Shown: positions 1-64,000 of the stretch, one piece after another | Position numbering within the stretch: the first letter of the stretch is position 1 | How the letters are laid out: every line of letters starts with the position of its first letter | From: an uncultured Solirubrobacteraceae bacterium | Lineage (GTDB): Bacteria > Actinomycetota > Thermoleophilia > Solirubrobacterales > Solirubrobacteraceae | Length of the DNA stretch: 64,000 nucleotides | Assembly: GCA_964588985.1 (NCBI GenBank) | Contig: CAZPQW010000001.1 | Span: 96,001 to 160,000, forward strand | Direction of reading: 5' to 3' | Notes under the pieces: generated by a model | Seen by the model: only the letters and a program-made list of their open reading frames with translations | The model's database searches: none | What the model was told of the DNA's origin: nothing | Translations under genes and position numbers: made by a program

Positions 1-460
1 GGCCGGCGAATTCGGCGAAGTTGTTCGACATGCCCGTGATTGCGGTCGCCTGCTGGATGTCCTCCTCCGCGACGGTTTGCGGCAAGAGACCCTCGGCGGC
101 GGGCCGGAAGAACGCCTCCGCTGCGCCGAACACGATCTCGATCGCGACCAGCTGCCAGATCCGGACGGAGCCGACGAAGATCAGCACCGCGAGCAGCGCG
201 TGGAGCGCGAAGCGGATGAGGTCGGTGGCGATCATCACCCGGTGGCGCGGCAAGCGGTCGGCCCACACGCCGCCGATCAGCAGGAACGCGACGAGTGAGA
301 GCGCGTGCGCGCCCAGCACCAGCCCGAGGTCGGTGGCGCTGCCGGTGAGCTGCACGACGTAAAGCGCGAGCGCGACCAGCACGATGAAGTCGCCGATCGC
401 GCTCGTGGACTGCGCAAGCCACAGCGAGCGGAAGTCGCTCCCGCGCAGAACCCGTCTCAT
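1..460 (-). CDS. MFS transporter (N-terminal part; truncated by window edge)
   Basis: Manual translation from ATG at 460: MRRVLRGSDFRSLWLAQSTSAIGD...GGVWADRLPRHRVM (MFS motif A), multiple TM helices; not in ORF track because it is open at the edge. Confidence 0.85.
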   Translation of the reverse strand, partial: MRRVLRGSDFRSLWLAQSTSAIGDFIVLVALALYVVQLTGSATDLGLVLGAHALSLVAFLLIGGVWADRLPRHRVMIATDLIRFALHALLAVLIFVGSVRIWQLVAIEIVFGAAEAFFRPAAEGLLPQTVAEEDIQQATAITGMSNNFAEFAG

Positions 461-509
461 CTCGCCGAGGCTTGACTTCACCCCAGCCAGCTTGACGCGT
501 TCCGCGGAT

Positions 510-1001
510 TCAGGCGGGAACGGGTGCCGCGCGGCGCTCCGCGAGGCGCTGCTCGGCGTAGGCGCGGCCGCGCTCGGCGTCGCCGGTGGCGAACGTGGCG
601 ATGTCCGCGAGTGTGACGACGCGGCCGAGCGCGCCCCACGTGCCGTCTGGGATCTCGGGCGTAAAGACCCACACGCGCGAAGGGTCGCGGTCGTGGGCGC
701 CCTGCTCCGCGTCGAGCACCGCCTCGGTGATGCTCGCGACCATCCCCTGGCGGCGCTCGGGGTCGTACTGCCCCTCGGGCACGGACGCGACGAAGCGGTA
801 GCGGGGCGTCTCGGCGCGTGAGCCGGCGACGTACACGTCCTGCGGGCGGTGAACGAACAGCCACGCGATCGAGCGCACCTGCGGGTTGGTCGGATCGGCG
901 CCCTCGTGGGTGATGAGGATGTCGGTGAGGTCGGCGAGCAGCCGCTCCTCGGCCTCGGGTGTGAGCGCTCCTGCGGGGATGTATGCGTCGAGCATCGGCA
1001 T
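510..1001 (-). CDS. Tautomerase-superfamily protein
   Basis: AGGAGG RBS before M-P-MLDAYIP (catalytic Pro1 after Met removal); two beta-alpha-beta repeats ending RVWVFTPEIPDGTWG. Confidence 0.75.
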   Translation of the reverse strand: MPMLDAYIPAGALTPEAEERLLADLTDILITHEGADPTNPQVRSIAWLFVHRPQDVYVAGSRAETPRYRFVASVPEGQYDPERRQGMVASITEAVLDAEQGAHDRDPSRVWVFTPEIPDGTWGALGRVVTLADIATFATGDAERGRAYAEQRLAERRAAPVPA

Positions 1002-1098
1002 GCGATGAGCCTCCTGTGAGTCACTTTCTTTATAAGAGCGAGCTGTCGCGGCGACCATAGCGGAGTAACTCCTCTTATGCAAGCGATACACTGCGCGC

Positions 1099-1632
1099 AT
1101 GAAGCGAACGTCCCTCGCCAACCAGCCGTGCTCGATCGCGCGGACGCTCGACGTGGTCGGCGAGTGGTGGGCGCCGCTGATCCTGCGCGACGTCGCCTAC
1201 GGCGTTCGCCGCTTCGGCGAGATCCAGGACGACCTCGGCATCTCCGCGAACGTGCTCGCCGACCGCCTTGGGGCGCTCGTGGCGGCGGGGGTCCTCGAGA
1301 CGCACGTCTACCAGCAGCGCCCTGAGCGCCATGAGTACCGGCTGACGGAGAAGGGCGCCGACCTGATTCCAGCGCTGCTGGCGCTGATGCAGTGGGGAGA
1401 CCGCTGGACGTGGCCGGGCAAGCGGGGGCCTGTGCGGGTGGTGCACCACGACTGTGGGCAGGAGGTCAGCGTGGAGGTGCGCTGTGAGACCTGCGACCGA
1501 GAGCTGGAGATGGGGGAGCTGCGCGCGAAGCCGCGGCGGGGAGTGGTGGAGGAGCCGGGCGAGGGAGATCCGGGGCGGCTGTCGGGGATGCGGCTGCAGG
1601 CCAGTCGGGAGGGGGCGCGGCTGGAGGCGTAG
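1099..1632 (+). CDS. HxlR-family winged-helix transcriptional regulator
   Basis: CSIARTLDVVGEWW...RRFGE...YRLTEKG...WGDRW; divergent from tautomerase; TACACT -10 six nt before ATG. Confidence 0.9.
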   Translation: MKRTSLANQPCSIARTLDVVGEWWAPLILRDVAYGVRRFGEIQDDLGISANVLADRLGALVAAGVLETHVYQQRPERHEYRLTEKGADLIPALLALMQWGDRWTWPGKRGPVRVVHHDCGQEVSVEVRCETCDRELEMGELRAKPRRGVVEEPGEGDPGRLSGMRLQASREGARLEA

Positions 1633-1643
1633 GGCTCAGGCCC

Positions 1644-2111
1644 TCAGACCTCGCCGTCCCAGTAGTCGACCGCGCCATCCGCGCGGCGCAGCATCACGTT
1701 GTCGTCGGGGTTGCCGGGCCAGACGCCGATCTTGTCGCTGTCCGGATACACCGCGACGGAAGGCTCGCGTGCGCTGGAGAACATCATGATCCGCGCGCTC
1801 GACTCGGACTTGTTGGAGACCCTGTGGGCGCCGTCGGGGCCGGGTGGGAAGCAGACGATCTCGCCGCGTTCGAGCGTCTCCTCGCCAGATGGGATGCGGA
1901 CGACGACGCTGCCGTCGAGCACCACGAGCCACTCCTCCTCGTACTCGTAGTGATACGGGCACAAAGCCTCGCCCCGAGGCAACTCGAAGACCTTGACCGC
2001 GAGCGCTTGGCCGCCGACGGCCTTGCCGACCCGCGCCATCGCGGCGCGATATCCTGCCGGGTCGCTCTCGTCAAACTCGCACTCGTCGCTGAAGATGTTC
2101 GCTCGGCGCAT
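1644..2111 (-). CDS. Cupin-domain protein
   Basis: PYHYEYEEEW...FPPGPDGAHRVSN...YPDSDKIG cupin motifs. Confidence 0.85.
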   Translation of the reverse strand: MRRANIFSDECEFDESDPAGYRAAMARVGKAVGGQALAVKVFELPRGEALCPYHYEYEEEWLVVLDGSVVVRIPSGEETLERGEIVCFPPGPDGAHRVSNKSESSARIMMFSSAREPSVAVYPDSDKIGVWPGNPDDNVMLRRADGAVDYWDGEV

Positions 2112-2120
2112 ACGCCGATG

Positions 2121-2912
2121 CTACTTGCGCTTGGCTTGGTGCTCCAGCACCTTCCCGAACGCGTCCTCCAGCTGGGTGGTCATCCGCTGCTTGAACAGCG
2201 CGAGCAGCGCCTCCGAGGCCATCGGTCGCAGCGAGTTGACCGCGTCGGTGAGCTCGTCCCAGCGCTCGTCCGGACGGCCGGCGGCCTCGAAGGGCTCCCA
2301 CAGCTCGCGGATGAACAGCTTGGTGAACGCGCGCGAGATCGACTCGCAGTCGCGGCTCATGCGCTCCACAAGCGACAGCGCGGCGCGCAGCGGGATGCCG
2401 AGGGCGGTGACCTCTTCGGCGGCGCTCAGCAGTGCGGGGCTTGGGACTTCGAAGCGGTCGTCCCCGAGCGGCACGAGCAGTTTGAGCTTGATCACTCGCT
2501 CGGTGTCCTTGTGGGCGACGGGGCCGAAGCGCTTCTCCAGTTCCTCCGCGGTGATGAACTCGGGCGTCTCGGGCTCATACGGTGCGGTTACCGCGGCGCG
2601 CAGGCCGAGCAGGCGACCGGCGAGGCCATCGGAGCCGCTGAGCAGTCGCTCGATCGCGGCAAGGTTGAAGCCGTCGGCCTGTAGGTCGAGGATCAGCTTG
2701 AGCCGTGCGACGTGGTCGGCGTTGTAGTAGCCGATGCGTGCACGAACCTCCGGAGCGGGTAGTAGTCCCCGTGTGTGGTGGTTGCGGATGTTGCGAACCG
2801 ACATGCCGACCTCGGCGGCGAGCTGCTCGACGGTTAGGTTGTTACCGGGGGTCGAGCCGTTCTGCTTCTTGGTCGCCGGTGTTTTGGGGGCGGTCTCTGT
2901 GTTTGTCGTCAC
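2121..2912 (-). CDS. MerR-family transcriptional regulator
   Basis: LTVEQLAAEVGMSVRNIRNH...GLLP...YNADHVARLKLI HTH; start chosen at GTG 2912 behind a TATCCT -10. Confidence 0.85.
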   Translation of the reverse strand: MTTNTETAPKTPATKKQNGSTPGNNLTVEQLAAEVGMSVRNIRNHHTRGLLPAPEVRARIGYYNADHVARLKLILDLQADGFNLAAIERLLSGSDGLAGRLLGLRAAVTAPYEPETPEFITAEELEKRFGPVAHKDTERVIKLKLLVPLGDDRFEVPSPALLSAAEEVTALGIPLRAALSLVERMSRDCESISRAFTKLFIRELWEPFEAAGRPDERWDELTDAVNSLRPMASEALLALFKQRMTTQLEDAFGKVLEHQAKRK

Positions 2913-2930
2913 AGTTGGAGGATACCACGT

Positions 2931-2960
2931 TTGATGTACCCTCATTTGAGGTAACATTAA
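2931..2960. promoter_or_regulatory. Imperfect inverted repeat, probable operator between merR and the desaturase operon
   Basis: TTGATGTACCCTCA-TT-TGAGGTAACATTAA, 11/14 arm match, AT-rich in GC-rich context. Confidence 0.55.
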
Positions 2961-3020
2961 CTCGCGTCATGACTTTCATCCTTCATCCATCGAGCGAGAG
3001 CAGCGGCCCTGGTGGCGCCC

Positions 3021-4121
3021 GTGGCTGAACGCGGCGCCGTGCCCCAGGTCTCCGCCGGGCGCCGTAGGGCGCTGGGGCTGATCCGCTCGTTCACCTCGCC
3101 GCTGCTGCCGGACGACTACCTCGAGCTGATCAACCCGCTGTGGTCGACGCGCGAGCTGCGCGGGCGCATCGAACGCGTCGAGCGCGAGACCGCGGAGGCG
3201 GTGACGGTGCTGATCAAGCCAGGGTGGGAGTGGCTGGGCCATCGGCCCGGTCAGTACGTGCGGCTGGGCATCGCGGTCGATGGCATCCATCACTGGCGCG
3301 CGTACTCGCTCACCTCCGACCCCGCGCGCCCCGACGGCTGCATCGCCATCACCCCCAAGCTGGTCGAGGGCGGGAAGGTGACGCCGTTCCTCTGCGGGGA
3401 CGTGCGCCCCGGCACGGTTGTCCGTCTCGGCGGCGTGGAAGGGAGCTTTGTGCTCCCCGATCCGCTGCCCGAGCGGCTGCTGTTCGTGAGTGCGGGCAGC
3501 GGGATCACGCCGATCATGAGCATGCTCCGCAGCCTCGACCGCGCGGGCGGGCTGCGCGACGTGGTGCACGTGCACTGCGAGCGCGACGCCGAGCGGGTGA
3601 TCTTCGGCGGCGAGCTGCGCGATCTGAGCGAGCGCGCGCCCGGCTACACGCTCCACGAGCAGCTCAGCGGACAACAGGGTCGCCTGAGCGCGGAGCGCCT
3701 GCAGGAGCTGTGTCCCGACTGGCGCGAGCGCGAGACGTTCCTGTGTGGCCCGGGCGGGCTGTTGGACGCGATGAGCGAGCACTGGCAGCTCGACGGCGAT
3801 CCCGCGCGTCTGCACGTGGAGCACTTTCAGCCGCACTTGGCGGTCGGCGACGGCGAGCGCGGCGCGGGCGGGGCGATTCGCTTCTGCAAGAGCGGCGTGG
3901 ACGCGGCGAGCGACGGCGAGCAGCCGATCCTCGTGGCGGGCGAGAACGCGGGGGCTGAGCTTCCGTTCGGCTGTCGCATGGGCATCTGCCACAGCTGCGT
4001 GGGGCGTCTGCGCACTGGGCAGGTTCGCGACCTGCGCACCGGCCGCGTGCACGGCTCGCCTGGAGAACTGCTGCGCACCTGCGTCAACGCGCCCGAAGGC
4101 GCGATCGAGATCGACCTATGA
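3021..4121 (+). CDS. Ferredoxin-NAD(P)H oxidoreductase partner of acyl-CoA desaturase (Rv3230c-like)
   Basis: RAYSL FAD motif, AGSGITP, CGP, C-terminal 2Fe-2S GCRMGICHSC...C. Confidence 0.9.
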   Translation: MAERGAVPQVSAGRRRALGLIRSFTSPLLPDDYLELINPLWSTRELRGRIERVERETAEAVTVLIKPGWEWLGHRPGQYVRLGIAVDGIHHWRAYSLTSDPARPDGCIAITPKLVEGGKVTPFLCGDVRPGTVVRLGGVEGSFVLPDPLPERLLFVSAGSGITPIMSMLRSLDRAGGLRDVVHVHCERDAERVIFGGELRDLSERAPGYTLHEQLSGQQGRLSAERLQELCPDWRERETFLCGPGGLLDAMSEHWQLDGDPARLHVEHFQPHLAVGDGERGAGGAIRFCKSGVDAASDGEQPILVAGENAGAELPFGCRMGICHSCVGRLRTGQVRDLRTGRVHGSPGELLRTCVNAPEGAIEIDL

Positions 4122-4168
4122 CCGGCCTCCGAGCACCTCTGACCATCCACGAGCGAAGGATCTGAGAC

Positions 4169-5368
4169 ATGTCAGCCACAACAGCCGAGCGCCCTGTGAC
4201 GGAGCGCACCGCCGATGAGCCTGAGAACCCGCTCGCGAACCTGACGACCGAGCAGCTGGAGCAGCTCGGCCGCGAGTTCGACGCGATCCACGACGAGGTC
4301 TACGCGGACCTCGGCGATCGCGACGCGCGCTACATCCGCTCCACGATCAAGCTCCACCGCCATCTCGTGCTGGCCTCGCGCTTGCTGCTGATGGGCTCGC
4401 GCAAGCGGCCGCTTTGGCTGGCGGGCACGACTGCGCTGTCGCTGGCGAAGATCCTCGAGAACATGGAGATCGGCCACAACGTGATGCACGGCCAGTGGGA
4501 CTGGATGAACGACCCGGACATCAACTCCCAGAACTGGGACTGGGACACGGCCTCGCCGGCGGACGCGTGGCGGCACTCGCACAACTACGAGCACCACACG
4601 TTCACCAATATCCGCGGCAAGGATCGCGACCTCGGCTACGAGATCATGCGCATCGACCCGCATCAGAAGTGGCACCCGGTTTACCTGCTCCAGCCCTTCT
4701 ACAACCTGCTGCTGATGGGCTTCTTCGAGTGGGGCGTGGCGATGCACGACCTCAACCGCGGCGCGATCCACTCGGGCGAGAAGTCGAAGGAGCAGGTGCT
4801 CGAAGAGCTGAAGGCGATCGGCGTCAAGGCGCGCGATCAGATCGTCAAGGACTACGCCGCGTTTCCCGCGCTCTCGGCGCTGGCGGCGCTCGCGACCAGT
4901 CGCGGGTCGGTGGCGTCGGGGCGGAGCTCGTTCAAGTCGACCATGACGGCAAACTTCACCGCCAACATCGTGCGCAACATGTGGGCCTACTCGATCATCT
5001 TCTGCGGCCACTTCCCCGACCAGACCTACACGTTCAGCGAGGAGGAGGTCGCGGACGAGACCCGCGGCGGCTTCTACGTGCGTCAGCTGCTCGGCTCGGC
5101 GAACATCGACGGCGGCCCGGTCTTCCACCTGCTCGCGGGCAACCTCAGCTTCCAGGTCGAGCACCACCTGTTCCCCGACATGCCCTCCAGCCGCTACGCG
5201 GAGATCGCGCCGAGGGTGCGCGACATCTGCCGCCGCTACGGCCTCCCCTACAACACGGGTCCGCTGCACAAGCAGCTCGGCACCGTCCACCGCACGATCC
5301 TGCGACTGGCCTTCCCCGGCGGCAGGTCACGTCCCAAGCCTGGGCCGTACCGGCCGAGCGAGGTCTAG
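4169..5368 (+). CDS. Membrane acyl-CoA desaturase (DesA3-like)
   Basis: His boxes HNVMH, HSHNYEHH, QVEHH. Confidence 0.92.
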   Translation: MSATTAERPVTERTADEPENPLANLTTEQLEQLGREFDAIHDEVYADLGDRDARYIRSTIKLHRHLVLASRLLLMGSRKRPLWLAGTTALSLAKILENMEIGHNVMHGQWDWMNDPDINSQNWDWDTASPADAWRHSHNYEHHTFTNIRGKDRDLGYEIMRIDPHQKWHPVYLLQPFYNLLLMGFFEWGVAMHDLNRGAIHSGEKSKEQVLEELKAIGVKARDQIVKDYAAFPALSALAALATSRGSVASGRSSFKSTMTANFTANIVRNMWAYSIIFCGHFPDQTYTFSEEEVADETRGGFYVRQLLGSANIDGGPVFHLLAGNLSFQVEHHLFPDMPSSRYAEIAPRVRDICRRYGLPYNTGPLHKQLGTVHRTILRLAFPGGRSRPKPGPYRPSEV

Positions 5369-6141
5369 TCGCAGCCGGTGATGCCGCCGTCGAGCGGGAT
5401 CACCGTGCCGGTGAGGTAGGCGCCGGCGCGCGAGGCGAGGAACTGCACGAGCCCCGCGACGTCGTCGGCGCGCCCGATGCGTCCGAGCGGCACGGACTGC
5501 TCGACCGCCTCACGCGTCTCGGGGTTGTCGAGGATGAAGGCCATCATCTTGCTCTCGAATGGCCCCGGAGCTATCGCGTTGACGGTGATGTGCTCGGAGG
5601 CGAGGCGCTTGGCGAGGTGGCGGGTGAGCATGTGGACGGCGGCCTTCGACGCGCTGTAACTGAAGTTCTCCACGGCAGGCGTGCGCAGGCCGTCGATCGA
5701 GCCGATGTTGATCACGCGCGCGGGGTCGTCGGCTTCGGCCGCGGCGCGCAGCGCGGGCAGCAGCGCGACGGTGAGGTGGAAGACGCCCTCGACGTTGGTG
5801 TGCATGACCTTGTCCCAGCCGGTCGCGGGGAAGTCCTCGATCGGCGCTCCCCAGACGACGCCGGCGTTGTTGACGAGGATGTCGAGCGCCTGAAAGCGCG
5901 AGTGGGTCTCTGCGGCGAGCGCCGCGGCGCCCTCGGGTTTCGAGACGTCGCCGACGATCGCCTCGCACTCGCCGTGCTCGCTCAGCAGTCGCGCGGCCGC
6001 CTCGACGTCTTCGCGCTTGCGCGAGGAGATGATCACGCGCGCGCCCGCCTGCACGAGGCCGCGGGCGATCATCAGGCCGATGCCGCGCGATCCGCCGGTG
6101 ACGAGCGCGGTCTTGCCGGATACGTCGAAGAGGTCGCTCAT
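5365..6141 (-). CDS. Short-chain dehydrogenase/reductase
   Basis: TGGSRGIG, NNAG, YSASK; real start MSDLFDVSGK at 6141. Confidence 0.92.
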   Translation of the reverse strand: MSDLFDVSGKTALVTGGSRGIGLMIARGLVQAGARVIISSRKREDVEAAARLLSEHGECEAIVGDVSKPEGAAALAAETHSRFQALDILVNNAGVVWGAPIEDFPATGWDKVMHTNVEGVFHLTVALLPALRAAAEADDPARVINIGSIDGLRTPAVENFSYSASKAAVHMLTRHLAKRLASEHITVNAIAPGPFESKMMAFILDNPETREAVEQSVPLGRIGRADDVAGLVQFLASRAGAYLTGTVIPLDGGITGCD

Positions 6142-6143
6142 CG

Positions 6144-6947
6144 CTAGTCGGCGAACTCCGCGGGACGCTTCTCGAGGAACGCGCCGATCGCCTCGGGTAC
6201 GGCCTGGCCGAAGGTGCTCATGATCTGCTGGCGGTCCTCGTACTCGACCGCGGCCTGCTCGGAGGGGATCTCCAGCGCCGTCCAGATCCCGCGCTTGGTC
6301 AGCCGCACGCCCCACGGCGCGAGCGACGCGATCTGCTGCGCGCTCTCGAGCGCTCGCTCGAGCAAACGATCGCCCTCGACGACGTCGGCGACGAGCCCGA
6401 TCCGCAGCGCCTCCTCGGCGTCGACCCTGCGGCCGGTGAGCATCAGCTCGTGCGAGCGCGACGCGCCGATCAGGCGCGGCAGCAGCCAGCTGGTGCCCAT
6501 GTCGCAGTTCGACACGCCTATGTTGATGAACGCCGCGCGGAACACCGCGGCGGTGCTCGCGTAGCGGATGTCGCTGCCGAGGCTCAGCGCGAGGCCGAAC
6601 CCCGCGGCGGGGCCGTTGACGGCGGCGATCACCGGCTGCGGCAGTGCGCGCAGCTCGAGGATCAGCGTGGACATGTGCTGCTGGTTGCCGAGGCGGTCGC
6701 GCGATTCGTCGTTGCCGTCGTTCCCCGGTGCGGCGCCGTAGCCGTGGAGGTCGAGGCCCGCGCAGAAGCCGCGGCCGGCGCCGGTGAGGATCACGGCGCG
6801 GCACGAGCGGTCGGCCGCGATCGCGCGCAGCTGGCCGTGCAGCTCCTCGCACAGCTCGGCGTTCATCGTGTTGAGCTGCTCGGGCCGGTTGAGCGTCAGC
6901 TGACGAACGTGCGGGGCGGGTTCGTCGACGAGCAGCAGAGCGGTCAT
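6144..6947 (-). CDS. Enoyl-CoA hydratase/isomerase
   Basis: LNRPEQLN, FCAGLDL, IAAVNGPAAGFG crotonase motifs. Confidence 0.9.
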   Translation of the reverse strand: MTALLLVDEPAPHVRQLTLNRPEQLNTMNAELCEELHGQLRAIAADRSCRAVILTGAGRGFCAGLDLHGYGAAPGNDGNDESRDRLGNQQHMSTLILELRALPQPVIAAVNGPAAGFGLALSLGSDIRYASTAAVFRAAFINIGVSNCDMGTSWLLPRLIGASRSHELMLTGRRVDAEEALRIGLVADVVEGDRLLERALESAQQIASLAPWGVRLTKRGIWTALEIPSEQAAVEYEDRQQIMSTFGQAVPEAIGAFLEKRPAEFAD

Positions 6948-6973
6948 GGCGAGCGCTGATACTACGCGCTGGG

Positions 6974-7840
6974 GTGTGTGTGAGACTGCCGCGCGTGCAC
7001 GCGAGCGGGACGAGGGTGGCGGTTGTGGGCCACGTCGAGTGGGTGCAATTCGCACACGTGGATCACGTGCCCGTGGCGGGCGAGGTGGTCCACGCGGGAG
7101 AGCCGTTCGAGGAGCCCGCGGGAGGGGGAGCGGTGGCGGCGGTGCAGCTCGCGCGCCTCGCGGGCGGGGCGACGCTGTTCACGGTGCTCGGCGACGACGA
7201 GCACGGCCACCGCTCGGTGGAGCGTCTGAGCGAGCTCGGGGTCGAGGTTCGCGCTTCGTTCGTGTCCACGCCGACACGCCGCGCGGTGACGCTGGTGGAC
7301 GACGCGGGCGAGCGCACGATCACGACGTTCGGCCCGCGCCTGGATCCGCCGGGCGACGCGGGCGACGAGCAGTGGGAGGGGCTGGCTGATCTGGACGCGG
7401 TGTACTTCACCGCGGGTGACGTGGGCGCGCTGCGCAGGGCGCGCGCGGCGACACGGGTGCTCGTCGCGAGCCCTCGTGCGCGCAGTGCGCTCGGTCACGG
7501 CGTGGAGCTGGATGCCCTGGTGATGAGCGGTCACGACGCGATCGAGGCGCGCGAGGCTGAGCGTGCTCAGGGCGAGGCGGCGGTCGTTGTATCAACCGAA
7601 GGCGCGCGGGGTGGGAGCTACCGGGAGCGTTTGGGCGCGAGCGGCAGGTGGGAGGCGGCGGAGCTACCGGGCGAGGCGGGAGACTCCTACGGCTGCGGCG
7701 ACTCGTTCGCGGCGGGGCTCGCCTACGGGCTTGGTGTGGGACTCGCGCTGGGCGAGGCGCTCCACCTGGCGGCGCGCTGCGGGGCGGCTTGTCTCACCGG
7801 GCGCGGGCCGTATGAGCGGCAGTTGGGTGGCATGAGCTAG
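6974..7840 (+). CDS. PfkB-family carbohydrate kinase
   Basis: PAGGGAVAAVQLARL, GERTI, DSYGCGDSF. Confidence 0.85.
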   Translation: MCVRLPRVHASGTRVAVVGHVEWVQFAHVDHVPVAGEVVHAGEPFEEPAGGGAVAAVQLARLAGGATLFTVLGDDEHGHRSVERLSELGVEVRASFVSTPTRRAVTLVDDAGERTITTFGPRLDPPGDAGDEQWEGLADLDAVYFTAGDVGALRRARAATRVLVASPRARSALGHGVELDALVMSGHDAIEAREAERAQGEAAVVVSTEGARGGSYRERLGASGRWEAAELPGEAGDSYGCGDSFAAGLAYGLGVGLALGEALHLAARCGAACLTGRGPYERQLGGMS

Positions 7841-8898
7841 CCAGCTCTGAGGCGCGCTTGACTGCCGGCCCGCGAGCCGCCGTTGGAGCGGCCACGCCGC
7901 GCTCGATGCTCGCTGTGCCTTTTGCTAGATCGACGGGAGCAAGGACGACGGGTCCCGGCGAGGGCTGTGTTGCGAGCTGCGGTTCTCAACACCTGGCCGC
8001 ATGTGGTGTACTCGAGCTCGTCTGCCGACAGGTGACCGATCGCGTACCTGAGGCCTGCCGGCGAGGTGCCCCGTACTGAACGGCCGTGGTTGCACCGCAT
8101 GATCGCCCGCTGCCCTTCATGCTCGATCTGTCGCTGTGTCGGGTGCCGGCGCGACGCGGCCGACGAGAGACGGTGCGGCATCGTGGAAGTATGTGCGCCT
8201 CTGGCGGGAAGGCCCGCGGCGCTAACCGAGCCGACGCCTCCAGCGTGCACGGCCAGGACGATCGCGGTAGTTGCCGACGCGGCAGCGAACGCCTGGCCGA
8301 GAACACCGAGTCCGGTCTTGAGGCCCGCTGCGCGACCCTTGACCAGCAGCGGCACCGACAGCATCGACTCCGCGCGCAGCGTGCGCAGTCTCCCTCGGGC
8401 ACGATGCAGGAGTGTCTTGACCGCCAGCACGGAGGTTCCAAGACTCACAGCCAGTTCGGCGTGACTGCGGCCCTCGAGCTCGCGCCCTACCAGCGCCTGG
8501 CGCTGGCGTGACGGCAGCTCGGCGATGGCGCCCATCAGCCAGTCGATCCACTCGCCCTGCTCGGCCGCCTCGTTCGGCGTCCGCTGAGTCACGTCCACGT
8601 GGCGGTCCTCGTCGGCTAGCGCGTAGGTCGGCTGGGACCGCCGCTGGGTATTGAGCGCACAGTTGCGCACAATCGCGAATAGCCAGGGACGCACGCTCTC
8701 CGGGCGGGCCCCCTGCTCCAGGGCGCGGTAGGCGTTCAGCATCGACTCCTGCACGACTTCCTCGCCAGCCTGTTCGTCGCTACCGAGCATCCTGACCGCG
8801 AAGCGCAGCAGCTCTGCCCGGTGCGGCTTCACCAGCTTGGCAAACGCCTCGCCGTCGCCAGCGGTGACCCTCTTCATCAAGTCATCGTCGGAGGTCAT
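7837..8898 (-). CDS. ECF sigma factor with C-terminal hydrophobic helix and extension
   Basis: Region 2 (GDGEAF...EEVVQE...WLFAIVRN), region 4 (LPSRQRQAL...VKTLLHRAR), then a hydrophobic stretch and about 130 aa tail. Confidence 0.8.
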   Translation of the reverse strand: MTSDDDLMKRVTAGDGEAFAKLVKPHRAELLRFAVRMLGSDEQAGEEVVQESMLNAYRALEQGARPESVRPWLFAIVRNCALNTQRRSQPTYALADEDRHVDVTQRTPNEAAEQGEWIDWLMGAIAELPSRQRQALVGRELEGRSHAELAVSLGTSVLAVKTLLHRARGRLRTLRAESMLSVPLLVKGRAAGLKTGLGVLGQAFAAASATTAIVLAVHAGGVGSVSAAGLPARGAHTSTMPHRLSSAASRRHPTQRQIEHEGQRAIMRCNHGRSVRGTSPAGLRYAIGHLSADELEYTTCGQVLRTAARNTALAGTRRPCSRRSSKRHSEHRARRGRSNGGSRAGSQARLRAG

Positions 8899-8904
8899 GC
8901 TAGG

Positions 8905-8932
8905 TATGACGCGCCCGCGCGGCAAAGGTTGC
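8905..8932 (-). promoter_or_regulatory. ECF-type promoter, probably autoregulatory
   Basis: Minus strand GCAAC-N16-CGTC, 9 nt before the sigma ATG; matches the generic ECF AAC/CGT consensus. Confidence 0.5.
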
Positions 8933-8962
8933 GCCGGTTCCCATCGCAATATGCTCCAGTGC

Positions 8963-9841
8963 ATGGCCTTCGAACAGATCGCATCCGACACCCCCCAGAT
9001 CTCGACCGATGTCGCGGACAGCGTGCTCACGATCACGCTCAACCGTCCTGAGCGCCTGAACGCATGGACGGGGCAGATGGGCGCGGAACTGATGGCGGCG
9101 TTCGACCGCGCCGACGTGGACGACCAGGTGCGGGTGGTGATCGTGACGGGCGCAGGCCGCGGCTTCTGCGCGGGCGCGGACCTGGCGGGCGGCGGCGAGA
9201 CGTTCGACTACAAGACGCGCGACAGCGGCGGCGCCGCGGCGCCGCGGGACAACGGTGGCCAGTTCACGCTGCGGGTCTTCCAGTCCACCAAGCCGGTGAT
9301 CGCCGCGATCAACGGACCGGCGGTGGGCGTGGGGGCGACGATGACGCTGCCGATGGACGTGCGCCTCGCGTCGGAGGACGCGCGCATGGGCTTCGTGTTC
9401 GCGCGCCGGGGGATCATCCCCGAGGCGTGCTCCAGCTGGTTCCTGCCGCGCGTGGTGGGCATCAGCCGCGCGATGGAGTGGGTCTCCACCGGACGTGTGT
9501 TCACCGCACAGGAGGGACTTGAGGCGGGACTGCTGCGCAGCGTTCACCCCGCTGGGGAGTTGCTCGACGCGGCGCACGCGCTCGCACGGGAGATCGTGGA
9601 GAACACAGCGCCGGTGTCGGTGGCGCTCGCGCGTCAGCTGATGTGGCGGATGCTCGGCGCGGAGCACCCAATGCTCGCGCACCGCGCCGACTCGCGCGGC
9701 ATGTTCTCCCGCGGTCAGTCAGCGGATGCCGTCGAGGGGATCACCGCGTTCCTCGAGAAGCGGCCCGCGAGCTTCCCCGACCGCGTCAGCGAGGGTCTCC
9801 CCGAGATCATGCCCTGGTGGAGCGAGCCGGAGTACGAGTAG
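8963..9841 (+). CDS. Enoyl-CoA hydratase/isomerase
   Basis: LNRPERLNA, FCAGADL, AINGPAVGVG; TATGCT -10 seven nt before ATG. Confidence 0.9.
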   Translation: MAFEQIASDTPQISTDVADSVLTITLNRPERLNAWTGQMGAELMAAFDRADVDDQVRVVIVTGAGRGFCAGADLAGGGETFDYKTRDSGGAAAPRDNGGQFTLRVFQSTKPVIAAINGPAVGVGATMTLPMDVRLASEDARMGFVFARRGIIPEACSSWFLPRVVGISRAMEWVSTGRVFTAQEGLEAGLLRSVHPAGELLDAAHALAREIVENTAPVSVALARQLMWRMLGAEHPMLAHRADSRGMFSRGQSADAVEGITAFLEKRPASFPDRVSEGLPEIMPWWSEPEYE

Positions 9842-10472
9842 GGACCGGCGGCTCTGCGCTAGGCCCCCGTCCATCGACGCGCTTCGGTCTGATACGTCGA
9901 GCAAGCGCGTCGGCGCTGGTGTCCAGCCGCCGGTCAATTGCGGCCCCGAGCTTTGCTGAAGCTCTGCAGAACAGCCACGCCATGCCCAACGCCGCAGTCA
10001 GCTTGAGTGTCAGCGGGCTCGTAGCGAGGCGGACCGTTGAGGTCAGCGAATATTCCGCGATGACGGTACCGAGCAACATAGCCCAGAGCATGAACGTCGC
10101 ATATAGAACGAATGCCCCCAAACCGGTACGCAGGCGCCACTCGTTGACGAAAGGCTCAAAATGCACCAGCCCGGCGTATGCGAGGAGGAAGTAGGCAGCG
10201 CCTCTCAGCAGGGCACTCGTTTGAGGGTCGAGCTGCCGATGGAGAACGACCCAAACTGCTGCCCCCGCGTAGCCGAGCATGACAAATGAGAAGCCGGTAA
10301 GGGCGCGTTCTGCCCAAAGCCGTGACGACTTGTTGCCCCGGGGAATGCTCGACATCCATCTCAGCTGCGGCCGTGTGAGCGCGAGTGTGAGCATCGTGCC
10401 ACCGACTATTGCGACGATCACCTCACGGCCGTCAATGGCTTTGGGTACAGCAGTCGCTAGAGCGGTCGGCAC
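9807..10472 (-). CDS. Hypothetical membrane protein in a lower-GC patch (5' end possibly degenerate)
   Basis: Several TM helices, atypical codon usage; no family recognised. Confidence 0.45.
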   Translation of the reverse strand: MPTALATAVPKAIDGREVIVAIVGGTMLTLALTRPQLRWMSSIPRGNKSSRLWAERALTGFSFVMLGYAGAAVWVVLHRQLDPQTSALLRGAAYFLLAYAGLVHFEPFVNEWRLRTGLGAFVLYATFMLWAMLLGTVIAEYSLTSTVRLATSPLTLKLTAALGMAWLFCRASAKLGAAIDRRLDTSADALARRIRPKRVDGRGPSAEPPVPTRTPARSTRA

Positions 10473-10726
10473 GCCAAGATATTCGACATGCTGGACTCCA
10501 GGCTTGAGCTTGGCGCTGACGCTACCGATCAGCGCCAGGCACCGGCCATTGTGTCGGGATCGTCGAGCGCGAGCGCGTCGGGCGTGAACAGCAGCTCGAC
10601 AAGCGCCCTGCGCCTTCTGCGATGGAGGGCGGAGGAGAGAGCCACTTGAAGGATGTTGACCAGCTTGTTGATGTCGAGAATGCTCACATATCGCTTCCTG
10701 CTCCGCGTGCTCCAGCCACCGTGTAG

Positions 10727-13081
10727 TTAGCCCGGCACCCCCTGCACCAAAGAAAGCACCGGCGCGAACAGATCCCCCCGCTCGGCCACCCGCCTCAGCA
10801 CATCCCCCGCCTCGAACACTAGCCGCGCCGGGTCACCCTCCTCCAGCGCCTCCCGCACCTCGACCCACTCAAGCGGCGTCGAGACCGTGGGCCGTTCGCC
10901 CGCGCGCAGCGAATACACGCATACGGTGGTCTTCCTGCGGTCGTTCTGGCTCCAGTCGATCAGCACCTTGCCCTCGCGCTTGGCCTTGGTCATGCGCGAC
11001 ACCACGAGGTCGGGCTGCTCCTGCTCGAGTAGCTCCGCCACCGCCTTCGCGAACGGCTTGGTGTGCTCGAACGTGACGTCGGGGTGGTTGAGCGGCACGT
11101 ACACCTGCAGCCCCTTCGAGCCTGACGTCTTGACGAAGCTCTGCAGCCCTAGCCCCTCGAACATGCCGTGCAGCTGCAGCGCCACGCGGCAGCACTCGAT
11201 CGCGGTCGCCGGCGGGCCCGGGTCGAGGTCGAACACGAGCGCGGTCGGCCGCTCGATCGAGTCCGCCAGCGCGAGCGGCACGTGCAGCTCGAGCGCCGCG
11301 AGGTTCGCGAGCCACACGAGCGTCGGCAGGTCGTCCGCGAGCGTGTAGTCGATCGGCTTCTCGCGGCTCGCGATCGTCGCCGTGCGCACCCACTCCGGTC
11401 GATGCGCGGGCGCGTGCTTCTGGAAGAACGACTTGCCCTCCACGCCATCGGGCCATCTGGTCACGGTCAGCGCCCGGCCTTGCAGGTGCGCGAGTAGCAC
11501 CGGTGCGATCTCCCGATAAAAATCGATCAAATCGCCCTTGGTGAACCCCGTCTTCGGGTAGAGCACCTTGTCGAGGTTCGTCAGCTTCAGCTCGCGCCCC
11601 TCGACCGTCGGGCGCGCCGGATCCTCGCGCACCACGTCCCCCGCGTCCTTGTCGTCGCGAAGCCCCACGTACACAGGGTGACGCAGGCTCCCCGCCTTGG
11701 TCCAGTGCGCGAACTCCACCTCCACCACCAGGCGCGGCTCGCAGAACACCGCCTCGCGCGGCGGCGTCTCGCCCGTGGTGAACGGCGAGTCCTCGCGCGC
11801 GAGCGGCCCGAGCAGCGCGGACAGGCGCTCCAGCTCGCGCTCGTCGAAACCGCTGCCAACGCGCCCCGCGTAGCGCAGCACGCCGCCCGGCTCGTGCACG
11901 CCCAGCAGCAGCGCGCCGACCGTCTCCCTCCGCTTGCCCTTCCCCGGCATCCATCCGCCCACCACCAGCTCCTGGCGCTCGAAGCTCTTCACCTTCACCC
12001 ACTCGCCCGAGCGCGACCCCGGGCGGTAGGGGGAGTCCAGGCGCTTGGCCACAACCCCCTCCAAACCCTGCTCCGCGCTCGCCGCGAGCAGCGCAGCCCC
12101 TCCGCCGACGGTGTGCTCCGGCGTCTGCCAGTGCGGGCCGTTCAGCCCCATCGCCTCCAGCAGGTCGCGCCGCGCCTCATACGGCTGGCCCATCAGCGAG
12201 TGCCCGTCCATCCACAGCACGTCGAAGATCACGTACGTCACCGGCGTGTCCTTCGCCTGCCGGCGTGCCTGCGCCCGCGTGGGCGTGTGCATCCGCCCCT
12301 GCAGCGCCGCGAAGCTCGGACGCCCCTCCTCGTCGAACGCCACGATCTCGCCGTCGAGGACCACGCTGTGCGAACCGAGCGCGTCGCCCAGACGGAAGAG
12401 CTCCGGGTAGCTGTCGGTTATGTCTTTTAGGGAGCGGCTTTCCAGCCGCAACTCGCCCGGTTGGCTGTATGCGAGAGCGCGCACCCCGTCCCACTTGATC
12501 TCGTAACCCCAGCGGTCGTCGTCGTGGGGGATCTCACCGGAGCGCGCGAGCATCGGCGCGATCTTGCTCGGCATCGGCTCGCGGGTGGGGTCCGCGGGCG
12601 GGTCCATGCGGTGGATCATCCAGTTCTTCGGCTGCTCGTCCTTGTCGATCGGGAAGAGCGCGTAGCGGGCGCTCTCGTGCTGTCCGTGCAGCGCCACCTC
12701 CACCTTGCGCGGTTCCCACTTGAGCGTCTCGTACGTGCCGCTGTCCCAGATCGAGATCGTCCCCGCGCCGTACTGCCCCGCGGGGATCTCCGCTTCGAAG
12801 TCGAGGTACTCCAGCGGATGGTCCTCCACCGCCACCGCGAGGTGGTTTTCCTTCGGCGCGCGCGGCAGCCCCTTGGGGATCGCCCACGACGCGAGCGCGC
12901 CGTCGCGCTCCAGGCGCAGGTCCCAGTGCAGCCGCGTCGCGTGGTGCTCGTGGATCACGAACCGCGGCAGACCGTCGCCGCTCTGGCGCTCGCCGGGCTC
13001 GGGCTCGGGTGTGGCGCTGAAGTCGCGTTTGCCGCGGTAGTCCTTCAGGCTGGCCTTCCGCTGGGTGCGCTTCGGTGCCGT
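10727..13081 (-). CDS. ligD: NHEJ DNA ligase D (phosphoesterase-ligase-polymerase)
   Basis: PE: FVIHEHHATRLHWDLRLE...SWAIPKG; LIG: YEIKWDG, EGVVAK; POL: RWPDG..FFQK, VFDLDPG, KTSGSKG. Confidence 0.95.
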   Translation of the reverse strand, partial: TAPKRTQRKASLKDYRGKRDFSATPEPEPGERQSGDGLPRFVIHEHHATRLHWDLRLERDGALASWAIPKGLPRAPKENHLAVAVEDHPLEYLDFEAEIPAGQYGAGTISIWDSGTYETLKWEPRKVEVALHGQHESARYALFPIDKDEQPKNWMIHRMDPPADPTREPMPSKIAPMLARSGEIPHDDDRWGYEIKWDGVRALAYSQPGELRLESRSLKDITDSYPELFRLGDALGSHSVVLDGEIVAFDEEGRPSFAALQGRMHTPTRAQARRQAKDTPVTYVIFDVLWMDGHSLMGQPYEARRDLLEAMGLNGPHWQTPEHTVGGGAALLAASAEQGLEGVVAKRLDSPYRPGSRSGEWVKVKSFERQELVVGGWMPGKGKRRETVGALLLGVHEPGGVLRYAGRVGSGFDERELERLSALLGPLAREDSPFTTGETPPREAVFCEPRLVVEVEFAHWTKAGSLRHPVYVGLRDDKDAGDVVREDPARPTVEGRELKLTNLDKVLYPKTGFTKGDLIDFYREIAPVLLAHLQGRALTVTRWPDGVEGKSFFQKHAPAHRPEWVRTATIASREKPIDYTLADDLPTLVWLANLAALELHVPLALADSIERPTALVFDLDPGPPATAIECCRVALQLHGMFEGLGLQSFVKTSGSKGLQVYVPLNHPDVTFEHTKPFAKAVAELLEQEQPDLVVSRMTKAKREGKVLIDWSQNDRRKTTVCVYSLRAGERPTVSTPLEWVEVREALEEGDPARLVFEAGDVLRRVAERGDLFAPVLSLVQGVPG

Positions 13082-13089
13082 AGCGGCTC

Positions 13090-13884
13090 CTACCAGCAGG
13101 GTTCGTAGCGTTCGCCGTTCAGCGCGAGGTTGAAGCGCGCGCCCATGATCCCGGCCGCTTCGTCGGCCGCGCAGAACCTCTTCACCGACAGCTTGTACTC
13201 CGCGTTGAGCACCGGCTTGCCAGCCGCGAGGTAGGGCTTGTAGTCCTGGCATTCGCTGTACTGGTTGCACTGCTCGCTCAACGCTCCGTCGAAGCGGCGG
13301 TTCAGTTCATTGGTCTGTTCGCCGTCGTTCTTCTGCAGCACCGCCATGCCCAGCGCGTGAGCCTCGCTCGCGATCCACCTGTTGAAGGTGAGCTGCTGTT
13401 TCGCCGTCACCGGGAAGCCGCTCTTGTTGGCGTACGCTTCGATGTTGTCCGGCTCCAGCGCGTCGAAGCCCTTTTCCTCACACATCTCCAAGCGCTTCGT
13501 CATGATCGGCTCGAGCACCTTCAGCTTGCGGATGTCGAGCCATTTCTCGCCAGGCCAGCCGTTCGAGCGGCCGAGCACCGACGCCGGGAACTCGGAGTAG
13601 TCGGGCCGCCAGTTCTCCGCGGTGCCGACGTCGATGTAACAGATCACGTGCTTGCCCTGTTCGTGCAGGGCCGTCACCTCGGCCGCGGTGGTTTCGAACC
13701 CGTCGATGTCGTACGCCGCGACCGGCACGTCGGTGGGGGCGGCGCCCTGCAGCTGCCAGTACCACGTCAGGTGCTGCGGCGGTGTCCACCAGCCGCCGCC
13801 CGCGTGTGCGTCGGCCAGCGAGGTGGCGGCGAGCACGATTGCCGCGGACGCCAGGAGAACCCGTGTGGTGCGGCGGATGTCCAC
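13090..13884 (-). CDS. Secreted GH114-like endo-alpha-1,4-polygalactosaminidase
   Basis: Signal peptide, WYWQL, ICYIDVGTAENWRPD, WPGEKWLDIR, KGFDALEPDN, QKND. Confidence 0.85.
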   Translation of the reverse strand: MDIRRTTRVLLASAAIVLAATSLADAHAGGGWWTPPQHLTWYWQLQGAAPTDVPVAAYDIDGFETTAAEVTALHEQGKHVICYIDVGTAENWRPDYSEFPASVLGRSNGWPGEKWLDIRKLKVLEPIMTKRLEMCEEKGFDALEPDNIEAYANKSGFPVTAKQQLTFNRWIASEAHALGMAVLQKNDGEQTNELNRRFDGALSEQCNQYSECQDYKPYLAAGKPVLNAEYKLSVKRFCAADEAAGIMGARFNLALNGERYEPCW

Positions 13885-14784
13885 CTACCGCTTGGCGGCC
13901 GGTTTCTTCGCCGCGGGTTTCTTCGCGGCGGCGGCCGGCTTTTTCGCCGGTGCTTTCTTGCCCGCCGCTTTGCGTCCCTTGCCCGCGCCCGTGCCTTCGC
14001 GTGCGCGCACCGCGTCGAGGCTCGCCTTCAGCGCGCTCATCAGGTCGGGCGCCGGCGCGGCCACCTCTTCGGGCGTGGGCTGCACCGCGATCTGCTTGCC
14101 CTGCGCCTTGCGCTCGATCAGCGCGAGCACGTCCGCGCGGTAGGTGTCGCTGTACTTGTCCGGTTCGAAGTCGCCCGCGAGCGAGTCCACGAGCTGCTTC
14201 GCGATGTCCAGCTCGCGCTCGGTCGTCTTGACGTCCTTGGCATCCGCGATCTCGTCCACGCGGTCCGCGGGCAGGATTTCGTCGGCGAAGATCATCGTCG
14301 CCATCCCCAGCGCGTCGCCCATCGGGCGGATCGCCACGAGCTGCTCCTTCGAGCGGATCACCACGCGCGCGATCGCCACCTTGCCCGTCTCGCGCATCGC
14401 CTCGAGCAGCAGGCGGTAGGGCTTCAGGCCGCCGGGGCCGGGCGCGAGGTAGTAGGGGTGGTCGTAGAACACGGGGTCGATCTGCGACAGCTCGACGAAG
14501 TCCTCGATCTCGATCGTCTTCGTCTTCTTCGGCTGCAGCGTCTCCAGCTCGCCCGGCTCGATCACCACGTAGCGGTCGGGGGCGATCTCATAGCCCTTGA
14601 CGATCTCCGCGTACGGGACCTCCTCGCCGGTCGTCGGGTCGACGCGCTTCTGCGCCACGCGCACGCCCGTCTTGCCCCAAAGCTGGTGGAAGCGCACCGT
14701 CTTGCGGTCGATCGCGCTGTACAGCTTCACGGGTACGGTGACCATGCCGAAGCTGATCGCTCCGGTCCACATCGCGCGGGGCAT
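13885..14784 (-). CDS. ku: NHEJ Ku protein
   Basis: RAMWTGAISFGMVTVPVKLYSA, PYYL, DLMSALKASL, basic PAKK tail. Confidence 0.96.
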   Translation of the reverse strand: MPRAMWTGAISFGMVTVPVKLYSAIDRKTVRFHQLWGKTGVRVAQKRVDPTTGEEVPYAEIVKGYEIAPDRYVVIEPGELETLQPKKTKTIEIEDFVELSQIDPVFYDHPYYLAPGPGGLKPYRLLLEAMRETGKVAIARVVIRSKEQLVAIRPMGDALGMATMIFADEILPADRVDEIADAKDVKTTERELDIAKQLVDSLAGDFEPDKYSDTYRADVLALIERKAQGKQIAVQPTPEEVAAPAPDLMSALKASLDAVRAREGTGAGKGRKAAGKKAPAKKPAAAAKKPAAKKPAAKR

Positions 14785-14847
14785 CTGTCAAGTGTTACCA
14801 CGTAGGAACCCGCACAGGCAGCGCTGCAATGCGCCTGCCGAGCGGGC

Positions 14848-16200
14848 TCAGGCCTGCTGGGGCGCCTGCGGCATCGACGCGGGGAGCAGGTCGCTGGGGG
14901 CGTCCATGTCCTTCTCGCCCGCGGTGAGGCGCGCGGAGTAGATCGACGGCGCGCCGAGCACGCGCGCGAGCACAGTCGCCTCGACCACCGCGAGCAGCAC
15001 AGCGACCATCAGCGAGTCCCCGTGGTGGGTGAGCTCGAGCAGCAGCACCACCGCCGCGAGCGGGCCCTGCATCGCCGCGCCGAGCACCGCCGCGCCGCCG
15101 ATGATCGCGTAGCCGCCGAGCGGCGCGCCGGGCCAGATCTGCGACCACGCCTCGCCGAGCAGGCCCCCCAGCAGCACGCCGAACGCGAGCGTGGGGGTGA
15201 AGAGGCCGCCGGGCGCGCCGCTGCCGAGGCACGCCGCTGTGGCGAGCGGCTTGAGCACGAGCAGCACCGCCAGCAGCGCCACGCTCAGGCGCGCGACGAG
15301 CGCGAGCTGGACGATGTTCTTGCCGTTGCCGAGGATCTGCGGGTAGGCGACCGCGACCGCGCCGAGCGCGGTGAACACCACGATCGGCGCAGCGAGCCGC
15401 ATCCACCCCGACGGGCGCACCGCGTGGGCGAGCGCGATCAGGCGGATGTAGCCGACCGCCGCGAGGCCCGCGATCGGCCCCACGATCAGCGCCCACACCA
15501 CCTGCGAGGCATGGATCGTGTAGGTCGGGATCGCGTACGTGGGATGCGTCGGCAGCGCGATCCACGCGACCGCGGTCGCGATCAGCGAGGTCGCGAGCGC
15601 GGGCAGCACGAGCGGCAGCGTGAGCGTCCCCAGCAGCACCTCGAGGGCGAACAGCGCGCCGCCGAGCGGCACGTTGTAGACCGCCGCCATGCCCGCGCCC
15701 GCGCCGCACGCCACGAGCAGGCGGCGCTGCCAGTCGGGCAGCTTCGCCCAGTCGCTCAGCGCGCTCGCCACCGCCGCGCCGGCCTGCTGCGGCGCGGCCT
15801 CCCGACCGAGCGACGCGCCGAGACCGACGATCACGATCGAGTGGACCGCGCGCGCGAGGCTCGCGAGCAGCGGCAGGCGCGCGTCGCGCAGCCAGATCGC
15901 CTCCGAGATCTCAGCCGTGCCGCGGCCGGCGAGAAGAAGCCCGCCCCCGCCGGCGACCACGCCGCCGATCGCCAGCACCACCACGCGCCTGGTCGCGGAG
16001 GCGCCCTGCACGCCTTCGAGGAAGTCGCCTATGTGGTAGGACCACGCGAGGTGCTGGACGCCTTTGAGGAGCTCCATCAGCGCCGCGCCGCCGAGGCCCG
16101 AGCCGATGCCCACGAGCACCACCAGCATCCAGAACCTCACGCCGTAGGAGGCCACGATCCCGCGGCCCGGCACGTTCGGTTGAGGGTGCGGTCGCGTCAC
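14848..16200 (-). CDS. ClC-family chloride channel/transporter
   Basis: GASLGREAAP, AAVYNVPLGGALFALE, GAPGGLFTP. Confidence 0.88.
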   Translation of the reverse strand: MTRPHPQPNVPGRGIVASYGVRFWMLVVLVGIGSGLGGAALMELLKGVQHLAWSYHIGDFLEGVQGASATRRVVVLAIGGVVAGGGGLLLAGRGTAEISEAIWLRDARLPLLASLARAVHSIVIVGLGASLGREAAPQQAGAAVASALSDWAKLPDWQRRLLVACGAGAGMAAVYNVPLGGALFALEVLLGTLTLPLVLPALATSLIATAVAWIALPTHPTYAIPTYTIHASQVVWALIVGPIAGLAAVGYIRLIALAHAVRPSGWMRLAAPIVVFTALGAVAVAYPQILGNGKNIVQLALVARLSVALLAVLLVLKPLATAACLGSGAPGGLFTPTLAFGVLLGGLLGEAWSQIWPGAPLGGYAIIGGAAVLGAAMQGPLAAVVLLLELTHHGDSLMVAVLLAVVEATVLARVLGAPSIYSARLTAGEKDMDAPSDLLPASMPQAPQQA

Positions 16201-16326
16201 GCAGACGACAGTCTTACGCGCGCTCCGGCCGCGGTTGTTGCCAGTATGCGCGTAGCGGGCCAAACTGGCCAGACAGCCAGTACTATCCGCTGGAGCATTC
16301 AAAGGCGGCGATCACGGAGGTTGGGC

Positions 16327-17556
16327 ATGGCGACGGTTGGGCGCGACATCGAGAGTGTGGAACTCACCGAGGAAGAGCTGTGGCACGACGGCCCGCCGCT
16401 CGAGGTCTTCAAGCAGATGCGCAGCGAGTGCCCGATCCACTGGACGGAGAGCTTCGAACTGTTCCCCGAGGAGGAGGGCTTCTGGTCGGTGACGACCGCC
16501 GACGACGTCCACACGGTGAGCCGCGACTTCAAGACGTACTCCTCAGAACGCGGCGGCGTGCTCGTCGCCGCGGCCGGCTTCCCGCTCGAGCTCGCGCAGG
16601 CGATGTTCATCGGCATGGACCCGCCCAAGCACGACCGCCTCAAGGCGCTGTTTCAGGCGGGCTTCACCCCGCGGCGGATCGCAGCGCACGAGGACGCGAT
16701 CAGGGCGATCGCGGTGAAAGTGCTCGACGGCCTCGAGGGACGTGACACATGCGACCTCGTCAGCGACGTCGCACAGCCCGTCGTCTCGCGCGTGATCGGC
16801 AGCTTCATGGGCATCGACGAGAAGGACGACGCGATCTGGGCTCGGCTGATGAACTCGACGCTCGGCGCCGCCGACCCCGACCTCAACCCCGACGGCTTCG
16901 AGGGCGCGATCGAGAAAGACCTCCCCGAGATCTTCGAGCGCTGCAGGGCGCTGATCGCCGACCGCCAGGCCAACCCCACGGAGGACCTCACGAGCGTGCT
17001 CGTCCACGCCGAGGTCGACGGGCAGAAACTGGAGGAACACGAGATCGTGATGGGCTTCTTCCTGCTGATGGCGGCCGGCAACGACTCCACCAAGGCCACC
17101 TACTGCAGCGGCATGCGCGCGCTGATGGAAGACCGCGACCAGATGCAGCTGCTGCTCGACGACCCCTCGCTGATCCCCAACGCCGTCGAGGAGTCGCTGC
17201 GGATGTTCCCCGCGTTCGCCCACTTTCGCCGCACCGCCACGTGCGACACCGAACTGCACGGCCAGAAGATCAAAGAGGGCGAGAAGGTGGTCATGTGGTA
17301 CGTCTCCTCCAACCGCGACGAGACGCGCTTCGAGAACCCCGACACGTTCGAGCTGCGTCGCAAGGAGGAGCACCAGGCGTTCGGCGCCGGCGGACGCCAC
17401 TTCTGCCTCGGCACCGCGCTCGCGCGCCTCGAGCTGAAGGTGATGATCGAGGAGACGCTCAAGCGCTACCCCAACATCGCGATCGACGGGCGGCCTGCCG
17501 CGGTCGAGTCGCTGTTCATCAACCAGCTGAAGACGCTGCCGGTGCGGCTGGCCTAG
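16327..17556 (+). CDS. Cytochrome P450
   Basis: MDPPKH, AAGNDST I-helix, EESLR, AFGAGGRHFCLG heme motif; GGAGG RBS before ATG 16327. Confidence 0.95.
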   Translation: MATVGRDIESVELTEEELWHDGPPLEVFKQMRSECPIHWTESFELFPEEEGFWSVTTADDVHTVSRDFKTYSSERGGVLVAAAGFPLELAQAMFIGMDPPKHDRLKALFQAGFTPRRIAAHEDAIRAIAVKVLDGLEGRDTCDLVSDVAQPVVSRVIGSFMGIDEKDDAIWARLMNSTLGAADPDLNPDGFEGAIEKDLPEIFERCRALIADRQANPTEDLTSVLVHAEVDGQKLEEHEIVMGFFLLMAAGNDSTKATYCSGMRALMEDRDQMQLLLDDPSLIPNAVEESLRMFPAFAHFRRTATCDTELHGQKIKEGEKVVMWYVSSNRDETRFENPDTFELRRKEEHQAFGAGGRHFCLGTALARLELKVMIEETLKRYPNIAIDGRPAAVESLFINQLKTLPVRLA

Positions 17557-17969
17557 CTCGCCGGTGCGGCCGACTGCGGCGAGGCGCAGAAGGCGCACTT
17601 GCGCGCCGCGCGGGGAATCTCACTTAGGCACTCGCTGCAGGGCCGGGTCTCGGACTCCACGTCCACTCCGGTCTTGCGGCGAGCCATCAGCGCGTTGACG
17701 GGCTGGACGACGAAGAAGAACACCGCTGCGGCGATCGAGACGAAGCTGATCACCTGGTTGATGAAGTCGCCGTAGAAGAAGCGGCTGTTGTGGATCGTGA
17801 AGGACAGCCCGCTGAAGTCAGGCTTGCCGATGATCGCCGCCACGATCGGCGTGAGCAGATCGCCCACCAGGGCTTTCACCACCGCCCCGAACGCCGCGCC
17901 GATGACGATGCCGACGGCCAGGTCGACGACGTTGCCTCTGAGCAGGAAGGTCTTGAACTCCTTGACCAT
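17553..17969 (-). CDS. mscL: Large-conductance mechanosensitive channel
   Basis: EFKTFLLRGNVVDLAVGIVIGAAF; C-terminal CxxC..CxxC. Confidence 0.95.
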   Translation of the reverse strand: MVKEFKTFLLRGNVVDLAVGIVIGAAFGAVVKALVGDLLTPIVAAIIGKPDFSGLSFTIHNSRFFYGDFINQVISFVSIAAAVFFFVVQPVNALMARRKTGVDVESETRPCSECLSEIPRAARKCAFCASPQSAAPAS

Positions 17970-18055
17970 TACGCCCACCCCATGCTACTTGGCCGTGTGG
18001 CGGGGATCGCTTGACCTGCATCGGCGCGTCGCCGCTTGCCGGTAGCGTACGCGCC

Positions 18056-19039
18056 GTGATCGTCGATCGTGCCATTTACCGTGACGGCCGGCGCGTCGTG
18101 GGGCTTCGGGATCTTGCGGAGATGGCCGCGAGCTGTGGGGCTGATGGCGGGATCGCGTGGATCGGCTTGTATCGCCCGAGCGCGGAGGAGTTCGCCGAGG
18201 TCGCGCGTGAGTTCGCGCTGCACGAGCTGGCCGTCGAGGACGCGGTCAACGCGCATCAGCGTCCCAAGCTCGAGCGCTATGGGGAGACGCTGTTCTGTGT
18301 TCTGCGCCCGGCCCGCTACATCGACAGCACTGAGACGGTCGAGTTCGGCGAGGTTCACGTCTTTGCCGGTCCGCGGTTCGTGATCACCGTTCGTCACAGC
18401 GAGGCCCCCGATCTCGGCGATGTCCGTCGCAAGCTCGAGGCGCGCCCGGATCTCCTCCAGCGCGGCAGTGTCGCGATCCTGCACGCCATCATGGATCGCG
18501 TGGTCGATGACTACGGCCCCGTTGTCACGGGCGTCGAGAACGACGTTGACGAGATCGAGGACGAGGTCTTCAACCCAAGCGCCGACGCGTCGCGCCGAAT
18601 CTACGACCTGACTCGTGAGGTCATCCTGTTCCAGCGCGCGGTTAAGCCGCTGGTGGGGATGCTCGACCGGCTGATGAGCGACGCGGAGGTCGATGAGGAG
18701 GAGCGTCGGTATCTACGTGACGTCCAGGATCACGCGCTGCGCGTCCAGGACCAGGCCGACGGCTTTCGTCAGCTGCTGCAGAACATCCTCAGCGTCAACC
18801 TCACGCTGGAGACCAAGACGCTCAACGAGGTATCCAATCGGCAGAACGAGGAGGTCAAGAAGATCTCCGCTTGGGCGGCGATTCTGTTTGCCCCCTCCGT
18901 GGTCGGCACGATCTATGGCATGAACTTCCACAACATGCCCGAGCTCCACTGGCACTACGGCTATGCCTACGCGCTGGTCTTGATGGTCGTCGTGTCCACG
19001 ATGCTCTACGTCGTGTTCAAGCGTCGCAGCTGGATCTGA
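18056..19039 (+). CDS. corA: CorA Mg2+/Co2+ transporter
   Basis: LHELAVED..HQRPKLE, YGMNF..MPEL.W. Confidence 0.93.
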   Translation: MIVDRAIYRDGRRVVGLRDLAEMAASCGADGGIAWIGLYRPSAEEFAEVAREFALHELAVEDAVNAHQRPKLERYGETLFCVLRPARYIDSTETVEFGEVHVFAGPRFVITVRHSEAPDLGDVRRKLEARPDLLQRGSVAILHAIMDRVVDDYGPVVTGVENDVDEIEDEVFNPSADASRRIYDLTREVILFQRAVKPLVGMLDRLMSDAEVDEEERRYLRDVQDHALRVQDQADGFRQLLQNILSVNLTLETKTLNEVSNRQNEEVKKISAWAAILFAPSVVGTIYGMNFHNMPELHWHYGYAYALVLMVVVSTMLYVVFKRRSWI

Positions 19040-19078
19040 GGCCGTCCGAACCCCAGCGGGCGGCTCGCCCGTCCCGTC

Positions 19079-20158
19079 ATGAGACTTGTTCACTACCTGA
19101 GCGTTTTCATCCCCGTTGCGCTGGCTCTTGACATCGCCGGCGCCTCTCCGGTGCTCGTGTTCGCCACCTCGGCTCTCGGGGTCGTGCCGACGGCCGCCAT
19201 GATGAGCGAGGCGACCGAGCAGCTCGCCGCGCGCTCGGGGCCGGGTATCGGCGGGCTGGTGAATGTCACGTTCGGCAACGCCCCGGAGCTGATCATCGCG
19301 ATCTTCGCTCTTGCGAACGGGCTGCAGGAGGTCGTCAAGGCATCGCTCGTCGGATCGATCGTCGGCAACTCCCTGCTCGTGCTGGGCGCCGCGATGCTGG
19401 CCGGCGGCTGGAAGCGCACGCGACAGACCTTCGATCGCACCGCGGCGCAGACGCAGACGGGGATGCTGCTGCTCACGGTGGTCGCGCTCGTGCTGCCCTC
19501 GGTCCTCGAGCTCGCCCACCACGCGAGCCTCCCGCGCGTAGCCGAAGTGCGCCACGTGTTCGCGCATGATGTCGAGCAGGTCTCGGTGGTGGTCGCTGTC
19601 GTGTTGGTCGCGACCTACGCCGCCGGGCTGTTCTTCTCGCTCAGGACCCATCGCGACCTGTTCAACCCAGAGGGCGAGTTGGAGGACTCCTCGAGCCTGT
19701 GGTCGATACGCCGATCCATCGGAACGCTCGCCGTAGCCGGGGCGCTCGTTGCGCTGATGAGCGACATCCTCGTCGGCTCGATCGAGCACGCCTCCAACGA
19801 CATCGGGCTCTCGCAGTTCTTCGTCGGCGCGTTCGTCGTCGCGATCGTCGGAAACGCCGCCGAGCACTACGTCGCCGTGGTCGCCGCGGCGAAGAACAAA
19901 ATGAACCTCGCCGTCAACATCGCGATCGGCTCCGCAGCGCAGATCGGGCTGTTCGTCGCGCCCGTACTCGTGCTGCTCTCCTTCGCGGTCGGCCCATCAC
20001 CGATGGCGATGGTCTTCAACGCATATGAGATCGCGGCGCTTCTGGCGGCCGGGTTGGTCGCGACGGCGCTGGTATCCGACGGCGAGTCAACATGGTTCGA
20101 GGGCATCCAGCTGCTCGCCCTCTACGCCGTGATCGGCGCCATCTTCTACGCAGCGTGA
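19079..20158 (+). CDS. chaA: Ca2+/H+ antiporter (ChaA/CAX)
   Basis: TFGNAPEL and GNAAEH alpha repeats. Confidence 0.9.
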   Translation: MRLVHYLSVFIPVALALDIAGASPVLVFATSALGVVPTAAMMSEATEQLAARSGPGIGGLVNVTFGNAPELIIAIFALANGLQEVVKASLVGSIVGNSLLVLGAAMLAGGWKRTRQTFDRTAAQTQTGMLLLTVVALVLPSVLELAHHASLPRVAEVRHVFAHDVEQVSVVVAVVLVATYAAGLFFSLRTHRDLFNPEGELEDSSSLWSIRRSIGTLAVAGALVALMSDILVGSIEHASNDIGLSQFFVGAFVVAIVGNAAEHYVAVVAAAKNKMNLAVNIAIGSAAQIGLFVAPVLVLLSFAVGPSPMAMVFNAYEIAALLAAGLVATALVSDGESTWFEGIQLLALYAVIGAIFYAA

Positions 20159-20194
20159 CGGCAAAATGGGCGCGGCGGGTGCGGCTACGCTGAG

Positions 20195-21106
20195 CTAGAC
20201 CCAGCTCAGCGTGTCCTGATCCCAGTACGACAGGCAGCCGCCGTCGTCGGCCAGAAGCGGGTCGACGAACTCGATGACGCTGGCGATGAGCTCGGTCCAG
20301 TGTTCCGGTGGAGATGAGAGGTACGCCATTCGCTGGACCATTGCGGCATAGGGTTGCTGGCGGTCTGGCATGTTGGCTAGTGCTTCTGCCATCGGGATCA
20401 CGGCCTGTCGGCGGTGTTCAGCGACCCCCCGGATGTGCCGGCGGAGCTCAGTGGCGTCGAGGCGATGGCGGCGGCTGGTGACCCAGAGGTCGGCGAAGTC
20501 GCGATCGCGGGTGCTGGTCTCGCGACGTTGCATCGCGGTGACGATCTTCTCGGCGAGGTTCAGCGCGAGCGGGTAAGCCTGGAGTCGAACAGACGGGCGA
20601 TCGAGGACCGATTCGAGTTGTAGGACGGTCAACGGCCTGGGTCGCCGAAGGAGAAGTCCAGAGCGAATGGGATCTTCGCATTGCCGAGTGTGGCAACCAG
20701 CTTGCAGCGAACGCCTTGGTAGTCGTCGTCTTCGCGCATGACCTCGGTCCTGATGCTCGCCAGGTCGAACTCGACGCCGTCGGGAGGATCTGGAGCGAGG
20801 GTGGAAATACGCGCGACAGCGTCTCGGATGGTCTCCTGATCATTGGCCACGCCGTGCGTATATATCGTGCGTATATAGGTCGGCGTCTTTGGTCATGCGT
20901 CGGATGTTGTTGGCCGCCATCAGCATGCCGCCCTTGAGGACCATGCGGTCGGCGAAGTCGGATTGAGCTAGCCGTCGCAGGAACGACTCGACGGCGTAGA
21001 CAACGAGCAACCCTTGCGTGTTGCCACCGTGCTCGGCACGGGCCTTGGCCTGGAGTGCCTTGAACGCGTTACTGGCGGCCTGGTCGACGGCTGTCTGGGC
21101 GGTCAA
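20195..21106 (-). pseudogene. abiEii: AbiEii-family nucleotidyltransferase toxin split by two frameshifts
   Basis: Three consecutive ORF pieces: LKGGMLM..RRMTKDADL / YQGVR..LDFSFGDP / AEKI..TSTRDRDFAD. Confidence 0.85.
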
Positions 21107-21717
21107 CTGAGCAGTGCCTCCAGCACTGGCTGTAGCCGGGCGCTGCCACCAAGCTCTCTCGCCAGCTCAGCGAGGCGTGCAGGGCTAGCGCCTTTCCGCG
21201 CCATATAGCGGCGGAGCGCGTGCAGAGCAACGTCACGGCCGACCCAGCGAGACATGCGCATCGCGTCGACGATCGACCGCTCGGGCGAGTAGACCCAGAA
21301 GGGCTCGTCGGCGTCCGTGCGGGCCAGTTGGCGCTCGAGCTCGAAGGTGTCGGCGTCGAAGACGTGCACCCGGGTCGCGGGTTGGTCGATGCGCGGACGG
21401 TGCGCACCACGGGGGACGGCGAGGTGGACCTGCTGAGGGATCTCGTCAGTCAGATCCCAGAAGGCCAGTGCCGAGTTGAGGCAGATGGTGCCGCTCGGAA
21501 CCCGAGCCGAGACAACCGCCAGCCCGGACAGCATTCCCATACCGGCATCAGGCAGCTGCATGACGCCCCGGCCGACCGCGGAGAGCCTGCCGGCCTCGCG
21601 TAGTCGGTAGATCGTCGTACGGCTCACGCCGGCCTCCAGGGCTTCGGACACACGGAACGGCCGCTCGCCGAAGCGACCGCGCAACACTTCGATACTCGGC
21701 CGGGAACCAGATGGCAT
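21103..21717 (-). CDS. abiEi: Type IV TA antitoxin, AbiEi family
   Basis: N-terminal wHTH, CLNSALAFWDLTDEIP, YSPERSIVD; 4-nt overlap with toxin start. Confidence 0.88.
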   Translation of the reverse strand: MPSGSRPSIEVLRGRFGERPFRVSEALEAGVSRTTIYRLREAGRLSAVGRGVMQLPDAGMGMLSGLAVVSARVPSGTICLNSALAFWDLTDEIPQQVHLAVPRGAHRPRIDQPATRVHVFDADTFELERQLARTDADEPFWVYSPERSIVDAMRMSRWVGRDVALHALRRYMARKGASPARLAELARELGGSARLQPVLEALLS

Positions 21718-21720
21718 GGG

Positions 21721-21761
21721 ACAAATCCTACACATAGATACAGATGATGTGGAGGTTTTGT
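21721..21761. promoter_or_regulatory. Inverted repeat over the abiE promoter (probable AbiEi operator)
   Basis: ACAAATCCTACACAT-N11-ATGTGGAGGTTTTGT, overlapping a TAGGAT -10 on the minus strand. Confidence 0.6.
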
Positions 21762-21885
21762 TCCACATGCCCCGAAAACACGCCGAGAATTCCAGCGTCG
21801 CGTGAATTGGCTGAGCTGGACAAACGGACCTTTGGCCGAAGCTCTCGGCCGTCCGCCGAGTCAATGCCGATTTGCAGGCACTTTA

Positions 21886-21957
21886 TGGGCGCGGCGGGTT
21901 TCGAACCTGCGACCTCTCGCGTGTGAAGCGAGCGCTCTCCCACTGAGCTACGCGCCC
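21886..21957 (-). tRNA. tRNA-Val(CAC)
   Basis: GGGCGCG/CGCGCCC acceptor, GCTC/GAGC D stem, CTCGC-TTCACAC-GCGAG anticodon arm, GGTTCGAAA T loop; CCA not encoded. Confidence 0.96.
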
Positions 21958-22010
21958 TGGACGTCAGAGTCTATTGGCTTCGATCGGCACCGGCCGATCG
22001 GCACGACTCG

Positions 22011-22688
22011 TCAGGATCCGACCCGAACCCCCGTGTGGGGGTGCAGCCGGTCGCTCGGCTCGGAGTAGGTCTGCGCGAGCGCGTCCACTTCCTGCTGGGT
22101 GAGCGACGCGCCGAACGCCGCAGGGCCGCCGAGCTTGTTGTAGGCGGCGAGAAGCTGCTTGCCGATCTGCGCGAGGCCGAAGTGGGCGTCGTAGACGGTC
22201 GTGATGTAAAGGTTGACGTTCGCTCGGGCGAAGCGCGCGGCGGTCGGCGGTCCGTGTTCGATCTGGTCGATCGCCGCGCCGATCATCCGCCAGCCGCTGT
22301 TCGCGAGGACGATGAAGTTGCGAACCTCGGCGGCGAGCCCTGCTGCGGGTCCGGCGATGGCGGTGGCCGCGGGTTCTTCGAGCAGCGTCGGCGTGCGCAG
22401 CCTCGCCGCGCTCGCGGCAGCAGCTTCGATCGGCGGTCGCGGGATCGTGCTCGGGTCCGCCGGCAGCCCGTTGACGACAAGCGGCCATGCAGCTTTCGTG
22501 GCGGCGACCTCGGCGCGGATCGGGGCTGCCGTCTTGCTCAGCGCATGCGCGACCGCCGCGAGATCTTCGCGCTCGAGTCCCTGCATCGCCTGGTGGGCTT
22601 TCGTCTTTCCGCCACCACCACAGCCGCCGAGCGCGATGGTCGCAAGGCCCAGGACGAGCAACGCCGCGCGGTATACCGCGCGGCGCAT
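22011..22688 (-). CDS. Hypothetical lipoprotein
   Basis: Signal peptide with lipobox ALGG-C. Confidence 0.7.
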   Translation of the reverse strand: MRRAVYRAALLVLGLATIALGGCGGGGKTKAHQAMQGLEREDLAAVAHALSKTAAPIRAEVAATKAAWPLVVNGLPADPSTIPRPPIEAAAASAARLRTPTLLEEPAATAIAGPAAGLAAEVRNFIVLANSGWRMIGAAIDQIEHGPPTAARFARANVNLYITTVYDAHFGLAQIGKQLLAAYNKLGGPAAFGASLTQQEVDALAQTYSEPSDRLHPHTGVRVGS

Positions 22689-22730
22689 TGTGCTCCTACA
22701 GCTCTTGTGGTGCTTGGGCGTGGCCGCGGC

Positions 22731-23330
22731 CTACGTGCCGAGCAGGTCCACCACGAACACGAGCGGCGCGTTCGCCGGGATCGTGGGAGGCGAGCCTTTG
22801 ACCCCGTAGGCGAGTGCGGACGGGATGATCAGCTCGCGCCGTCCGCCCACCTTCATGCCCGCGACGCCCTGGTCCCAGCCGGGGATGACCTGGCCCTTGC
22901 CGAGCGCGAAGCTGAACGGTTCGCTGCGCTTCCAAGAGGCGTCGAACTCCTTGCCGCCTTTGTAGAGCACGCCGACGTAGTTGACGGTCACCGTCTGGCC
23001 CGCCTTGGCTTCGGCTCCGGTGCCCACGATCAGGTCTTTGGTCACCAGCTTGGTCGGCGCCGGTCCCGTCGGCACCGTCACCTTCGGTTCTTTGGACAGC
23101 GGGCCGCTCGTCGGCGTCTTCGCGGTCGCCGTCTTCGGCGTTTCGCTCGATTTCGCGTTGGCGCCTTCGGTGGACTTGATCAGCGCGTTGTCCGCGCTGT
23201 TCTCGTTGCCGACTGTGATCGTGCTCGAGCCGCCGGAGCTGCCGCAGCCGGCCAGCAGGGCCGTCGTGCCGAAGGTCGCGAGCACGAGGCCGGCGCGGGA
23301 GTGGAGGGAAAAGCCGTTGAAGTAGGTCAC
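22731..23330 (-). CDS. FKBP-type peptidyl-prolyl isomerase (lipoprotein)
   Basis: LAG-C lipobox; VNYVG, FDASW, VIPGWDQG, MKVGGRR, LAYG. Confidence 0.93.
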   Translation of the reverse strand: MTYFNGFSLHSRAGLVLATFGTTALLAGCGSSGGSSTITVGNENSADNALIKSTEGANAKSSETPKTATAKTPTSGPLSKEPKVTVPTGPAPTKLVTKDLIVGTGAEAKAGQTVTVNYVGVLYKGGKEFDASWKRSEPFSFALGKGQVIPGWDQGVAGMKVGGRRELIIPSALAYGVKGSPPTIPANAPLVFVVDLLGT

Positions 23331-23351
23331 GGTCGCGCAGCCTACCGGAAC

Positions 23352-23378
23352 TTGACGGAGCGGTGGGTACGTTACGAT
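23352..23378 (+). promoter_or_regulatory. Housekeeping promoter for SRP RNA
   Basis: TTGACG-N15-TACGAT, 7 nt before the RNA 5' end (spacer is short). Confidence 0.5.
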
Positions 23379-23385
23379 CGGCGGC

Positions 23386-23658
23386 GGACCGTGCTAGGCG
23401 GGGAGGTAGCGGTGCCCTGAATCCGCAATCCGCTCTAGCGGGGCTGAATTCCCCTTCGAGGGGCTTTGGCTCCGGTCGCTCCGTCGCTCGGGGCGTCGAT
23501 GGTTCGGGTCCCGCGCGGTGTCGGCTTGCGAACCAGGTCAGGTCCGGAAGGAAGCAGCCTTAAGCGATCACCGACAGGCGCAGCGGGAGCTCCCGGACCG
23601 GAGTCGTGGGCGGCGATCGGCGCCGGGGCCAGGAGTCTCGACAAGGGGTGCACGGTCC
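23386..23658 (+). ncRNA. ffs: Signal recognition particle RNA, large (Alu-domain) type
   Basis: S-domain TCAGGTCCGGAAGGAAGCAGC; 5' GTGCTAGGCGGGGAGGTAGCGGTGCCCTG as in Bacillus scRNA; perfect 9-bp terminal helix GGACCGTGC/GCACGGTCC. Confidence 0.93.
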
Positions 23659-23679
23659 ATCAGCAGCCGCATGCCGCGG

Positions 23680-25170
23680 CTACGTACAGCGCTGGAAGAT
23701 CAGCCAGGAGCGGTTGGCGCCCTTCTCGGTGAAGCCGGGAGGAACGCTGACCGCCTGATGGGGGTCACGCGGGTCGAGCACGTAGTCGTCTTCGACCTCA
23801 TTGCTCGCCGGGTCGACGTAGATGCCGGTTGCGATGTGCCCCGTCTGCAGGCTCACGACACTGCGAGGGCTCGTCTTCAGATAGAGCGCCAGCAGTGGGA
23901 CGGGCGCGTGGTTGGGAACACCCACGGGCCCGCAGCGCAGGTCGATCGCGTGGTTGCGCACCAGCGCCACGAGGTCGCCTTCGATGCTCTGCTGGCGCGC
24001 CAGTTCGCCGAATTGGCGATCGGCGCTGCGGTACTGCGAGGGGGTGTACGCGATCAGCGCGAGCAGCACGATCGCGCCCTCCGCCATCCACCAGGGGCGC
24101 CGGGAGTCGCCCCGTGGCAGGCGTGTCCACCCGAACGCCCCCGCGCCGCAGAACACGCACAGGATGGCCGCCGCGAGAAACGCGTAGCGCGTGTTGATCG
24201 GCAGCCCCACGGTGGCGAACGCCGCGAACACCAGCACCGCGAGCAGGCCCGCCGCGGCCCCCAGGAGGGCACGGCTGCGCAGCCAGAGCAGGGAGAGAGC
24301 GCCGCCGATCGCCGCCCCGACGAGCACCGGTGGTCTGAGGATCTCGCCGATCCGCCTCGGGATGTACTCCGGCACGTTCGCGATCCCGGTGTAGCGGTGC
24401 AGCGTTTCGACGGTGTGCTGGGTGTTCGTCAGCGACCAGAAGGGGTGGCCCGTGATGGCGAGGTCGCTGAGGATCCACACGAGCGGTGCGGCCAGCGCAA
24501 GCAGTGTGAGCCTCGAACGAGCGACCTCTCGCGTGTGAAGCGAGCGCTCTCTCGCAGAGCTACGCGACCACCTCGGCACAAGGTCCATCAGATACAGCCA
24601 GTACAGCCCGGAGAATGCCCACGCCTCCGGGCGCAGCAGTCCGGCGAGCGCGAGCAGCGCGAGCACCGGCAGGCCGGACCCAGCCCTCCGGGCCGTGTGC
24701 CCGCGCCGGCGGGTCTCGACCAGCAGCGCGCCGAGCACCATCAGTAGGTAGGGGATGTCCACGTAGGCGCGCACGCCGTAGGAGAGCACCGGCACGCGCG
24801 TGAGGAAGATCAACGCGGCGAGCGCGCCGGCGGCTCGCCCGAACCACTCCGCGCCGAGCCGGTAGATCACCCAGCCGCACGCGGACAGCGCGAGGAAGCC
24901 GAGCGCGATCGTGACGTCGGCCACGGCGTGCGGCCCGAGCGGGGACAGCACGACCCCCAGCAGCTCCACCAGCGGGTGAGGGGTGGGGGCGATCGGCACG
25001 TCATAGGCGGGCACGGATCCGCGCGAGAGCTGCCCGCCCCACGCGAGCGCGTAGAGGGTGTCGTAGTTGACGAAGCCGACCCCCGAGATCACGCGCAGCA
25101 GCACCGCGCCCGCGGCGATCGTCAGCGGAGTGCCGAGAGTCCGCGCAAGTGCCTTCGTCGAGGTGCTCAT
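23680..25170 (-). CDS. Polytopic membrane protein, GT-C/PMT-like glycosyltransferase
   Basis: NYDTLYAL.WG loop after TM1, PHPL, LLRPEAW, RY motif, many TM helices. Confidence 0.65.
   Translation of the reverse strand: MSTSTKALARTLGTPLTIAAGAVLLRVISGVGFVNYDTLYALAWGGQLSRGSVPAYDVPIAPTPHPLVELLGVVLSPLGPHAVADVTIALGFLALSACGWVIYRLGAEWFGRAAGALAALIFLTRVPVLSYGVRAYVDIPYLLMVLGALLVETRRRGHTARRAGSGLPVLALLALAGLLRPEAWAFSGLYWLYLMDLVPRWSRSSARERSLHTREVARSRLTLLALAAPLVWILSDLAITGHPFWSLTNTQHTVETLHRYTGIANVPEYIPRRIGEILRPPVLVGAAIGGALSLLWLRSRALLGAAAGLLAVLVFAAFATVGLPINTRYAFLAAAILCVFCGAGAFGWTRLPRGDSRRPWWMAEGAIVLLALIAYTPSQYRSADRQFGELARQQSIEGDLVALVRNHAIDLRCGPVGVPNHAPVPLLALYLKTSPRSVVSLQTGHIATGIYVDPASNEVEDDYVLDPRDPHQAVSVPPGFTEKGANRSWLIFQRCT
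24513..24569 (-). repeat. Degenerate copy of tRNA-Val nt 1-57 embedded in-frame in a CDS
   Basis: 51/57 identity to 21901-21957 by manual alignment; 31-nt exact core 24521-24551. Confidence 0.9.
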
Positions 25171-25240
25171 CAGCGCGGACGCTATCCGCTCGCATCGGTT
25201 CCCGAGCCCGCTCACGCGCGCGGGTAGACTCAGGCGAACG

Positions 25241-27046
25241 GTGTCGACGCAGGAGCAGCCACAGGAGCAGCAGCGGTCGCTGTACCGCAGGCACCGCCCC
25301 CGCACGTTCGCCGAGGTGGTCGGCCAGGAGCCGGTCGTGAGGACGCTGCGCAACGCGGTCGAGCGCGGCAAGGTCCACCACGCGTACCTGTTCGTGGGCT
25401 CGCGCGGCACCGGCAAGACCTCGATGGCGAAGATCCTCGCGGCGTGCCTCAACTGCGAGAACGGCCCCACGATCGAGCCCTGCGGAGTGTGCGACTCGTG
25501 CGTGTCGATCGCCCGCGCCACCTCGCTGGACGTGATCGAGATGGACGCCGCGTCGAACAACTCCGTCGACGACATCCGCGAGCTGCGCGAGAGCGTCGCG
25601 TACGCCCCGGTGAGCGGGCGGCGCAAGGTGTACATCCTCGACGAGGCGCACATGCTCTCCACCGCCGCCTGGAACGCTTTCCTGAAGACGCTCGAGGAGC
25701 CGCCGCCGAACACGGTGTTCGTGCTCGCGACGACCGAGGCGAACAAGGTCCCCGCCACGGTGGTCGATCGCTGCCACCGCTTCGACTTCCACCGGCCGAC
25801 CGTGGAGCAGATCGCGAGTGTCGTGCGCAGGGCGGCCGCCGCCGAGTCGATCGAGATTCCCCCGCCGGCGGTGGCGGCGCTCGCGCGCTCGGCCACCGGC
25901 AGCTTCCGCGACGCGCTCGGCACGCTCGAGCAGCTGGTCACCTACAGCGGCAGCGACGTAGCGCTCGAGGACGTGCTCGCGGTGCTCGGCGTGGCTGACA
26001 CACGGCTTCTGGAAGCGACCGTGGACGCGGCCGCCCAGAGTGACGCGGCGGGTGCGCTGCGGTCGCTGGAGGAGTGCGTCGAGCAGGGGCGCGACGCCGC
26101 CTCGTTTGCGTCGGATCTGGAGGTGCGCGCCCGCGAGCTGCTGATCGTGCAGACGCTCGGCGAGGTGCCCGACGAGCTGTCGCTCACGCCTGAGGCGGAC
26201 GAGGCGCTGGGGGCGCAGGCCGCGCGCGTGGATCACGCAGCGGTGGTGCGCCTGCTGGAACTGCTCGGCGAGGCGATGGAGGCTGTGCGCGCCGGAGCGG
26301 ACGCCCGCACGCGCCTGGAGCTCGCGTTGGTGAAGGCCGCCAAGCCAGAGGTCGACGGCTCGATGCGCGCGCTGCTCGCGAGGATCGAGCGGCTCGAGCA
26401 GGGCGGCGCCGTCGCGGTCCAGGCGCAAGCGCCCGCTCCCCGCGTTTCCGCTCCCCAAGCTGCTTCCGCGCCTGTGGCTGCTTCCGCGGCTGAGGCTGCT
26501 TCCGCGCCTGAGCCAGCTCCCGCCCCAGCCGTCGCTGCCGATCCGCCGCCGCAGGCCCAGGCGGATCTCGCGCCCACCCCTCCAGAGGACCCGCCCGCGC
26601 CCCCCTCTAGCGCAGACGCACCTGTCGAGCGGGATCTGGAGGCGGTGTCTTCGATCTGGCCCGCTGTGGTCGATCTGGTGCGCTCTGAGAACGGGCTCAT
26701 CGGGGCGTTGATCGCCGAAGCGCAGCCGGTGGCCGTCGATGGCGAGGAGCTCACGCTCGCGTTCGCCTCGACCGCGCAGTTCCTGAAGAAGAAGGCCGAA
26801 GACCCGGCGAACCGCGCGACGGTGGGCGAGGCCCTGCGCACCATCGCCGGCGGGCGCTGGCGACTCTCCTACGAGCTGCGCGAGCAGCTGGCCGCCGAGG
26901 ATCGCCCGGGCGCGGTCGAGCACTCCGAGGAGGAGTGGATCCGACGCTTCATGGAGGAGTTCGACGCGGAGGAGATCGGCGGCGAGTCCGCTCAGGACGG
27001 CGAGCGCGACGTCGAGGTGGCCACCAGCAACGAGAAAGGCGCGTGA
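25241..27046 (+). CDS. dnaX: DNA polymerase III gamma/tau
   Basis: LYRRHRPRTFAEVVGQ, GSRGTGKTS, PCGVCDSC, DEAHML, LKTLEEPP. Confidence 0.97.
   Translation: MSTQEQPQEQQRSLYRRHRPRTFAEVVGQEPVVRTLRNAVERGKVHHAYLFVGSRGTGKTSMAKILAACLNCENGPTIEPCGVCDSCVSIARATSLDVIEMDAASNNSVDDIRELRESVAYAPVSGRRKVYILDEAHMLSTAAWNAFLKTLEEPPPNTVFVLATTEANKVPATVVDRCHRFDFHRPTVEQIASVVRRAAAAESIEIPPPAVAALARSATGSFRDALGTLEQLVTYSGSDVALEDVLAVLGVADTRLLEATVDAAAQSDAAGALRSLEECVEQGRDAASFASDLEVRARELLIVQTLGEVPDELSLTPEADEALGAQAARVDHAAVVRLLELLGEAMEAVRAGADARTRLELALVKAAKPEVDGSMRALLARIERLEQGGAVAVQAQAPAPRVSAPQAASAPVAASAAEAASAPEPAPAPAVAADPPPQAQADLAPTPPEDPPAPPSSADAPVERDLEAVSSIWPAVVDLVRSENGLIGALIAEAQPVAVDGEELTLAFASTAQFLKKKAEDPANRATVGEALRTIAGGRWRLSYELREQLAAEDRPGAVEHSEEEWIRRFMEEFDAEEIGGESAQDGERDVEVATSNEKGA
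26459..26512 (+). repeat. 3 x 18-bp in-frame tandem repeat in the DnaX Ala/Pro linker
   Basis: GCTGCTTCCGCG(C/G)CTG(T/A)G x3. Confidence 0.8.
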
Positions 27047-27396
27047 TGCCCAAGCAGCCGCGGATGCCGAACATGCAGGCGATGATGCAGCAGGTCCAGA
27101 AGATGCAGAAGGACATGGAGCTCGCCCAGCAGGAGCTCAAGAGCGAGGTCGTCGAGGCCTCCACGGGCGGCGGGATGGTCACCGTGAAGATCAGCGGCGA
27201 CCTGGAGGTCCGGGAGGTCAAGATCGACCCCTCGGCGGTAGACCCGGAGGACGTGGAGATTCTCTCCGACATGGTGCTCGCGGCTGTCAACGAGGCGCTG
27301 CGCATGGCGCAGGAGCTGGCCGAGCGCAAGATGGGCGGCGCGACCGCCGGCCTGGACCTGGGCGGCCTCGGCGGGCTGGGTCTCCCGGGGCTGTGA
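27046..27396 (+). CDS. ybaB: YbaB/EbfC nucleoid-associated protein
   Basis: MMQQVQKMQ..GGGMVTV..DPEDVEILSD..AVNEA; conserved dnaX-ybaB-recR order. Confidence 0.95.
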   Translation: MPKQPRMPNMQAMMQQVQKMQKDMELAQQELKSEVVEASTGGGMVTVKISGDLEVREVKIDPSAVDPEDVEILSDMVLAAVNEALRMAQELAERKMGGATAGLDLGGLGGLGLPGL

Positions 27397-28016
27397 GCGA
27401 CGCCACCTCCTACGCGCCGCCCGTCCAGCGGCTGGTGACCGAGCTGTCGAAGCTGCCCGGCATCGGCAACCGCACCGCGCAGCGTCTCGCGTTCCACATC
27501 CTGCGCGCCTCGGGCGAGGACGCGAACGCGCTCGCGGAGGCGATCCGCGAGGTGAAGGAGAAGATCGGGCTGTGCGAGGTGTGCTTCAACCTGACCGACG
27601 AGGCCCGCTGCCGTATATGCCAGGACCAGCGACGCGACGAGGCGCTGATCTGCGTGGTCGAGGAGCCGAGCGACGTGATCCCGATGGAGCGCACGCACGA
27701 GTACCACGGCGTCTACCACGTGCTCGGCGGTGCGCTCTCGCCGATCGACGGCATCGATCCCGAGGATCTGAAGATCGCTGAGCTGTTCGCGCGCGTGACC
27801 GGGCCGGGTCACGCCGCGGTGCGCGAAGTCGTGCTCGCCACCAACCCCACCACGACCGGCGAGGCCACCGCGCTGCACATCGCCGAGGAGCTGCGCACAC
27901 GCGCGCCGGAAGTCAAGGTGACGCGCCTAGCGAGCGGCCTTCCGGTGGGCTCGGATCTCGAGTACGCCGACGAGGTGACGCTCGGCAAGGCCTTCGCGGG
28001 GCGTCGCGCGGTCTGA
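27393..28016 (+). CDS. recR: Recombination protein RecR
   Basis: LPGIGNRTAQRLAFH, C4 zinc finger, Toprim, GLPVGSDLEYADE. Confidence 0.97.
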   Translation: MSDATSYAPPVQRLVTELSKLPGIGNRTAQRLAFHILRASGEDANALAEAIREVKEKIGLCEVCFNLTDEARCRICQDQRRDEALICVVEEPSDVIPMERTHEYHGVYHVLGGALSPIDGIDPEDLKIAELFARVTGPGHAAVREVVLATNPTTTGEATALHIAEELRTRAPEVKVTRLASGLPVGSDLEYADEVTLGKAFAGRRAV

Positions 28017-28031
28017 CATATCCTGCGACCC

Positions 28032-29285
28032 ATGCCCGACACGATCGTGATGAAGTTCGGCGGCACCTCCGTCGCGGACGCGGAGCGCATCAAGCGCGCC
28101 GCCAAGCGGATCGTGCGCAAGCGCGAAGAGGGTCACTCGGTCGTGGCGGTGCTCTCCGCGCGCGGCAAGACCACCGACGAGCTGATCGCGATGGCTGAGG
28201 AGGTGTCGAGCACTCCCGACCCGCGCGAGATGGACATGCTGCTGTCCTCCGGTGAGCGGATCTCGTGCGCGCTGTGCGCGATGGCGATCAACGACCTCGG
28301 CCACCGCGCGATCTCGTTGACGGGATCGCAGGCGGGGATCGTGACCGACGAGTCGCACACCAAGGCGCTGATCCTCGACGTGCGCGCGGACCGCATCCGC
28401 GCGGCGCTCGAGGAGGATCACATCGTGCTGGTGGCGGGCTTCCAGGGGGTTTCGCGGACCGCCAAGAACGTCACCACGCTCGGTCGCGGCGGCTCGGACA
28501 CGAGCGCCGTCGCCGTCGCCGCCGCGCTGGGCGCCGAGGTCTGCGAGATCTACACGGACGTGGCGGGGGTGTACTCGGCGGACCCGCGCATCGTGCCGAA
28601 CGCGCGCAAGTTGGAAACAGTGTCGTTCGAGGAGATGCTCGAGATGGCGGCCTCGGGTGCGGGCGTGCTGCAGCTGCGCTCGGTCGAGTACGCACGCAAC
28701 CACGGTGTGCGCATCCACTGCCGCTCATCATTCGACGAGGAGCCGGGCACGATGGTGCTGGCGGAAGGAGAGACGATGGAGCAGCCCCTGATCACAGCGG
28801 TCACCCACTCGGTCGCGGAAGCGCGCGTGACGCTCACGGGCGTGCCGGACACGCCGGGCGCGGCGGCGCGCATCTTCGAGGCGATGGCGCAGGCGAACGT
28901 GAACGTGGACATGATCGTCCAGAACGAGCCGGTCGCCGCGGGCGGACAGGCGGAGATCTCCTTCACCGTTCCCCGCGAGGACCTGCGCGTGGCGTCCACC
29001 GCGCTCGAGCCACTCACGGGCGAGGCGTTCGCGAAGCTGACAACGCACGAGGAGATGGGCAAGGTCTCGATCGTCGGCGCGGGCATGCGCTCGCACCCCG
29101 GTGTCGCGGCGAAGGTGTTCGGCGTGCTCGCCCGCGAAGGCGTGAACATCGACATGATCTCCACCTCTCCGATCAAGATCTCGTGCGTGATAGACCGTGA
29201 CAGCGTGCCGCTCGCGGTGCAGGCGCTGCACAGCGCATTCGAACTGTCAGGCGAGGGCACGGTGAGCGTGGAGGAGTCCTTCTAG
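28032..29285 (+). CDS. ask: Aspartate kinase
   Basis: KFGGTSV, TTLGRGGSD, YSADPR, two ACT domains. Confidence 0.96.
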   Translation: MPDTIVMKFGGTSVADAERIKRAAKRIVRKREEGHSVVAVLSARGKTTDELIAMAEEVSSTPDPREMDMLLSSGERISCALCAMAINDLGHRAISLTGSQAGIVTDESHTKALILDVRADRIRAALEEDHIVLVAGFQGVSRTAKNVTTLGRGGSDTSAVAVAAALGAEVCEIYTDVAGVYSADPRIVPNARKLETVSFEEMLEMAASGAGVLQLRSVEYARNHGVRIHCRSSFDEEPGTMVLAEGETMEQPLITAVTHSVAEARVTLTGVPDTPGAAARIFEAMAQANVNVDMIVQNEPVAAGGQAEISFTVPREDLRVASTALEPLTGEAFAKLTTHEEMGKVSIVGAGMRSHPGVAAKVFGVLAREGVNIDMISTSPIKISCVIDRDSVPLAVQALHSAFELSGEGTVSVEESF

Positions 29286-29379
29286 GTCGAGCAGACCTCC
29301 CGAGAGCGCCGGATTTGTCACAATCCCTCCTCAACGCTCTACGTTGCTCCACTTCAAGGACGAATGGAATATGCGAACC

Positions 29380-29577
29380 ATGAAAAGACCACGTCGATAT
29401 GTGGCAAAGCATTGGCTGATGCTGATGCGTCCGGTTCTGCGCTACAGCGCCGCTCGAGACGCGTATGTTCTACGCGTCGTCGGCCGCCAGACCGGTCCGG
29501 TGCTCCGCGTCGATCGTCGTCCCCGACGGCCGCAGCCGTTCGACGGCGTCGAGCGTCGTCGTACCAGCATCGCCTAG
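29380..29577 (+). CDS. Small basic hypothetical protein
   Basis: MKRPRRYVAKHW...DRR...ERRR; coding-like codon usage. Confidence 0.5.
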   Translation: MKRPRRYVAKHWLMLMRPVLRYSAARDAYVLRVVGRQTGPVLRVDRRPRRPQPFDGVERRRTSIA

Positions 29578-29765
29578 ATTGCCCCCCAACACTTGGCTCT
29601 GGCGTGCGGTAAGCCGGGGCGGTTTGCGCAAGCGCCGGCTGGACACCTGTCCAAGAACTCCCTCCAAATCTCCTACTTCCAACGGGCGTGCGGTTGTTAT
29701 CCTCACGTGAAGTTAAAATGAGCGACATTGCCGATAGAAACAATTGAGATTCAGGAGTTCAACCC

Positions 29766-29990
29766 TTGAGTAGTGCTTTGGCCACGAAGTTGCGGACGGG
29801 TCGTCGGGGAAGCGAGCGCGCGGTGGCTGCCTCTGGCCGCGACACCGCGCGCGTGATCGTCGGTGCGGCGGAGGTGTCTCTGCTGGCAAGGGATCCACAC
29901 CTCGCGGCGCGCGCCATGTGGGTTCTCCTGAGGAGCGACGATCAGGTTCGCCCGCTCGACGGCACGCCCGTAAGTCGCTGTATCGGTTGA
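29766..29990 (+). CDS. Possible small protein
   Basis: AGGAG RBS before TTG, TAAAAT upstream; no homology recognised. Confidence 0.35.
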   Translation: MSSALATKLRTGRRGSERAVAASGRDTARVIVGAAEVSLLARDPHLAARAMWVLLRSDDQVRPLDGTPVSRCIG

Positions 29991-30312
29991 CGGCGGCCCG
30001 ATCGCGACGCCCCGGCGTCGCCCGCTGCTCCCCGGTGGCGCCATTGCGATTGCCTGGGTGAGTTAGGTTGGCAGCAGCGAACAATTCTATTTACAGATAT
30101 CTGCTCGCGACTGTGCGAAGTGTTCGGCTCAGCTTCGTAACGACGTGTGTCCAAGCGGCCTTTTACACCTGAAGCCTTGACCTTTAGCCTGGAATGCGCT
30201 GATATGTGACTCTGGCGATGACCATGAAGTCATCGTTTGGACAGATGTTGACCATCAGGCGGCTGAAGTATCGGGTATCGGCGAGGCCGGTGCCCAACGG
30301 GGGGACGGAGCT

Positions 30313-31815
30313 ATGGACAGCAAAATCGCAGACCCGGGCGTAGCCACGCTTCCGAGTCGTGGGCTGGGCGTCGCACATCGCTTTCGCACGATCGGGACAC
30401 TCGGCTCGAGGGTGCCGATCGCCGAGACCAGGGGGCCCGCGGCGAGCAAACTGCGCGACGCGATCTTCCGCAGGACGCTGCTGGTCGCGGACTCGCTCGC
30501 CATCGTAGGCGCCTTCCTGCTGACGATCACGGTGGCCACGAGGTCGCTGCAGCTCACGTGGGTGGGCATCGCCGCCCTCCCGATCCTCCTGGTGTGCGCG
30601 AAGGTCTCCGGGCTGTACGACCGGGACGAGGCGCTGCTGCGCAAGACGACACTCGACGAGGCGCCCAAGCTGTTCCACGTCGCCACGTTGTGCGCTCTGG
30701 TCGCGTGGCTCGCGGGGGGGCTGGTCGTCACCGGCTCGCTCGACCGTCGCGAGGCCTTGTTCCTGTGGCTCGCCCTCGTCGTTCTGCTGATCCTCATGCG
30801 CACCGCCGCGCGTGCGCTCGCCCTGCGCGTCGCGCCGGCCGAGCGCTGCCTGTTCATCGGGGACGCGGACGCCGCCAGGACGATCCGCTCCAAGCTCGCA
30901 GACCACGGGGGTATCAACGCCAACCTGGTCGCTCATCTCGACCTGGACAAGATCGAGCCGTGGTCGACGGACACTCGTTCGGCCGCCAAGCTCGCGGAGG
31001 TGCGTGAGCTCGCGTGCGACCTCGACATTCACCGTGCGATCGTCGCGCCGAGCAGCGCGGACGCGGGCGAGGTGCTCAACCTGGTGCGGACCCTGAAGGC
31101 GGTGGGCGTACGAGTCAGCGTGCTGCCGAGGCTGCTCGAGGTGGTGGGTTCCTCGGTCGAGTTCGACAACCTTCACGGAGTCACCGTGATGGGCGTCAGG
31201 CGCTTCGAACTGACCCGCTCCTCGGCGGCGGTCAAGCGAGCGTTCGATTTGGCGTGCGCGACGGTCGGGCTGCTTGCGGTCGCGCCCCTGATGCTCGTGG
31301 CCGCGATCGTCATCAAGCTCGACAGCCGCGGTCCGGTCTTCTTCCGCCAGCTGCGCGTGGGACGCCACGGAGAGCACTTCCACATCCTCAAGTTCCGCAC
31401 GATGGTGCCGGAGGCCGAGTCGCTGAAGGCCTCGCTGCGCGATCGCAACGAAGCGCAGGAGGGGCTCTTCAAGATCGCCGACGATCCGCGGGTGACCCGT
31501 GTGGGCAGCTTCCTGCGCAAGTCGGCGCTGGACGAGATGCCACAGCTCCTGAACATCCTCAAAGGCGACATGAGCCTCGTCGGGCCCCGGCCGCTGATCG
31601 TCGAGGAGGACATGCGCGTCGAGGGATGGCACCGTCGGCGCCTCGAGTTGACGCCGGGCATGACCGGGCACTGGCAGATCCTTGGGCCGGCACGGGTGCC
31701 CCTGGCCGAGATGGTGGCCATCGACTACCTGTACGTGGCCAACTGGTCGCTGTGGACGGATTTCAAGATCCTGCTGCGCACCGTCCCCTACGTGATGGGG
31801 CGCCGTGGGCTGTGA
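30313..31815 (+). CDS. Priming polyprenyl-phosphate glycosylphosphotransferase (WcaJ/CpsE type)
   Basis: N-terminal TMs; KRAFD, KFRTM, DPRVT.VG.FLRK..LDEMPQL.N.LKGDMSLVGPRP, PGMTG.WQ. Confidence 0.93.
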   Translation: MDSKIADPGVATLPSRGLGVAHRFRTIGTLGSRVPIAETRGPAASKLRDAIFRRTLLVADSLAIVGAFLLTITVATRSLQLTWVGIAALPILLVCAKVSGLYDRDEALLRKTTLDEAPKLFHVATLCALVAWLAGGLVVTGSLDRREALFLWLALVVLLILMRTAARALALRVAPAERCLFIGDADAARTIRSKLADHGGINANLVAHLDLDKIEPWSTDTRSAAKLAEVRELACDLDIHRAIVAPSSADAGEVLNLVRTLKAVGVRVSVLPRLLEVVGSSVEFDNLHGVTVMGVRRFELTRSSAAVKRAFDLACATVGLLAVAPLMLVAAIVIKLDSRGPVFFRQLRVGRHGEHFHILKFRTMVPEAESLKASLRDRNEAQEGLFKIADDPRVTRVGSFLRKSALDEMPQLLNILKGDMSLVGPRPLIVEEDMRVEGWHRRRLELTPGMTGHWQILGPARVPLAEMVAIDYLYVANWSLWTDFKILLRTVPYVMGRRGL

Positions 31816-31819
31816 GGCG

Positions 31820-32422
31820 ATGACGTCGATCTCGATCGAGGCTCAGCCCGATGCGGAGCAGATCGCGAGCGTGCGTGTGTCGCAGGCCATCAGGCGCGCC
31901 CAGCTTGGAGATTGCGAGGCGTTCGGGTTCCTATACGCGCGCTACGCCGACGACATCCACGGCTACGTGCGGAGCATCGTCAGAGACCAGCACGAGGCCG
32001 AAGACGTGACGCAGCAGGTGTTCGCGAAGCTGATCCACGCGATCGGGAAATACGAGGAGCGTCGCGTGCCGTTCTTCGCGTGGCTCCTGCGGGTGGCGCG
32101 CAATCTCGCGATCGACCACCTGCGCGGCCAGCGGATGATCCCCGTGGAGGAGGTCAGGATGAGCGACGAGGGCAGTGGCGACCCGGCCGGCGGCAGGCCG
32201 ATGGCCGATCTCCAGGACGCTCTCTCGACGCTGCCCAGCGATCAGCGGGAGGTGCTAGTCCTACGTCACTTCGCCGGCCTTTCGCCGATGGAGATCGCGG
32301 CGCGAACAGGCCGATCGGAAGGGTCGATTCACGGCCTTCACCATCGTGGTCGCAGGGCGCTCAGGGTCGAGCTGACAAGTCGCGGCGCGGCCCCGGCGAC
32401 GATGTCGCCCAAACGCCCGTAG
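31820..32422 (+). CDS. ECF sigma factor
   Basis: AFGFLYARY, EAEDVTQQVF, WLLRVARN, LPSDQREVL. Confidence 0.9.
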   Translation: MTSISIEAQPDAEQIASVRVSQAIRRAQLGDCEAFGFLYARYADDIHGYVRSIVRDQHEAEDVTQQVFAKLIHAIGKYEERRVPFFAWLLRVARNLAIDHLRGQRMIPVEEVRMSDEGSGDPAGGRPMADLQDALSTLPSDQREVLVLRHFAGLSPMEIAARTGRSEGSIHGLHHRGRRALRVELTSRGAAPATMSPKRP

Positions 32423-32478
32423 CCCGCGGCGACGCCTGTAGAGGGCGGGCGCTCAGGACGCCACGCCGCCCCGGTCGC

Positions 32479-32742
32479 TCACGATCCGGCCGCCTGCTCG
32501 AGCTTGGTGGCGATCAGCCCGGAGATCCGCTCGATGGAGCCGAAGTTGCTCGGCACGACGTCGGCGTCGCCGATCGCGATGCCGTACTCCGACTCCAGCC
32601 ACGCCACCATCCGCAGCAGCAGCATCGAGTCGATCACATGCTGCTCGATCAGGGGCAGCTCGTCGGTGAGCTCCGCGCGAGGCCCGTCCCAGTTGGCCTC
32701 TTCGATCAGGAAGTCTCGGATCCGCTCCGCTTGTTGGGTCAT
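32479..32742 (-). CDS. Stand-alone acyl/peptidyl carrier protein
   Basis: IDSM phosphopantetheine motif, E..YGI.I, NFGSI; 87 aa. Confidence 0.9.
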   Translation of the reverse strand: MTQQAERIRDFLIEEANWDGPRAELTDELPLIEQHVIDSMLLLRMVAWLESEYGIAIGDADVVPSNFGSIERISGLIATKLEQAAGS

Positions 32743-32766
32743 GCCTGGTTGCCCCTTTGGTTGAAG

Positions 32767-34323
32767 CTACTGCTGCAAGGCCCGCCGGTCGATCTTTCCG
32801 GTCGACGATTTCGGCAGCTCCGGTCGGAGCTCGATCTCGTCGGGGATCATATGGCTCGGCAGCCGCTCGCGGCACAGGCGGGCGATCCGTGCCTCGGTGA
32901 TCGGTGTGCCGGTCACGACGAACGCCTTCAGGCGATTTGTGATCGTCTCGTCCGGCACGGCTATCACGGCCGCCTCGACCACGCCCTCGATCGCGCTCAG
33001 CGCCGCTTCGATCTCGCCGAGCTCCACGCGGTATCCGCGCGTCTTGATCTGCGAGTCGCGACGGCCGGCGAACAGCAGCTCGCCGTCGGAGCGCCGGCGC
33101 ACGAGATCGCCGGTGCGGTAGTGGCGAATGCCGTCCTCCGAGTGCAGCGCGCGAGCCGTCCGCTCTGCATCGTTCCAGTAGCCGTGCATCACCGTCGGGC
33201 CTCCGATCACGAGCTCGCCCAGCTCACCGTCGGGCGCGGGGGTCCCATCCTCGAGCTCGATCGCCGCGCTCACGCCGGGCAGCGGCACGCCGATCGGCAG
33301 CTCGGCCGTGGGCGGGTGCTCGCGCGGCACCTCGTGCCACGTGCATACGTTGGTCTCGGTCGGGCCGTAGAAGTTGAGATACCTGGGCATCGGCACCAGC
33401 TCCATCAGGCGCGCGAGGTACTTGATCGGGAACACCTCGCCGGCGAAGATCACCACGCGCAGCGCCGGCAGCGGCGTCTCCTCGAGCTCCCCGCGGAGCA
33501 CCAGCGCGGTGAGCGCGGAGGGCACCGAGTACCAGACCGTGATCGTCTGCTCGGCGATGAAGCGCGTGAGCATCACCGGGAAGATCGACAGGTCGCGCGG
33601 GACGAGCACCACCGCCGCGCCGCCGTGGGCGGCCGCGAACAGGTCGAAGGTGGAGAGGTCGAAGTGAAACGGCGCGTGGCTCGAGAGTCGATCCTCCGGC
33701 GTCACACCCACCTCGCGCGCGGCCCAGTCGACGAACGCGAGGCAGTTCGCGTGCGAGAGCATCACGCCCTTCGGCTCGCCGGTCGAGCCTGAGGTGTAGA
33801 GGATGTAGGCGAGCGCGTCGGGGTCGCTCGCGACGGGTGGGGCCTCGGGTGCGAAGGCCTCGACCGCGCTCCAGGACAGCCACTCCACGCCTCCCTTCGC
33901 GTCGCGGCCCTCGGCATCGCCCCCGCCAGCGCCGGCGCCAACGATCGTCTCGAGCGGCACGCCCTGGGCGAGCAGCTCTCTGCACACGCCAGCCCTCGCG
34001 TCCGAGCTCACGACGCAGCGCATACCCGCGTCGCGCGCGATGTAGGCGAGGCGGTGCACGGGCGCCTGGTCGTCGAGCGGCACGTACACCGCGCCCGCCT
34101 TCAGCACGCCGTAGATCGCGATCACCGCCTCGATCGACTTCTCGAGCGCCAGCCCAACGCGATCTCCGGGCGCGACGCCACGGGCGGCCAGCGCAGCGGC
34201 GAGGCTGCTGGACCGCGCGTCGAGCTCGGCGTAGGACAGCTCGCGCTCCCCATCGACCACCGCGATCCGCGCGCCCCCGCTCCGCGCCGCTGCGGAGAGA
34301 AGATCGTGAACCACGGCGCTCAC
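32767..34323 (-). CDS. Stand-alone adenylation enzyme, probable L-prolyl-carrier ligase (PltF/RedM/CloN4-like)
   Basis: YTSGSTGEPKG, YGPTETNVC, YRTGD, PKSSTGK; manual code DLFYIAFVCK close to proline stand-alone codes. Confidence 0.82.
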   Translation of the reverse strand: MSAVVHDLLSAAARSGGARIAVVDGERELSYAELDARSSSLAAALAARGVAPGDRVGLALEKSIEAVIAIYGVLKAGAVYVPLDDQAPVHRLAYIARDAGMRCVVSSDARAGVCRELLAQGVPLETIVGAGAGGGDAEGRDAKGGVEWLSWSAVEAFAPEAPPVASDPDALAYILYTSGSTGEPKGVMLSHANCLAFVDWAAREVGVTPEDRLSSHAPFHFDLSTFDLFAAAHGGAAVVLVPRDLSIFPVMLTRFIAEQTITVWYSVPSALTALVLRGELEETPLPALRVVIFAGEVFPIKYLARLMELVPMPRYLNFYGPTETNVCTWHEVPREHPPTAELPIGVPLPGVSAAIELEDGTPAPDGELGELVIGGPTVMHGYWNDAERTARALHSEDGIRHYRTGDLVRRRSDGELLFAGRRDSQIKTRGYRVELGEIEAALSAIEGVVEAAVIAVPDETITNRLKAFVVTGTPITEARIARLCRERLPSHMIPDEIELRPELPKSSTGKIDRRALQQ

Positions 34324-35501
34324 AGCCCGAGGTGGCGCGCGATCACGTTGCGCTGCATCTCCGAGGTTCCCGAGTAGATCCGCGAGCCGAGCGCGTCGCG
34401 CACGTCGCGCTCGAGCCCGGTCTCGGTCATGTAACCCGAGCCGCCGTGTACCTGCAGCGCGTCGAGGCTCGACTGTACGAGCGCCTCGCTCAGGTGCAGC
34501 TTCGTCATCGCCGCGTCCAGGTCGGTTGCGGCGCCGGCGTCGAGCAGGGCCGCGATCCGATACAGCATCAGGTGAGAGGTCTGCAGGCGCAGGCGCATGT
34601 CCGCAAGCGGGTGCGAGACCGCCTGGAAGGAGCCGATCGGCGCGCGGAACTGGACGCGCTCGCGCGCATACGCGACGCAACGCTCGAGCTGGCGGCGCAT
34701 CGTGCCGACCGCGGCCGCGAGGATCAGGCTGCGCTCCCAGCGCATGGAGCTGTTGAAGATCGCCATCCCGCCGCCCGGCTCCCCAAGCAGCGCGTCGGCG
34801 CCCACGTGGCAGTCGGCGAGGAACAGCTCGCCAAGATGCGACGTTCGCAGCCCCATCTTCGAGAACGGCGAGCCGATCTCCAGCCCCGGCGCTCCACGCT
34901 CCACCACGAACGCGCACAGGCCCGCGAACCCGAGACGCACGTCGGTGGTCGCGAACACTATGAACAGATCGCTGTCGGGGGCGTTGGTGACGAACGTCTT
35001 CGAGCCGTTGAGCAGCCAGCCGTCGTCTGTGGGCGCAGCGGTCGTGCGCAGAGCAAACGCGTCCGAGCCCGATTCCGGCTCGGTCATGCCGTGCGCGGCG
35101 AGCAGCGAGCCGTCGCACAGCCCAGGCAGCCAGCGGCGCTTCTGCTCCTCGGTGCCGAAGTGCACGATCGGCATCTCGCACGCCCACATGTGCGCGTTCA
35201 ACGAGAAGATCAGCCCGTTGTCTGGGCAGCCGTAGCCGAGACCTTCGAGCGCCGCCGCGATCGTCGTCGCCGACGCGCCGAGGCCGCCGTACGCGGGGGG
35301 GACCGGCAGGCCCTGCAGGCCGAGCTGGGCGCACTTGAGCCACTCCTCCTTGGAGAACGTCCCCTCGTGGTCGCGGCGGTCGAGATCGTGGCCGAGCTGG
35401 CTCTGGGCGAAGGCGACGATCGACCGTTGCAGGGAGCGCTGCTCCTCGTCCAGAGGGTCGGGGTGAAGCGCGATCGCGCTCTGCGCTGTGGGGTTGCTCA
35501 T
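34320..35501 (-). CDS. Acyl-CoA dehydrogenase-like, probable prolyl-carrier dehydrogenase (PltE/RedW/CloN3/AnaB-like)
   Basis: LGYGCPDNGLIFSLNAHMWAC, TEPESGSD, IYSGTSEMQ; coupled to A enzyme and carrier. Confidence 0.82.
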   Translation of the reverse strand: MSNPTAQSAIALHPDPLDEEQRSLQRSIVAFAQSQLGHDLDRRDHEGTFSKEEWLKCAQLGLQGLPVPPAYGGLGASATTIAAALEGLGYGCPDNGLIFSLNAHMWACEMPIVHFGTEEQKRRWLPGLCDGSLLAAHGMTEPESGSDAFALRTTAAPTDDGWLLNGSKTFVTNAPDSDLFIVFATTDVRLGFAGLCAFVVERGAPGLEIGSPFSKMGLRTSHLGELFLADCHVGADALLGEPGGGMAIFNSSMRWERSLILAAAVGTMRRQLERCVAYARERVQFRAPIGSFQAVSHPLADMRLRLQTSHLMLYRIAALLDAGAATDLDAAMTKLHLSEALVQSSLDALQVHGGSGYMTETGLERDVRDALGSRIYSGTSEMQRNVIARHLGL

Positions 35502-36400
35502 CGTGGGGCGGGGGCGGCGCTCGCCGGACGGGCCGGCATCAGGTAACGGGCGTAGGTCGTAAACGGACGGTAGCCGAGCCCCAGCCACACCGGAGCGCCG
35601 AGCCCCGAGGTCTGACACAGTGACAGTCGCGCGCCGAGCTCGCGGTAGCTGAGCTCGAGCGCCGCCCACAGGCAGCTCTGCGCGAGTCCGCGGCGCTCAC
35701 CCGGAGGGCCGGAGCGCGGAAGTCGCTGCCCCGGCTTCGGCCGGCGGATCGTCGCGGCCTGGCAGCCGAGGGCAACCTCGTGTGTGACGAGCGTCATCGC
35801 GGCTGACAGCGGCATGTCGTCGTAGTAGGCGACGAACGCCGCCACGTTCGGAACGTCGAGACTGTCCGGATCGAAGAACACCTTCGCCGCGACCTCACGC
35901 GGCATCGACGCCATCCCCCAAGCGTCGGCGACGAGGTCGAGGTAGTCCTCGCGCGTGCGCGCGTCCGCGGCGCGCCTGATCTCGACGCCGTCCGGCGGCG
36001 GCACGTACTCGGGCAGCTGCTCGAGCACCAGCTCCGGGAGGCGCTCCAGCTCGTGCAGCCCCTGTTGTGTCGCGGTGCGCTCCAGGTCGCCGTCGCCGTG
36101 CTCGCGCGCCCACAGCGCGTAGCCGCTCTTGCGCGGCCCGAAGAAGCTGTCGGCCAGGCGCAGGACCTCCTGCGGGCTCAGGGCCTCGCTGAGGCGCAGC
36201 GCGCCGTTGCGGTAGGGGTTCGGCTGCCGGTGGGCGCCGGCGAACAGGAGAAGCCCGTCCTCCTCGGCGAGCGCGCCTCCGTAGCGCGCGAGATACCGAA
36301 GGTACTCGGCCAGCGTCAAGTCGGCCAGGACGAGCAGATCTTTGCGCGCGCTCAGCTCGTCCGTGGCTGGCGTGTGCACTGCAGTTGCCCGCGTGTCCAC
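35498..36400 (-). CDS. GNAT-like acyltransferase
   Basis: C-terminal AT...RRGLA...L.TS.LG.PVW..LGY resembles GNAT motifs A/B, with an insertion. Confidence 0.55.
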   Translation of the reverse strand: MDTRATAVHTPATDELSARKDLLVLADLTLAEYLRYLARYGGALAEEDGLLLFAGAHRQPNPYRNGALRLSEALSPQEVLRLADSFFGPRKSGYALWAREHGDGDLERTATQQGLHELERLPELVLEQLPEYVPPPDGVEIRRAADARTREDYLDLVADAWGMASMPREVAAKVFFDPDSLDVPNVAAFVAYYDDMPLSAAMTLVTHEVALGCQAATIRRPKPGQRLPRSGPPGERRGLAQSCLWAALELSYRELGARLSLCQTSGLGAPVWLGLGYRPFTTYARYLMPARPASAAPAPR

Positions 36401-36497
36401 CGTCGCGTGATCGTAGTGGATACGTGGATGCGACGAATGTCCATTGGAGACGATTGTCCATTACGATATGTGTGTGCTAGAGGGAACTAGCTCCGAC

Positions 36498-37397
36498 TTG
36501 TCGGTCGAGGGGGGGCCGCCGAGTGACACTTCACGTTCGCGTGAGGGGGCGGCTGTGCGGCCGCGCGAGCCCCGTCCCGAGATCTGGTTCCACCGCAAGG
36601 TCAACTTCATCTCCGCGGTAAAGGAGCTGTGGCGCTTTCGCGAGCTGACGGTCACGCTTGCCGAGCGCGATCTGCGCGTCCGCTACAAGCAGGCGGTGCT
36701 CGGTGTGGCATGGGCGGTTGTGGCGCCGGTGGTGATGATGATCGCCTTCAGCGTGCTCATCAATCGCGTCACGAAGATCAACACCGGGGGCGCGCCGTAC
36801 CCGCTGTTCTCATATCTGGGGCTGCTGCCGTGGACGTTCTTCTCCAGCTCCCTGTCCACCGGCGGCCTCAGCCTGGTCTCCAACAACGAACTCCTCAACA
36901 AGCTCTACTGCCCGCGCGAGGTCTTCCCGATCGCCGCCATCGCCGACGCCGCCGTCGACGCGGTGATCGCCACGTGCGTGCTGGCGGTCCTTTTCCCGAT
37001 CGAGGGATTTGCCCCAAGGGCCGAGATCTTCTACGTGCCGCTGCTCCTGGTCGTGATGCTGATGTTCACCCTCGGCGTGACGCTTGCCGTGTCCGCAATC
37101 GTCGTATACGCCCGTGACCTGCGCCTGGTGCTGCCGCTCGCGATCCAGGTGGGGTTGTTCGTCACGCCGGTCGTCTACAGCACGGGATCGATCACCAGCT
37201 CAAAACCGCTCCTGCTCTTGTTCTCGGCGATCAACCCGCTGGTGCCGGTGATCGACGGCATGCGCGCCACGATCCTCACCGGCAATGCGCCGGAATGGGC
37301 TTCGCTGGGCGTCGGCGCGGGCAGCGCGCTGATCTTCCTGCTCGGCGGGTTCCTGCTGTTCAAGCGCCTCGAGACGGGGATGGCCGACATTGCGTGA
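36498..37397 (+). CDS. wzm: ABC-2 glycan flippase permease (Wzm/TagG type)
   Basis: RDLRVRYKQAVLGVAW, LLPWTFFS, TPVVY, NPL; start uncertain (36444-36555). Confidence 0.9.
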   Translation: MSVEGGPPSDTSRSREGAAVRPREPRPEIWFHRKVNFISAVKELWRFRELTVTLAERDLRVRYKQAVLGVAWAVVAPVVMMIAFSVLINRVTKINTGGAPYPLFSYLGLLPWTFFSSSLSTGGLSLVSNNELLNKLYCPREVFPIAAIADAAVDAVIATCVLAVLFPIEGFAPRAEIFYVPLLLVVMLMFTLGVTLAVSAIVVYARDLRLVLPLAIQVGLFVTPVVYSTGSITSSKPLLLLFSAINPLVPVIDGMRATILTGNAPEWASLGVGAGSALIFLLGGFLLFKRLETGMADIA

Positions 37398-38583
37398 GGG
37401 AACGATCGTCGCGGAGGAGATCTGGAAGCGCTTTCGCATGGACGAGCGCCCGACCTACCTGCAGGATCGGCTCTCCGGCGTCGGCGATCGCCTGCGCGGG
37501 CGGCAGGCCGACAGCTGGCGCTGGGCGCTGAACGACGTCAACCTGCGTGCCGAGCCCGGCGAATCGTGGGCGCTGGTCGGCGCCAACGGAGCCGGCAAGT
37601 CGACGCTCTTGAAGATCGTCTCGCGTGTCATGTACCAGACGGCCGGCCGTCTCGACATGGCCGGACGGGTCGGCGCGCTGATCGAAGTCAGAGCCGGGCT
37701 CACTCCGCTGCTGACCGGTCGCGAGAACATCTACCTGACCGGCTCGATCATGGGCCTGCGCCGGCGCGAGGTCGCCCAGCGCTTCGACGAGATCGTCGCG
37801 TTCGCCGAACTGGAGCGCGCGGTCGACCGTCAGGTCAAGTACTACTCGTCCGGCATGCAGATGCGGCTCGGCTTCTCGGTGGCCGCCCACCTGCAGCCCG
37901 ACATCCTGCTCGTCGACGAGGTCCTGGCGGTCGGGGACGCGAGCTTCCAGCAGCGCTGCCTGGACCAGATTCGCGCGGTGCTGAACGAAGGCACCACGCT
38001 GCTGTTCGTCTCACACGACCTGGCCGCGGTGGAGGCCACCTGCGCCAACGGGATCTGGCTGCACAACGGCGAGGTGCGCACCAGGGGGCCGATCCGCGAG
38101 GTTCTGTCCGCCTATCGCGGCGCCGTCGAGGGCGACGCCAAGGCCCGCGCCGACATCGAGGGGCTGATCAAAGTCACGAACGTCGAGGCGGTCTCCCCCG
38201 ACGGAGGGCTGGCCAAGACCGGCGGGCAGCTCGACGTCAAGCTCACCATTCACAGCGACGCGAGCCATCGAGCCTGGATCTACCTCGGGGTGACCGAGGG
38301 CGCCGCCACGCCGATCTTCCTCCTGAACCCGGGACGCGAGGTGCTGCTCGAGCCGGGCGAGACCCAGGTGATGTGCACGATCCCGTCGCTGCCGCTGCCG
38401 AGCGGACGCTTCTACGTGTGGGGTGGGATCTACAAAAACTGGACCCAGGGCGACGAGCTGATCGGCTGGCAGCCGCTGACGGAGTTCGACGTCTATGGAC
38501 CCGAGATGGATGCGGCCCCGCGCGCGGTTGTGCGCCTGTCGCCGATCCACGTCGACTCGAGCTGGGAGATCGAGGGGGCCTGA
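37390..38583 (+). CDS. wzt: ABC glycan flippase ATPase with C-terminal Wzt_C domain
   Basis: GANGAGKST, LTGRENI, YSSGMQMRLGF, DEVLAVGD, VSHD, plus beta-rich C-terminal domain. Confidence 0.92.
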   Translation: MREGTIVAEEIWKRFRMDERPTYLQDRLSGVGDRLRGRQADSWRWALNDVNLRAEPGESWALVGANGAGKSTLLKIVSRVMYQTAGRLDMAGRVGALIEVRAGLTPLLTGRENIYLTGSIMGLRRREVAQRFDEIVAFAELERAVDRQVKYYSSGMQMRLGFSVAAHLQPDILLVDEVLAVGDASFQQRCLDQIRAVLNEGTTLLFVSHDLAAVEATCANGIWLHNGEVRTRGPIREVLSAYRGAVEGDAKARADIEGLIKVTNVEAVSPDGGLAKTGGQLDVKLTIHSDASHRAWIYLGVTEGAATPIFLLNPGREVLLEPGETQVMCTIPSLPLPSGRFYVWGGIYKNWTQGDELIGWQPLTEFDVYGPEMDAAPRAVVRLSPIHVDSSWEIEGA

Positions 38584-38611
38584 ACCGGCCTCTGGGCCGC
38601 CGAGGCCGGTT
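38583..38611. terminator. Hairpin between convergent wzt and kamA-like genes
   Basis: AACCGGCCTC-N9-GAGGCCGGTT, perfect 10-bp stem. Confidence 0.6.
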
Positions 38612-40019
38612 AGGTGACGATCGCCGGAGCTTGCGCCGGGTGCGCGCCGTCGGGCGTCTCACCCGAGCTCGCGATCTCGGCTTCCCACCACGCCTGCCCG
38701 GCCGCGGGGAGCTCGTGGATCGGGTCGTAGTACTCGAATCGCCGCATCAGCGCTTCCGGATCCTCCGCGTCGACCGATGTGAGGTAGTTCTTGGTCCAGT
38801 AGGAGATCCCGCGCTCGCGGTCGTAGTCCACGATCTGGTCGACCCAGCGCTTGCCCACGTAGGGCACGTCGCACACGAGCCGCGGCGTGGCGAAGCCCGG
38901 CAGGTAGCCCATGATCGCGCGCTGGAGTTCCTGCGCCTCGGCGACCGACAGGCGCCAGTGCTCGGATGCGGGGATCATGTCGCAGAGGTAGAAGTAGTAC
39001 GGGAGCACCCCGGCGCCGTCGAGCACCGCGAAGCACAGGTCCAGCAGCGCGTCCGGTGTCGAGTTCACTCCCCGCAGCAGCACGCCCTGGTTGCGGATGT
39101 GACGGACTCCGGCTTCGGTCATCGCCTTGGCGGCATCGGTGAACGTCTCCGTGACCTGCGACGCGACGTTGATGTGAGTGTGAATCGCGAGGCTGATGCC
39201 GCGGTCGAACGCCTTCGTGGCCACGCGCTCCACGCCGCTGCGCATCTCATCGGTGAGCCAGTGTTGCGGGAGTGACATCAGGCCCTTGCTCGCGAGCCTG
39301 ATGTCGCGGATGTTCTCGATCTCCATCAGGCCGTCGAGGAACGCCTCCAGACGTGGCCACGGCAGGTTGGTGAGGTCGCCGCCCGATACGACCACGTCGC
39401 GGACGGTGGGCGTCTTGCGCAGGTACTCGAGCATCTGCTCGCGCCGGTCGGGGGCCTTGGTCGTGAAGTGCTGTTTGGTGACCTGCGGCGTGGAGGGCCC
39501 GACGAGGTCCATGCGCGTGCAGTGCCCGCAGTACAGCGGGCAGGTGGTGACCATCTCCGCGAGCACCTTCGTGGGATAGCGGTGTATCAACCCCTCGACC
39601 GCCCACATCTCGGCCTCGTGCAGCGAATCGCGCGACGCGCGGGGGTGGGTCGGCCAGCGCGGATGCCGATCGGACGCGGCGGGCAGCACGTAGCGGCGAA
39701 CCGGGTCCGCGTAGAGCCCTTCGGTGGAGGGGACCTCTTCGGGCACCATCGTGTTCAGCACCTGGGGCGTGATCAGGATCGACATCGTCGCGTGGGTGGC
39801 CTGGTCGCGCTTGACGTCCTCGTAGAAGGAGTCCTCTACGAGGTCGCCGAGCACGGTGCGCAGGGCGCGAAGCGTTTTGATCGAGTTCGTCCGCTGCCAG
39901 CGCACGTCGCGCCACTGCGCCCTGGTGACGTCGCGCCAGCCTGGGAAGCGCCGCCACTCCGGCTCGACCGGCTCGAAGCGACGGTAGTGATACGGCTGGC
40001 GAGCGGGTGTGTCGCTCAT
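38610..40019 (-). CDS. KamA-family radical-SAM 2,3-aminomutase (lysine/arginine)
   Basis: HRYPTK, CPLYCGHC, SGGD, NQGVLLRGVN, PYY, DVPYVGK; ATGA-coupled to terminal NRPS. Confidence 0.9.
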   Translation of the reverse strand: MSDTPARQPYHYRRFEPVEPEWRRFPGWRDVTRAQWRDVRWQRTNSIKTLRALRTVLGDLVEDSFYEDVKRDQATHATMSILITPQVLNTMVPEEVPSTEGLYADPVRRYVLPAASDRHPRWPTHPRASRDSLHEAEMWAVEGLIHRYPTKVLAEMVTTCPLYCGHCTRMDLVGPSTPQVTKQHFTTKAPDRREQMLEYLRKTPTVRDVVVSGGDLTNLPWPRLEAFLDGLMEIENIRDIRLASKGLMSLPQHWLTDEMRSGVERVATKAFDRGISLAIHTHINVASQVTETFTDAAKAMTEAGVRHIRNQGVLLRGVNSTPDALLDLCFAVLDGAGVLPYYFYLCDMIPASEHWRLSVAEAQELQRAIMGYLPGFATPRLVCDVPYVGKRWVDQIVDYDRERGISYWTKNYLTSVDAEDPEALMRRFEYYDPIHELPAAGQAWWEAEIASSGETPDGAHPAQAPAIVT

Positions 40020-43000
40020 CGTCCGCTCGCTCCGTTCACGGTCCCGACCGGGTGCGCGACGCCGTTTCCGTTGCCGTTGGTCTTCTGCGCGGGCTGCGCG
40101 GCGCCGCCCGCCGCGTCCATCGCCGCTTCGAGCGCGGGAGCGAGATATTCGATGAGCGTCGGGGCGCCGTTGCCTTTGGTGATGTTCTCGTGCGTCATGT
40201 CCGGCCCGACGACCTGGTGGAGCACCACGCCTCCACGTGCAATCGGGTGCCACGGCGTCGGCTGGTCCCCGGGAGCCGTCTGCGGGCGGAAGTAGTCGAT
40301 GCGCACGTCGGAGGGCGGCGGCGAGTACATCTTCGCCGCGTGGCTCGAGGCGACGTGCACGAGGTTCCACGGCCGCCGTGGCGCCGGCAGGCCGGTCTTG
40401 CGGAGCACGTTCAGCGCGTAGTGGCCGCTGCGGAAGTAGAGCCTCGACCTGAGCCGCACCAGGCGATCGCGAACCCACACGGCTCGCTCCCTGAGGCCGC
40501 CGTCTCGGAATTCTTCGAGCTTGATGCGCCGGTTCTCCTCCTTGCTGGGCCCGCGCGTGCCCCGCGGAAAGGCGTCGATCAGCGCGACCATCCCCAGCTC
40601 CTCACCCTGCTCGGTCAGCTGCCGCGCGATCTCGTAAGCGACCACGCCGGCGAAGCAGAAGCCGCCGAAGAAGTACGGGCCGTGTGGCTGCACGCCGCGG
40701 ATCTCCTCGATGTAGTGAGTGGCGAGATCCTCGATCCGCGAGAGCGGCAGCCGGCTGCCGTCGACCCCCGGTGCGTGCAGCCCGTACAACGGCACGCTCT
40801 CCGGGAAACCCTCGACGAGCGCGTGATATCCGATCAGCCTGCCGGCGACGACGTCGACCAGGAAGAACGGAGGTCGCTCGCCCTGCGTCCGCATCGGTAC
40901 GACCGACGCCCACGTCTGCTTCTGCGTCGATGAGCTCTGCTCGTCGATCATCCGCGCGAGCTCGGCGATCGTCGCGCTCTGGAACAGCGACGCGAGCGGC
41001 AGGCGGGCGCCGAGGCGATCCTCGATCATCGCGAACAGGCGCACCGCGAGCAGCGAGTGCCCGCCCAACGCGAAGAAGTTGTCGGTGACGCCGATCTCCT
41101 CGACGCCGAGGATCTCGCGCCAGATCGCCACGAGTTGACGCTCGCTCTCGGTGCGCGCCGCCACGAGCTCGCCGGCCTCTTCCGCGCGGTCGAAGTGCGG
41201 CTCGGGCAGGGCGTTCACGTCGACCTTCCCGTTGGGGGTCCGTGGCAGCTCGTCGAGCGGCACCCACGCGGTCGGGATCATGTAGCCCGGCAGCAGCTCG
41301 GCGGCGAACGCGCGCAGCTCCTCCGGGCCCGGCGACTCGCACGCGTCCGCCGGGACCAGGTAGGCGATCAGGCGCGGCGCGCCGCTCTCGTCCTCCCGGT
41401 CGGTGACGGCCGCGGCGCTGACACGGGGGTGACGTTCGAGCACCGACTCGATCTCGCCGGGCTCGATCCTGAAGCCGCGGATCTTGAGCTGGCGGTCGCT
41501 GCGTCCGATGAATTCGATCGACCCGTCGGCGAGCCAGCGGGCGAGGTCGCCGGTGCGGTACATGCGCGCGTCGGGCTCGTCGCTGAACGGATCCGCGGCG
41601 AACCGTTCGGCGGTCAGCTCGGGGCGGTTGAGGTAGCCGCGCGCCACGCCGACGCCGCCGATGCACAGCTCGCCCGGGATCCCGATCGGCTGTGGCTCGA
41701 GGTTGGCGTCGAGCACGTACACGCGCGTGTTCGGGAGCGGCTGGCCGATCGGGACGAAACGCCCCGGGGGGAGATCCGCGTCGGGGGCGGGCTCGAAGTA
41801 CGTGCTGTCCATCGTCGCCTCGGTCAGGCCGTAGGAGTTCACCAGCCGCGTCGCGGGGCCGAGCACGCGCTTGAACTGCGTGTACTTGTCGTTTCGCCAC
41901 GGCTCTCCGCCGATCGCGAGGAACTTGAGGAAGTCGATCGGCTTGCCCTCGCGCTCGGCGTAGTCGAACAGCATCGTCGCGGTCGCCGGCACGAGCTCGG
42001 CGGCGTCCACGCCCTCGCGGGCCATCAGCGCGTACACGCTCGCCGGGTCGAGCACGACGTCCATCGGGCACAGCACGAGCTTCGCGCCCGCCGGCAGCGC
42101 GCGGACGATGTCGCCGCTGAACACGTCGAAGGAGGGGCTCGCCATCTGCAGATGGGCGCTCAGCTCGCGGAGGCGGTACTCGCCCTCGTAAGCGAAGTAC
42201 ACGCTCGCGAGGCTGCGGTTGGTGATCATCACACCCTTCGGCTTCCCGGTGGACCCGCTCGTGTAGATCACATACGCGAGGTCCGCGCCGCCTGAAGTGG
42301 TCGGAGGATCGTCCTCCGAGGCGCCGTCGAGCGCTCCGGGCGCGTCCAGCGTGACGAGCGCCGCGTCGGTGTGCGGGAGCGGGCCCGCCACGAGGCTGTG
42401 GGTCACGAGCACGTCGGGCTTGGAGTCCGCGAGCATGAACTCCAGTCGGTCCGCCGGGTACATCGGGTCGAGCGGCACGTAAGCGCCGCCGGCCTTCATG
42501 ACGCCGAGCACGGTCGCGACGAGGTCCAGCGACTTCTGCATCAGGATCCCGACCAGCTTCCCCGGCTCCACGCCGCGCTCGCTCAGCAGGGAGGCAATGC
42601 GGTTCGCCTGCCGGTTGAGCTCCGCGAACGTCATCCGCTCCTCGCCGAGCACGACGGCTTCGGCGTCGGGTGTCCGCTTCACCTGCGCCTCGAACAGATC
42701 CTTGATCGAGTCGCTCGGCTGCGCCGGCGCCTGCGAGAACCCGTTCCACGACACGAGCACCTTCGAGCGCTCCGACTCCGACAGCATGGACAGCTGCGAC
42801 AGGCGCCGCTCGGCGCCGCTCGCCGCGCTTTCGGCGAGCGCCCGGAAGTGCTCCATCATGCGGTTGACGGTCGCCGGCTTGAACAGCTCGGTGCTGTACT
42901 CCCACGTCGTGTTCATGCCGAGCTTGCGCTCGCTGACCCCGAGCAGCACGTCGAACTTCGACCAGCCCTTCGCGTGCGAGATCTCCGTGCAGCGAATGCC

Positions 43001-44254
43001 CAGCGGTTCGAACCGCGGGCGATTGTCCTGCCACGCGGGGTTGTGGTAGACGATCATCGCCTGGAAGACGGGCGTCTGACTGAGGTCGCGCTCGGGGTTC
43101 GTGGCTCGAACGACCGTCTCATATGGCACGTCGGCGTGCTGGAAGGCGTCGAGCGTGGTGTCGCGCACGCGCATGAGCAGCTCGCTGAAAGTCGGGTCGC
43201 CCGACAGGTCGACCCGCAGCGCGAGCGGATTGATGAAGTAGCCGACCATCGATTCGAGCTCGGTCCGGTTGCGTCCGGCGAACGGTGTCCCGATCACCAC
43301 GTCGTCCTGCCCGGAGTAGCGCGAGAGCAGCGTCGAGAACAACGCGAGCGTCGCGACGAACAGCGTCGTGTCGTTGCCGCGCGCCGCCGCGTGCAGGCCC
43401 TCGCGCGACGGCATGTCGAGCATCATGCTCATGTGGTCGCCGAGGTAGGAGCGGATCGGCGGCCGCGGGAAGTCGGTCGGCAGATCCAGGCGCGAGGGCG
43501 CGCCCGCGAGCTTGCGCTTCCAGTAGCCGAGCTGCGCGTCGGCGACCCCGCCGTCGAGCCACTCGCGCTGCCACACCGCATAGTCGGCGTACTGGATGGG
43601 GAGTGTCGGCAGCGATGGCTCCTCGTTGCTCGCGAAGGCGTCGTAGAACACGCTCAGGTCACGGAAGAGGGCGGTGCGCGAATAGCCGTCGGTGGCGACG
43701 TGATGCAGGTTCAGCATCAGGATGTTCTCGTTGTCCGACAACTGGATCACGGTCGCGCGCATGATCGGACCGTTGACGAGGTCGAATGCGAACCGCGACT
43801 CGTCCTTGAGGATCCTCTGCGCCTCCGCCTCGCGCTCGTCAGAGGGTTGATCGCGCAGATCGACCACGTTCAGGTCAACCGGGGCCGTCGCTCCGATCAC
43901 CTGCATCGGTCGACCGTCGATCACCGTGTAGGTGGTGCGCAGGATCTCGTGCCGCTCGATCAGCGCCTCGAACGATCGTCTGAGGACATCGAGATCCAAA
44001 GATCCCTCGAGGTGAAAAGATCCCGGAGCGTTGTATGCGACGCCGTCGTCGAACACCTGGCTGAGCAGCCACAGGAGCTCCTGCGAGTTCGACAGCACGG
44101 ACGGGCTGTGAACCTCCCGGCGCGAGATCGCGTTGCGTCGCGCCACGTCCGTCCTGCGCTGCATCAGGCGCTGCTCGAGCAGCGCGCGCTGCGCTGGAGT
44201 CAGATTCTCGAGCCGCTGCGCTACGCGGGGATCCTTGCCACCGTCAACGCTCAT
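40016..44254 (-). CDS. NRPS termination module C-A-T-TE
   Basis: HHVATDG, YTSGSTGKPKG, manual code DVGEAGSMDK (Orn/Dab-like), GGHSL, TE GGFCFAG. Confidence 0.93.
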   Translation of the reverse strand: MSVDGGKDPRVAQRLENLTPAQRALLEQRLMQRRTDVARRNAISRREVHSPSVLSNSQELLWLLSQVFDDGVAYNAPGSFHLEGSLDLDVLRRSFEALIERHEILRTTYTVIDGRPMQVIGATAPVDLNVVDLRDQPSDEREAEAQRILKDESRFAFDLVNGPIMRATVIQLSDNENILMLNLHHVATDGYSRTALFRDLSVFYDAFASNEEPSLPTLPIQYADYAVWQREWLDGGVADAQLGYWKRKLAGAPSRLDLPTDFPRPPIRSYLGDHMSMMLDMPSREGLHAAARGNDTTLFVATLALFSTLLSRYSGQDDVVIGTPFAGRNRTELESMVGYFINPLALRVDLSGDPTFSELLMRVRDTTLDAFQHADVPYETVVRATNPERDLSQTPVFQAMIVYHNPAWQDNRPRFEPLGIRCTEISHAKGWSKFDVLLGVSERKLGMNTTWEYSTELFKPATVNRMMEHFRALAESAASGAERRLSQLSMLSESERSKVLVSWNGFSQAPAQPSDSIKDLFEAQVKRTPDAEAVVLGEERMTFAELNRQANRIASLLSERGVEPGKLVGILMQKSLDLVATVLGVMKAGGAYVPLDPMYPADRLEFMLADSKPDVLVTHSLVAGPLPHTDAALVTLDAPGALDGASEDDPPTTSGGADLAYVIYTSGSTGKPKGVMITNRSLASVYFAYEGEYRLRELSAHLQMASPSFDVFSGDIVRALPAGAKLVLCPMDVVLDPASVYALMAREGVDAAELVPATATMLFDYAEREGKPIDFLKFLAIGGEPWRNDKYTQFKRVLGPATRLVNSYGLTEATMDSTYFEPAPDADLPPGRFVPIGQPLPNTRVYVLDANLEPQPIGIPGELCIGGVGVARGYLNRPELTAERFAADPFSDEPDARMYRTGDLARWLADGSIEFIGRSDRQLKIRGFRIEPGEIESVLERHPRVSAAAVTDREDESGAPRLIAYLVPADACESPGPEELRAFAAELLPGYMIPTAWVPLDELPRTPNGKVDVNALPEPHFDRAEEAGELVAARTESERQLVAIWREILGVEEIGVTDNFFALGGHSLLAVRLFAMIEDRLGARLPLASLFQSATIAELARMIDEQSSSTQKQTWASVVPMRTQGERPPFFLVDVVAGRLIGYHALVEGFPESVPLYGLHAPGVDGSRLPLSRIEDLATHYIEEIRGVQPHGPYFFGGFCFAGVVAYEIARQLTEQGEELGMVALIDAFPRGTRGPSKEENRRIKLEEFRDGGLRERAVWVRDRLVRLRSRLYFRSGHYALNVLRKTGLPAPRRPWNLVHVASSHAAKMYSPPPSDVRIDYFRPQTAPGDQPTPWHPIARGGVVLHQVVGPDMTHENITKGNGAPTLIEYLAPALEAAMDAAGGAAQPAQKTNGNGNGVAHPVGTVNGASGR

Positions 44255-44423
44255 CGCGGTTGCCTCTCTTCGAGCCACGGTGAGAGATCCTTGGCCATCC
44301 GTGCCTCCCCCGCAACCTCGCTCACATGTCCTTTGCGAGCGGAAATCTTAGCATAGGAAATTCACATCGTCGGGAGACTCGTTGCCTCTCACATGGTGGA
44401 AAACACTCACGGTTCCCCATGGT

Positions 44424-47400
44424 CTAGTCAACTCCCTCGACCTCCGCCAACAGGGCGGAGAGCTCATCCTCGTCGGTCGCGCCGTACAGCTCAGCGGTGA
44501 TGATCGCCGCAAGCCCGCGGACCGTCGAGTGCTCGAACACGCTGTGCAGGAAAAGCTCGAGGTCGAAGGTCTCCCGCAGTCGCGAGAACATCTTCACCGC
44601 CAGCAGCGAGTGGCCGCCGAGATCGAAGAAGTCGTCGTCGAGCCCGACCCGCTCGACACCGAGGATCTCGCTCCAGATCGACGCGAGCGACTGCTCGACA
44701 GGAGTCTCGGGCGCCGCGTACGTGCGCTCCATCGCGGGTCGCGACCCGTCGGGCGGCGGCAGCGCCGAGCGATCGAGCTTGCCGTTCGCGGTCACCGGGA
44801 ACGCGTCTAGTGCGACGAACGCCGAGGGCACCATGAACGGCGGCAGTCGCGTCTTGCACAGTCGCCGCAGTTGCTCCGCGTCCACGGCGCGATCGCCCAC
44901 CGGCACGACGTAGGCCACGAGCCGTTGGTCGCCGGGGCTGTCCTCGCGCACGATCGCCACCGCCCCCGACACGTCCGGATGCCCGTCGAGGACGGCCTCG
45001 ATCTCGCCCAGCTCGATCCGAAAGCCGCGCAGCTTCACCTGCTGGTCGATCCGCCCGAGGAACTCGAGCGTCCCGTCCTTGCGCCAGCGGACGAGGTCGC
45101 CCGTGCGGTAGAGGCGTGCGCGGGCTCCCATCGAGAACGGGTCGCCCACGAACTTCTCCGCCGTCAGCTCCTCACGGTTGCGGTAGCCGAGAGCGAGTCC
45201 GTCTCCGCCGATCAGCAGCTCCCCGGGGACTCCGATCGGCACCGGCTGACGGTTGGCGTCGAGCACGTAGAAGCGCGTGTTGGCGATCGGCCCGCCGAGC
45301 GGTATCGGTCCCTCGCCCGGCTCCAGCTCCAAGATCGAGGACCACACGGTCGTCTCGGTCGGCCCGTACATGTGCCACAGCGACGCGCAGCGCGACTGCA
45401 GCTCCTCCGCCAGCGCGCGCGAGAGCGCCTCGCCGCCGCAGACGATCTTCAGCGCGGCGCTCCCCGTCCAGCTCGCGTCGACGAGCACCTGCCACGTGGT
45501 GGGCGTCGCCTGCACGAAGCTCGCCCCGGCGCGCGCGAGCCAGTCGGCGAGTTCCACTCCGTCGAGTGTCGCCTCGCGGGGGACGATCACGAGCCGAGCG
45601 CCGCTCGTGAGCGGCAGATACCAGTCCGGCACCGAGAGGTCGAACGCGGGCGTGGTCAGGTTCGCGACGACGTCGTGCTCCGACAGGCCCGGACGCTCGC
45701 GCATGTGGGAGACCAGGTTCGCGACCGAGCGGTGTGTGATCTCGACGCCCTTCGGCTGGCCCGTCGAGCCCGAGGTGTAGATCACGTACGCGCGCTGCTC
45801 CGGGTCGACCTCGACGCCGACCGGCCCCGCGGGACGTTCCTCGATCCTCGCGAGGTCGCGATCGACGCAGATCACACGTGCGCCGCGTGGGTCGACCGCG
45901 CCGAGGAGCCGGCTCTGCGTGATCAGCGCCGGCGCCTGCGCGTCCGCGAGCATGAACTCCTGGCGTTGAGGAGGGTATGTCGGGTCGATCGGCACGTAAG
46001 CGGCGCCCGTCTTGAGAACCGCGAGCATCGAGACGAGCAGGTCGACCGAGCGCTCGAGGCACATGCCGACGAGGCTTCCCGGCTCGACCCCCGCGTCGAT
46101 CAGCTCGTGCGCCAGCTGGTTCGAGCGCGCGTCAAGCTCGCCATACGTCAGCCGGTCGTGCTCGAACACGACCGCGATCGCCTCGGGCGAGCGCGCCGCC
46201 TGCTCGGCGAAGAGCTCGTGCAGGCAGCGGCGGTCGTACGGCTGCCTGGTCGCGTTCCAGTCGACGAGCATCGTCTGGCGCTCCTGGGCCGTGAGGATCG
46301 GCAGTCGCGAAAGTCGCTGCTCGGGGTCGCGCCCGACCGCCTCCAGCAGCGTCCGCAGGTGGCCGATCAGGCGCTCCACGGTCGAGCCGTCGAACACGTC
46401 GGTCGCGTGGCCGACGTTGAGGTGCAGGGCGCCGTCTGGCAGGTCGTGGGCGATGATCGACAGGTCGAAGCGCGCCGACTCCCAGCCCGGCACCGGAACC
46501 TGCTCGGCGTTCGCGCCGGCCAGTGAGCGCTGGCGCGTTCCCACGATGTCGTAGCCGAAGAGGACCTGGAAGATGGGGGAGTGGCTGCGCGCCCGCTCGG
46601 GATTGAGCACCTCGACGAGCTTCTCGAACGGCAGCTCCTGATGTGTGAGCGCACCCAGCATCGTCTCCCTGACGCGTTCGAGCAGCTCCGCGAAGCTCGG
46701 GTCCGCCGACAGATCCGTCCGCAGCGCGAGCGTGTTGGAGAAGAACCCGAGCAACGGCGCGATCTCCTCGTGGTGACGCCCCGACACCGGCGCGCCGACG
46801 ACCAGGTCCTCCACGCCGGTGTATCGGTGCAGCAGGACCTTGAACCCTGCCAGCAGCACCATGAACAGCGACACGCCCTCGCGCTGCGCCAGCTCGCGAA
46901 GCGGTGCGACCTCCTGCGCGGGAACGCTCGCCTCGTACCAGGAGCCGCGGTAGCTCTGCGCGCTCGGCCGGGGCCGGTCGGTCGGCAGCTCCAGCCGATC
47001 GGGCGCTCCCGCGAGTCGTCCGGTCCAGTAGTCGATCGACTCCGTCAGCGGCTCGCCGTCGAGATGGGCGCGCTGCCACCGCGCGAAGTCCGAGTACTGG
47101 ACCGCGAGCGGCGCCAGCTCGGGCTCGCGACCGTTCTCGATCGCCGTATACGCGGCATCGAGCTCGGCGAACAGCAGGCCCCCGGACTGGTGGTCGGAGG
47201 CCATGTGATGGAGCACCACCAGCAGCAGATCCTCGCCGTCGCGGACGTGCACGAGGGCGGCGCGCAGCAGCACGTCGTGGGCGAGGTCGAACGGGCGGCG
47301 GACGAGCTCGCCGAGGATCTCTCGGGCGTGGCCGTCGGGGTCCGGCAGCGACGCCCGCCGCAGGTCGGTGACCTCGAGCTCGAACGGCGCGGGTGGGCTG

Positions 47401-47663
47401 ACCTCCTGCACCGGCGCCCCGTCGATCAGCCTGATCGTCGTGCGCACTATCTCGTGCCGCTCGACCACGTGGTCGAAAGCGCGACGCAGCGTGTGCTCGT
47501 CGAGCGTGGCGGCGATCCGGTACAGGGTCGGGACGTTGTAGGCCGAGCTGCCCGGCATGATCTGGTCCAGCAGGAACAGCCGCTCCTGCGGGAACGACAA
47601 CGGCGCCGGACCATCGTCTGTGCGCCGCGTGATCGTCGTGGCGTCAGCGCGCGCCGCGCACAT
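44424..47663 (-). CDS. NRPS module C-A-T
   Basis: HHMASDH, manual code DLPQVGMVWK (Gly-like variant), GGHSL; start MCAARAD overlaps upstream stop. Confidence 0.92.
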   Translation of the reverse strand: MCAARADATTITRRTDDGPAPLSFPQERLFLLDQIMPGSSAYNVPTLYRIAATLDEHTLRRAFDHVVERHEIVRTTIRLIDGAPVQEVSPPAPFELEVTDLRRASLPDPDGHAREILGELVRRPFDLAHDVLLRAALVHVRDGEDLLLVVLHHMASDHQSGGLLFAELDAAYTAIENGREPELAPLAVQYSDFARWQRAHLDGEPLTESIDYWTGRLAGAPDRLELPTDRPRPSAQSYRGSWYEASVPAQEVAPLRELAQREGVSLFMVLLAGFKVLLHRYTGVEDLVVGAPVSGRHHEEIAPLLGFFSNTLALRTDLSADPSFAELLERVRETMLGALTHQELPFEKLVEVLNPERARSHSPIFQVLFGYDIVGTRQRSLAGANAEQVPVPGWESARFDLSIIAHDLPDGALHLNVGHATDVFDGSTVERLIGHLRTLLEAVGRDPEQRLSRLPILTAQERQTMLVDWNATRQPYDRRCLHELFAEQAARSPEAIAVVFEHDRLTYGELDARSNQLAHELIDAGVEPGSLVGMCLERSVDLLVSMLAVLKTGAAYVPIDPTYPPQRQEFMLADAQAPALITQSRLLGAVDPRGARVICVDRDLARIEERPAGPVGVEVDPEQRAYVIYTSGSTGQPKGVEITHRSVANLVSHMRERPGLSEHDVVANLTTPAFDLSVPDWYLPLTSGARLVIVPREATLDGVELADWLARAGASFVQATPTTWQVLVDASWTGSAALKIVCGGEALSRALAEELQSRCASLWHMYGPTETTVWSSILELEPGEGPIPLGGPIANTRFYVLDANRQPVPIGVPGELLIGGDGLALGYRNREELTAEKFVGDPFSMGARARLYRTGDLVRWRKDGTLEFLGRIDQQVKLRGFRIELGEIEAVLDGHPDVSGAVAIVREDSPGDQRLVAYVVPVGDRAVDAEQLRRLCKTRLPPFMVPSAFVALDAFPVTANGKLDRSALPPPDGSRPAMERTYAAPETPVEQSLASIWSEILGVERVGLDDDFFDLGGHSLLAVKMFSRLRETFDLELFLHSVFEHSTVRGLAAIITAELYGATDEDELSALLAEVEGVD

Positions 47664-50600
47664 CAGCCCTGGCCAGCCTCGGGCTGCAGATCCTCGGCCA
47701 GCAGCCGCCGCGCCTCCTCGTCGGACATGCCCTCGAGCTCGGCCATCAGCCGGGCCGTCTCGTCGCCCTCGGAGTCGCTCATCATGCCGACGATCTCGGC
47801 TGCGAGGCTCGCGACCGTGGGATACGTGAACAGGCTGTGCAACGGCAGGTCGACGGCGAAGTCGCTGCGCACCTGCGCCACGACCTGGGTGGCCAGCAGC
47901 GAGTGGCCGCCCAGCGCGAAGAAGTCTTCCTCGACACCGACCCTCGGCATCCCGAGCACCTGCGCCCAGATCGTGGCCACGGCCTCCTCGAGCGGAGTGC
48001 TCGGCGCCACGTAGTCGGCGCCGCCGTCGGCGCTCACGAGGTCCGGATCCGGTAGCGCCAGCCTGTCGATCTTCCCGCTCGGAGTCCGCGGCAGCTCCTC
48101 CATCACGACGATCGCCCCTGGCAGCATGTATTCCGGCAGCCACTCGGCCAGATGCCCGCGCAGCCCGGCATCGTCGACGCCCTGCTCGATCGAGCAGTAG
48201 GCGACGAGCCTCATGTCGGCGCCGGCGACGACGTGGGCGACCGTGATCGCCTCGCGCACCCCGGCGTGGCGTCTCAGCGCCGAGTCGACCTCTGCCGGCT
48301 CGACGCGGTAGCCGCGGATCTTCACCTGCTCGTCGATCCGGCCCATGAACTCGAGGCTGCCGTCCGGCAGCCAGCGCGCGAGGTCGCCTGTGTCGTACAC
48401 CCGCGCCCCCGCATCGGCCGCGAACGGGTCGGCGTAGAACCGCTCCGCGGTCAGCTCGGGCTCGCCGACGTAGCCTCGCGCGACCCCCGCGCCGCCGATC
48501 AGCAGCCGGCCGCTAACGCCCACCGGCGTGGGCGCCCCGCCGGCGTCCACCACGTAGCAGCGGGTGTTGGAGATCGGGCGCCCGATCGGCACGCTGGCCG
48601 GCTCGTACTCGCCCGGCCCCTCGTCGACGACGAACGTGCACGAGCCGACGGTCGTCTCGGTGGGGCCGTAGTGGTTGAGGATCGCGCAGCTCGACAGCCC
48701 GCGCACGCGCTCGACGAGGTCCCAGCCGGCCCGCTCGCCGCCGAGCACGAGCCAGCGCCGGGGCAGCACGCGGGCATCGCCCGCCGCCAGCAGCGCGCCG
48801 ACGTGAGACGGGGTGATCTTCAGCACGTCCACCGGCGTGGACTGCATCAGCGCGGCGAGCGCGCCCGGGTCGCCGGCCGCCGCCTGGCTCACGAGCACGA
48901 GCGTGCCGCCCGAGCACAGCGCGCCGAATATCGACGTGTTCCCGAGGTCGGTGGACACGGAGGTCACCAGCCCGAACGACAGCTGCTCCTCGTCGGCCCC
49001 CAGGCGACGGACGATGTCCGCGGCGTAGTTGGCGAGGTTCCCGTGCGTGACGTCGACGCCCTTGGGGGCGCCGGTGGAGCCGGACGTGAAGATCACGTAC
49101 GCGCGGTGCTCCAGCCCCGCTCCGCCCTCCAGCGGCTCGGCGGGCTCGCGCTCGATCGCCTCGCGGTCGCGGTCGAGGCACACGACCTCGCCCTCGAAGC
49201 CGTGCAGCCGCTCAAGCAGCGCCTCCTGGGTCACGACCGTGCTCGCTCCCGCCGCAGCGAGCTGGTGGCACAGTCGCGCCGGCGGATGCTCGTGGTGCAG
49301 CGGCACGTATGTGCCGCCCGCCTTCAGGATCCCGAGCAGGCCGACGACCATCTCCACCGAGCGGTCCGTGCACAGTCCCACGGTCACGTCCGGTCCCACG
49401 CCTGCGGCGTGCAGCCGCCGCGCGAGCCTGTTCGCGCTCGCGTCCAGCTCGCCGTAGGTGAGCGAGCGCTCGCCGTCGGTCACCGCCGTGCGCCCGGGAG
49501 TTGACCGGGCGTGGCTCGCGAACAGCTCGTGCACGCACTCCGCGGGCGCCGGTGCGCCGGTGTCGTTGAACTCCCGCAGCACGCGTGCTCGCTCCCGCTC
49601 CGAAAGCAATTCGATCCCGCCAAGCGCCGCGCTGGGGTCCGCGGCGGCCGCGGCGAGCACTCCGCGCACACCCTCGGCGAGGCCCTCGACCGTCTCGCGC
49701 CGGTGGCGTGCGGGGTCGAAGGCGAGGCTCACCGCGAGCCGCTCGCCGTCGGTCCCGCACATCGCGAGCAGGCGCAGCTCGGGTCCGGAGCACACCATCG
49801 CCTCGATTCGCACGCTCACGCCCTCGGGCTGTGCGAGCGCGAGCGGGTACTCGGCGAAGCCGATGTCGAGCCCCCCGCCGTCGGCGGGTGCGTAGTCCTG
49901 CCTGACGAGCGCCTGCTCGCGCGCCTGCACCACGTCGGCGAGCGCCTCGGCGAAAGTGCGCGAGCCCTCGACGCGCACGCTCACGGGCACGGGCCGAGCG
50001 AACGTGCCGACCGCGCCATCCAGGTCCGGGTGCCGCCGCTCTCCGGCGAGATATGCGCAGGTTGACTCCTCCTCGTTGGAGTAGCGGGCCAGCACCGCGT
50101 GCCACGCGGCCTGCACGGCAGCGGCTGGGCCGGCTCCGTAGCGGGCCGTCTGCTCGCGCAGCCCCCGCGCGAGCGCCTCGTCGATCGCCACCACGACCTC
50201 CTCGAGCGGCTCCGAGACGTCCTTGCGCGTGAACGGGAGCGCCGGCGCGGCTGCGCCGGCGTCCTGCGCCCAGAAGGCGCGCGCGGCGGCGGCCTCCTCG
50301 TCGTCGGACTCGCTCAGCTCGTGCTGCCACGCGGCGAAGTCGGCGTACTGCAACGGATCTTGCACCAGCTCGGTCGAAGCCAGCACGCCCGCCACCTCGC
50401 CGAGCACGAGCGCGGCCGACGCGCTGTCCGCGCACAGCGCGGAGATCGTCAGCACGAGCGCGAACGCCTCTCCGTCCGTCGTGAGGATGCTCGCGCGTAC
50501 GAGCGGACCCTGGTTCGTGTCGAAGGGCGCCGCGAGCTCCGCCGCGCGCACCTCGGCCAGCCGCCGCTCGCGCTCCGGCGCTGCAGCGGTGTCCACCACG

Positions 50601-50869
50601 AGCGTCTCGACGTGCGGGTCGAGGCGCTCGGCGACGACCTGCAGCGGTACGCGCAGCCCCGCCTGCGCGGCGAACGTCGTGCGCAGGATCTCGTGCCTTG
50701 CCACGCACGCGCGCAGCGCGTCCGCGAGCGCGCCCGGCTCCAGCGGGCCATCGATCGACAGCACGCCCTGCACTCGCGCCGCGGGCCCGTCGGGCTCGGC
50801 TTCCCAGACCCGCGCCTGCTGCGGCGACATGTGGAAGCTGTCGACGCTCCCTGACATTCCGTTGTCCAC
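47663..50869 (-). CDS. NRPS module C*(His-less)-A-T
   Basis: ISALCADS in place of HHxxxDG; manual code DLTKVGHVGK (Asp-type); GGHSL. Confidence 0.9.
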   Translation of the reverse strand: MDNGMSGSVDSFHMSPQQARVWEAEPDGPAARVQGVLSIDGPLEPGALADALRACVARHEILRTTFAAQAGLRVPLQVVAERLDPHVETLVVDTAAAPERERRLAEVRAAELAAPFDTNQGPLVRASILTTDGEAFALVLTISALCADSASAALVLGEVAGVLASTELVQDPLQYADFAAWQHELSESDDEEAAAARAFWAQDAGAAAPALPFTRKDVSEPLEEVVVAIDEALARGLREQTARYGAGPAAAVQAAWHAVLARYSNEEESTCAYLAGERRHPDLDGAVGTFARPVPVSVRVEGSRTFAEALADVVQAREQALVRQDYAPADGGGLDIGFAEYPLALAQPEGVSVRIEAMVCSGPELRLLAMCGTDGERLAVSLAFDPARHRRETVEGLAEGVRGVLAAAAADPSAALGGIELLSERERARVLREFNDTGAPAPAECVHELFASHARSTPGRTAVTDGERSLTYGELDASANRLARRLHAAGVGPDVTVGLCTDRSVEMVVGLLGILKAGGTYVPLHHEHPPARLCHQLAAAGASTVVTQEALLERLHGFEGEVVCLDRDREAIEREPAEPLEGGAGLEHRAYVIFTSGSTGAPKGVDVTHGNLANYAADIVRRLGADEEQLSFGLVTSVSTDLGNTSIFGALCSGGTLVLVSQAAAGDPGALAALMQSTPVDVLKITPSHVGALLAAGDARVLPRRWLVLGGERAGWDLVERVRGLSSCAILNHYGPTETTVGSCTFVVDEGPGEYEPASVPIGRPISNTRCYVVDAGGAPTPVGVSGRLLIGGAGVARGYVGEPELTAERFYADPFAADAGARVYDTGDLARWLPDGSLEFMGRIDEQVKIRGYRVEPAEVDSALRRHAGVREAITVAHVVAGADMRLVAYCSIEQGVDDAGLRGHLAEWLPEYMLPGAIVVMEELPRTPSGKIDRLALPDPDLVSADGGADYVAPSTPLEEAVATIWAQVLGMPRVGVEEDFFALGGHSLLATQVVAQVRSDFAVDLPLHSLFTYPTVASLAAEIVGMMSDSEGDETARLMAELEGMSDEEARRLLAEDLQPEAGQG

Positions 50870-50947
50870 GTGGACGCTACCCCCGCTTGTTGAGCAATTC
50901 CATTAAAGGCGGAGGGTAACGGTTCATTTCATTACCGCAAGGGAAGA

Positions 50948-52414
50948 TCAGCGCCGTGCACGGCGGCCGATCGAACGCCCGGCCGGCCGGCGCGAACCGC
51001 GGCCGTGCTCTAGTGCGAGCGCGAGTACGGGCTCGTCGGGATAGCGGACTACCTGCTCGAGCATCGCCCGCAGATCCTGCTCGAAGCCGGCGACCGTCGA
51101 GCCGTCGAAGAGGTCGCGGTTGTACTCGAAGTAGCCCGCGAGCGCCGTCGGGCCCAACTCGAGCTCGAGCGCCAGGTCGAAGCGCGAGAACCCGATGTCC
51201 ACGGGCAGCGGCTCGACTGCGATCCCCGGCAGCTCCAGCGCGGGGCGCTCCGTCGCCTGCGCGCGGAAGTTCACCTGGAACAGCGGGTTGTAGGAGGGGT
51301 CGCGCCGCGGCGCGAGCTTCTCGACGACCTTCTCGAACGGGAGGTCCTGGTGGTCGTAGGCTCCCAGCGCCGTCGCGCGGGCACGCGTCACGACCTCCCG
51401 GAACGAGGGGTTGCCGCCGACCCGCACGCGCAGCGCCATCGTGTTCGTGAAGAAGCCGATCAGGCTCTGCAGCTCCAGGTCGTTGCGGTTGGCGATCGGG
51501 CTGCCGATGACCACGTCCTCCTCGCCGCTGAGCCGGTACAGCAGGACCGCGAAGGCCGCCAGCATCGTCATGAAGAACGTCGCGCCCCCCTCACGACCGA
51601 GCGCCGCCAGCGCGTCGCCGAGCTCGCGCTCGAGCACAAAGTGCACATGCGAGCCCTCGTGCCGCTGCAGCGCCGGCCGCGGTCGGTCGGTCGGCAGTCG
51701 CAACAGCTCGGGCGCGCCCTCCAGCGCCGTGGCCCAGTAGGTGGTCAGTCGCTCGAGCTCCGCCCCCTGCAGCCGTCCGCGCTGCCACACCGCGAAGTCC
51801 GAGTACTGGATCGGAAGCTCCGGCAGCTGCGGCTCGCGGCCGGCGCACGCGGCCGCGTAGCACTCCGCGAGCTCTGAGAACAGCACCCTGTCGGAGTGCG
51901 CGTCCGCCGCGATGTGATGCATCACGAGCAGCAGCACGTGGTCCTCGCCGCCGAGCTCCACGAGCGTCGCGCGCAGCATCAGGTCGGAGGCGAGGTCGAA
52001 CGGTTCGCGCGAGAGCTCGCGCAGCAGCGGCTGGAGGGCGTCGAGGTCGTCGACCGCGGTCACGCGCAACTCGAACGACCACCGCTCGAGCACGACCTGC
52101 ACCGGCTCGCGATCGCCCGAGAAGACGGTCCGCAGGCTCTCGTGGCGCTCGAGCACCGTCTCGAACGCCCCGCGCAGCACGTCCACCTCGAGCGGTCCGC
52201 GAAGCCTGAACGCCCGCGCCCCGTTGAACGCTGGGCTCTCCGGCTCCCACTGCTGCAGGAACCACATCCGCTGCTGGGAGAAGGACAGCGGCGCGGGGCC
52301 GCTCCCCTCCCGGCGGGGGATCGTCGTGGCGGCGCCCGCCGCCTGGCGTCGCTGTTGGAGCGCCCGTTCGAGCAGGGCGCGCTTGGCTGGCGAGAGGCCT
52401 CCGACGTCGGTCAT
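50948..52414 (-). CDS. Stand-alone condensation-domain protein
   Basis: LSFSQQRMWF, RHESLRT, HHIAADA, HQDLPFE; no A or T domain. Confidence 0.9.
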   Translation of the reverse strand: MTDVGGLSPAKRALLERALQQRRQAAGAATTIPRREGSGPAPLSFSQQRMWFLQQWEPESPAFNGARAFRLRGPLEVDVLRGAFETVLERHESLRTVFSGDREPVQVVLERWSFELRVTAVDDLDALQPLLRELSREPFDLASDLMLRATLVELGGEDHVLLLVMHHIAADAHSDRVLFSELAECYAAACAGREPQLPELPIQYSDFAVWQRGRLQGAELERLTTYWATALEGAPELLRLPTDRPRPALQRHEGSHVHFVLERELGDALAALGREGGATFFMTMLAAFAVLLYRLSGEEDVVIGSPIANRNDLELQSLIGFFTNTMALRVRVGGNPSFREVVTRARATALGAYDHQDLPFEKVVEKLAPRRDPSYNPLFQVNFRAQATERPALELPGIAVEPLPVDIGFSRFDLALELELGPTALAGYFEYNRDLFDGSTVAGFEQDLRAMLEQVVRYPDEPVLALALEHGRGSRRPAGRSIGRRARR

Positions 52415-52430
52415 TCGCGGAGGCTAGAGG

Positions 52431-53336
52431 CTAGGACCAGCCGAAGTCGATGCCTGTGAGCTCGCGCAGCCGCTCGTTGTGTGGGCTGAAGTACTCGCGC
52501 AGCCGCGCGCGGGTCTCCTGGTCCATCGGCTCGTAGGACCCGGCGTTCAGCGTCGGAAGCTCTCCGTTGCTGTGAGGCGGGAGCCCGAGGTGCTCGTGGA
52601 TCTGCTCGAGCGTGCGCTCCGGCGCGGCGACGACGTCCTCGAACTTGAGGAACAGGAACTGCTCGCGCGGGAACACCTCCAGCCATCGCTCGAGATGCTC
52701 GGCGTAGCGGCTCGTCCGCAGGTAGCCCCACCGGTAGACCCGCCAGCTGTGGTAGCCGGGTTCCCTGATCTCGCGAGCCTCCTCGCCGCGCAGGCGCTCC
52801 TCCTCGCTCGCGATCGCCTCCTCGAAGGTCTCCAACGGCTCCGATCCCCTCCTGCGGAAGTAGTGGTACTGCGAGTACGAGCGGTCCGCCGGGTCGCGCA
52901 GGCACACGACCAGCCGGGCGTTCGGCACCAGCTTGGCGGCGCGGCTCGGCGTCCAGTAGTGGGCCAGGTAGGAGGCCGTCGCCTCGCCTGAGATGAACGG
53001 GCGGCCGTGCTCGGCCGCGAACGCGTCCCGCTCGCTGGCGTAGGGGAAGTAGCACCGGTACCAGTCGGCGCGCCGGCCGTAGTTCATGTTGAAGAAGTGG
53101 ATCTCCTTTTTGGTCGGCGCGACGAATGGGTGTTCGATCAGCCAGCCGTGCATGCTCGTGGTCCCGCACTTGGTGGACCCGACGATCAGGAAGTCGGGCA
53201 GCAGCCGGCCGCGACCCGGGTTGCGGCGGGCGAGCGTACGTCCCGCGTAGTAGACGCCCTTGAGCGAGTCGTAGGTCGAGCGCGGCACCGCCCGGCGGAT
53301 TCGCGCGTCGATCGTGTGCCTGTTGATCCGCTGCAC
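52431..53336 (-). CDS. PAPS-dependent sulfotransferase
   Basis: PDFLIVGSTKCGTTS (5'-PSB), KEIHFF, GEATASY, LRDPADRSYS (3'-PB). Confidence 0.9.
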   Translation of the reverse strand: MQRINRHTIDARIRRAVPRSTYDSLKGVYYAGRTLARRNPGRGRLLPDFLIVGSTKCGTTSMHGWLIEHPFVAPTKKEIHFFNMNYGRRADWYRCYFPYASERDAFAAEHGRPFISGEATASYLAHYWTPSRAAKLVPNARLVVCLRDPADRSYSQYHYFRRRGSEPLETFEEAIASEEERLRGEEAREIREPGYHSWRVYRWGYLRTSRYAEHLERWLEVFPREQFLFLKFEDVVAAPERTLEQIHEHLGLPPHSNGELPTLNAGSYEPMDQETRARLREYFSPHNERLRELTGIDFGWS

Positions 53337-53416
53337 GTGGAAGCTCCAAGACCCGCCCGTGGGTGCACTACCGTGGCCGACGAGCAGCAATTCGGCGATA
53401 CTACCGAGGCTGTCGC

Positions 53417-54514
53417 ATGCTACCGCGCTCGCTGTTCCCCCCGCGAATCCCCGGTCCGCGCGCCCGCCCCGCGGGTGCGCCGCCGCTCGCCGGGATCGAT
53501 CCGCCGCTCTTCACGCCGCTGCCCGCACGGCCATTCGCGGTGGCGGTCTCCCCGGACGGGGCGCGGGCGTTCGTCTCGATGCCACGCCCGGATGCCCGCG
53601 GGCTGCTCGTCCTGACGCCCGGCGCGCCGTGGCGCCTCGAGCGGGTGCTGTGGCTCGATCCGGCCGTCGTCCCGAGGGGGATGACGACCGATCGGGCCGG
53701 GCGCTATCTGCTGGCGGCCAACAGCGCCGGCGGCCTGATCGTCGCGCAGGCCGATGCGCTCGCGGCCGGCTCGCCCGATCCGCTCGTGTCGGTGCTCGAG
53801 TCGCCGTCGACCGGCTCGATGCAGGTGATCCTCGACCCGGACGACCGCTTCGCGTTCGTCACCGACGAGCACAGCGCCACGCTGTCGGTGTTCGACTTCG
53901 AGGACTCGCTGCGCTCGCCGGCTCCGCGGGCGCGACTTGTGGGGCAGGTGCGGACGCCCCCGGCGCCCGTCGGGCTGGCCCTGACGCCGGACGGCGAGCA
54001 TCTGCTGATGACAAGTCAGGGCAGCGGCGAGCGCGGGATGCTGTCGGTGCTCGCGACGCGCGACGCCACGCACGATCCAGCCCGCGCCGTCGTCGCCTCG
54101 GTGCATGCCGGGTGCCAGCCGGTCCGCGTGGCGATCGCTTCCGAGGTGGCGTGGGTCACCGCCCGCGGCAGCAACTCGGTGCTCGCGTTCGACCTCGAGC
54201 GGCTGATCTCCGGGGCCGGGCGTCCGCTTCGCGCGGCCGTGCGGGTCGGCGCGGCGCCCGTTGGGCTCGCGCTGCTCGATCGGGGCTCGACGGTGGTGGT
54301 TGCGAACTCCAACCGCTACGGGCCCGACGCGGAGCAGCCGCAGACGCTCTCGGTGATCGACGCCGATGCTGCGCTGAAGGGGCGCAGGGCACTGGTCGGG
54401 AGCGTCCCCGCCGGGGCGTTCCCGCGCGAACTGGCGCGCCTGCCGGACGACCGCGGCGTGCTCGTCACGAACGTCTTCTCCCAGAATTTGCAGGCGATTT
54501 CTGTGTTACCCTGA
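53417..54514 (+). CDS. YncE/YVTN-like beta-propeller protein
   Basis: Repeats of P..(V/L)A.(S/T)PDG and SV.V.D; no signal peptide seen. Confidence 0.75.
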   Translation: MLPRSLFPPRIPGPRARPAGAPPLAGIDPPLFTPLPARPFAVAVSPDGARAFVSMPRPDARGLLVLTPGAPWRLERVLWLDPAVVPRGMTTDRAGRYLLAANSAGGLIVAQADALAAGSPDPLVSVLESPSTGSMQVILDPDDRFAFVTDEHSATLSVFDFEDSLRSPAPRARLVGQVRTPPAPVGLALTPDGEHLLMTSQGSGERGMLSVLATRDATHDPARAVVASVHAGCQPVRVAIASEVAWVTARGSNSVLAFDLERLISGAGRPLRAAVRVGAAPVGLALLDRGSTVVVANSNRYGPDAEQPQTLSVIDADAALKGRRALVGSVPAGAFPRELARLPDDRGVLVTNVFSQNLQAISVLP

Positions 54515-54553
54515 ATGACTTGCGCTGGGCGTAAAATCTCGAACGGATTCGTA

Positions 54554-55537
54554 ATGGCAACGTCCCGACCGCGCCCACCGGAGCAAGCACGCGACCGGGG
54601 GCGCAACCTCACCGGAAAGTCGCGAGTTCACCAGCTGTTGCAGCAGCGGTTGCCTCCGGCTGCGTTCGAGCTGGCGGTCGGCGGCTATTACGGCCTGCGC
54701 CGAGCCGCCGGACGGGGCCCCGGCCGCGGTCGGGTGCTGCCGGACTTCCTCGTCGTCGGCGCGGCCAAGTGCGGCACGACGAGCCTGTTCGACTGGATCT
54801 GCCTGCACCCTCTCGTCGCCCGCCCGAGCACGAACGGGCAGCAGCGCAAGGAGCTGCTGTTCTTCGACTACAACTTCCACCGCGGCGCTGACTGGTACCG
54901 GATGCACTTCCCGCTGGAGGTCGAGCGCGACGAGTTCGAGCGCGAGCACGGCCGGCCGTTCGTCACGGGCGAGGCCACCGCGTCATACCTGACCGGCCAC
55001 TGGGTGCCGGGGCGGGTGCGGCAGGTGGCGCCCGATGCCAAGTTGATCGTGACGCTGCGCAACCCGGTCGACCGCGCTTACTCGGCGTTTCAGATGTCGC
55101 GTCGGGAGCGGCTCGAGGAGTGCGAGAGCTTCGAGGAGGCGATCGCGCTGGAGGAGCAGCGGCTCGCCGGCGAGCTGGAGCGCGTGCGCCGCGATCCCCG
55201 GTACAACCCTCCGCTGCCGCCGCCGTTGGGCTATTGGTCCTACCTCCACCGCAGCCGCTACGCGGACCACGTCGCACGCTGGCTCAAGGTGTTCCCACGC
55301 GAGCAGATCCTGTTCCTGAGGTTCGAGGACATCGCCGCCGACCCGTCGGGCGAGCTCGATCGGGTTCACGACTTCCTCGGGCTGCCGCCGCATCGCGGCG
55401 GCGAGCTGCGCAAGCTCAACGCCGCCGACTACAGCGGCATGAACCCCAAGACGCGAGCTGAGCTCGTCGAGCACTTCCGGCCCTACAATCGACGCCTGCG
55501 CGAGCTCACGGGGATCGACTTCGGATGGGATCGGTGA
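54554..55537 (+). CDS. PAPS-dependent sulfotransferase (paralog of 52431-53336)
   Basis: PDFLVVGAAKCGTTS, GEATASY, LRNPVDRAYS, LRELTGIDFGW. Confidence 0.9.
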   Translation: MATSRPRPPEQARDRGRNLTGKSRVHQLLQQRLPPAAFELAVGGYYGLRRAAGRGPGRGRVLPDFLVVGAAKCGTTSLFDWICLHPLVARPSTNGQQRKELLFFDYNFHRGADWYRMHFPLEVERDEFEREHGRPFVTGEATASYLTGHWVPGRVRQVAPDAKLIVTLRNPVDRAYSAFQMSRRERLEECESFEEAIALEEQRLAGELERVRRDPRYNPPLPPPLGYWSYLHRSRYADHVARWLKVFPREQILFLRFEDIAADPSGELDRVHDFLGLPPHRGGELRKLNAADYSGMNPKTRAELVEHFRPYNRRLRELTGIDFGWDR

Positions 55538-55541
55538 AGCC

Positions 55542-58500
55542 GTGACGGCGCTCGAGCCAACGCTGCTCTCCTCTCCTGCGACATCTTCCGAGCGCGAGCT
55601 CGCGGCGATCTGGACAGAGCTGCTCGGGGTCGCGCCGGCCGGAACGGAGGAGGACTTCTTCGCCGCGGGCGGCGACTCGATCCAGGCCGCGGCGCTCGTC
55701 GCTCGCGTCGGCTCTCGCCTCAATGTCGAGCTTCCGCTGAGCGAGTTCGTCGAGTGCCCCACGATCGCGGCGCTGGCCGGCCGGATCGACGCCGCCCGGG
55801 CGCGGGGAGCCACGCCCATGGTGTGGCCCGCCACGGAGGACGGTGTCCCGGCGCGCTGCTCCTACGCTCAGGAGCGCTTCTGGTTCATCGACCAGGCCAG
55901 CGGCAGCAACGTCGTCTCGAACGTCTCCTGGGCGTTGCGGCTCGACGGCCCGCTCGACGTGCCTGTCCTGGAACGCGCGCTCGCCGAGCTCGCGCTGCGC
56001 CACGACACCCTGCGCACGCGCTTCGAGCTGCGAGACGGCGCGCCGGTGCAGCTCGTCTCGCCCGAGTCGGAGCTGGCGTTGGAGGTGGCCGAGGCCGGCG
56101 ACGAGGCGCAGGCCGCCGCCCTCGCCGTGGCCGCGGCGCAGACGCCGTTCGATCTCAGCCGCGGGCCGCTGCTGCGCGTGCAGCTGCTGACGCTGGGGCG
56201 TGACGCCAACGTGCTGCACTTCATCGCCCACCACATCGTCTGCGACGACTGGTCCAAGGGTGTGATCCAGTCCGATCTCGCCGCCATCTACACGACGCTG
56301 CGCGCGGGCGAGGAGCCCGCGCTCCCTCCGCCGGTCCAATACCCCGAGTACTCGCGCTGGCAGCGCGAGCGGCTGAACGAGGAGGCCCTTCGCTACGAGC
56401 TCGAGCACTGGAGCGCGCGACTGGCGAACCCGACCGCGCTTGAGCTCCCGGGCGACCGGACGCGCCCGCCCGCGCCGAGCATGCGCGGCGCGCGGCTGCG
56501 CACCACCGTCCCGCCCGACGTCGAGGCGGCGCTGCGCGCACTCGGCCGCGAGGCTGGCGCCACGTTCTTCATGACGATGCTCGCGGCGCTGCAGGCCTTC
56601 CTGCACCGCTACACGCGCCAGGAGGATCTCGTCGTCGGGACCGCGGTCGACAACCGCGGGCGCGTCGAGCTCGAGCGGGCGGTGGGCCTGTTCACGAACG
56701 TGCTCGCGCTGCGAGCGGACGTGTCCGGCCGGCCGACCTTCCGCGAGCTGCTGTCCCGGGCGCGGGCGAGCACGCTCGACGCCGTCGCCCACCAGGAGCT
56801 GCCGTTCGACCGGCTCGCGGCCGCCGCGCCCGAGCGCGACGCCAGCAGGCACCCGATCTTCCAGGTCTTCTACGAGTTCATCGTGCCGGCCCCGCTGGAG
56901 CTGCCGATCCCGGACCTCCACAGCGAGCCGTTCGAGGTGCCCAAGCAGACCTCCGAGTTCGACCTCGGCCTGTATCTGGACGAGCAGCGAGGCGGGCTCG
57001 AAGCGGTGTGGGAGTACAGCGGCGACCTGTTCGAGCCGGCCACGATCGAGCGGATGGCAGGCCATTTCATCCGCCTGCTCGAGGGGATCGTCGCCGATCC
57101 CGACCGCCCGATCGACGAGCTCGCGCTGCTCGACGACGCGCAGCGCCGACAGGCGCTGTCCGGGGCCGACGCGACCGGCGCTCCGCTCCCGGAAGCGTGC
57201 ATCCAGGAGCTGTTCGAGGGCCATGCCCGGCGCGCCCCCGACGCCCCAGCGCTGGTCGCCGGCGAGGAGCGCCTCAGCTACGGCGAGCTGAACCGCCGCG
57301 CGAACTCGATCGCTCACCTGCTGCTCGAGCTGGGAGTCGCGCCCGGAGACGCAGTGGGCCTGTGTCTCGAGCGCTCGGTGGACCTCGTCGCAGCGATGCT
57401 CGGGATCCTCAAGGCCGGCGGCGCATACGTGCCGCTGCACCCGGACCATCCGGCGTCCCGCCTGCTCGCGCAGCTCGACACCGCGGGAGCGCGGATGCTG
57501 ATCGCGCAGGCGCCGCTCGAAGGGTTCGCCGGCACGCTGCTCTCGCTCGAGCGCGAGGGCGAGCGCCTCGCCACGCTCCCGGACACCGACCCCGAGCCCG
57601 CGGTCGGACCGGACGACACGGCCTACGTCCTCTACACGTCGGGATCGACGGGCACGCCCAAGGGCGTGGCGGTCACGCACCGCAACCTCGCCAACTACAC
57701 CGCGCACATGGTCGGGACCCTCGGCGAGGACGGGACGACGAGCGGCCTGCACTTCGGCTCGGTCTCGGCGGTCAGCACCGACCTCGGCAACACCGCCATC
57801 TTTCCGGCGCTCGCCGGCGGCGGCTGCCTGCATCTGATCGCCACCGACGTGACGACCGACGGCGCGGCGTTCGCCGCTTACACAGCCGGCCGGCCGCTCG
57901 ACGTGCTGAAGATCACTCCGTCGCACCTCGCGTCGCTGCTCGACGCCGCCGCCGGCGAGGCGATCCTGCCGCGCCGCTGGCTGATCCTGGGCGGCGAGGC
58001 GCTGAGCTGGGAGCTTGCGCAGCGCGTGCTCGCCCCAGGCGGGCCACGCGTCGTCAACCACTACGGGCCGACCGAGGCGACCGTCGGCTGCTGCACCTAC
58101 GAGCTCGACCTCGATCGGCCACGGCCGCCGGCGGCGACCGTGCCGATCGGCCGACCGATCTCGAACGCGACCGCCTACGTCCTGGATTCGCTGATGCAGC
58201 CGGTGCCCGTCGGGGTGGCGGGCGAGCTCTACGTCGGCGGCGCGGGCATCGCCCGCGGCTACGTCAACCAGCCCGCGCAGACCGCGGAGGTGTTCGTCCC
58301 CGATCCGTACTCCGACGAGCCAGAGGCGCGGCTCTACCGGACCGGCGACCTGGCGCGTCGCCTTCCGGACGAGAGCCTCGAGTTCCTCGGCCGGGCCGAT
58401 CAGCAGGTCAAGATCCGCGGCTACCGGGTCGAGCCGGCCGAGGTGCAGGCGGTCCTGATGCGCGAGCCCGGCGTCCGTCAGGCGGCTGTGCTCGCCACCG

Positions 58501-61500
58501 GCGACGGCGACAGCAGGCGGCTCGTGGCGTACGTGGTCGCCGACGAGGGCCAGGTCTCGCCCAGCTCCCTTCAGGAGGCTCTCGCTCAGACGCTGCCCGC
58601 GTACATGGTCCCGTCGCAGATCGCGACGCTCGACACACTGCCGCTGATGCCAAACGGGAAGCTCGACCGCGCGTCGCTGCCGAGCCTCGAGGTTACCGTC
58701 GCCGCCGCCACGCGGACCGAGCCGCTGAGCGAGCTCGAGACGCAGCTTGCCGACATCTGGGCGGAGCTGCTCGAGTGCGAGGTGGGGCCGGAGGACAACT
58801 TCTTCGAGGCCGGCGGGCACTCGCTGCTGGCGATCCGGCTGATCGCGCGGATGCGCACCGAGCTGGGCGTCAAGCTGACCCTCAAGGCGCTGATCGAAGC
58901 GCCCACGATCGGCCAGTTCGCGGCCAGGATCGAAAGTGTCCGGGGAGCGGCGCCGCCGGCCGCCGACGCCTCGGCCTCCCCAGCACCGGCGGCGGCGCCT
59001 AAGCCCGCCCCGACGGTGCCTCGCGTACCGAGAGACGGTCCGCTGCGCTGCTCCTTCGCCCAGGAGCAGTTCTGGCTCGTCGATCAGCTCACCCCGGGAA
59101 GCTCCGCCTACAACTTCTCGTGGCCGATGCGTCTTGAGGGCCGGCTCGACTCCGACGCGCTCGGCAAGGCGGTGGCGGAGCTGGTCCGCCGCCACGAGGC
59201 GCTGCGGACGCGCTTCATCGCGACCGACGGGCAGCCGATGCAGATCGTCGAGAAGACGGGCACGGCCGCGCTCGAGCTCGTCGACCTCGCCGGCGAGCCC
59301 GATCCGCAGGAGAGCGCGCGGCGGCTGATCGAGGAGCAGACCGCGACGCCGTTCGACCTCGCGCGGGGGCCGCTGCTGCGAGTCGTGCTGATGCGGCTCG
59401 GCGAGCAGGACCACACCCTGTTGATCGTCGTGCACCACGTCGTCTTCGACGGGGTCTCAAAGGTCGTGCTGTACCGCGAGCTCGGCGAGTGCTACGACGC
59501 GTTCGCGGCCGGCCGCGAGCCGTCGCCGGCTGAGCTGTCGATCCAGTACGCCGACTACGCCGAGTGGCAGCGCTCGCAGCTCGATCCCGAGCGGCTCGAG
59601 CGCGAGCTGGCGCACTGGCGGGAGCAGCTCGAGGGCGCTCCGACTGCGCTCGAGCTGCCCACCGACAGGCCCCGTCCCGCCGTGTCGAGCCTGCGGGGCG
59701 CTCGCCACCGCCAGCCGCTGAGTAGCGACCTGCGCGGGGCCCTGGACGCACTCGCCCGGGGCGAGGGCGCGACGTTCTTCATGGCCGTGCTGGCCGCGTT
59801 CGAGGTGCTCCTGTACCGCTACACCGGGCAGGAGGACCTGCTCGTGGGCACGCCCGTCGACACGCGCACGGCGCGCGAGCTCGCGCCGGTGATCGGCCCG
59901 TTCATCAACACCGTGGTCGTCCGCGGCGAGCTGTCGGGCTCGGCCGGCTTCCGGGAGCTGCTGCGAGGCGTCCAGCAGCGCACGGTCGACGCGCTCGAAC
60001 ACCAGGAGCTCCCGTTCGAGCGGCTCGTCGCCACGCTCGCGCCGGAGCGCGACCTCAGCCGCCACCCACTGTTCCAGGCGCTGCTGGCGCTCAACCCGGC
60101 GGAGACCGGACTCCGGCTCGAGGGCGTGAACGTCAGCGACCTCGACCCCGCGTGGTCGGGAGCGCGCGTCGACCTGTTCCTGATCCTCGACGATCTGCCG
60201 CAGGGGCTCGAGGCGATCTGGGAGTACAGCAGCGACCTGTTCGAGCCGGCCACGATCGAGCGGATGGCGGGCCACTTCGTCCGCCTGCTCGAGGAGATCG
60301 TCGCCCACCCCGACCGGCCGATCGACGACCTTGCGCTGCTCGGCGAGGCCGAGCGCACCCTGCTGCTGGAGGAGTGGAACCGAACGGAGGCGGAGATCCC
60401 GCCGCAACGTCTCGAGCAGCTCGTGGCTGAGCAGGCGCGGGCGACCCCCGACCGGGTGGCGGTGCGCTTCGACGAGCGCGAGCTGAGCTACGGAGAGCTC
60501 GACGTCCGCGCCAACCGGCTCGCGAACCGGCTGCTGGCGCTGGGGGCTGGTCCGGACGAGCTCGTGGGCGTCTGCCTGAACCGCTCCGAGGAGCTGCTCG
60601 TGGCGCTGCTCGCGACGTTGAAGACGGGCGCGGCGTACGTTCCGATCGACCCCGGGTTCCCGCCGGCGCGCCAGGAGTTCATGCTCGCCGACGCGCAGGT
60701 GCGCGTGCTCGTGACCGAGGAGCCGCTGCTGGCGAGCCTGCCGGCGTCCGACGCGACGGTGCTGTGCGTCGATCGCGACGGCGGCGAGGTCGCGCTCGAG
60801 TCCACGGACCCGCCGGCCCACGACGCCGGCGCCGAGGACCTCGCCTACGTGATCTACACGTCCGGGTCGACCGGCAAGCCGAAGGGCGTCGAGATCCCGC
60901 ATCGCGCGCTCGTCAACTTCCTCTGCTCGATGCGCGAGCAGCCCGGCCTGGTCGCGGAGGACGTGCTGGTGGCCGTCACCACGCTGTCGTTCGACATCGC
61001 CGGCCTTGAGCTGTACCTCCCGCTGATCACCGGGGCGACCGTGGTGATCGCCTCGGCGCAGACCGCCGCCGACCCGCGGGCGCTGGCGCGGCTGCTGGAG
61101 TCCTCCGGTGCGACCGCGATGCAGGCCACGCCGACGACCTGGCGGATGCTGATCGACTCGGGCTGGCCCGGACGGGCGGACCTGAAGGCGCTGTGCGGCG
61201 GGGAGGCGCTCCCGCCCGCGCTTGCCGACGAGCTGGTCGGGCGCGTGCCCGAGCTGTGGAACATGTACGGGCCGACCGAGACAACGATCTGGTCGACGTG
61301 CGCCCACGTGCGGAGCCCGGGCGAACAGCCGACCATCGGCCGCCCGATCGCCAACACGACGCTCCACGTGCTCGACGGGCGCGGCGCTCCCGCTCCGATC
61401 GGCGTGCCCGGAGAGCTCCTGATCGGTGGCGCGGGGCTCGCTCACGGGTACCGCAACCGGCCGGAGCTGACCGCCGAGCGGTTCGTAACCGACGAGCCCG

Positions 61501-64000
61501 GCGGCGAACGTCTTTACCGGACCGGCGATCTCGCCCGCTACCGCCCCGACGGGACGGTGCAGTTCCTCGGTCGCCTCGACCACCAGGTCAAGCTGCGGGG
61601 CTTCCGGATCGAGCTCGGGGAGATCGAGGCCGTGCTCGGCGGCCATCCGGCGGTCGCCGGCGCCGCGGCGATCGTCCACGACGGCCCCCAGGGCGAGCCC
61701 TCGCTGATCGCCTACGTGGTCCCCGACGGCGAGCCCGCCGACCCGGAGGATCTGCGCCGCTTCCTGGGCGAGAGCCTTCCCGCCTACATGGTGCCGGCCA
61801 CGATCGTGACGCTCGAGCGGCTGCCGCTCACCCCGAACGGCAAGATCGACCGCAAGGCGCTGCCCGCGCCCGAGCTGCCGTCGTCCCGCGAGGACCAGTA
61901 CACGGAGCCGCGCGACGCCACCGAGGCGGCCGTCGCGTCGGTGTTCTGCGAGGTGCTCGGCGTGGATCGCGCGGGCGCGCACGACGACTTCTTCGGGCTC
62001 GGCGGGCAGTCGCTGCTCGCCGCGCGGCTCGTCAGCCGGCTGGACGCGAGGTTCGAGATCGAGCTGCCGCTCCGCGCCCTGTTCGAGGCCCCGACGGTCG
62101 CGGGGCTCGCGGCCCACATCGAGGCGCTGACAGCCGCGCCCCAGGCCCCGCAGACGCCCGCGCCCGAGCCGCTCGTGGGGCTGGACGCCAGCCCCGAGCC
62201 TCCGCCGCTGCTCCCAGTCGCTGGCGTTCGACCGGCCTCGTTCGCGCAGGAGCGCTTCTGGTTCATCGACCAGATCGGCGCGGGCGCGGCGTACAACATC
62301 TCCTGGCCGCTGCGCCTGCGGGGAGCACTCGACGTGGTTGCGCTAGAGCGCGCGCTCAACGAGATCGTGCGCCGGCACGAGATCCTCAGGAGCCGGTTCG
62401 CGGTCGAGGACGGCCGGCCCGTGCAGGTGGTCGAGCCTTCACGGCCCGTCAGCCTCGAGTTCGTCGACCTGAGCGGGGAGACCGAGCGCGAGCGCGAGGC
62501 GCAGAGGCTCATCGACGAGCGGACGCAGGCTCCGTTCGATCTGGCGGAGGGGCCGCTGATCCGCGCCTCGCTGCTGCGCCTGGAGCCCGCCGAGCACGTC
62601 CTCCAGGTCGTCGTCCACCACGCAGCAGCCGACGGAGGGTCGAAGGTCGTCTTCTTCAGGGAGCTGGGAGCGCTCTACGGCGCCTATCTCGACAACCGCC
62701 CCGCGGCGCTGCCCGAGCCGCCGATCCAGTACGCCGACTTCGCCCGGTGGCAGCGCTCGACTCAGCAGGGCGAGCGGCTCGAGCGCGAGCTGGCGCACTG
62801 GTCGAGGGAGCTCGACGGCATACCCGCCGGGCTCGAGCTGCCCTCCGATCGCCCGCGGCCCGAGGCGGCCACGCTGCGCGGAGCGTGGCTGCGCACGAAG
62901 CTCGCCGACGACACGCTCGAACGCCTGGGCGGGCTCGCCCGCACAGAGGGCGCGACGCTGTTCATGGTCATGCTCGCCGCGTTCGAGGTGCTGCTGCACC
63001 GCTACAGCGGCCAGGAGGACGTGGTCGTCGGAACCCCGGTCGACACACGCGGGCGGGCCGAGCTGGAGCAGCTGATCGGGCCGTTCGTGAACACGCTCGT
63101 CCTGCGCGGCGACCTGTCCGGCGCGCCCAGCTTCCGCGAGCTGCTGGACCGCGTGAAGCGGCGCACGCTGGACGCGATCGAGCATCAGGAGCTTCCGTTC
63201 GAGCGACTGGTGGAGGCGCTCGCGCCGGAGCGGGAGCTGGGCCGTCACCCCCTGTTCCAGGCGCTGATCGCGCTGAACCCGCCCGAGCCGGCGATCGAGC
63301 TGCAGGGGCTCGAGGTGGAGGAGCTCGACACCGAGAAGACCGCTTCGCGCGTCGACCTCACGCTGCTGCTCCAGCAGCGCGAGCAGGGACTCGACCTGAT
63401 CTGGGAGTACAGCAGCGACCTGTTCGAGCCCGACACGGTGCGGCAGATGGCCGACCGCTTCCTGTGTCTGCTCGACTCGATCGTCTCCAGTCCCGAGCTG
63501 CCGATCGACGAGCTCTCGCTGCTGCGCGAGGACGAGCGGCAGCCGGCGGGGATCGAGGAGGGCGAGCGGACGTTCCCCGTGTTCTGCCTGCACGAGCGCT
63601 TCGAGGAGCAGGCGCGACGGACGCCCGACGCGGTCGCGGTTCGCCACGAGGACGAGTCGCTCTCCTATCGCGAGCTCAACGAGCTGGCCAACCGTCTAGC
63701 GCACCGCCTGCGCGCACTGGGGGTGAAGCCGGACGCTCTGGTCGCGCTGTGCCTCGAACGCTCGCTGGATCTCGTGGTAGCGGTGCTCGCGGTGCTGAAG
63801 GCCGGCGGCGCCTACGTCCCGCTCGACCCCGAGTACCCCGCCGAGCGGCTCGCGTTCGTGCTGAGCGACTGCGACGCGGCCGTGCTGGTCACGCAGGAGC
63901 CCCTGCTCGACCGCTTCGTCGAGTCCGCGCCGGCGACGGTCGTGTGCGTCGACCGCGACCGGACGCTGATCGAGCGAGAGAGCGCCGAGGACCCGTCCCC
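55542..64000 (+). CDS. Multimodular NRPS T-C-A-T-C-A-T-C-A... (open at window end)
   Basis: Manual translation from GTG 55542, same frame at every checkpoint: GGDS T0; HHIVCDD; A1 code DLTKIGHVGK (Asp); GGHS; HHVVFDG; A2 code DILQLGMIWK (Gly); GGQS; HHAAADG; A3 begins near 63590. Confidence 0.93.
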   Translation, partial: MTALEPTLLSSPATSSERELAAIWTELLGVAPAGTEEDFFAAGGDSIQAAALVARVGSRLNVELPLSEFVECPTIAALAGRIDAARARGATPMVWPATEDGVPARCSYAQERFWFIDQASGSNVVSNVSWALRLDGPLDVPVLERALAELALRHDTLRTRFELRDGAPVQLVSPESELALEVAEAGDEAQAAALAVAAAQTPFDLSRGPLLRVQLLTLGRDANVLHFIAHHIVCDDWSKGVIQSDLAAIYTTLRAGEEPALPPPVQYPEYSRWQRERLNEEALRYELEHWSARLANPTALELPGDRTRPPAPSMRGARLRTTVPPDVEAALRALGREAGATFFMTMLAALQAFLHRYTRQEDLVVGTAVDNRGRVELERAVGLFTNVLALRADVSGRPTFRELLSRARASTLDAVAHQELPFDRLAAAAPERDASRHPIFQVFYEFIVPAPLELPIPDLHSEPFEVPKQTSEFDLGLYLDEQRGGLEAVWEYSGDLFEPATIERMAGHFIRLLEGIVADPDRPIDELALLDDAQRRQALSGADATGAPLPEACIQELFEGHARRAPDAPALVAGEERLSYGELNRRANSIAHLLLELGVAPGDAVGLCLERSVDLVAAMLGILKAGGAYVPLHPDHPASRLLAQLDTAGARMLIAQAPLEGFAGTLLSLEREGERLATLPDTDPEPAVGPDDTAYVLYTSGSTGTPKGVAVTHRNLANYTAHMVGTLGEDGTTSGLHFGSVSAVSTDLGNTAIFPALAGGGCLHLIATDVTTDGAAFAAYTAGRPLDVLKITPSHLASLLDAAAGEAILPRRWLILGGEALSWELAQRVLAPGGPRVVNHYGPTEATVGCCTYELDLDRPRPPAATVPIGRPISNATAYVLDSLMQPVPVGVAGELYVGGAGIARGYVNQPAQTAEVFVPDPYSDEPEARLYRTGDLARRLPDESLEFLGRADQQVKIRGYRVEPAEVQAVLMREPGVRQAAVLATGDGDSRRLVAYVVADEGQVSPSSLQEALAQTLPAYMVPSQIATLDTLPLMPNGKLDRASLPSLEVTVAAATRTEPLSELETQLADIWAELLECEVGPEDNFFEAGGHSLLAIRLIARMRTELGVKLTLKALIEAPTIGQFAARIESVRGAAPPAADASASPAPAAAPKPAPTVPRVPRDGPLRCSFAQEQFWLVDQLTPGSSAYNFSWPMRLEGRLDSDALGKAVAELVRRHEALRTRFIATDGQPMQIVEKTGTAALELVDLAGEPDPQESARRLIEEQTATPFDLARGPLLRVVLMRLGEQDHTLLIVVHHVVFDGVSKVVLYRELGECYDAFAAGREPSPAELSIQYADYAEWQRSQLDPERLERELAHWREQLEGAPTALELPTDRPRPAVSSLRGARHRQPLSSDLRGALDALARGEGATFFMAVLAAFEVLLYRYTGQEDLLVGTPVDTRTARELAPVIGPFINTVVVRGELSGSAGFRELLRGVQQRTVDALEHQELPFERLVATLAPERDLSRHPLFQALLALNPAETGLRLEGVNVSDLDPAWSGARVDLFLILDDLPQGLEAIWEYSSDLFEPATIERMAGHFVRLLEEIVAHPDRPIDDLALLGEAERTLLLEEWNRTEAEIPPQRLEQLVAEQARATPDRVAVRFDERELSYGELDVRANRLANRLLALGAGPDELVGVCLNRSEELLVALLATLKTGAAYVPIDPGFPPARQEFMLADAQVRVLVTEEPLLASLPASDATVLCVDRDGGEVALESTDPPAHDAGAEDLAYVIYTSGSTGKPKGVEIPHRALVNFLCSMREQPGLVAEDVLVAVTTLSFDIAGLELYLPLITGATVVIASAQTAADPRALARLLESSGATAMQATPTTWRMLIDSGWPGRADLKALCGGEALPPALADELVGRVPELWNMYGPTETTIWSTCAHVRSPGEQPTIGRPIANTTLHVLDGRGAPAPIGVPGELLIGGAGLAHGYRNRPELTAERFVTDEPGGERLYRTGDLARYRPDGTVQFLGRLDHQVKLRGFRIELGEIEAVLGGHPAVAGAAAIVHDGPQGEPSLIAYVVPDGEPADPEDLRRFLGESLPAYMVPATIVTLERLPLTPNGKIDRKALPAPELPSSREDQYTEPRDATEAAVASVFCEVLGVDRAGAHDDFFGLGGQSLLAARLVSRLDARFEIELPLRALFEAPTVAGLAAHIEALTAAPQAPQTPAPEPLVGLDASPEPPPLLPVAGVRPASFAQERFWFIDQIGAGAAYNISWPLRLRGALDVVALERALNEIVRRHEILRSRFAVEDGRPVQVVEPSRPVSLEFVDLSGETEREREAQRLIDERTQAPFDLAEGPLIRASLLRLEPAEHVLQVVVHHAAADGGSKVVFFRELGALYGAYLDNRPAALPEPPIQYADFARWQRSTQQGERLERELAHWSRELDGIPAGLELPSDRPRPEAATLRGAWLRTKLADDTLERLGGLARTEGATLFMVMLAAFEVLLHRYSGQEDVVVGTPVDTRGRAELEQLIGPFVNTLVLRGDLSGAPSFRELLDRVKRRTLDAIEHQELPFERLVEALAPERELGRHPLFQALIALNPPEPAIELQGLEVEELDTEKTASRVDLTLLLQQREQGLDLIWEYSSDLFEPDTVRQMADRFLCLLDSIVSSPELPIDELSLLREDERQPAGIEEGERTFPVFCLHERFEEQARRTPDAVAVRHEDESLSYRELNELANRLAHRLRALGVKPDALVALCLERSLDLVVAVLAVLKAGGAYVPLDPEYPAERLAFVLSDCDAAVLVTQEPLLDRFVESAPATVVCVDRDRTLIERESAEDPS

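Follow-up and report, generated by a model that had tools for sequence, protein, structure and literature searches.

To our knowledge, all characterized members of the TagH/Wzt clade of ABC transporters move polyprenyl-diphosphate-linked polymers, with which the PDB titles of the structural matches reported below are consistent, and we know of no member that exports a free peptide. Two such systems are the Wzm/Wzt pair of Aquifex aeolicus (7K2T and 8DKU; E. coli O9a type), encoded as a two-gene operon of an ABC-2 permease and an ATPase, and the wall-teichoic-acid exporter TagGH/TarGH. Nonribosomal peptide synthetase (NRPS) clusters usually encode other exporters, namely, MFS proteins, DrrAB-type pairs, or fused ABC transporters, and DrrA-type ATPases do not carry the extra C-terminal domain discussed below. 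Sulfated nonribosomal peptides are known among the glycopeptides (StaL/Teg sulfotransferases), aeruginosins, cyanopeptolins, and sulfazecin. Mycobacterial glycopeptidolipid loci, whose NRPS-made peptide ends in the cell envelope, have their own glycosyltransferases and MmpL/Gap export. We know of no characterized metabolites from the Thermoleophilia. IlaJ/K of ilamycin are reported to form an ABC-2-type pair that exports an NRPS product (PMC7230496), and the locus described here resembles such DrrAB/IlaJK-type systems in having a separate ATPase and ABC-2 permease inside a secondary-metabolite cluster. A literature search found no account of Wzm/Wzt encoded within an NRPS cluster.

The locus comes from an uncultured Solirubrobacteraceae bacterium (GCA_964588985.1, contig CAZPQW010000001.1); coordinates refer to the 64,000-nt stretch of DNA that was analyzed as a whole, called the window here. 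Open reading frames were called by a third-position GC script, with start codons as called and unrefined. Domains were identified by Pfam, NCBIfam, and extra Pfam profile searches of the translated frames, and NRPS domain order was established from blastp searches that used domains of the cluster itself. All genomes compared were metagenome bins. The genes listed in the original prediction were all found at their places; they are given here together with the other genes of the region.

30313-31815, + strand: polyprenyl-phosphate hexose-1-phosphate transferase, large WbaP/EPS type (PF02397, 9.6e-66; TIGR03025)
31805-32422, + strand: ECF-type sigma factor (Sigma70_r2/r4, TIGR02937)
32482-32742, - strand: carrier protein (PP-binding, 2.4e-4; DSM serine motif)
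32770-34299, - strand: stand-alone adenylation enzyme (AMP-binding; TIGR01733 above cut-off)
34323-35669, - strand: prolyl-carrier-protein dehydrogenase-like flavoenzyme (best families RedW, 1.3e-130, and PigA, 5e-127)
35501-36400, - strand: tandem-GNAT acyltransferase, 300 aa (AlphaFold model, pLDDT 85, and Foldseek)
36444-37394, + strand: Wzm-like ABC-2 permease (PF01061, 1.7e-16; at least 5 hydrophobic segments)
37390-38580, + strand: Wzt/TagH-clade ABC ATPase (NCBIfam TagH, Wzt/RfbE)
38613-40016, - strand: KamA-family 2,3-aminomutase-like radical SAM protein (TIGR03820, 1.6e-50, and TIGR00238, 6.7e-49, both below cut-offs)
40019-44278, - strand: NRPS, C-A-T-TE (Pfam)
44427 to ~47680 (the frame overlaps upstream to 48143), - strand: NRPS, C-A-T (Pfam)
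47666-50869, - strand: NRPS, C-A-T (Pfam)
50951-52414, - strand: stand-alone C domain (Pfam)
52434-53390, - strand: PAPS-type sulfotransferase 1, Sulfotransfer_1 (PF00685, 2e-22; PF13469, 6.9e-18)
53363-54511, + strand: beta-propeller protein (weak Lactonase and YVTN repeat matches)
54515-55534, + strand: PAPS-type sulfotransferase 2, Sulfotransfer_1 (PF00685, 7.3e-24)
55542-64000, + strand: NRPS, T-(C-A-T)x3-C, 3746 aa in the genome, leaving the window at residue 2819 (Pfam)

As judged from sequence, a single nonribosomal peptide cluster extends from position 32482 to about 13 kb beyond the end of the window. Its C, A, T, and TE domains occur in modular order (Pfam and blastp domain order), and in the cluster including the part to the right of the window both assembly lines finish in ordinary thioesterases (Pfam). 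The earlier count of at least six modules is correct: the window contains five complete modules and a truncated one, in addition to the stand-alone A enzyme. The two sulfotransferases are likewise present as described (PF00685), and orthologs of the first, with 49 to 53% identity, lie 26 to 36 kb from Wzt on the NRPS side in all five further cluster-bearing genomes. PAPS-type sulfotransferases encoded within NRPS clusters are also a feature of the sulfated nonribosomal peptides named above, from which the present locus differs in host lineage and in the type of transporter.

The adenylation enzyme, the free carrier, and the dehydrogenase are encoded by three adjacent genes on one strand (32482-35669, -) and make up a putative pyrrole-2-carboxyl starter cassette. 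It resembles RedM/RedO/RedW, PigI/PigG/PigA, and PltF/PltL/PltE in combining a stand-alone A enzyme, a free carrier, and an acyl-CoA-dehydrogenase-type flavoenzyme. The cassette in the window differs from them in that it would feed an NRPS rather than a prodiginine or pyoluteorin pathway and in that its scores fall below the equivalog cut-offs, the flavoenzyme reaching 436 bits against 650 for RedW and 424 against 500 for PigA. The radical SAM protein is KamA-like and has a CxxxCxxC motif (CPLYCGHC) at residue 159, but it scores under the family cut-offs. It presumably supplies a beta-amino acid.

The protein encoded at 35501-36400 had no Pfam or NCBIfam match. Its predicted structure matched 4ius best in Foldseek (E, 3.9e-13), with VipF, MshD, PamZ, Sbb17, and FemX among the others, and its 302 homologs are named, where the source gives any name, as hypothetical proteins. 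The gene travels with Wzm/Wzt both in genomes of the genus and in public loci. It probably serves as an N-acyltransferase in tailoring or self-protection. A role as a membrane or lipid-linking enzyme was considered and rejected, as the protein has no hydrophobic segment and a soluble GNAT fold.

The Wzm/Wzt pair lies between the cassette and the synthetases, the start of Wzt overlapping the end of Wzm by 8 bases. The sole NCBIfam match of the permease was to the galactan-export Wzm/RfbD family (7.9e-17, far under the cut-off). For the ATPase, the best NCBIfam family was TagH (1.1e-54), followed by Wzt/RfbE (4.4e-47) and DrrA (3e-28), all below equivalog cut-offs. Its predicted model (pLDDT 79) matched Aquifex Wzt, TagH, Mycobacterium abscessus Wzt, and TarH best. 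The alignments with Aquifex Wzt, at 30 to 31% identity, cover 384 columns for 8dku_A (E, 1.1e-32) and 342 residues for 7k2t_A (Z, 28.2), and they include the C-terminal beta-sandwich. Sequence and predicted fold thus support placement of the pair in the polysaccharide/teichoic-acid export clade. There are differences from each of the known systems. The ATPase shares with TagH the fold of the nucleotide-binding domain (Z, 26, with 7dd0), but it scores 186 bits against the 538-bit equivalog cut-off, has another kind of C-terminal domain, and is encoded with no teichoic-acid genes nearby. Its match to TagH/Wzt is far stronger than that to DrrA, and unlike DrrA it has the extra C-terminal domain; the IlaJ/K precedent is of the DrrAB kind and so less like this ATPase, which weighs against reading the pair as a peptide pump. 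Unlike the Aquifex pair, it is encoded in an NRPS cluster without a glycosyltransferase.

The original prediction had assigned a Wzt_C domain to the ATPase. The Pfam profile of that name (PF14524) was not detected in the window's Wzt even at an E value of ≤1, nor among the best 120 of its 261 homologs, and the hhalign match of the tail to canonical Wzt_C was weak (60% probability; E, 8.5e-5). In the model, the C-terminal ~150 residues (~255-397) fold into a divergent beta-sandwich, and this aligns with the domain by which full-length Aquifex Wzt binds carbohydrate. The cluster owns a Wzm/Wzt-type ABC pair recruited from the polysaccharide-export clade, the ATPase of which retains a divergent beta-sandwich resembling a cap-binding domain. 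Fifteen residues of this domain are invariant among the window's Wzt, two homologs with 62 to 64% identity (L059 and L068), and homologs from Kitasatospora (51%), all of which except the window's own are housed in classic glycan clusters. Since these tail residues are common to Wzt proteins from NRPS and glycan contexts, the domain may read something common to both. Sulfate as the cap read by the tail was considered and set aside as a general property of the subfamily, since the genome with L068 contains no Sulfotransfer_1 gene and the nearest one to L059 is ~65 kb away. For L072, L074, and L083, sulfotransferase matches lie on other contigs or beyond housekeeping genes, with the pairing of contigs to records assumed.

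The distribution of the pair follows that of the NRPS genes. Of 24 other genomes of the genus, only 2 have a full-length ortholog of Wzt (81 to 85% identity), both times within the same cluster and with Wzm/Wzt flanked by the pyrrole cassette on one side and NRPS genes on the other; matches in the remaining genomes have at most 46% identity and cover the nucleotide-binding domain only. A full-length relative is encoded in 42 of the 57 public loci retrieved with Wzt, and in 28 of those 42 there are NRPS genes no more than 10 kb away. The cassette-bearing public loci show the same fixed place between cassette and synthetases (e.g., L035, L037 to L039, L042, L044, L046, L047, L053, L055, and L056). 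In the Wzt tree, NRPS-context proteins fall into two separate clades, one of 21 comprising 20 NRPS-context rows and the less certain L043 (SH-aLRT, 97), and one of 4 comprising three NRPS-context rows and L073, which is on a 1.9-kb contig (SH-aLRT, 100). In L074 (Jatrophihabitans) and L083 (Propionibacteriales), Wzm/Wzt have NRPS, TauD, and PPTase genes around them, and no glycan gene was found within 10 kb. Because the pair is gained and lost together with the NRPS genes in the genus and NRPS genes are near 28 of the 42 relatives, these comparisons support the earlier proposal that Wzm/Wzt are genuine, conserved members of the NRPS cluster and not chance neighbors. The absence of an ordinary peptide exporter was borne out as well: Wzm/Wzt were the only transporter that Pfam found in the stretch from 32.4 kb up to the cluster's end.

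More distant relatives (L059, L068, and L062) encode Wzm/Wzt together with glycosyltransferases, and the clusters of these glycan-context relatives contain FemAB-like GNATs or an Asp/Glu racemase. In the Solirubrobacterales, the NRPS cluster repeatedly lies beside polysaccharide genes (L043, L048, L051, and L054). Both this frequent proximity and the residence of L059, L068, and the Kitasatospora homologs in glycan clusters speak against a peptide pump.

The priming transferase has a different history. It carries a Bac_transf catalytic domain and five hydrophobic segments and exceeds the TIGR03025 cut-off (351.7 bits versus 295.55). It had been described as lying among the NRPS genes; it sits instead at their left margin, flanked by aspartokinase and the sigma factor. 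Nor did the proposed tie to those genes survive comparison, as matches with at least 60% identity occur in 20 of the 24 genus genomes, most of them without the cluster, versus 2 of 24 for the cluster-type Wzt. In three genomes lacking cluster-type Wzt (G005, G008, and G023), the transferase directly adjoins ask in the conserved gene order dnaX-recR-ask-PGT, and polysaccharide genes follow it (Wzy_C in two of them and a UDP-GlcNAc 2-epimerase in the other). Wzy_C and an ECF sigma factor come after the transferase in G023 and G008, and farther along lie a Wzx-type flippase and GT4 in G023 and CpsB in G008. In all six public loci where the transferase abuts the cluster, ask is immediately upstream and the chromosomal site is the same, and no transferase was found in the upstream flank of cluster loci L039, L044, L047, and L053. 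The transferase is thus a backbone gene of the recR-ask-PGT polysaccharide site and is not specific to the NRPS cluster. A priming transferase adjoining a cluster can therefore be a conserved backbone gene, and variable genome sites are common to polysaccharide loci and secondary-metabolite islands; both call for caution.

To the right, a polysaccharide cluster begins ~18 kb beyond the window (178 to 204 kb of the same contig) and encodes two Wzy_C-type proteins, GT4, GT2, and WecG/TagA glycosyltransferases, a Wzc-like kinase, and ulosonic-acid genes. Another contig (C31) carries a canonical Wzm/Wzt (PF14524, 7.7e-16) flanked by large GT2/GT4 enzymes. The statement that elongating glycosyltransferases and Wzy are missing is true of the window, and Pfam found no glycosyltransferase from 31.8 kb up to where the NRPS cluster ends; beyond it, extension of the contig revealed an independent polysaccharide pathway. 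The NRPS genes form an island between the backbone transferase on the left and this Wzy/Wzc-type cluster on the right. With the transferase belonging to the backbone, the separate downstream pathway, and a canonical Wzm/Wzt elsewhere, the locus cannot be maintained as a single hybrid system.

We consider most likely, with moderate confidence, a cluster for a sulfated, pyrrole-capped nonribosomal peptide that recruited a glycan-type Wzm/Wzt exporter as its product pump. Proline would be loaded on the free carrier protein and oxidized to a pyrrole-2-carboxyl starter, and the KamA-type aminomutase would provide a beta-amino acid. One or two peptides would be assembled by seven modules, which are spread over five synthetases and served by two thioesterases, and would be decorated by a TauD-type hydroxylase and the two PAPS-type sulfotransferases, while the tandem GNAT may acylate an amine for tailoring or self-protection. 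Wzm/Wzt, as the cluster's product pump, would most likely move the sulfated, amphiphilic peptide as such, with no lipid-linked sugar dedicated to it. We infer this product chemistry from family names, and the dehydrogenase, aminomutase, and Wzm matches are below curated cut-offs. A broader reading, which we regard as doubtful but worth stating, is that NRPS clusters in at least two actinobacterial lineages have adopted a branch of Wzm/Wzt with the cap domain, either exporting a sulfated non-glycan peptide or displaying a peptide that is built on or moved to a polyprenyl carrier.

In the original prediction, the peptide was joined to, or capped, a polyprenyl-diphosphate-linked sugar or short glycan and was flipped by Wzm/Wzt to yield a cell-surface conjugate. 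The carrier could come from the adjoining or any other priming transferase of the genome, which has at least five Bac_transf-type genes, and the Wzt tail would read the peptide or its sulfate cap. If so, the nearest analogs would be the glycopeptidolipids, but neither glycosyltransferases of its own nor MmpL/Gap export was found in this cluster. We now consider the conjugate unlikely. Its main anchor is lost because the transferase is a backbone gene, a polysaccharide pathway lies downstream, and the transporters of L074 and L083 stand amid NRPS genes without any glycan gene in the neighborhood. Neither a glycosyltransferase nor a priming transferase nor any other polyprenyl-using enzyme turned up in the cluster or within 10 kb of Wzm/Wzt in those two loci, no enzyme joining peptide to sugar was identified in the cluster, and ordinary thioesterases terminate both assembly lines. 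It keeps some weight because every characterized member of the transporter clade handles lipid-linked polymers, and the pair belongs to that clade by sequence and fold, with a domain of the cap-binding type. The nearest relatives outside NRPS clusters export glycans, where the FemAB-like GNATs and the Asp/Glu racemase hint at amino-acid-decorated sugars; FemX- and MprF-like folds are among the structural matches of the tandem GNAT, and polysaccharide loci, in various arrangements, enclose or adjoin the cluster.

That neighborhood would also suit a Wzm/Wzt pair serving a polysaccharide unrelated to the peptide, the two merely sharing a variable polysaccharide/secondary-metabolite island, since polysaccharide genes flank the cluster here and in the four Solirubrobacterales loci named above and glycan-context relatives of Wzt exist. 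This is improbable given the joint gain and loss with NRPS genes in the genus, the fixed place in public loci, and the pure NRPS surroundings in two other orders; moreover, the flanking cluster is of the Wzy/Wzc type, which needs no ABC exporter, and the genome has its canonical Wzm/Wzt system elsewhere. We give equally little credence to a pair acting mainly in self-protection, clearing a membrane- or lipid-carrier-targeting peptide from the producer membrane rather than being its main secretion route. ABC-2-type pairs of antibiotic clusters, such as DrrAB and BcrAB, often give immunity, and the fold matches of the tandem GNAT include PamZ, the paenilamicin self-resistance enzyme. However, no other exporter was found in the cluster to perform secretion, and the transporter clade is not the one usually tied to immunity.

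The sole pump found in the cluster is of the O-antigen/teichoic-acid kind with a cap-binding-type domain, an arrangement kept across ~28 species-level genomes, mostly from uncultured soil Actinomycetota. This points either to an unrecognized route by which peptide natural products leave the cell or to a peptide linked with the chemistry of lipid carriers, and either option, if true, would widen the substrate range ascribed to the Wzm/Wzt-type family while flagging a product class from a lineage without characterized metabolites. Export of a free sulfated peptide would be a new substrate class for this type of transporter; display of the peptide on a polyprenyl-linked carrier would amount to an envelope peptidolipid of an undescribed kind in the Thermoleophilia. 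The ECF sigma factor next to the transferase also adjoins the cluster in six public loci (L035, L037, L038, L042, L055, and L056; 69 to 82% identity) and is beside it in one genome of the comparison (G019); it could control the polysaccharide locus or the NRPS cluster.

The genes of the assembly containing the window (3.41 Mb, 48 contigs, about 70% G+C) were called from third-position G+C and named with Pfam and NCBIfam; several family matches score under the curated cut-offs. Every genome compared is a metagenome bin, and source names of the homologues read "Solirubrobacteraceae bacterium" or "Solirubrobacterales bacterium." Apart from a few exceptions, the originally predicted parts list was correct against the called gene order.

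Gene order at the NRPS locus (window positions, except the last line)
25067-27046: dnaX, housekeeping, left of the locus
27393-28016: recR, housekeeping, left of the locus
28032-29285: aspartokinase, housekeeping, left of the locus
30313-31815, +: priming sugar transferase
31805-32422, +: ECF sigma factor
32482-35669, -: carrier protein, adenylation enzyme and prolyl-carrier-protein-dehydrogenase-like enzyme
35501-36400, -: 300-aa protein without a family name
36444-38580, +: Wzm-like permease and Wzt-like ATPase
38613-40016, -: KamA-like aminomutase
40019-52414, -: C-A-T-TE, C-A-T, C-A-T and a lone C domain
52434-53390, -: sulfotransferase
53363-54511, +: beta-propeller protein
54515-55534, +: sulfotransferase
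from 55542, +: NRPS, 3,746 aa in the genome, order T-(C-A-T)x3-C
right of the window: two unnamed genes, an x-A-T-TE synthetase (C1:167793-171866), a TauD-type oxygenase and a large LVIVD-repeat protein

At 47663-48143 the open reading frames of two successive synthetases share 480 bases; the downstream C domain begins at residue 180 of its frame, so the true start is probably near 47680, beside the upstream stop.

The priming transferase is a chromosomal backbone gene that does not travel with the synthetases. Of the 24 further genus genomes, 20 have a match that covers most of its length at 60% identity or above (in G015, G017, G020, and G024 the matches are weaker), against 2 of 24 for the cluster-type Wzt. 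In three of these genomes (G005, G008, and G023) it lies less than 500 bases from aspartokinase in dnaX-recR-aspartokinase-transferase synteny, and the search of the 24 genomes found no cluster-type Wzt in any of the three. The genes beyond the transferase in these genomes are polysaccharide machinery: G023 and G008 encode a 690- to 704-aa Wzy_C protein and an ECF sigma factor, accompanied by a Wzx-type flippase and a GT4 enzyme in G023 and by CpsB in G008, while G005 has a UDP-GlcNAc 2-epimerase. Aspartokinase is also directly upstream in all six public loci where the transferase contacts an NRPS cluster (L035, L037, L038, L042, L055, and L056). Five of the six group in a single subclade of 10 rows on the Wzt tree (L056 is outside its sampling), and the adjacency therefore reflects one inherited chromosomal site rather than repeated recruitment. 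At other sites (L039, L044, L047, and L053) the flank preceding the pyrrole cassette contains no transferase; in six more cluster loci this flank is too short to judge. The genome of the window has a second copy (C7:97163-98572, 77% identity), and G001 and G018 have two copies as well. The transferase had been predicted to act with the synthetases in one hybrid NRPS-glycan system, but its presence in relatives without the cluster, together with an independent polysaccharide pathway downstream, argues against its membership, and the single hybrid system as proposed lacks support.

That pathway occupies about C1:178-204 kb, 18 to 44 kb right of the window end (L010 and L092). It encodes an NTP_transf_5 protein; a Wzy_C protein and a second, weak Wzy_C-like protein; an HpcH aldolase, GFO/IDH/MocA oxidoreductase, SIS protein, cytidylyltransferase, and inositol-monophosphatase-family protein, which look like an activated (CMP-) ulosonic acid route; an FkbM methyltransferase; two GT4 enzymes, one GT2 enzyme, and a WecG/TagA transferase; an MptE-like protein; and a Wzc-like protein that combines Wzz with a P-loop. 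Such a Wzy/Wzc-type system requires no ABC exporter. A canonical Wzm and Wzt, the latter with PF14524 at 7.7e-16, are encoded at C31:21506-23613 (L029:9506-11613). The genes flanking this ABC-dependent system encode two large GT2/GT4 fusion enzymes (1,193 and 675 aa), a DUF2142/PMT_2 membrane protein, and two epimerase/dehydratases; the Wzm/Wzt pair is conserved genus-wide and about 40% identical to the window's Wzt. At C1:205600-213600 (L092:11645-19527), asparagine-synthase-like, HPr-kinase-like, ABC ATPase, and Sulfotransfer_3 proteins are encoded together, a set that may resemble a lasso-peptide-type cluster with a sulfotransferase.

The Wzm/Wzt pair of the window belongs to the NRPS cluster, as predicted. 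Within the genus, searched as a draw of its genomes, full-length Wzt orthologues (81 to 85% identity) are found only in G018 and G019, where dehydrogenase, unnamed protein, Wzm, Wzt, (KamA), and NRPS follow one another as in the window; the remaining genus matches are at most 46% identical and end at about residue 250. In G019 (C4:27179-29709; L025:7179-9709) the Wzt and KamA-like genes are each in two pieces, with an in-frame TGA at about residue 300 of Wzt, which could be cluster decay or an assembly error in this 61%-complete bin.

A scan of one genome per species gave 57 loci, 42 of which encode Wzt relatives including the C-terminal domain (48 to 88% identity). NRPS genes lie within 10 kb in 28 of the 42 (L035 to L058, L072, L074, L075, and L083), in most cases as tblastn matches to the window's proteins at 35% identity or more within a view limited to 10-kb flanks. 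The same search found none within 10 kb in 13 loci, 3 of them contigs of at most 13 kb, and L071 is ambiguous. Pfam confirms NRPS genes in L045, L054, L074, and L083; in L043 it recovers a PPTase and TauD only. In Kitasatospora (L062) and in a pair of actinomycete bins, L059 and L068, Pfam likewise confirms that the homologue lies in a classic glycan cluster, with GT4, GT2, and methyltransferases; both bins add DegT and FemAB-like GNATs. A quick maximum-likelihood Wzt tree was built from 44 rows (39 full-length proteins and 5 NBD-only outgroups), leaving out rows under 380 residues (L053, L056, L057, and L075) and the remaining NBD-only rows. It contains a 21-row clade (SH-aLRT 97) of 20 NRPS-context rows plus L043 and a separate 4-row clade (SH-aLRT 100); L059/L068 and Kitasatospora fall either between these two NRPS-context clades or outside them. 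In a Propionibacteriales bin (L083:8238-8978), a sortase gene is directly upstream of Wzm/Wzt at the cluster edge. In L044 (523-5116) and L047 (303-5044), the genes upstream of the pyrrole cassette encode an amidotransferase of asparagine-synthase type and two or three proteins with polysaccharide-lyase domains, another polysaccharide-related neighborhood of the NRPS cluster, at other chromosomal sites.

Conservation of the cluster extends beyond the synthetases: the pyrrole cassette, the GNAT, Wzm/Wzt, and the sulfotransferases all co-occur with them. The GNAT is the 300-aa protein, whose 302 homologues carry, where named, only hypothetical names; no Pfam domain was found in the best 120 of the 302. 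Its model (pLDDT 85) is a predicted tandem GNAT, best matching 4ius (E 3.9e-13), with further fold matches to VipF, MshD, PamZ, FemX, the aminoacyl-tRNA-dependent peptide synthase Sbb17, and the tandem GNAT from the clavulanic acid pathway; the protein has no hydrophobic segment. The aminomutase-like protein contains a CxxxCxxC motif. In all five further cluster genomes, an orthologue of the first sulfotransferase (49 to 53% identity) is encoded on the side of the synthetases, 26 to 36 kb away from Wzt, making sulfation a conserved trait of the cluster family. A pairing of Wzt tails with sulfotransferases is not a consistent feature of the Wzt subfamily to which this ATPase belongs.

The best family matches of the ATPase are TagH (1.1e-54) and Wzt/RfbE (4.4e-47), with DrrA (3e-28) far behind, all under equivalog cut-offs, and the sole NCBIfam match of the permease is galactan Wzm/RfbD. 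The AlphaFold model of Wzt (29 sequences, pLDDT 79) consists of a nucleotide-binding domain, one long helix, and a C-terminal domain that is all beta. Its top Foldseek matches are full-length Aquifex WzmWzt chains (8dku_A, E 1.1e-32, 384 columns, 30% identity), and VIA-align gave Z 28.2 to 7k2t_A with 342 residues aligned over model residues 5-375; the rmsd of 12.6 would fit a different angle between the two Wzt domains. Pfam Wzt_C was not found in this protein. A profile-profile comparison with canonical Wzt_C tails gave 60% probability (E 8.5e-5, 115 columns). We interpret the tail as related to, but diverged from, the cap-binding domain of Wzt proteins.

The product would begin from a pyrrole-2-carboxyl starter and include a beta-amino acid as a building unit; the peptide would be hydroxylated and O-sulfated, released by thioesterases, and exported by Wzm/Wzt. 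We lean towards export of the peptide itself because pure NRPS contexts exist, because the pump has no conserved lipid-carrier enzyme alongside it, and because Wzm/Wzt is the cluster's only transporter, Pfam having found no other in the window's NRPS cluster. The clearest such contexts are L074 and L083, where Wzm/Wzt lies amid C, A-T, C-A-T-TE, TauD, and PPTase genes and Pfam found no glycan gene within 10 kb on either side. A lipid-linked conjugate as the substrate appears unlikely; in its favor, every known member of the TagH/Wzt clade transports lipid-linked polymers, close Wzt relatives still occur in glycan clusters, and the 15 invariant residues of the Wzt tail are common to glycan and NRPS contexts. 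That the pair serves an unrelated glycan is a good deal less probable still, and we rate a role in self-protection just as low. The recruited pump itself is real and conserved.

All parts of the cluster are of known kinds. A limited literature search returned no description of a TagH/Wzt-clade pump as a conserved NRPS-cluster member; the nearest printed precedent is the DrrAB-type ABC-2 pair of the ilamycin cluster (PMC7230496).

Elsewhere in the window, the minus strand at 10727-14784 encodes Ku and a LigD that is full length, with phosphoesterase, ligase, and primase-polymerase domains; a GH114 glycoside hydrolase gene lies between the two. At 20195-21864, also on the minus strand, a 145-aa AbiEii-like nucleotidyltransferase toxin fragment, covering the C-terminal half of the profile only, and an AbiEi-like antitoxin regulator are possibly a degraded type IV toxin-antitoxin pair.
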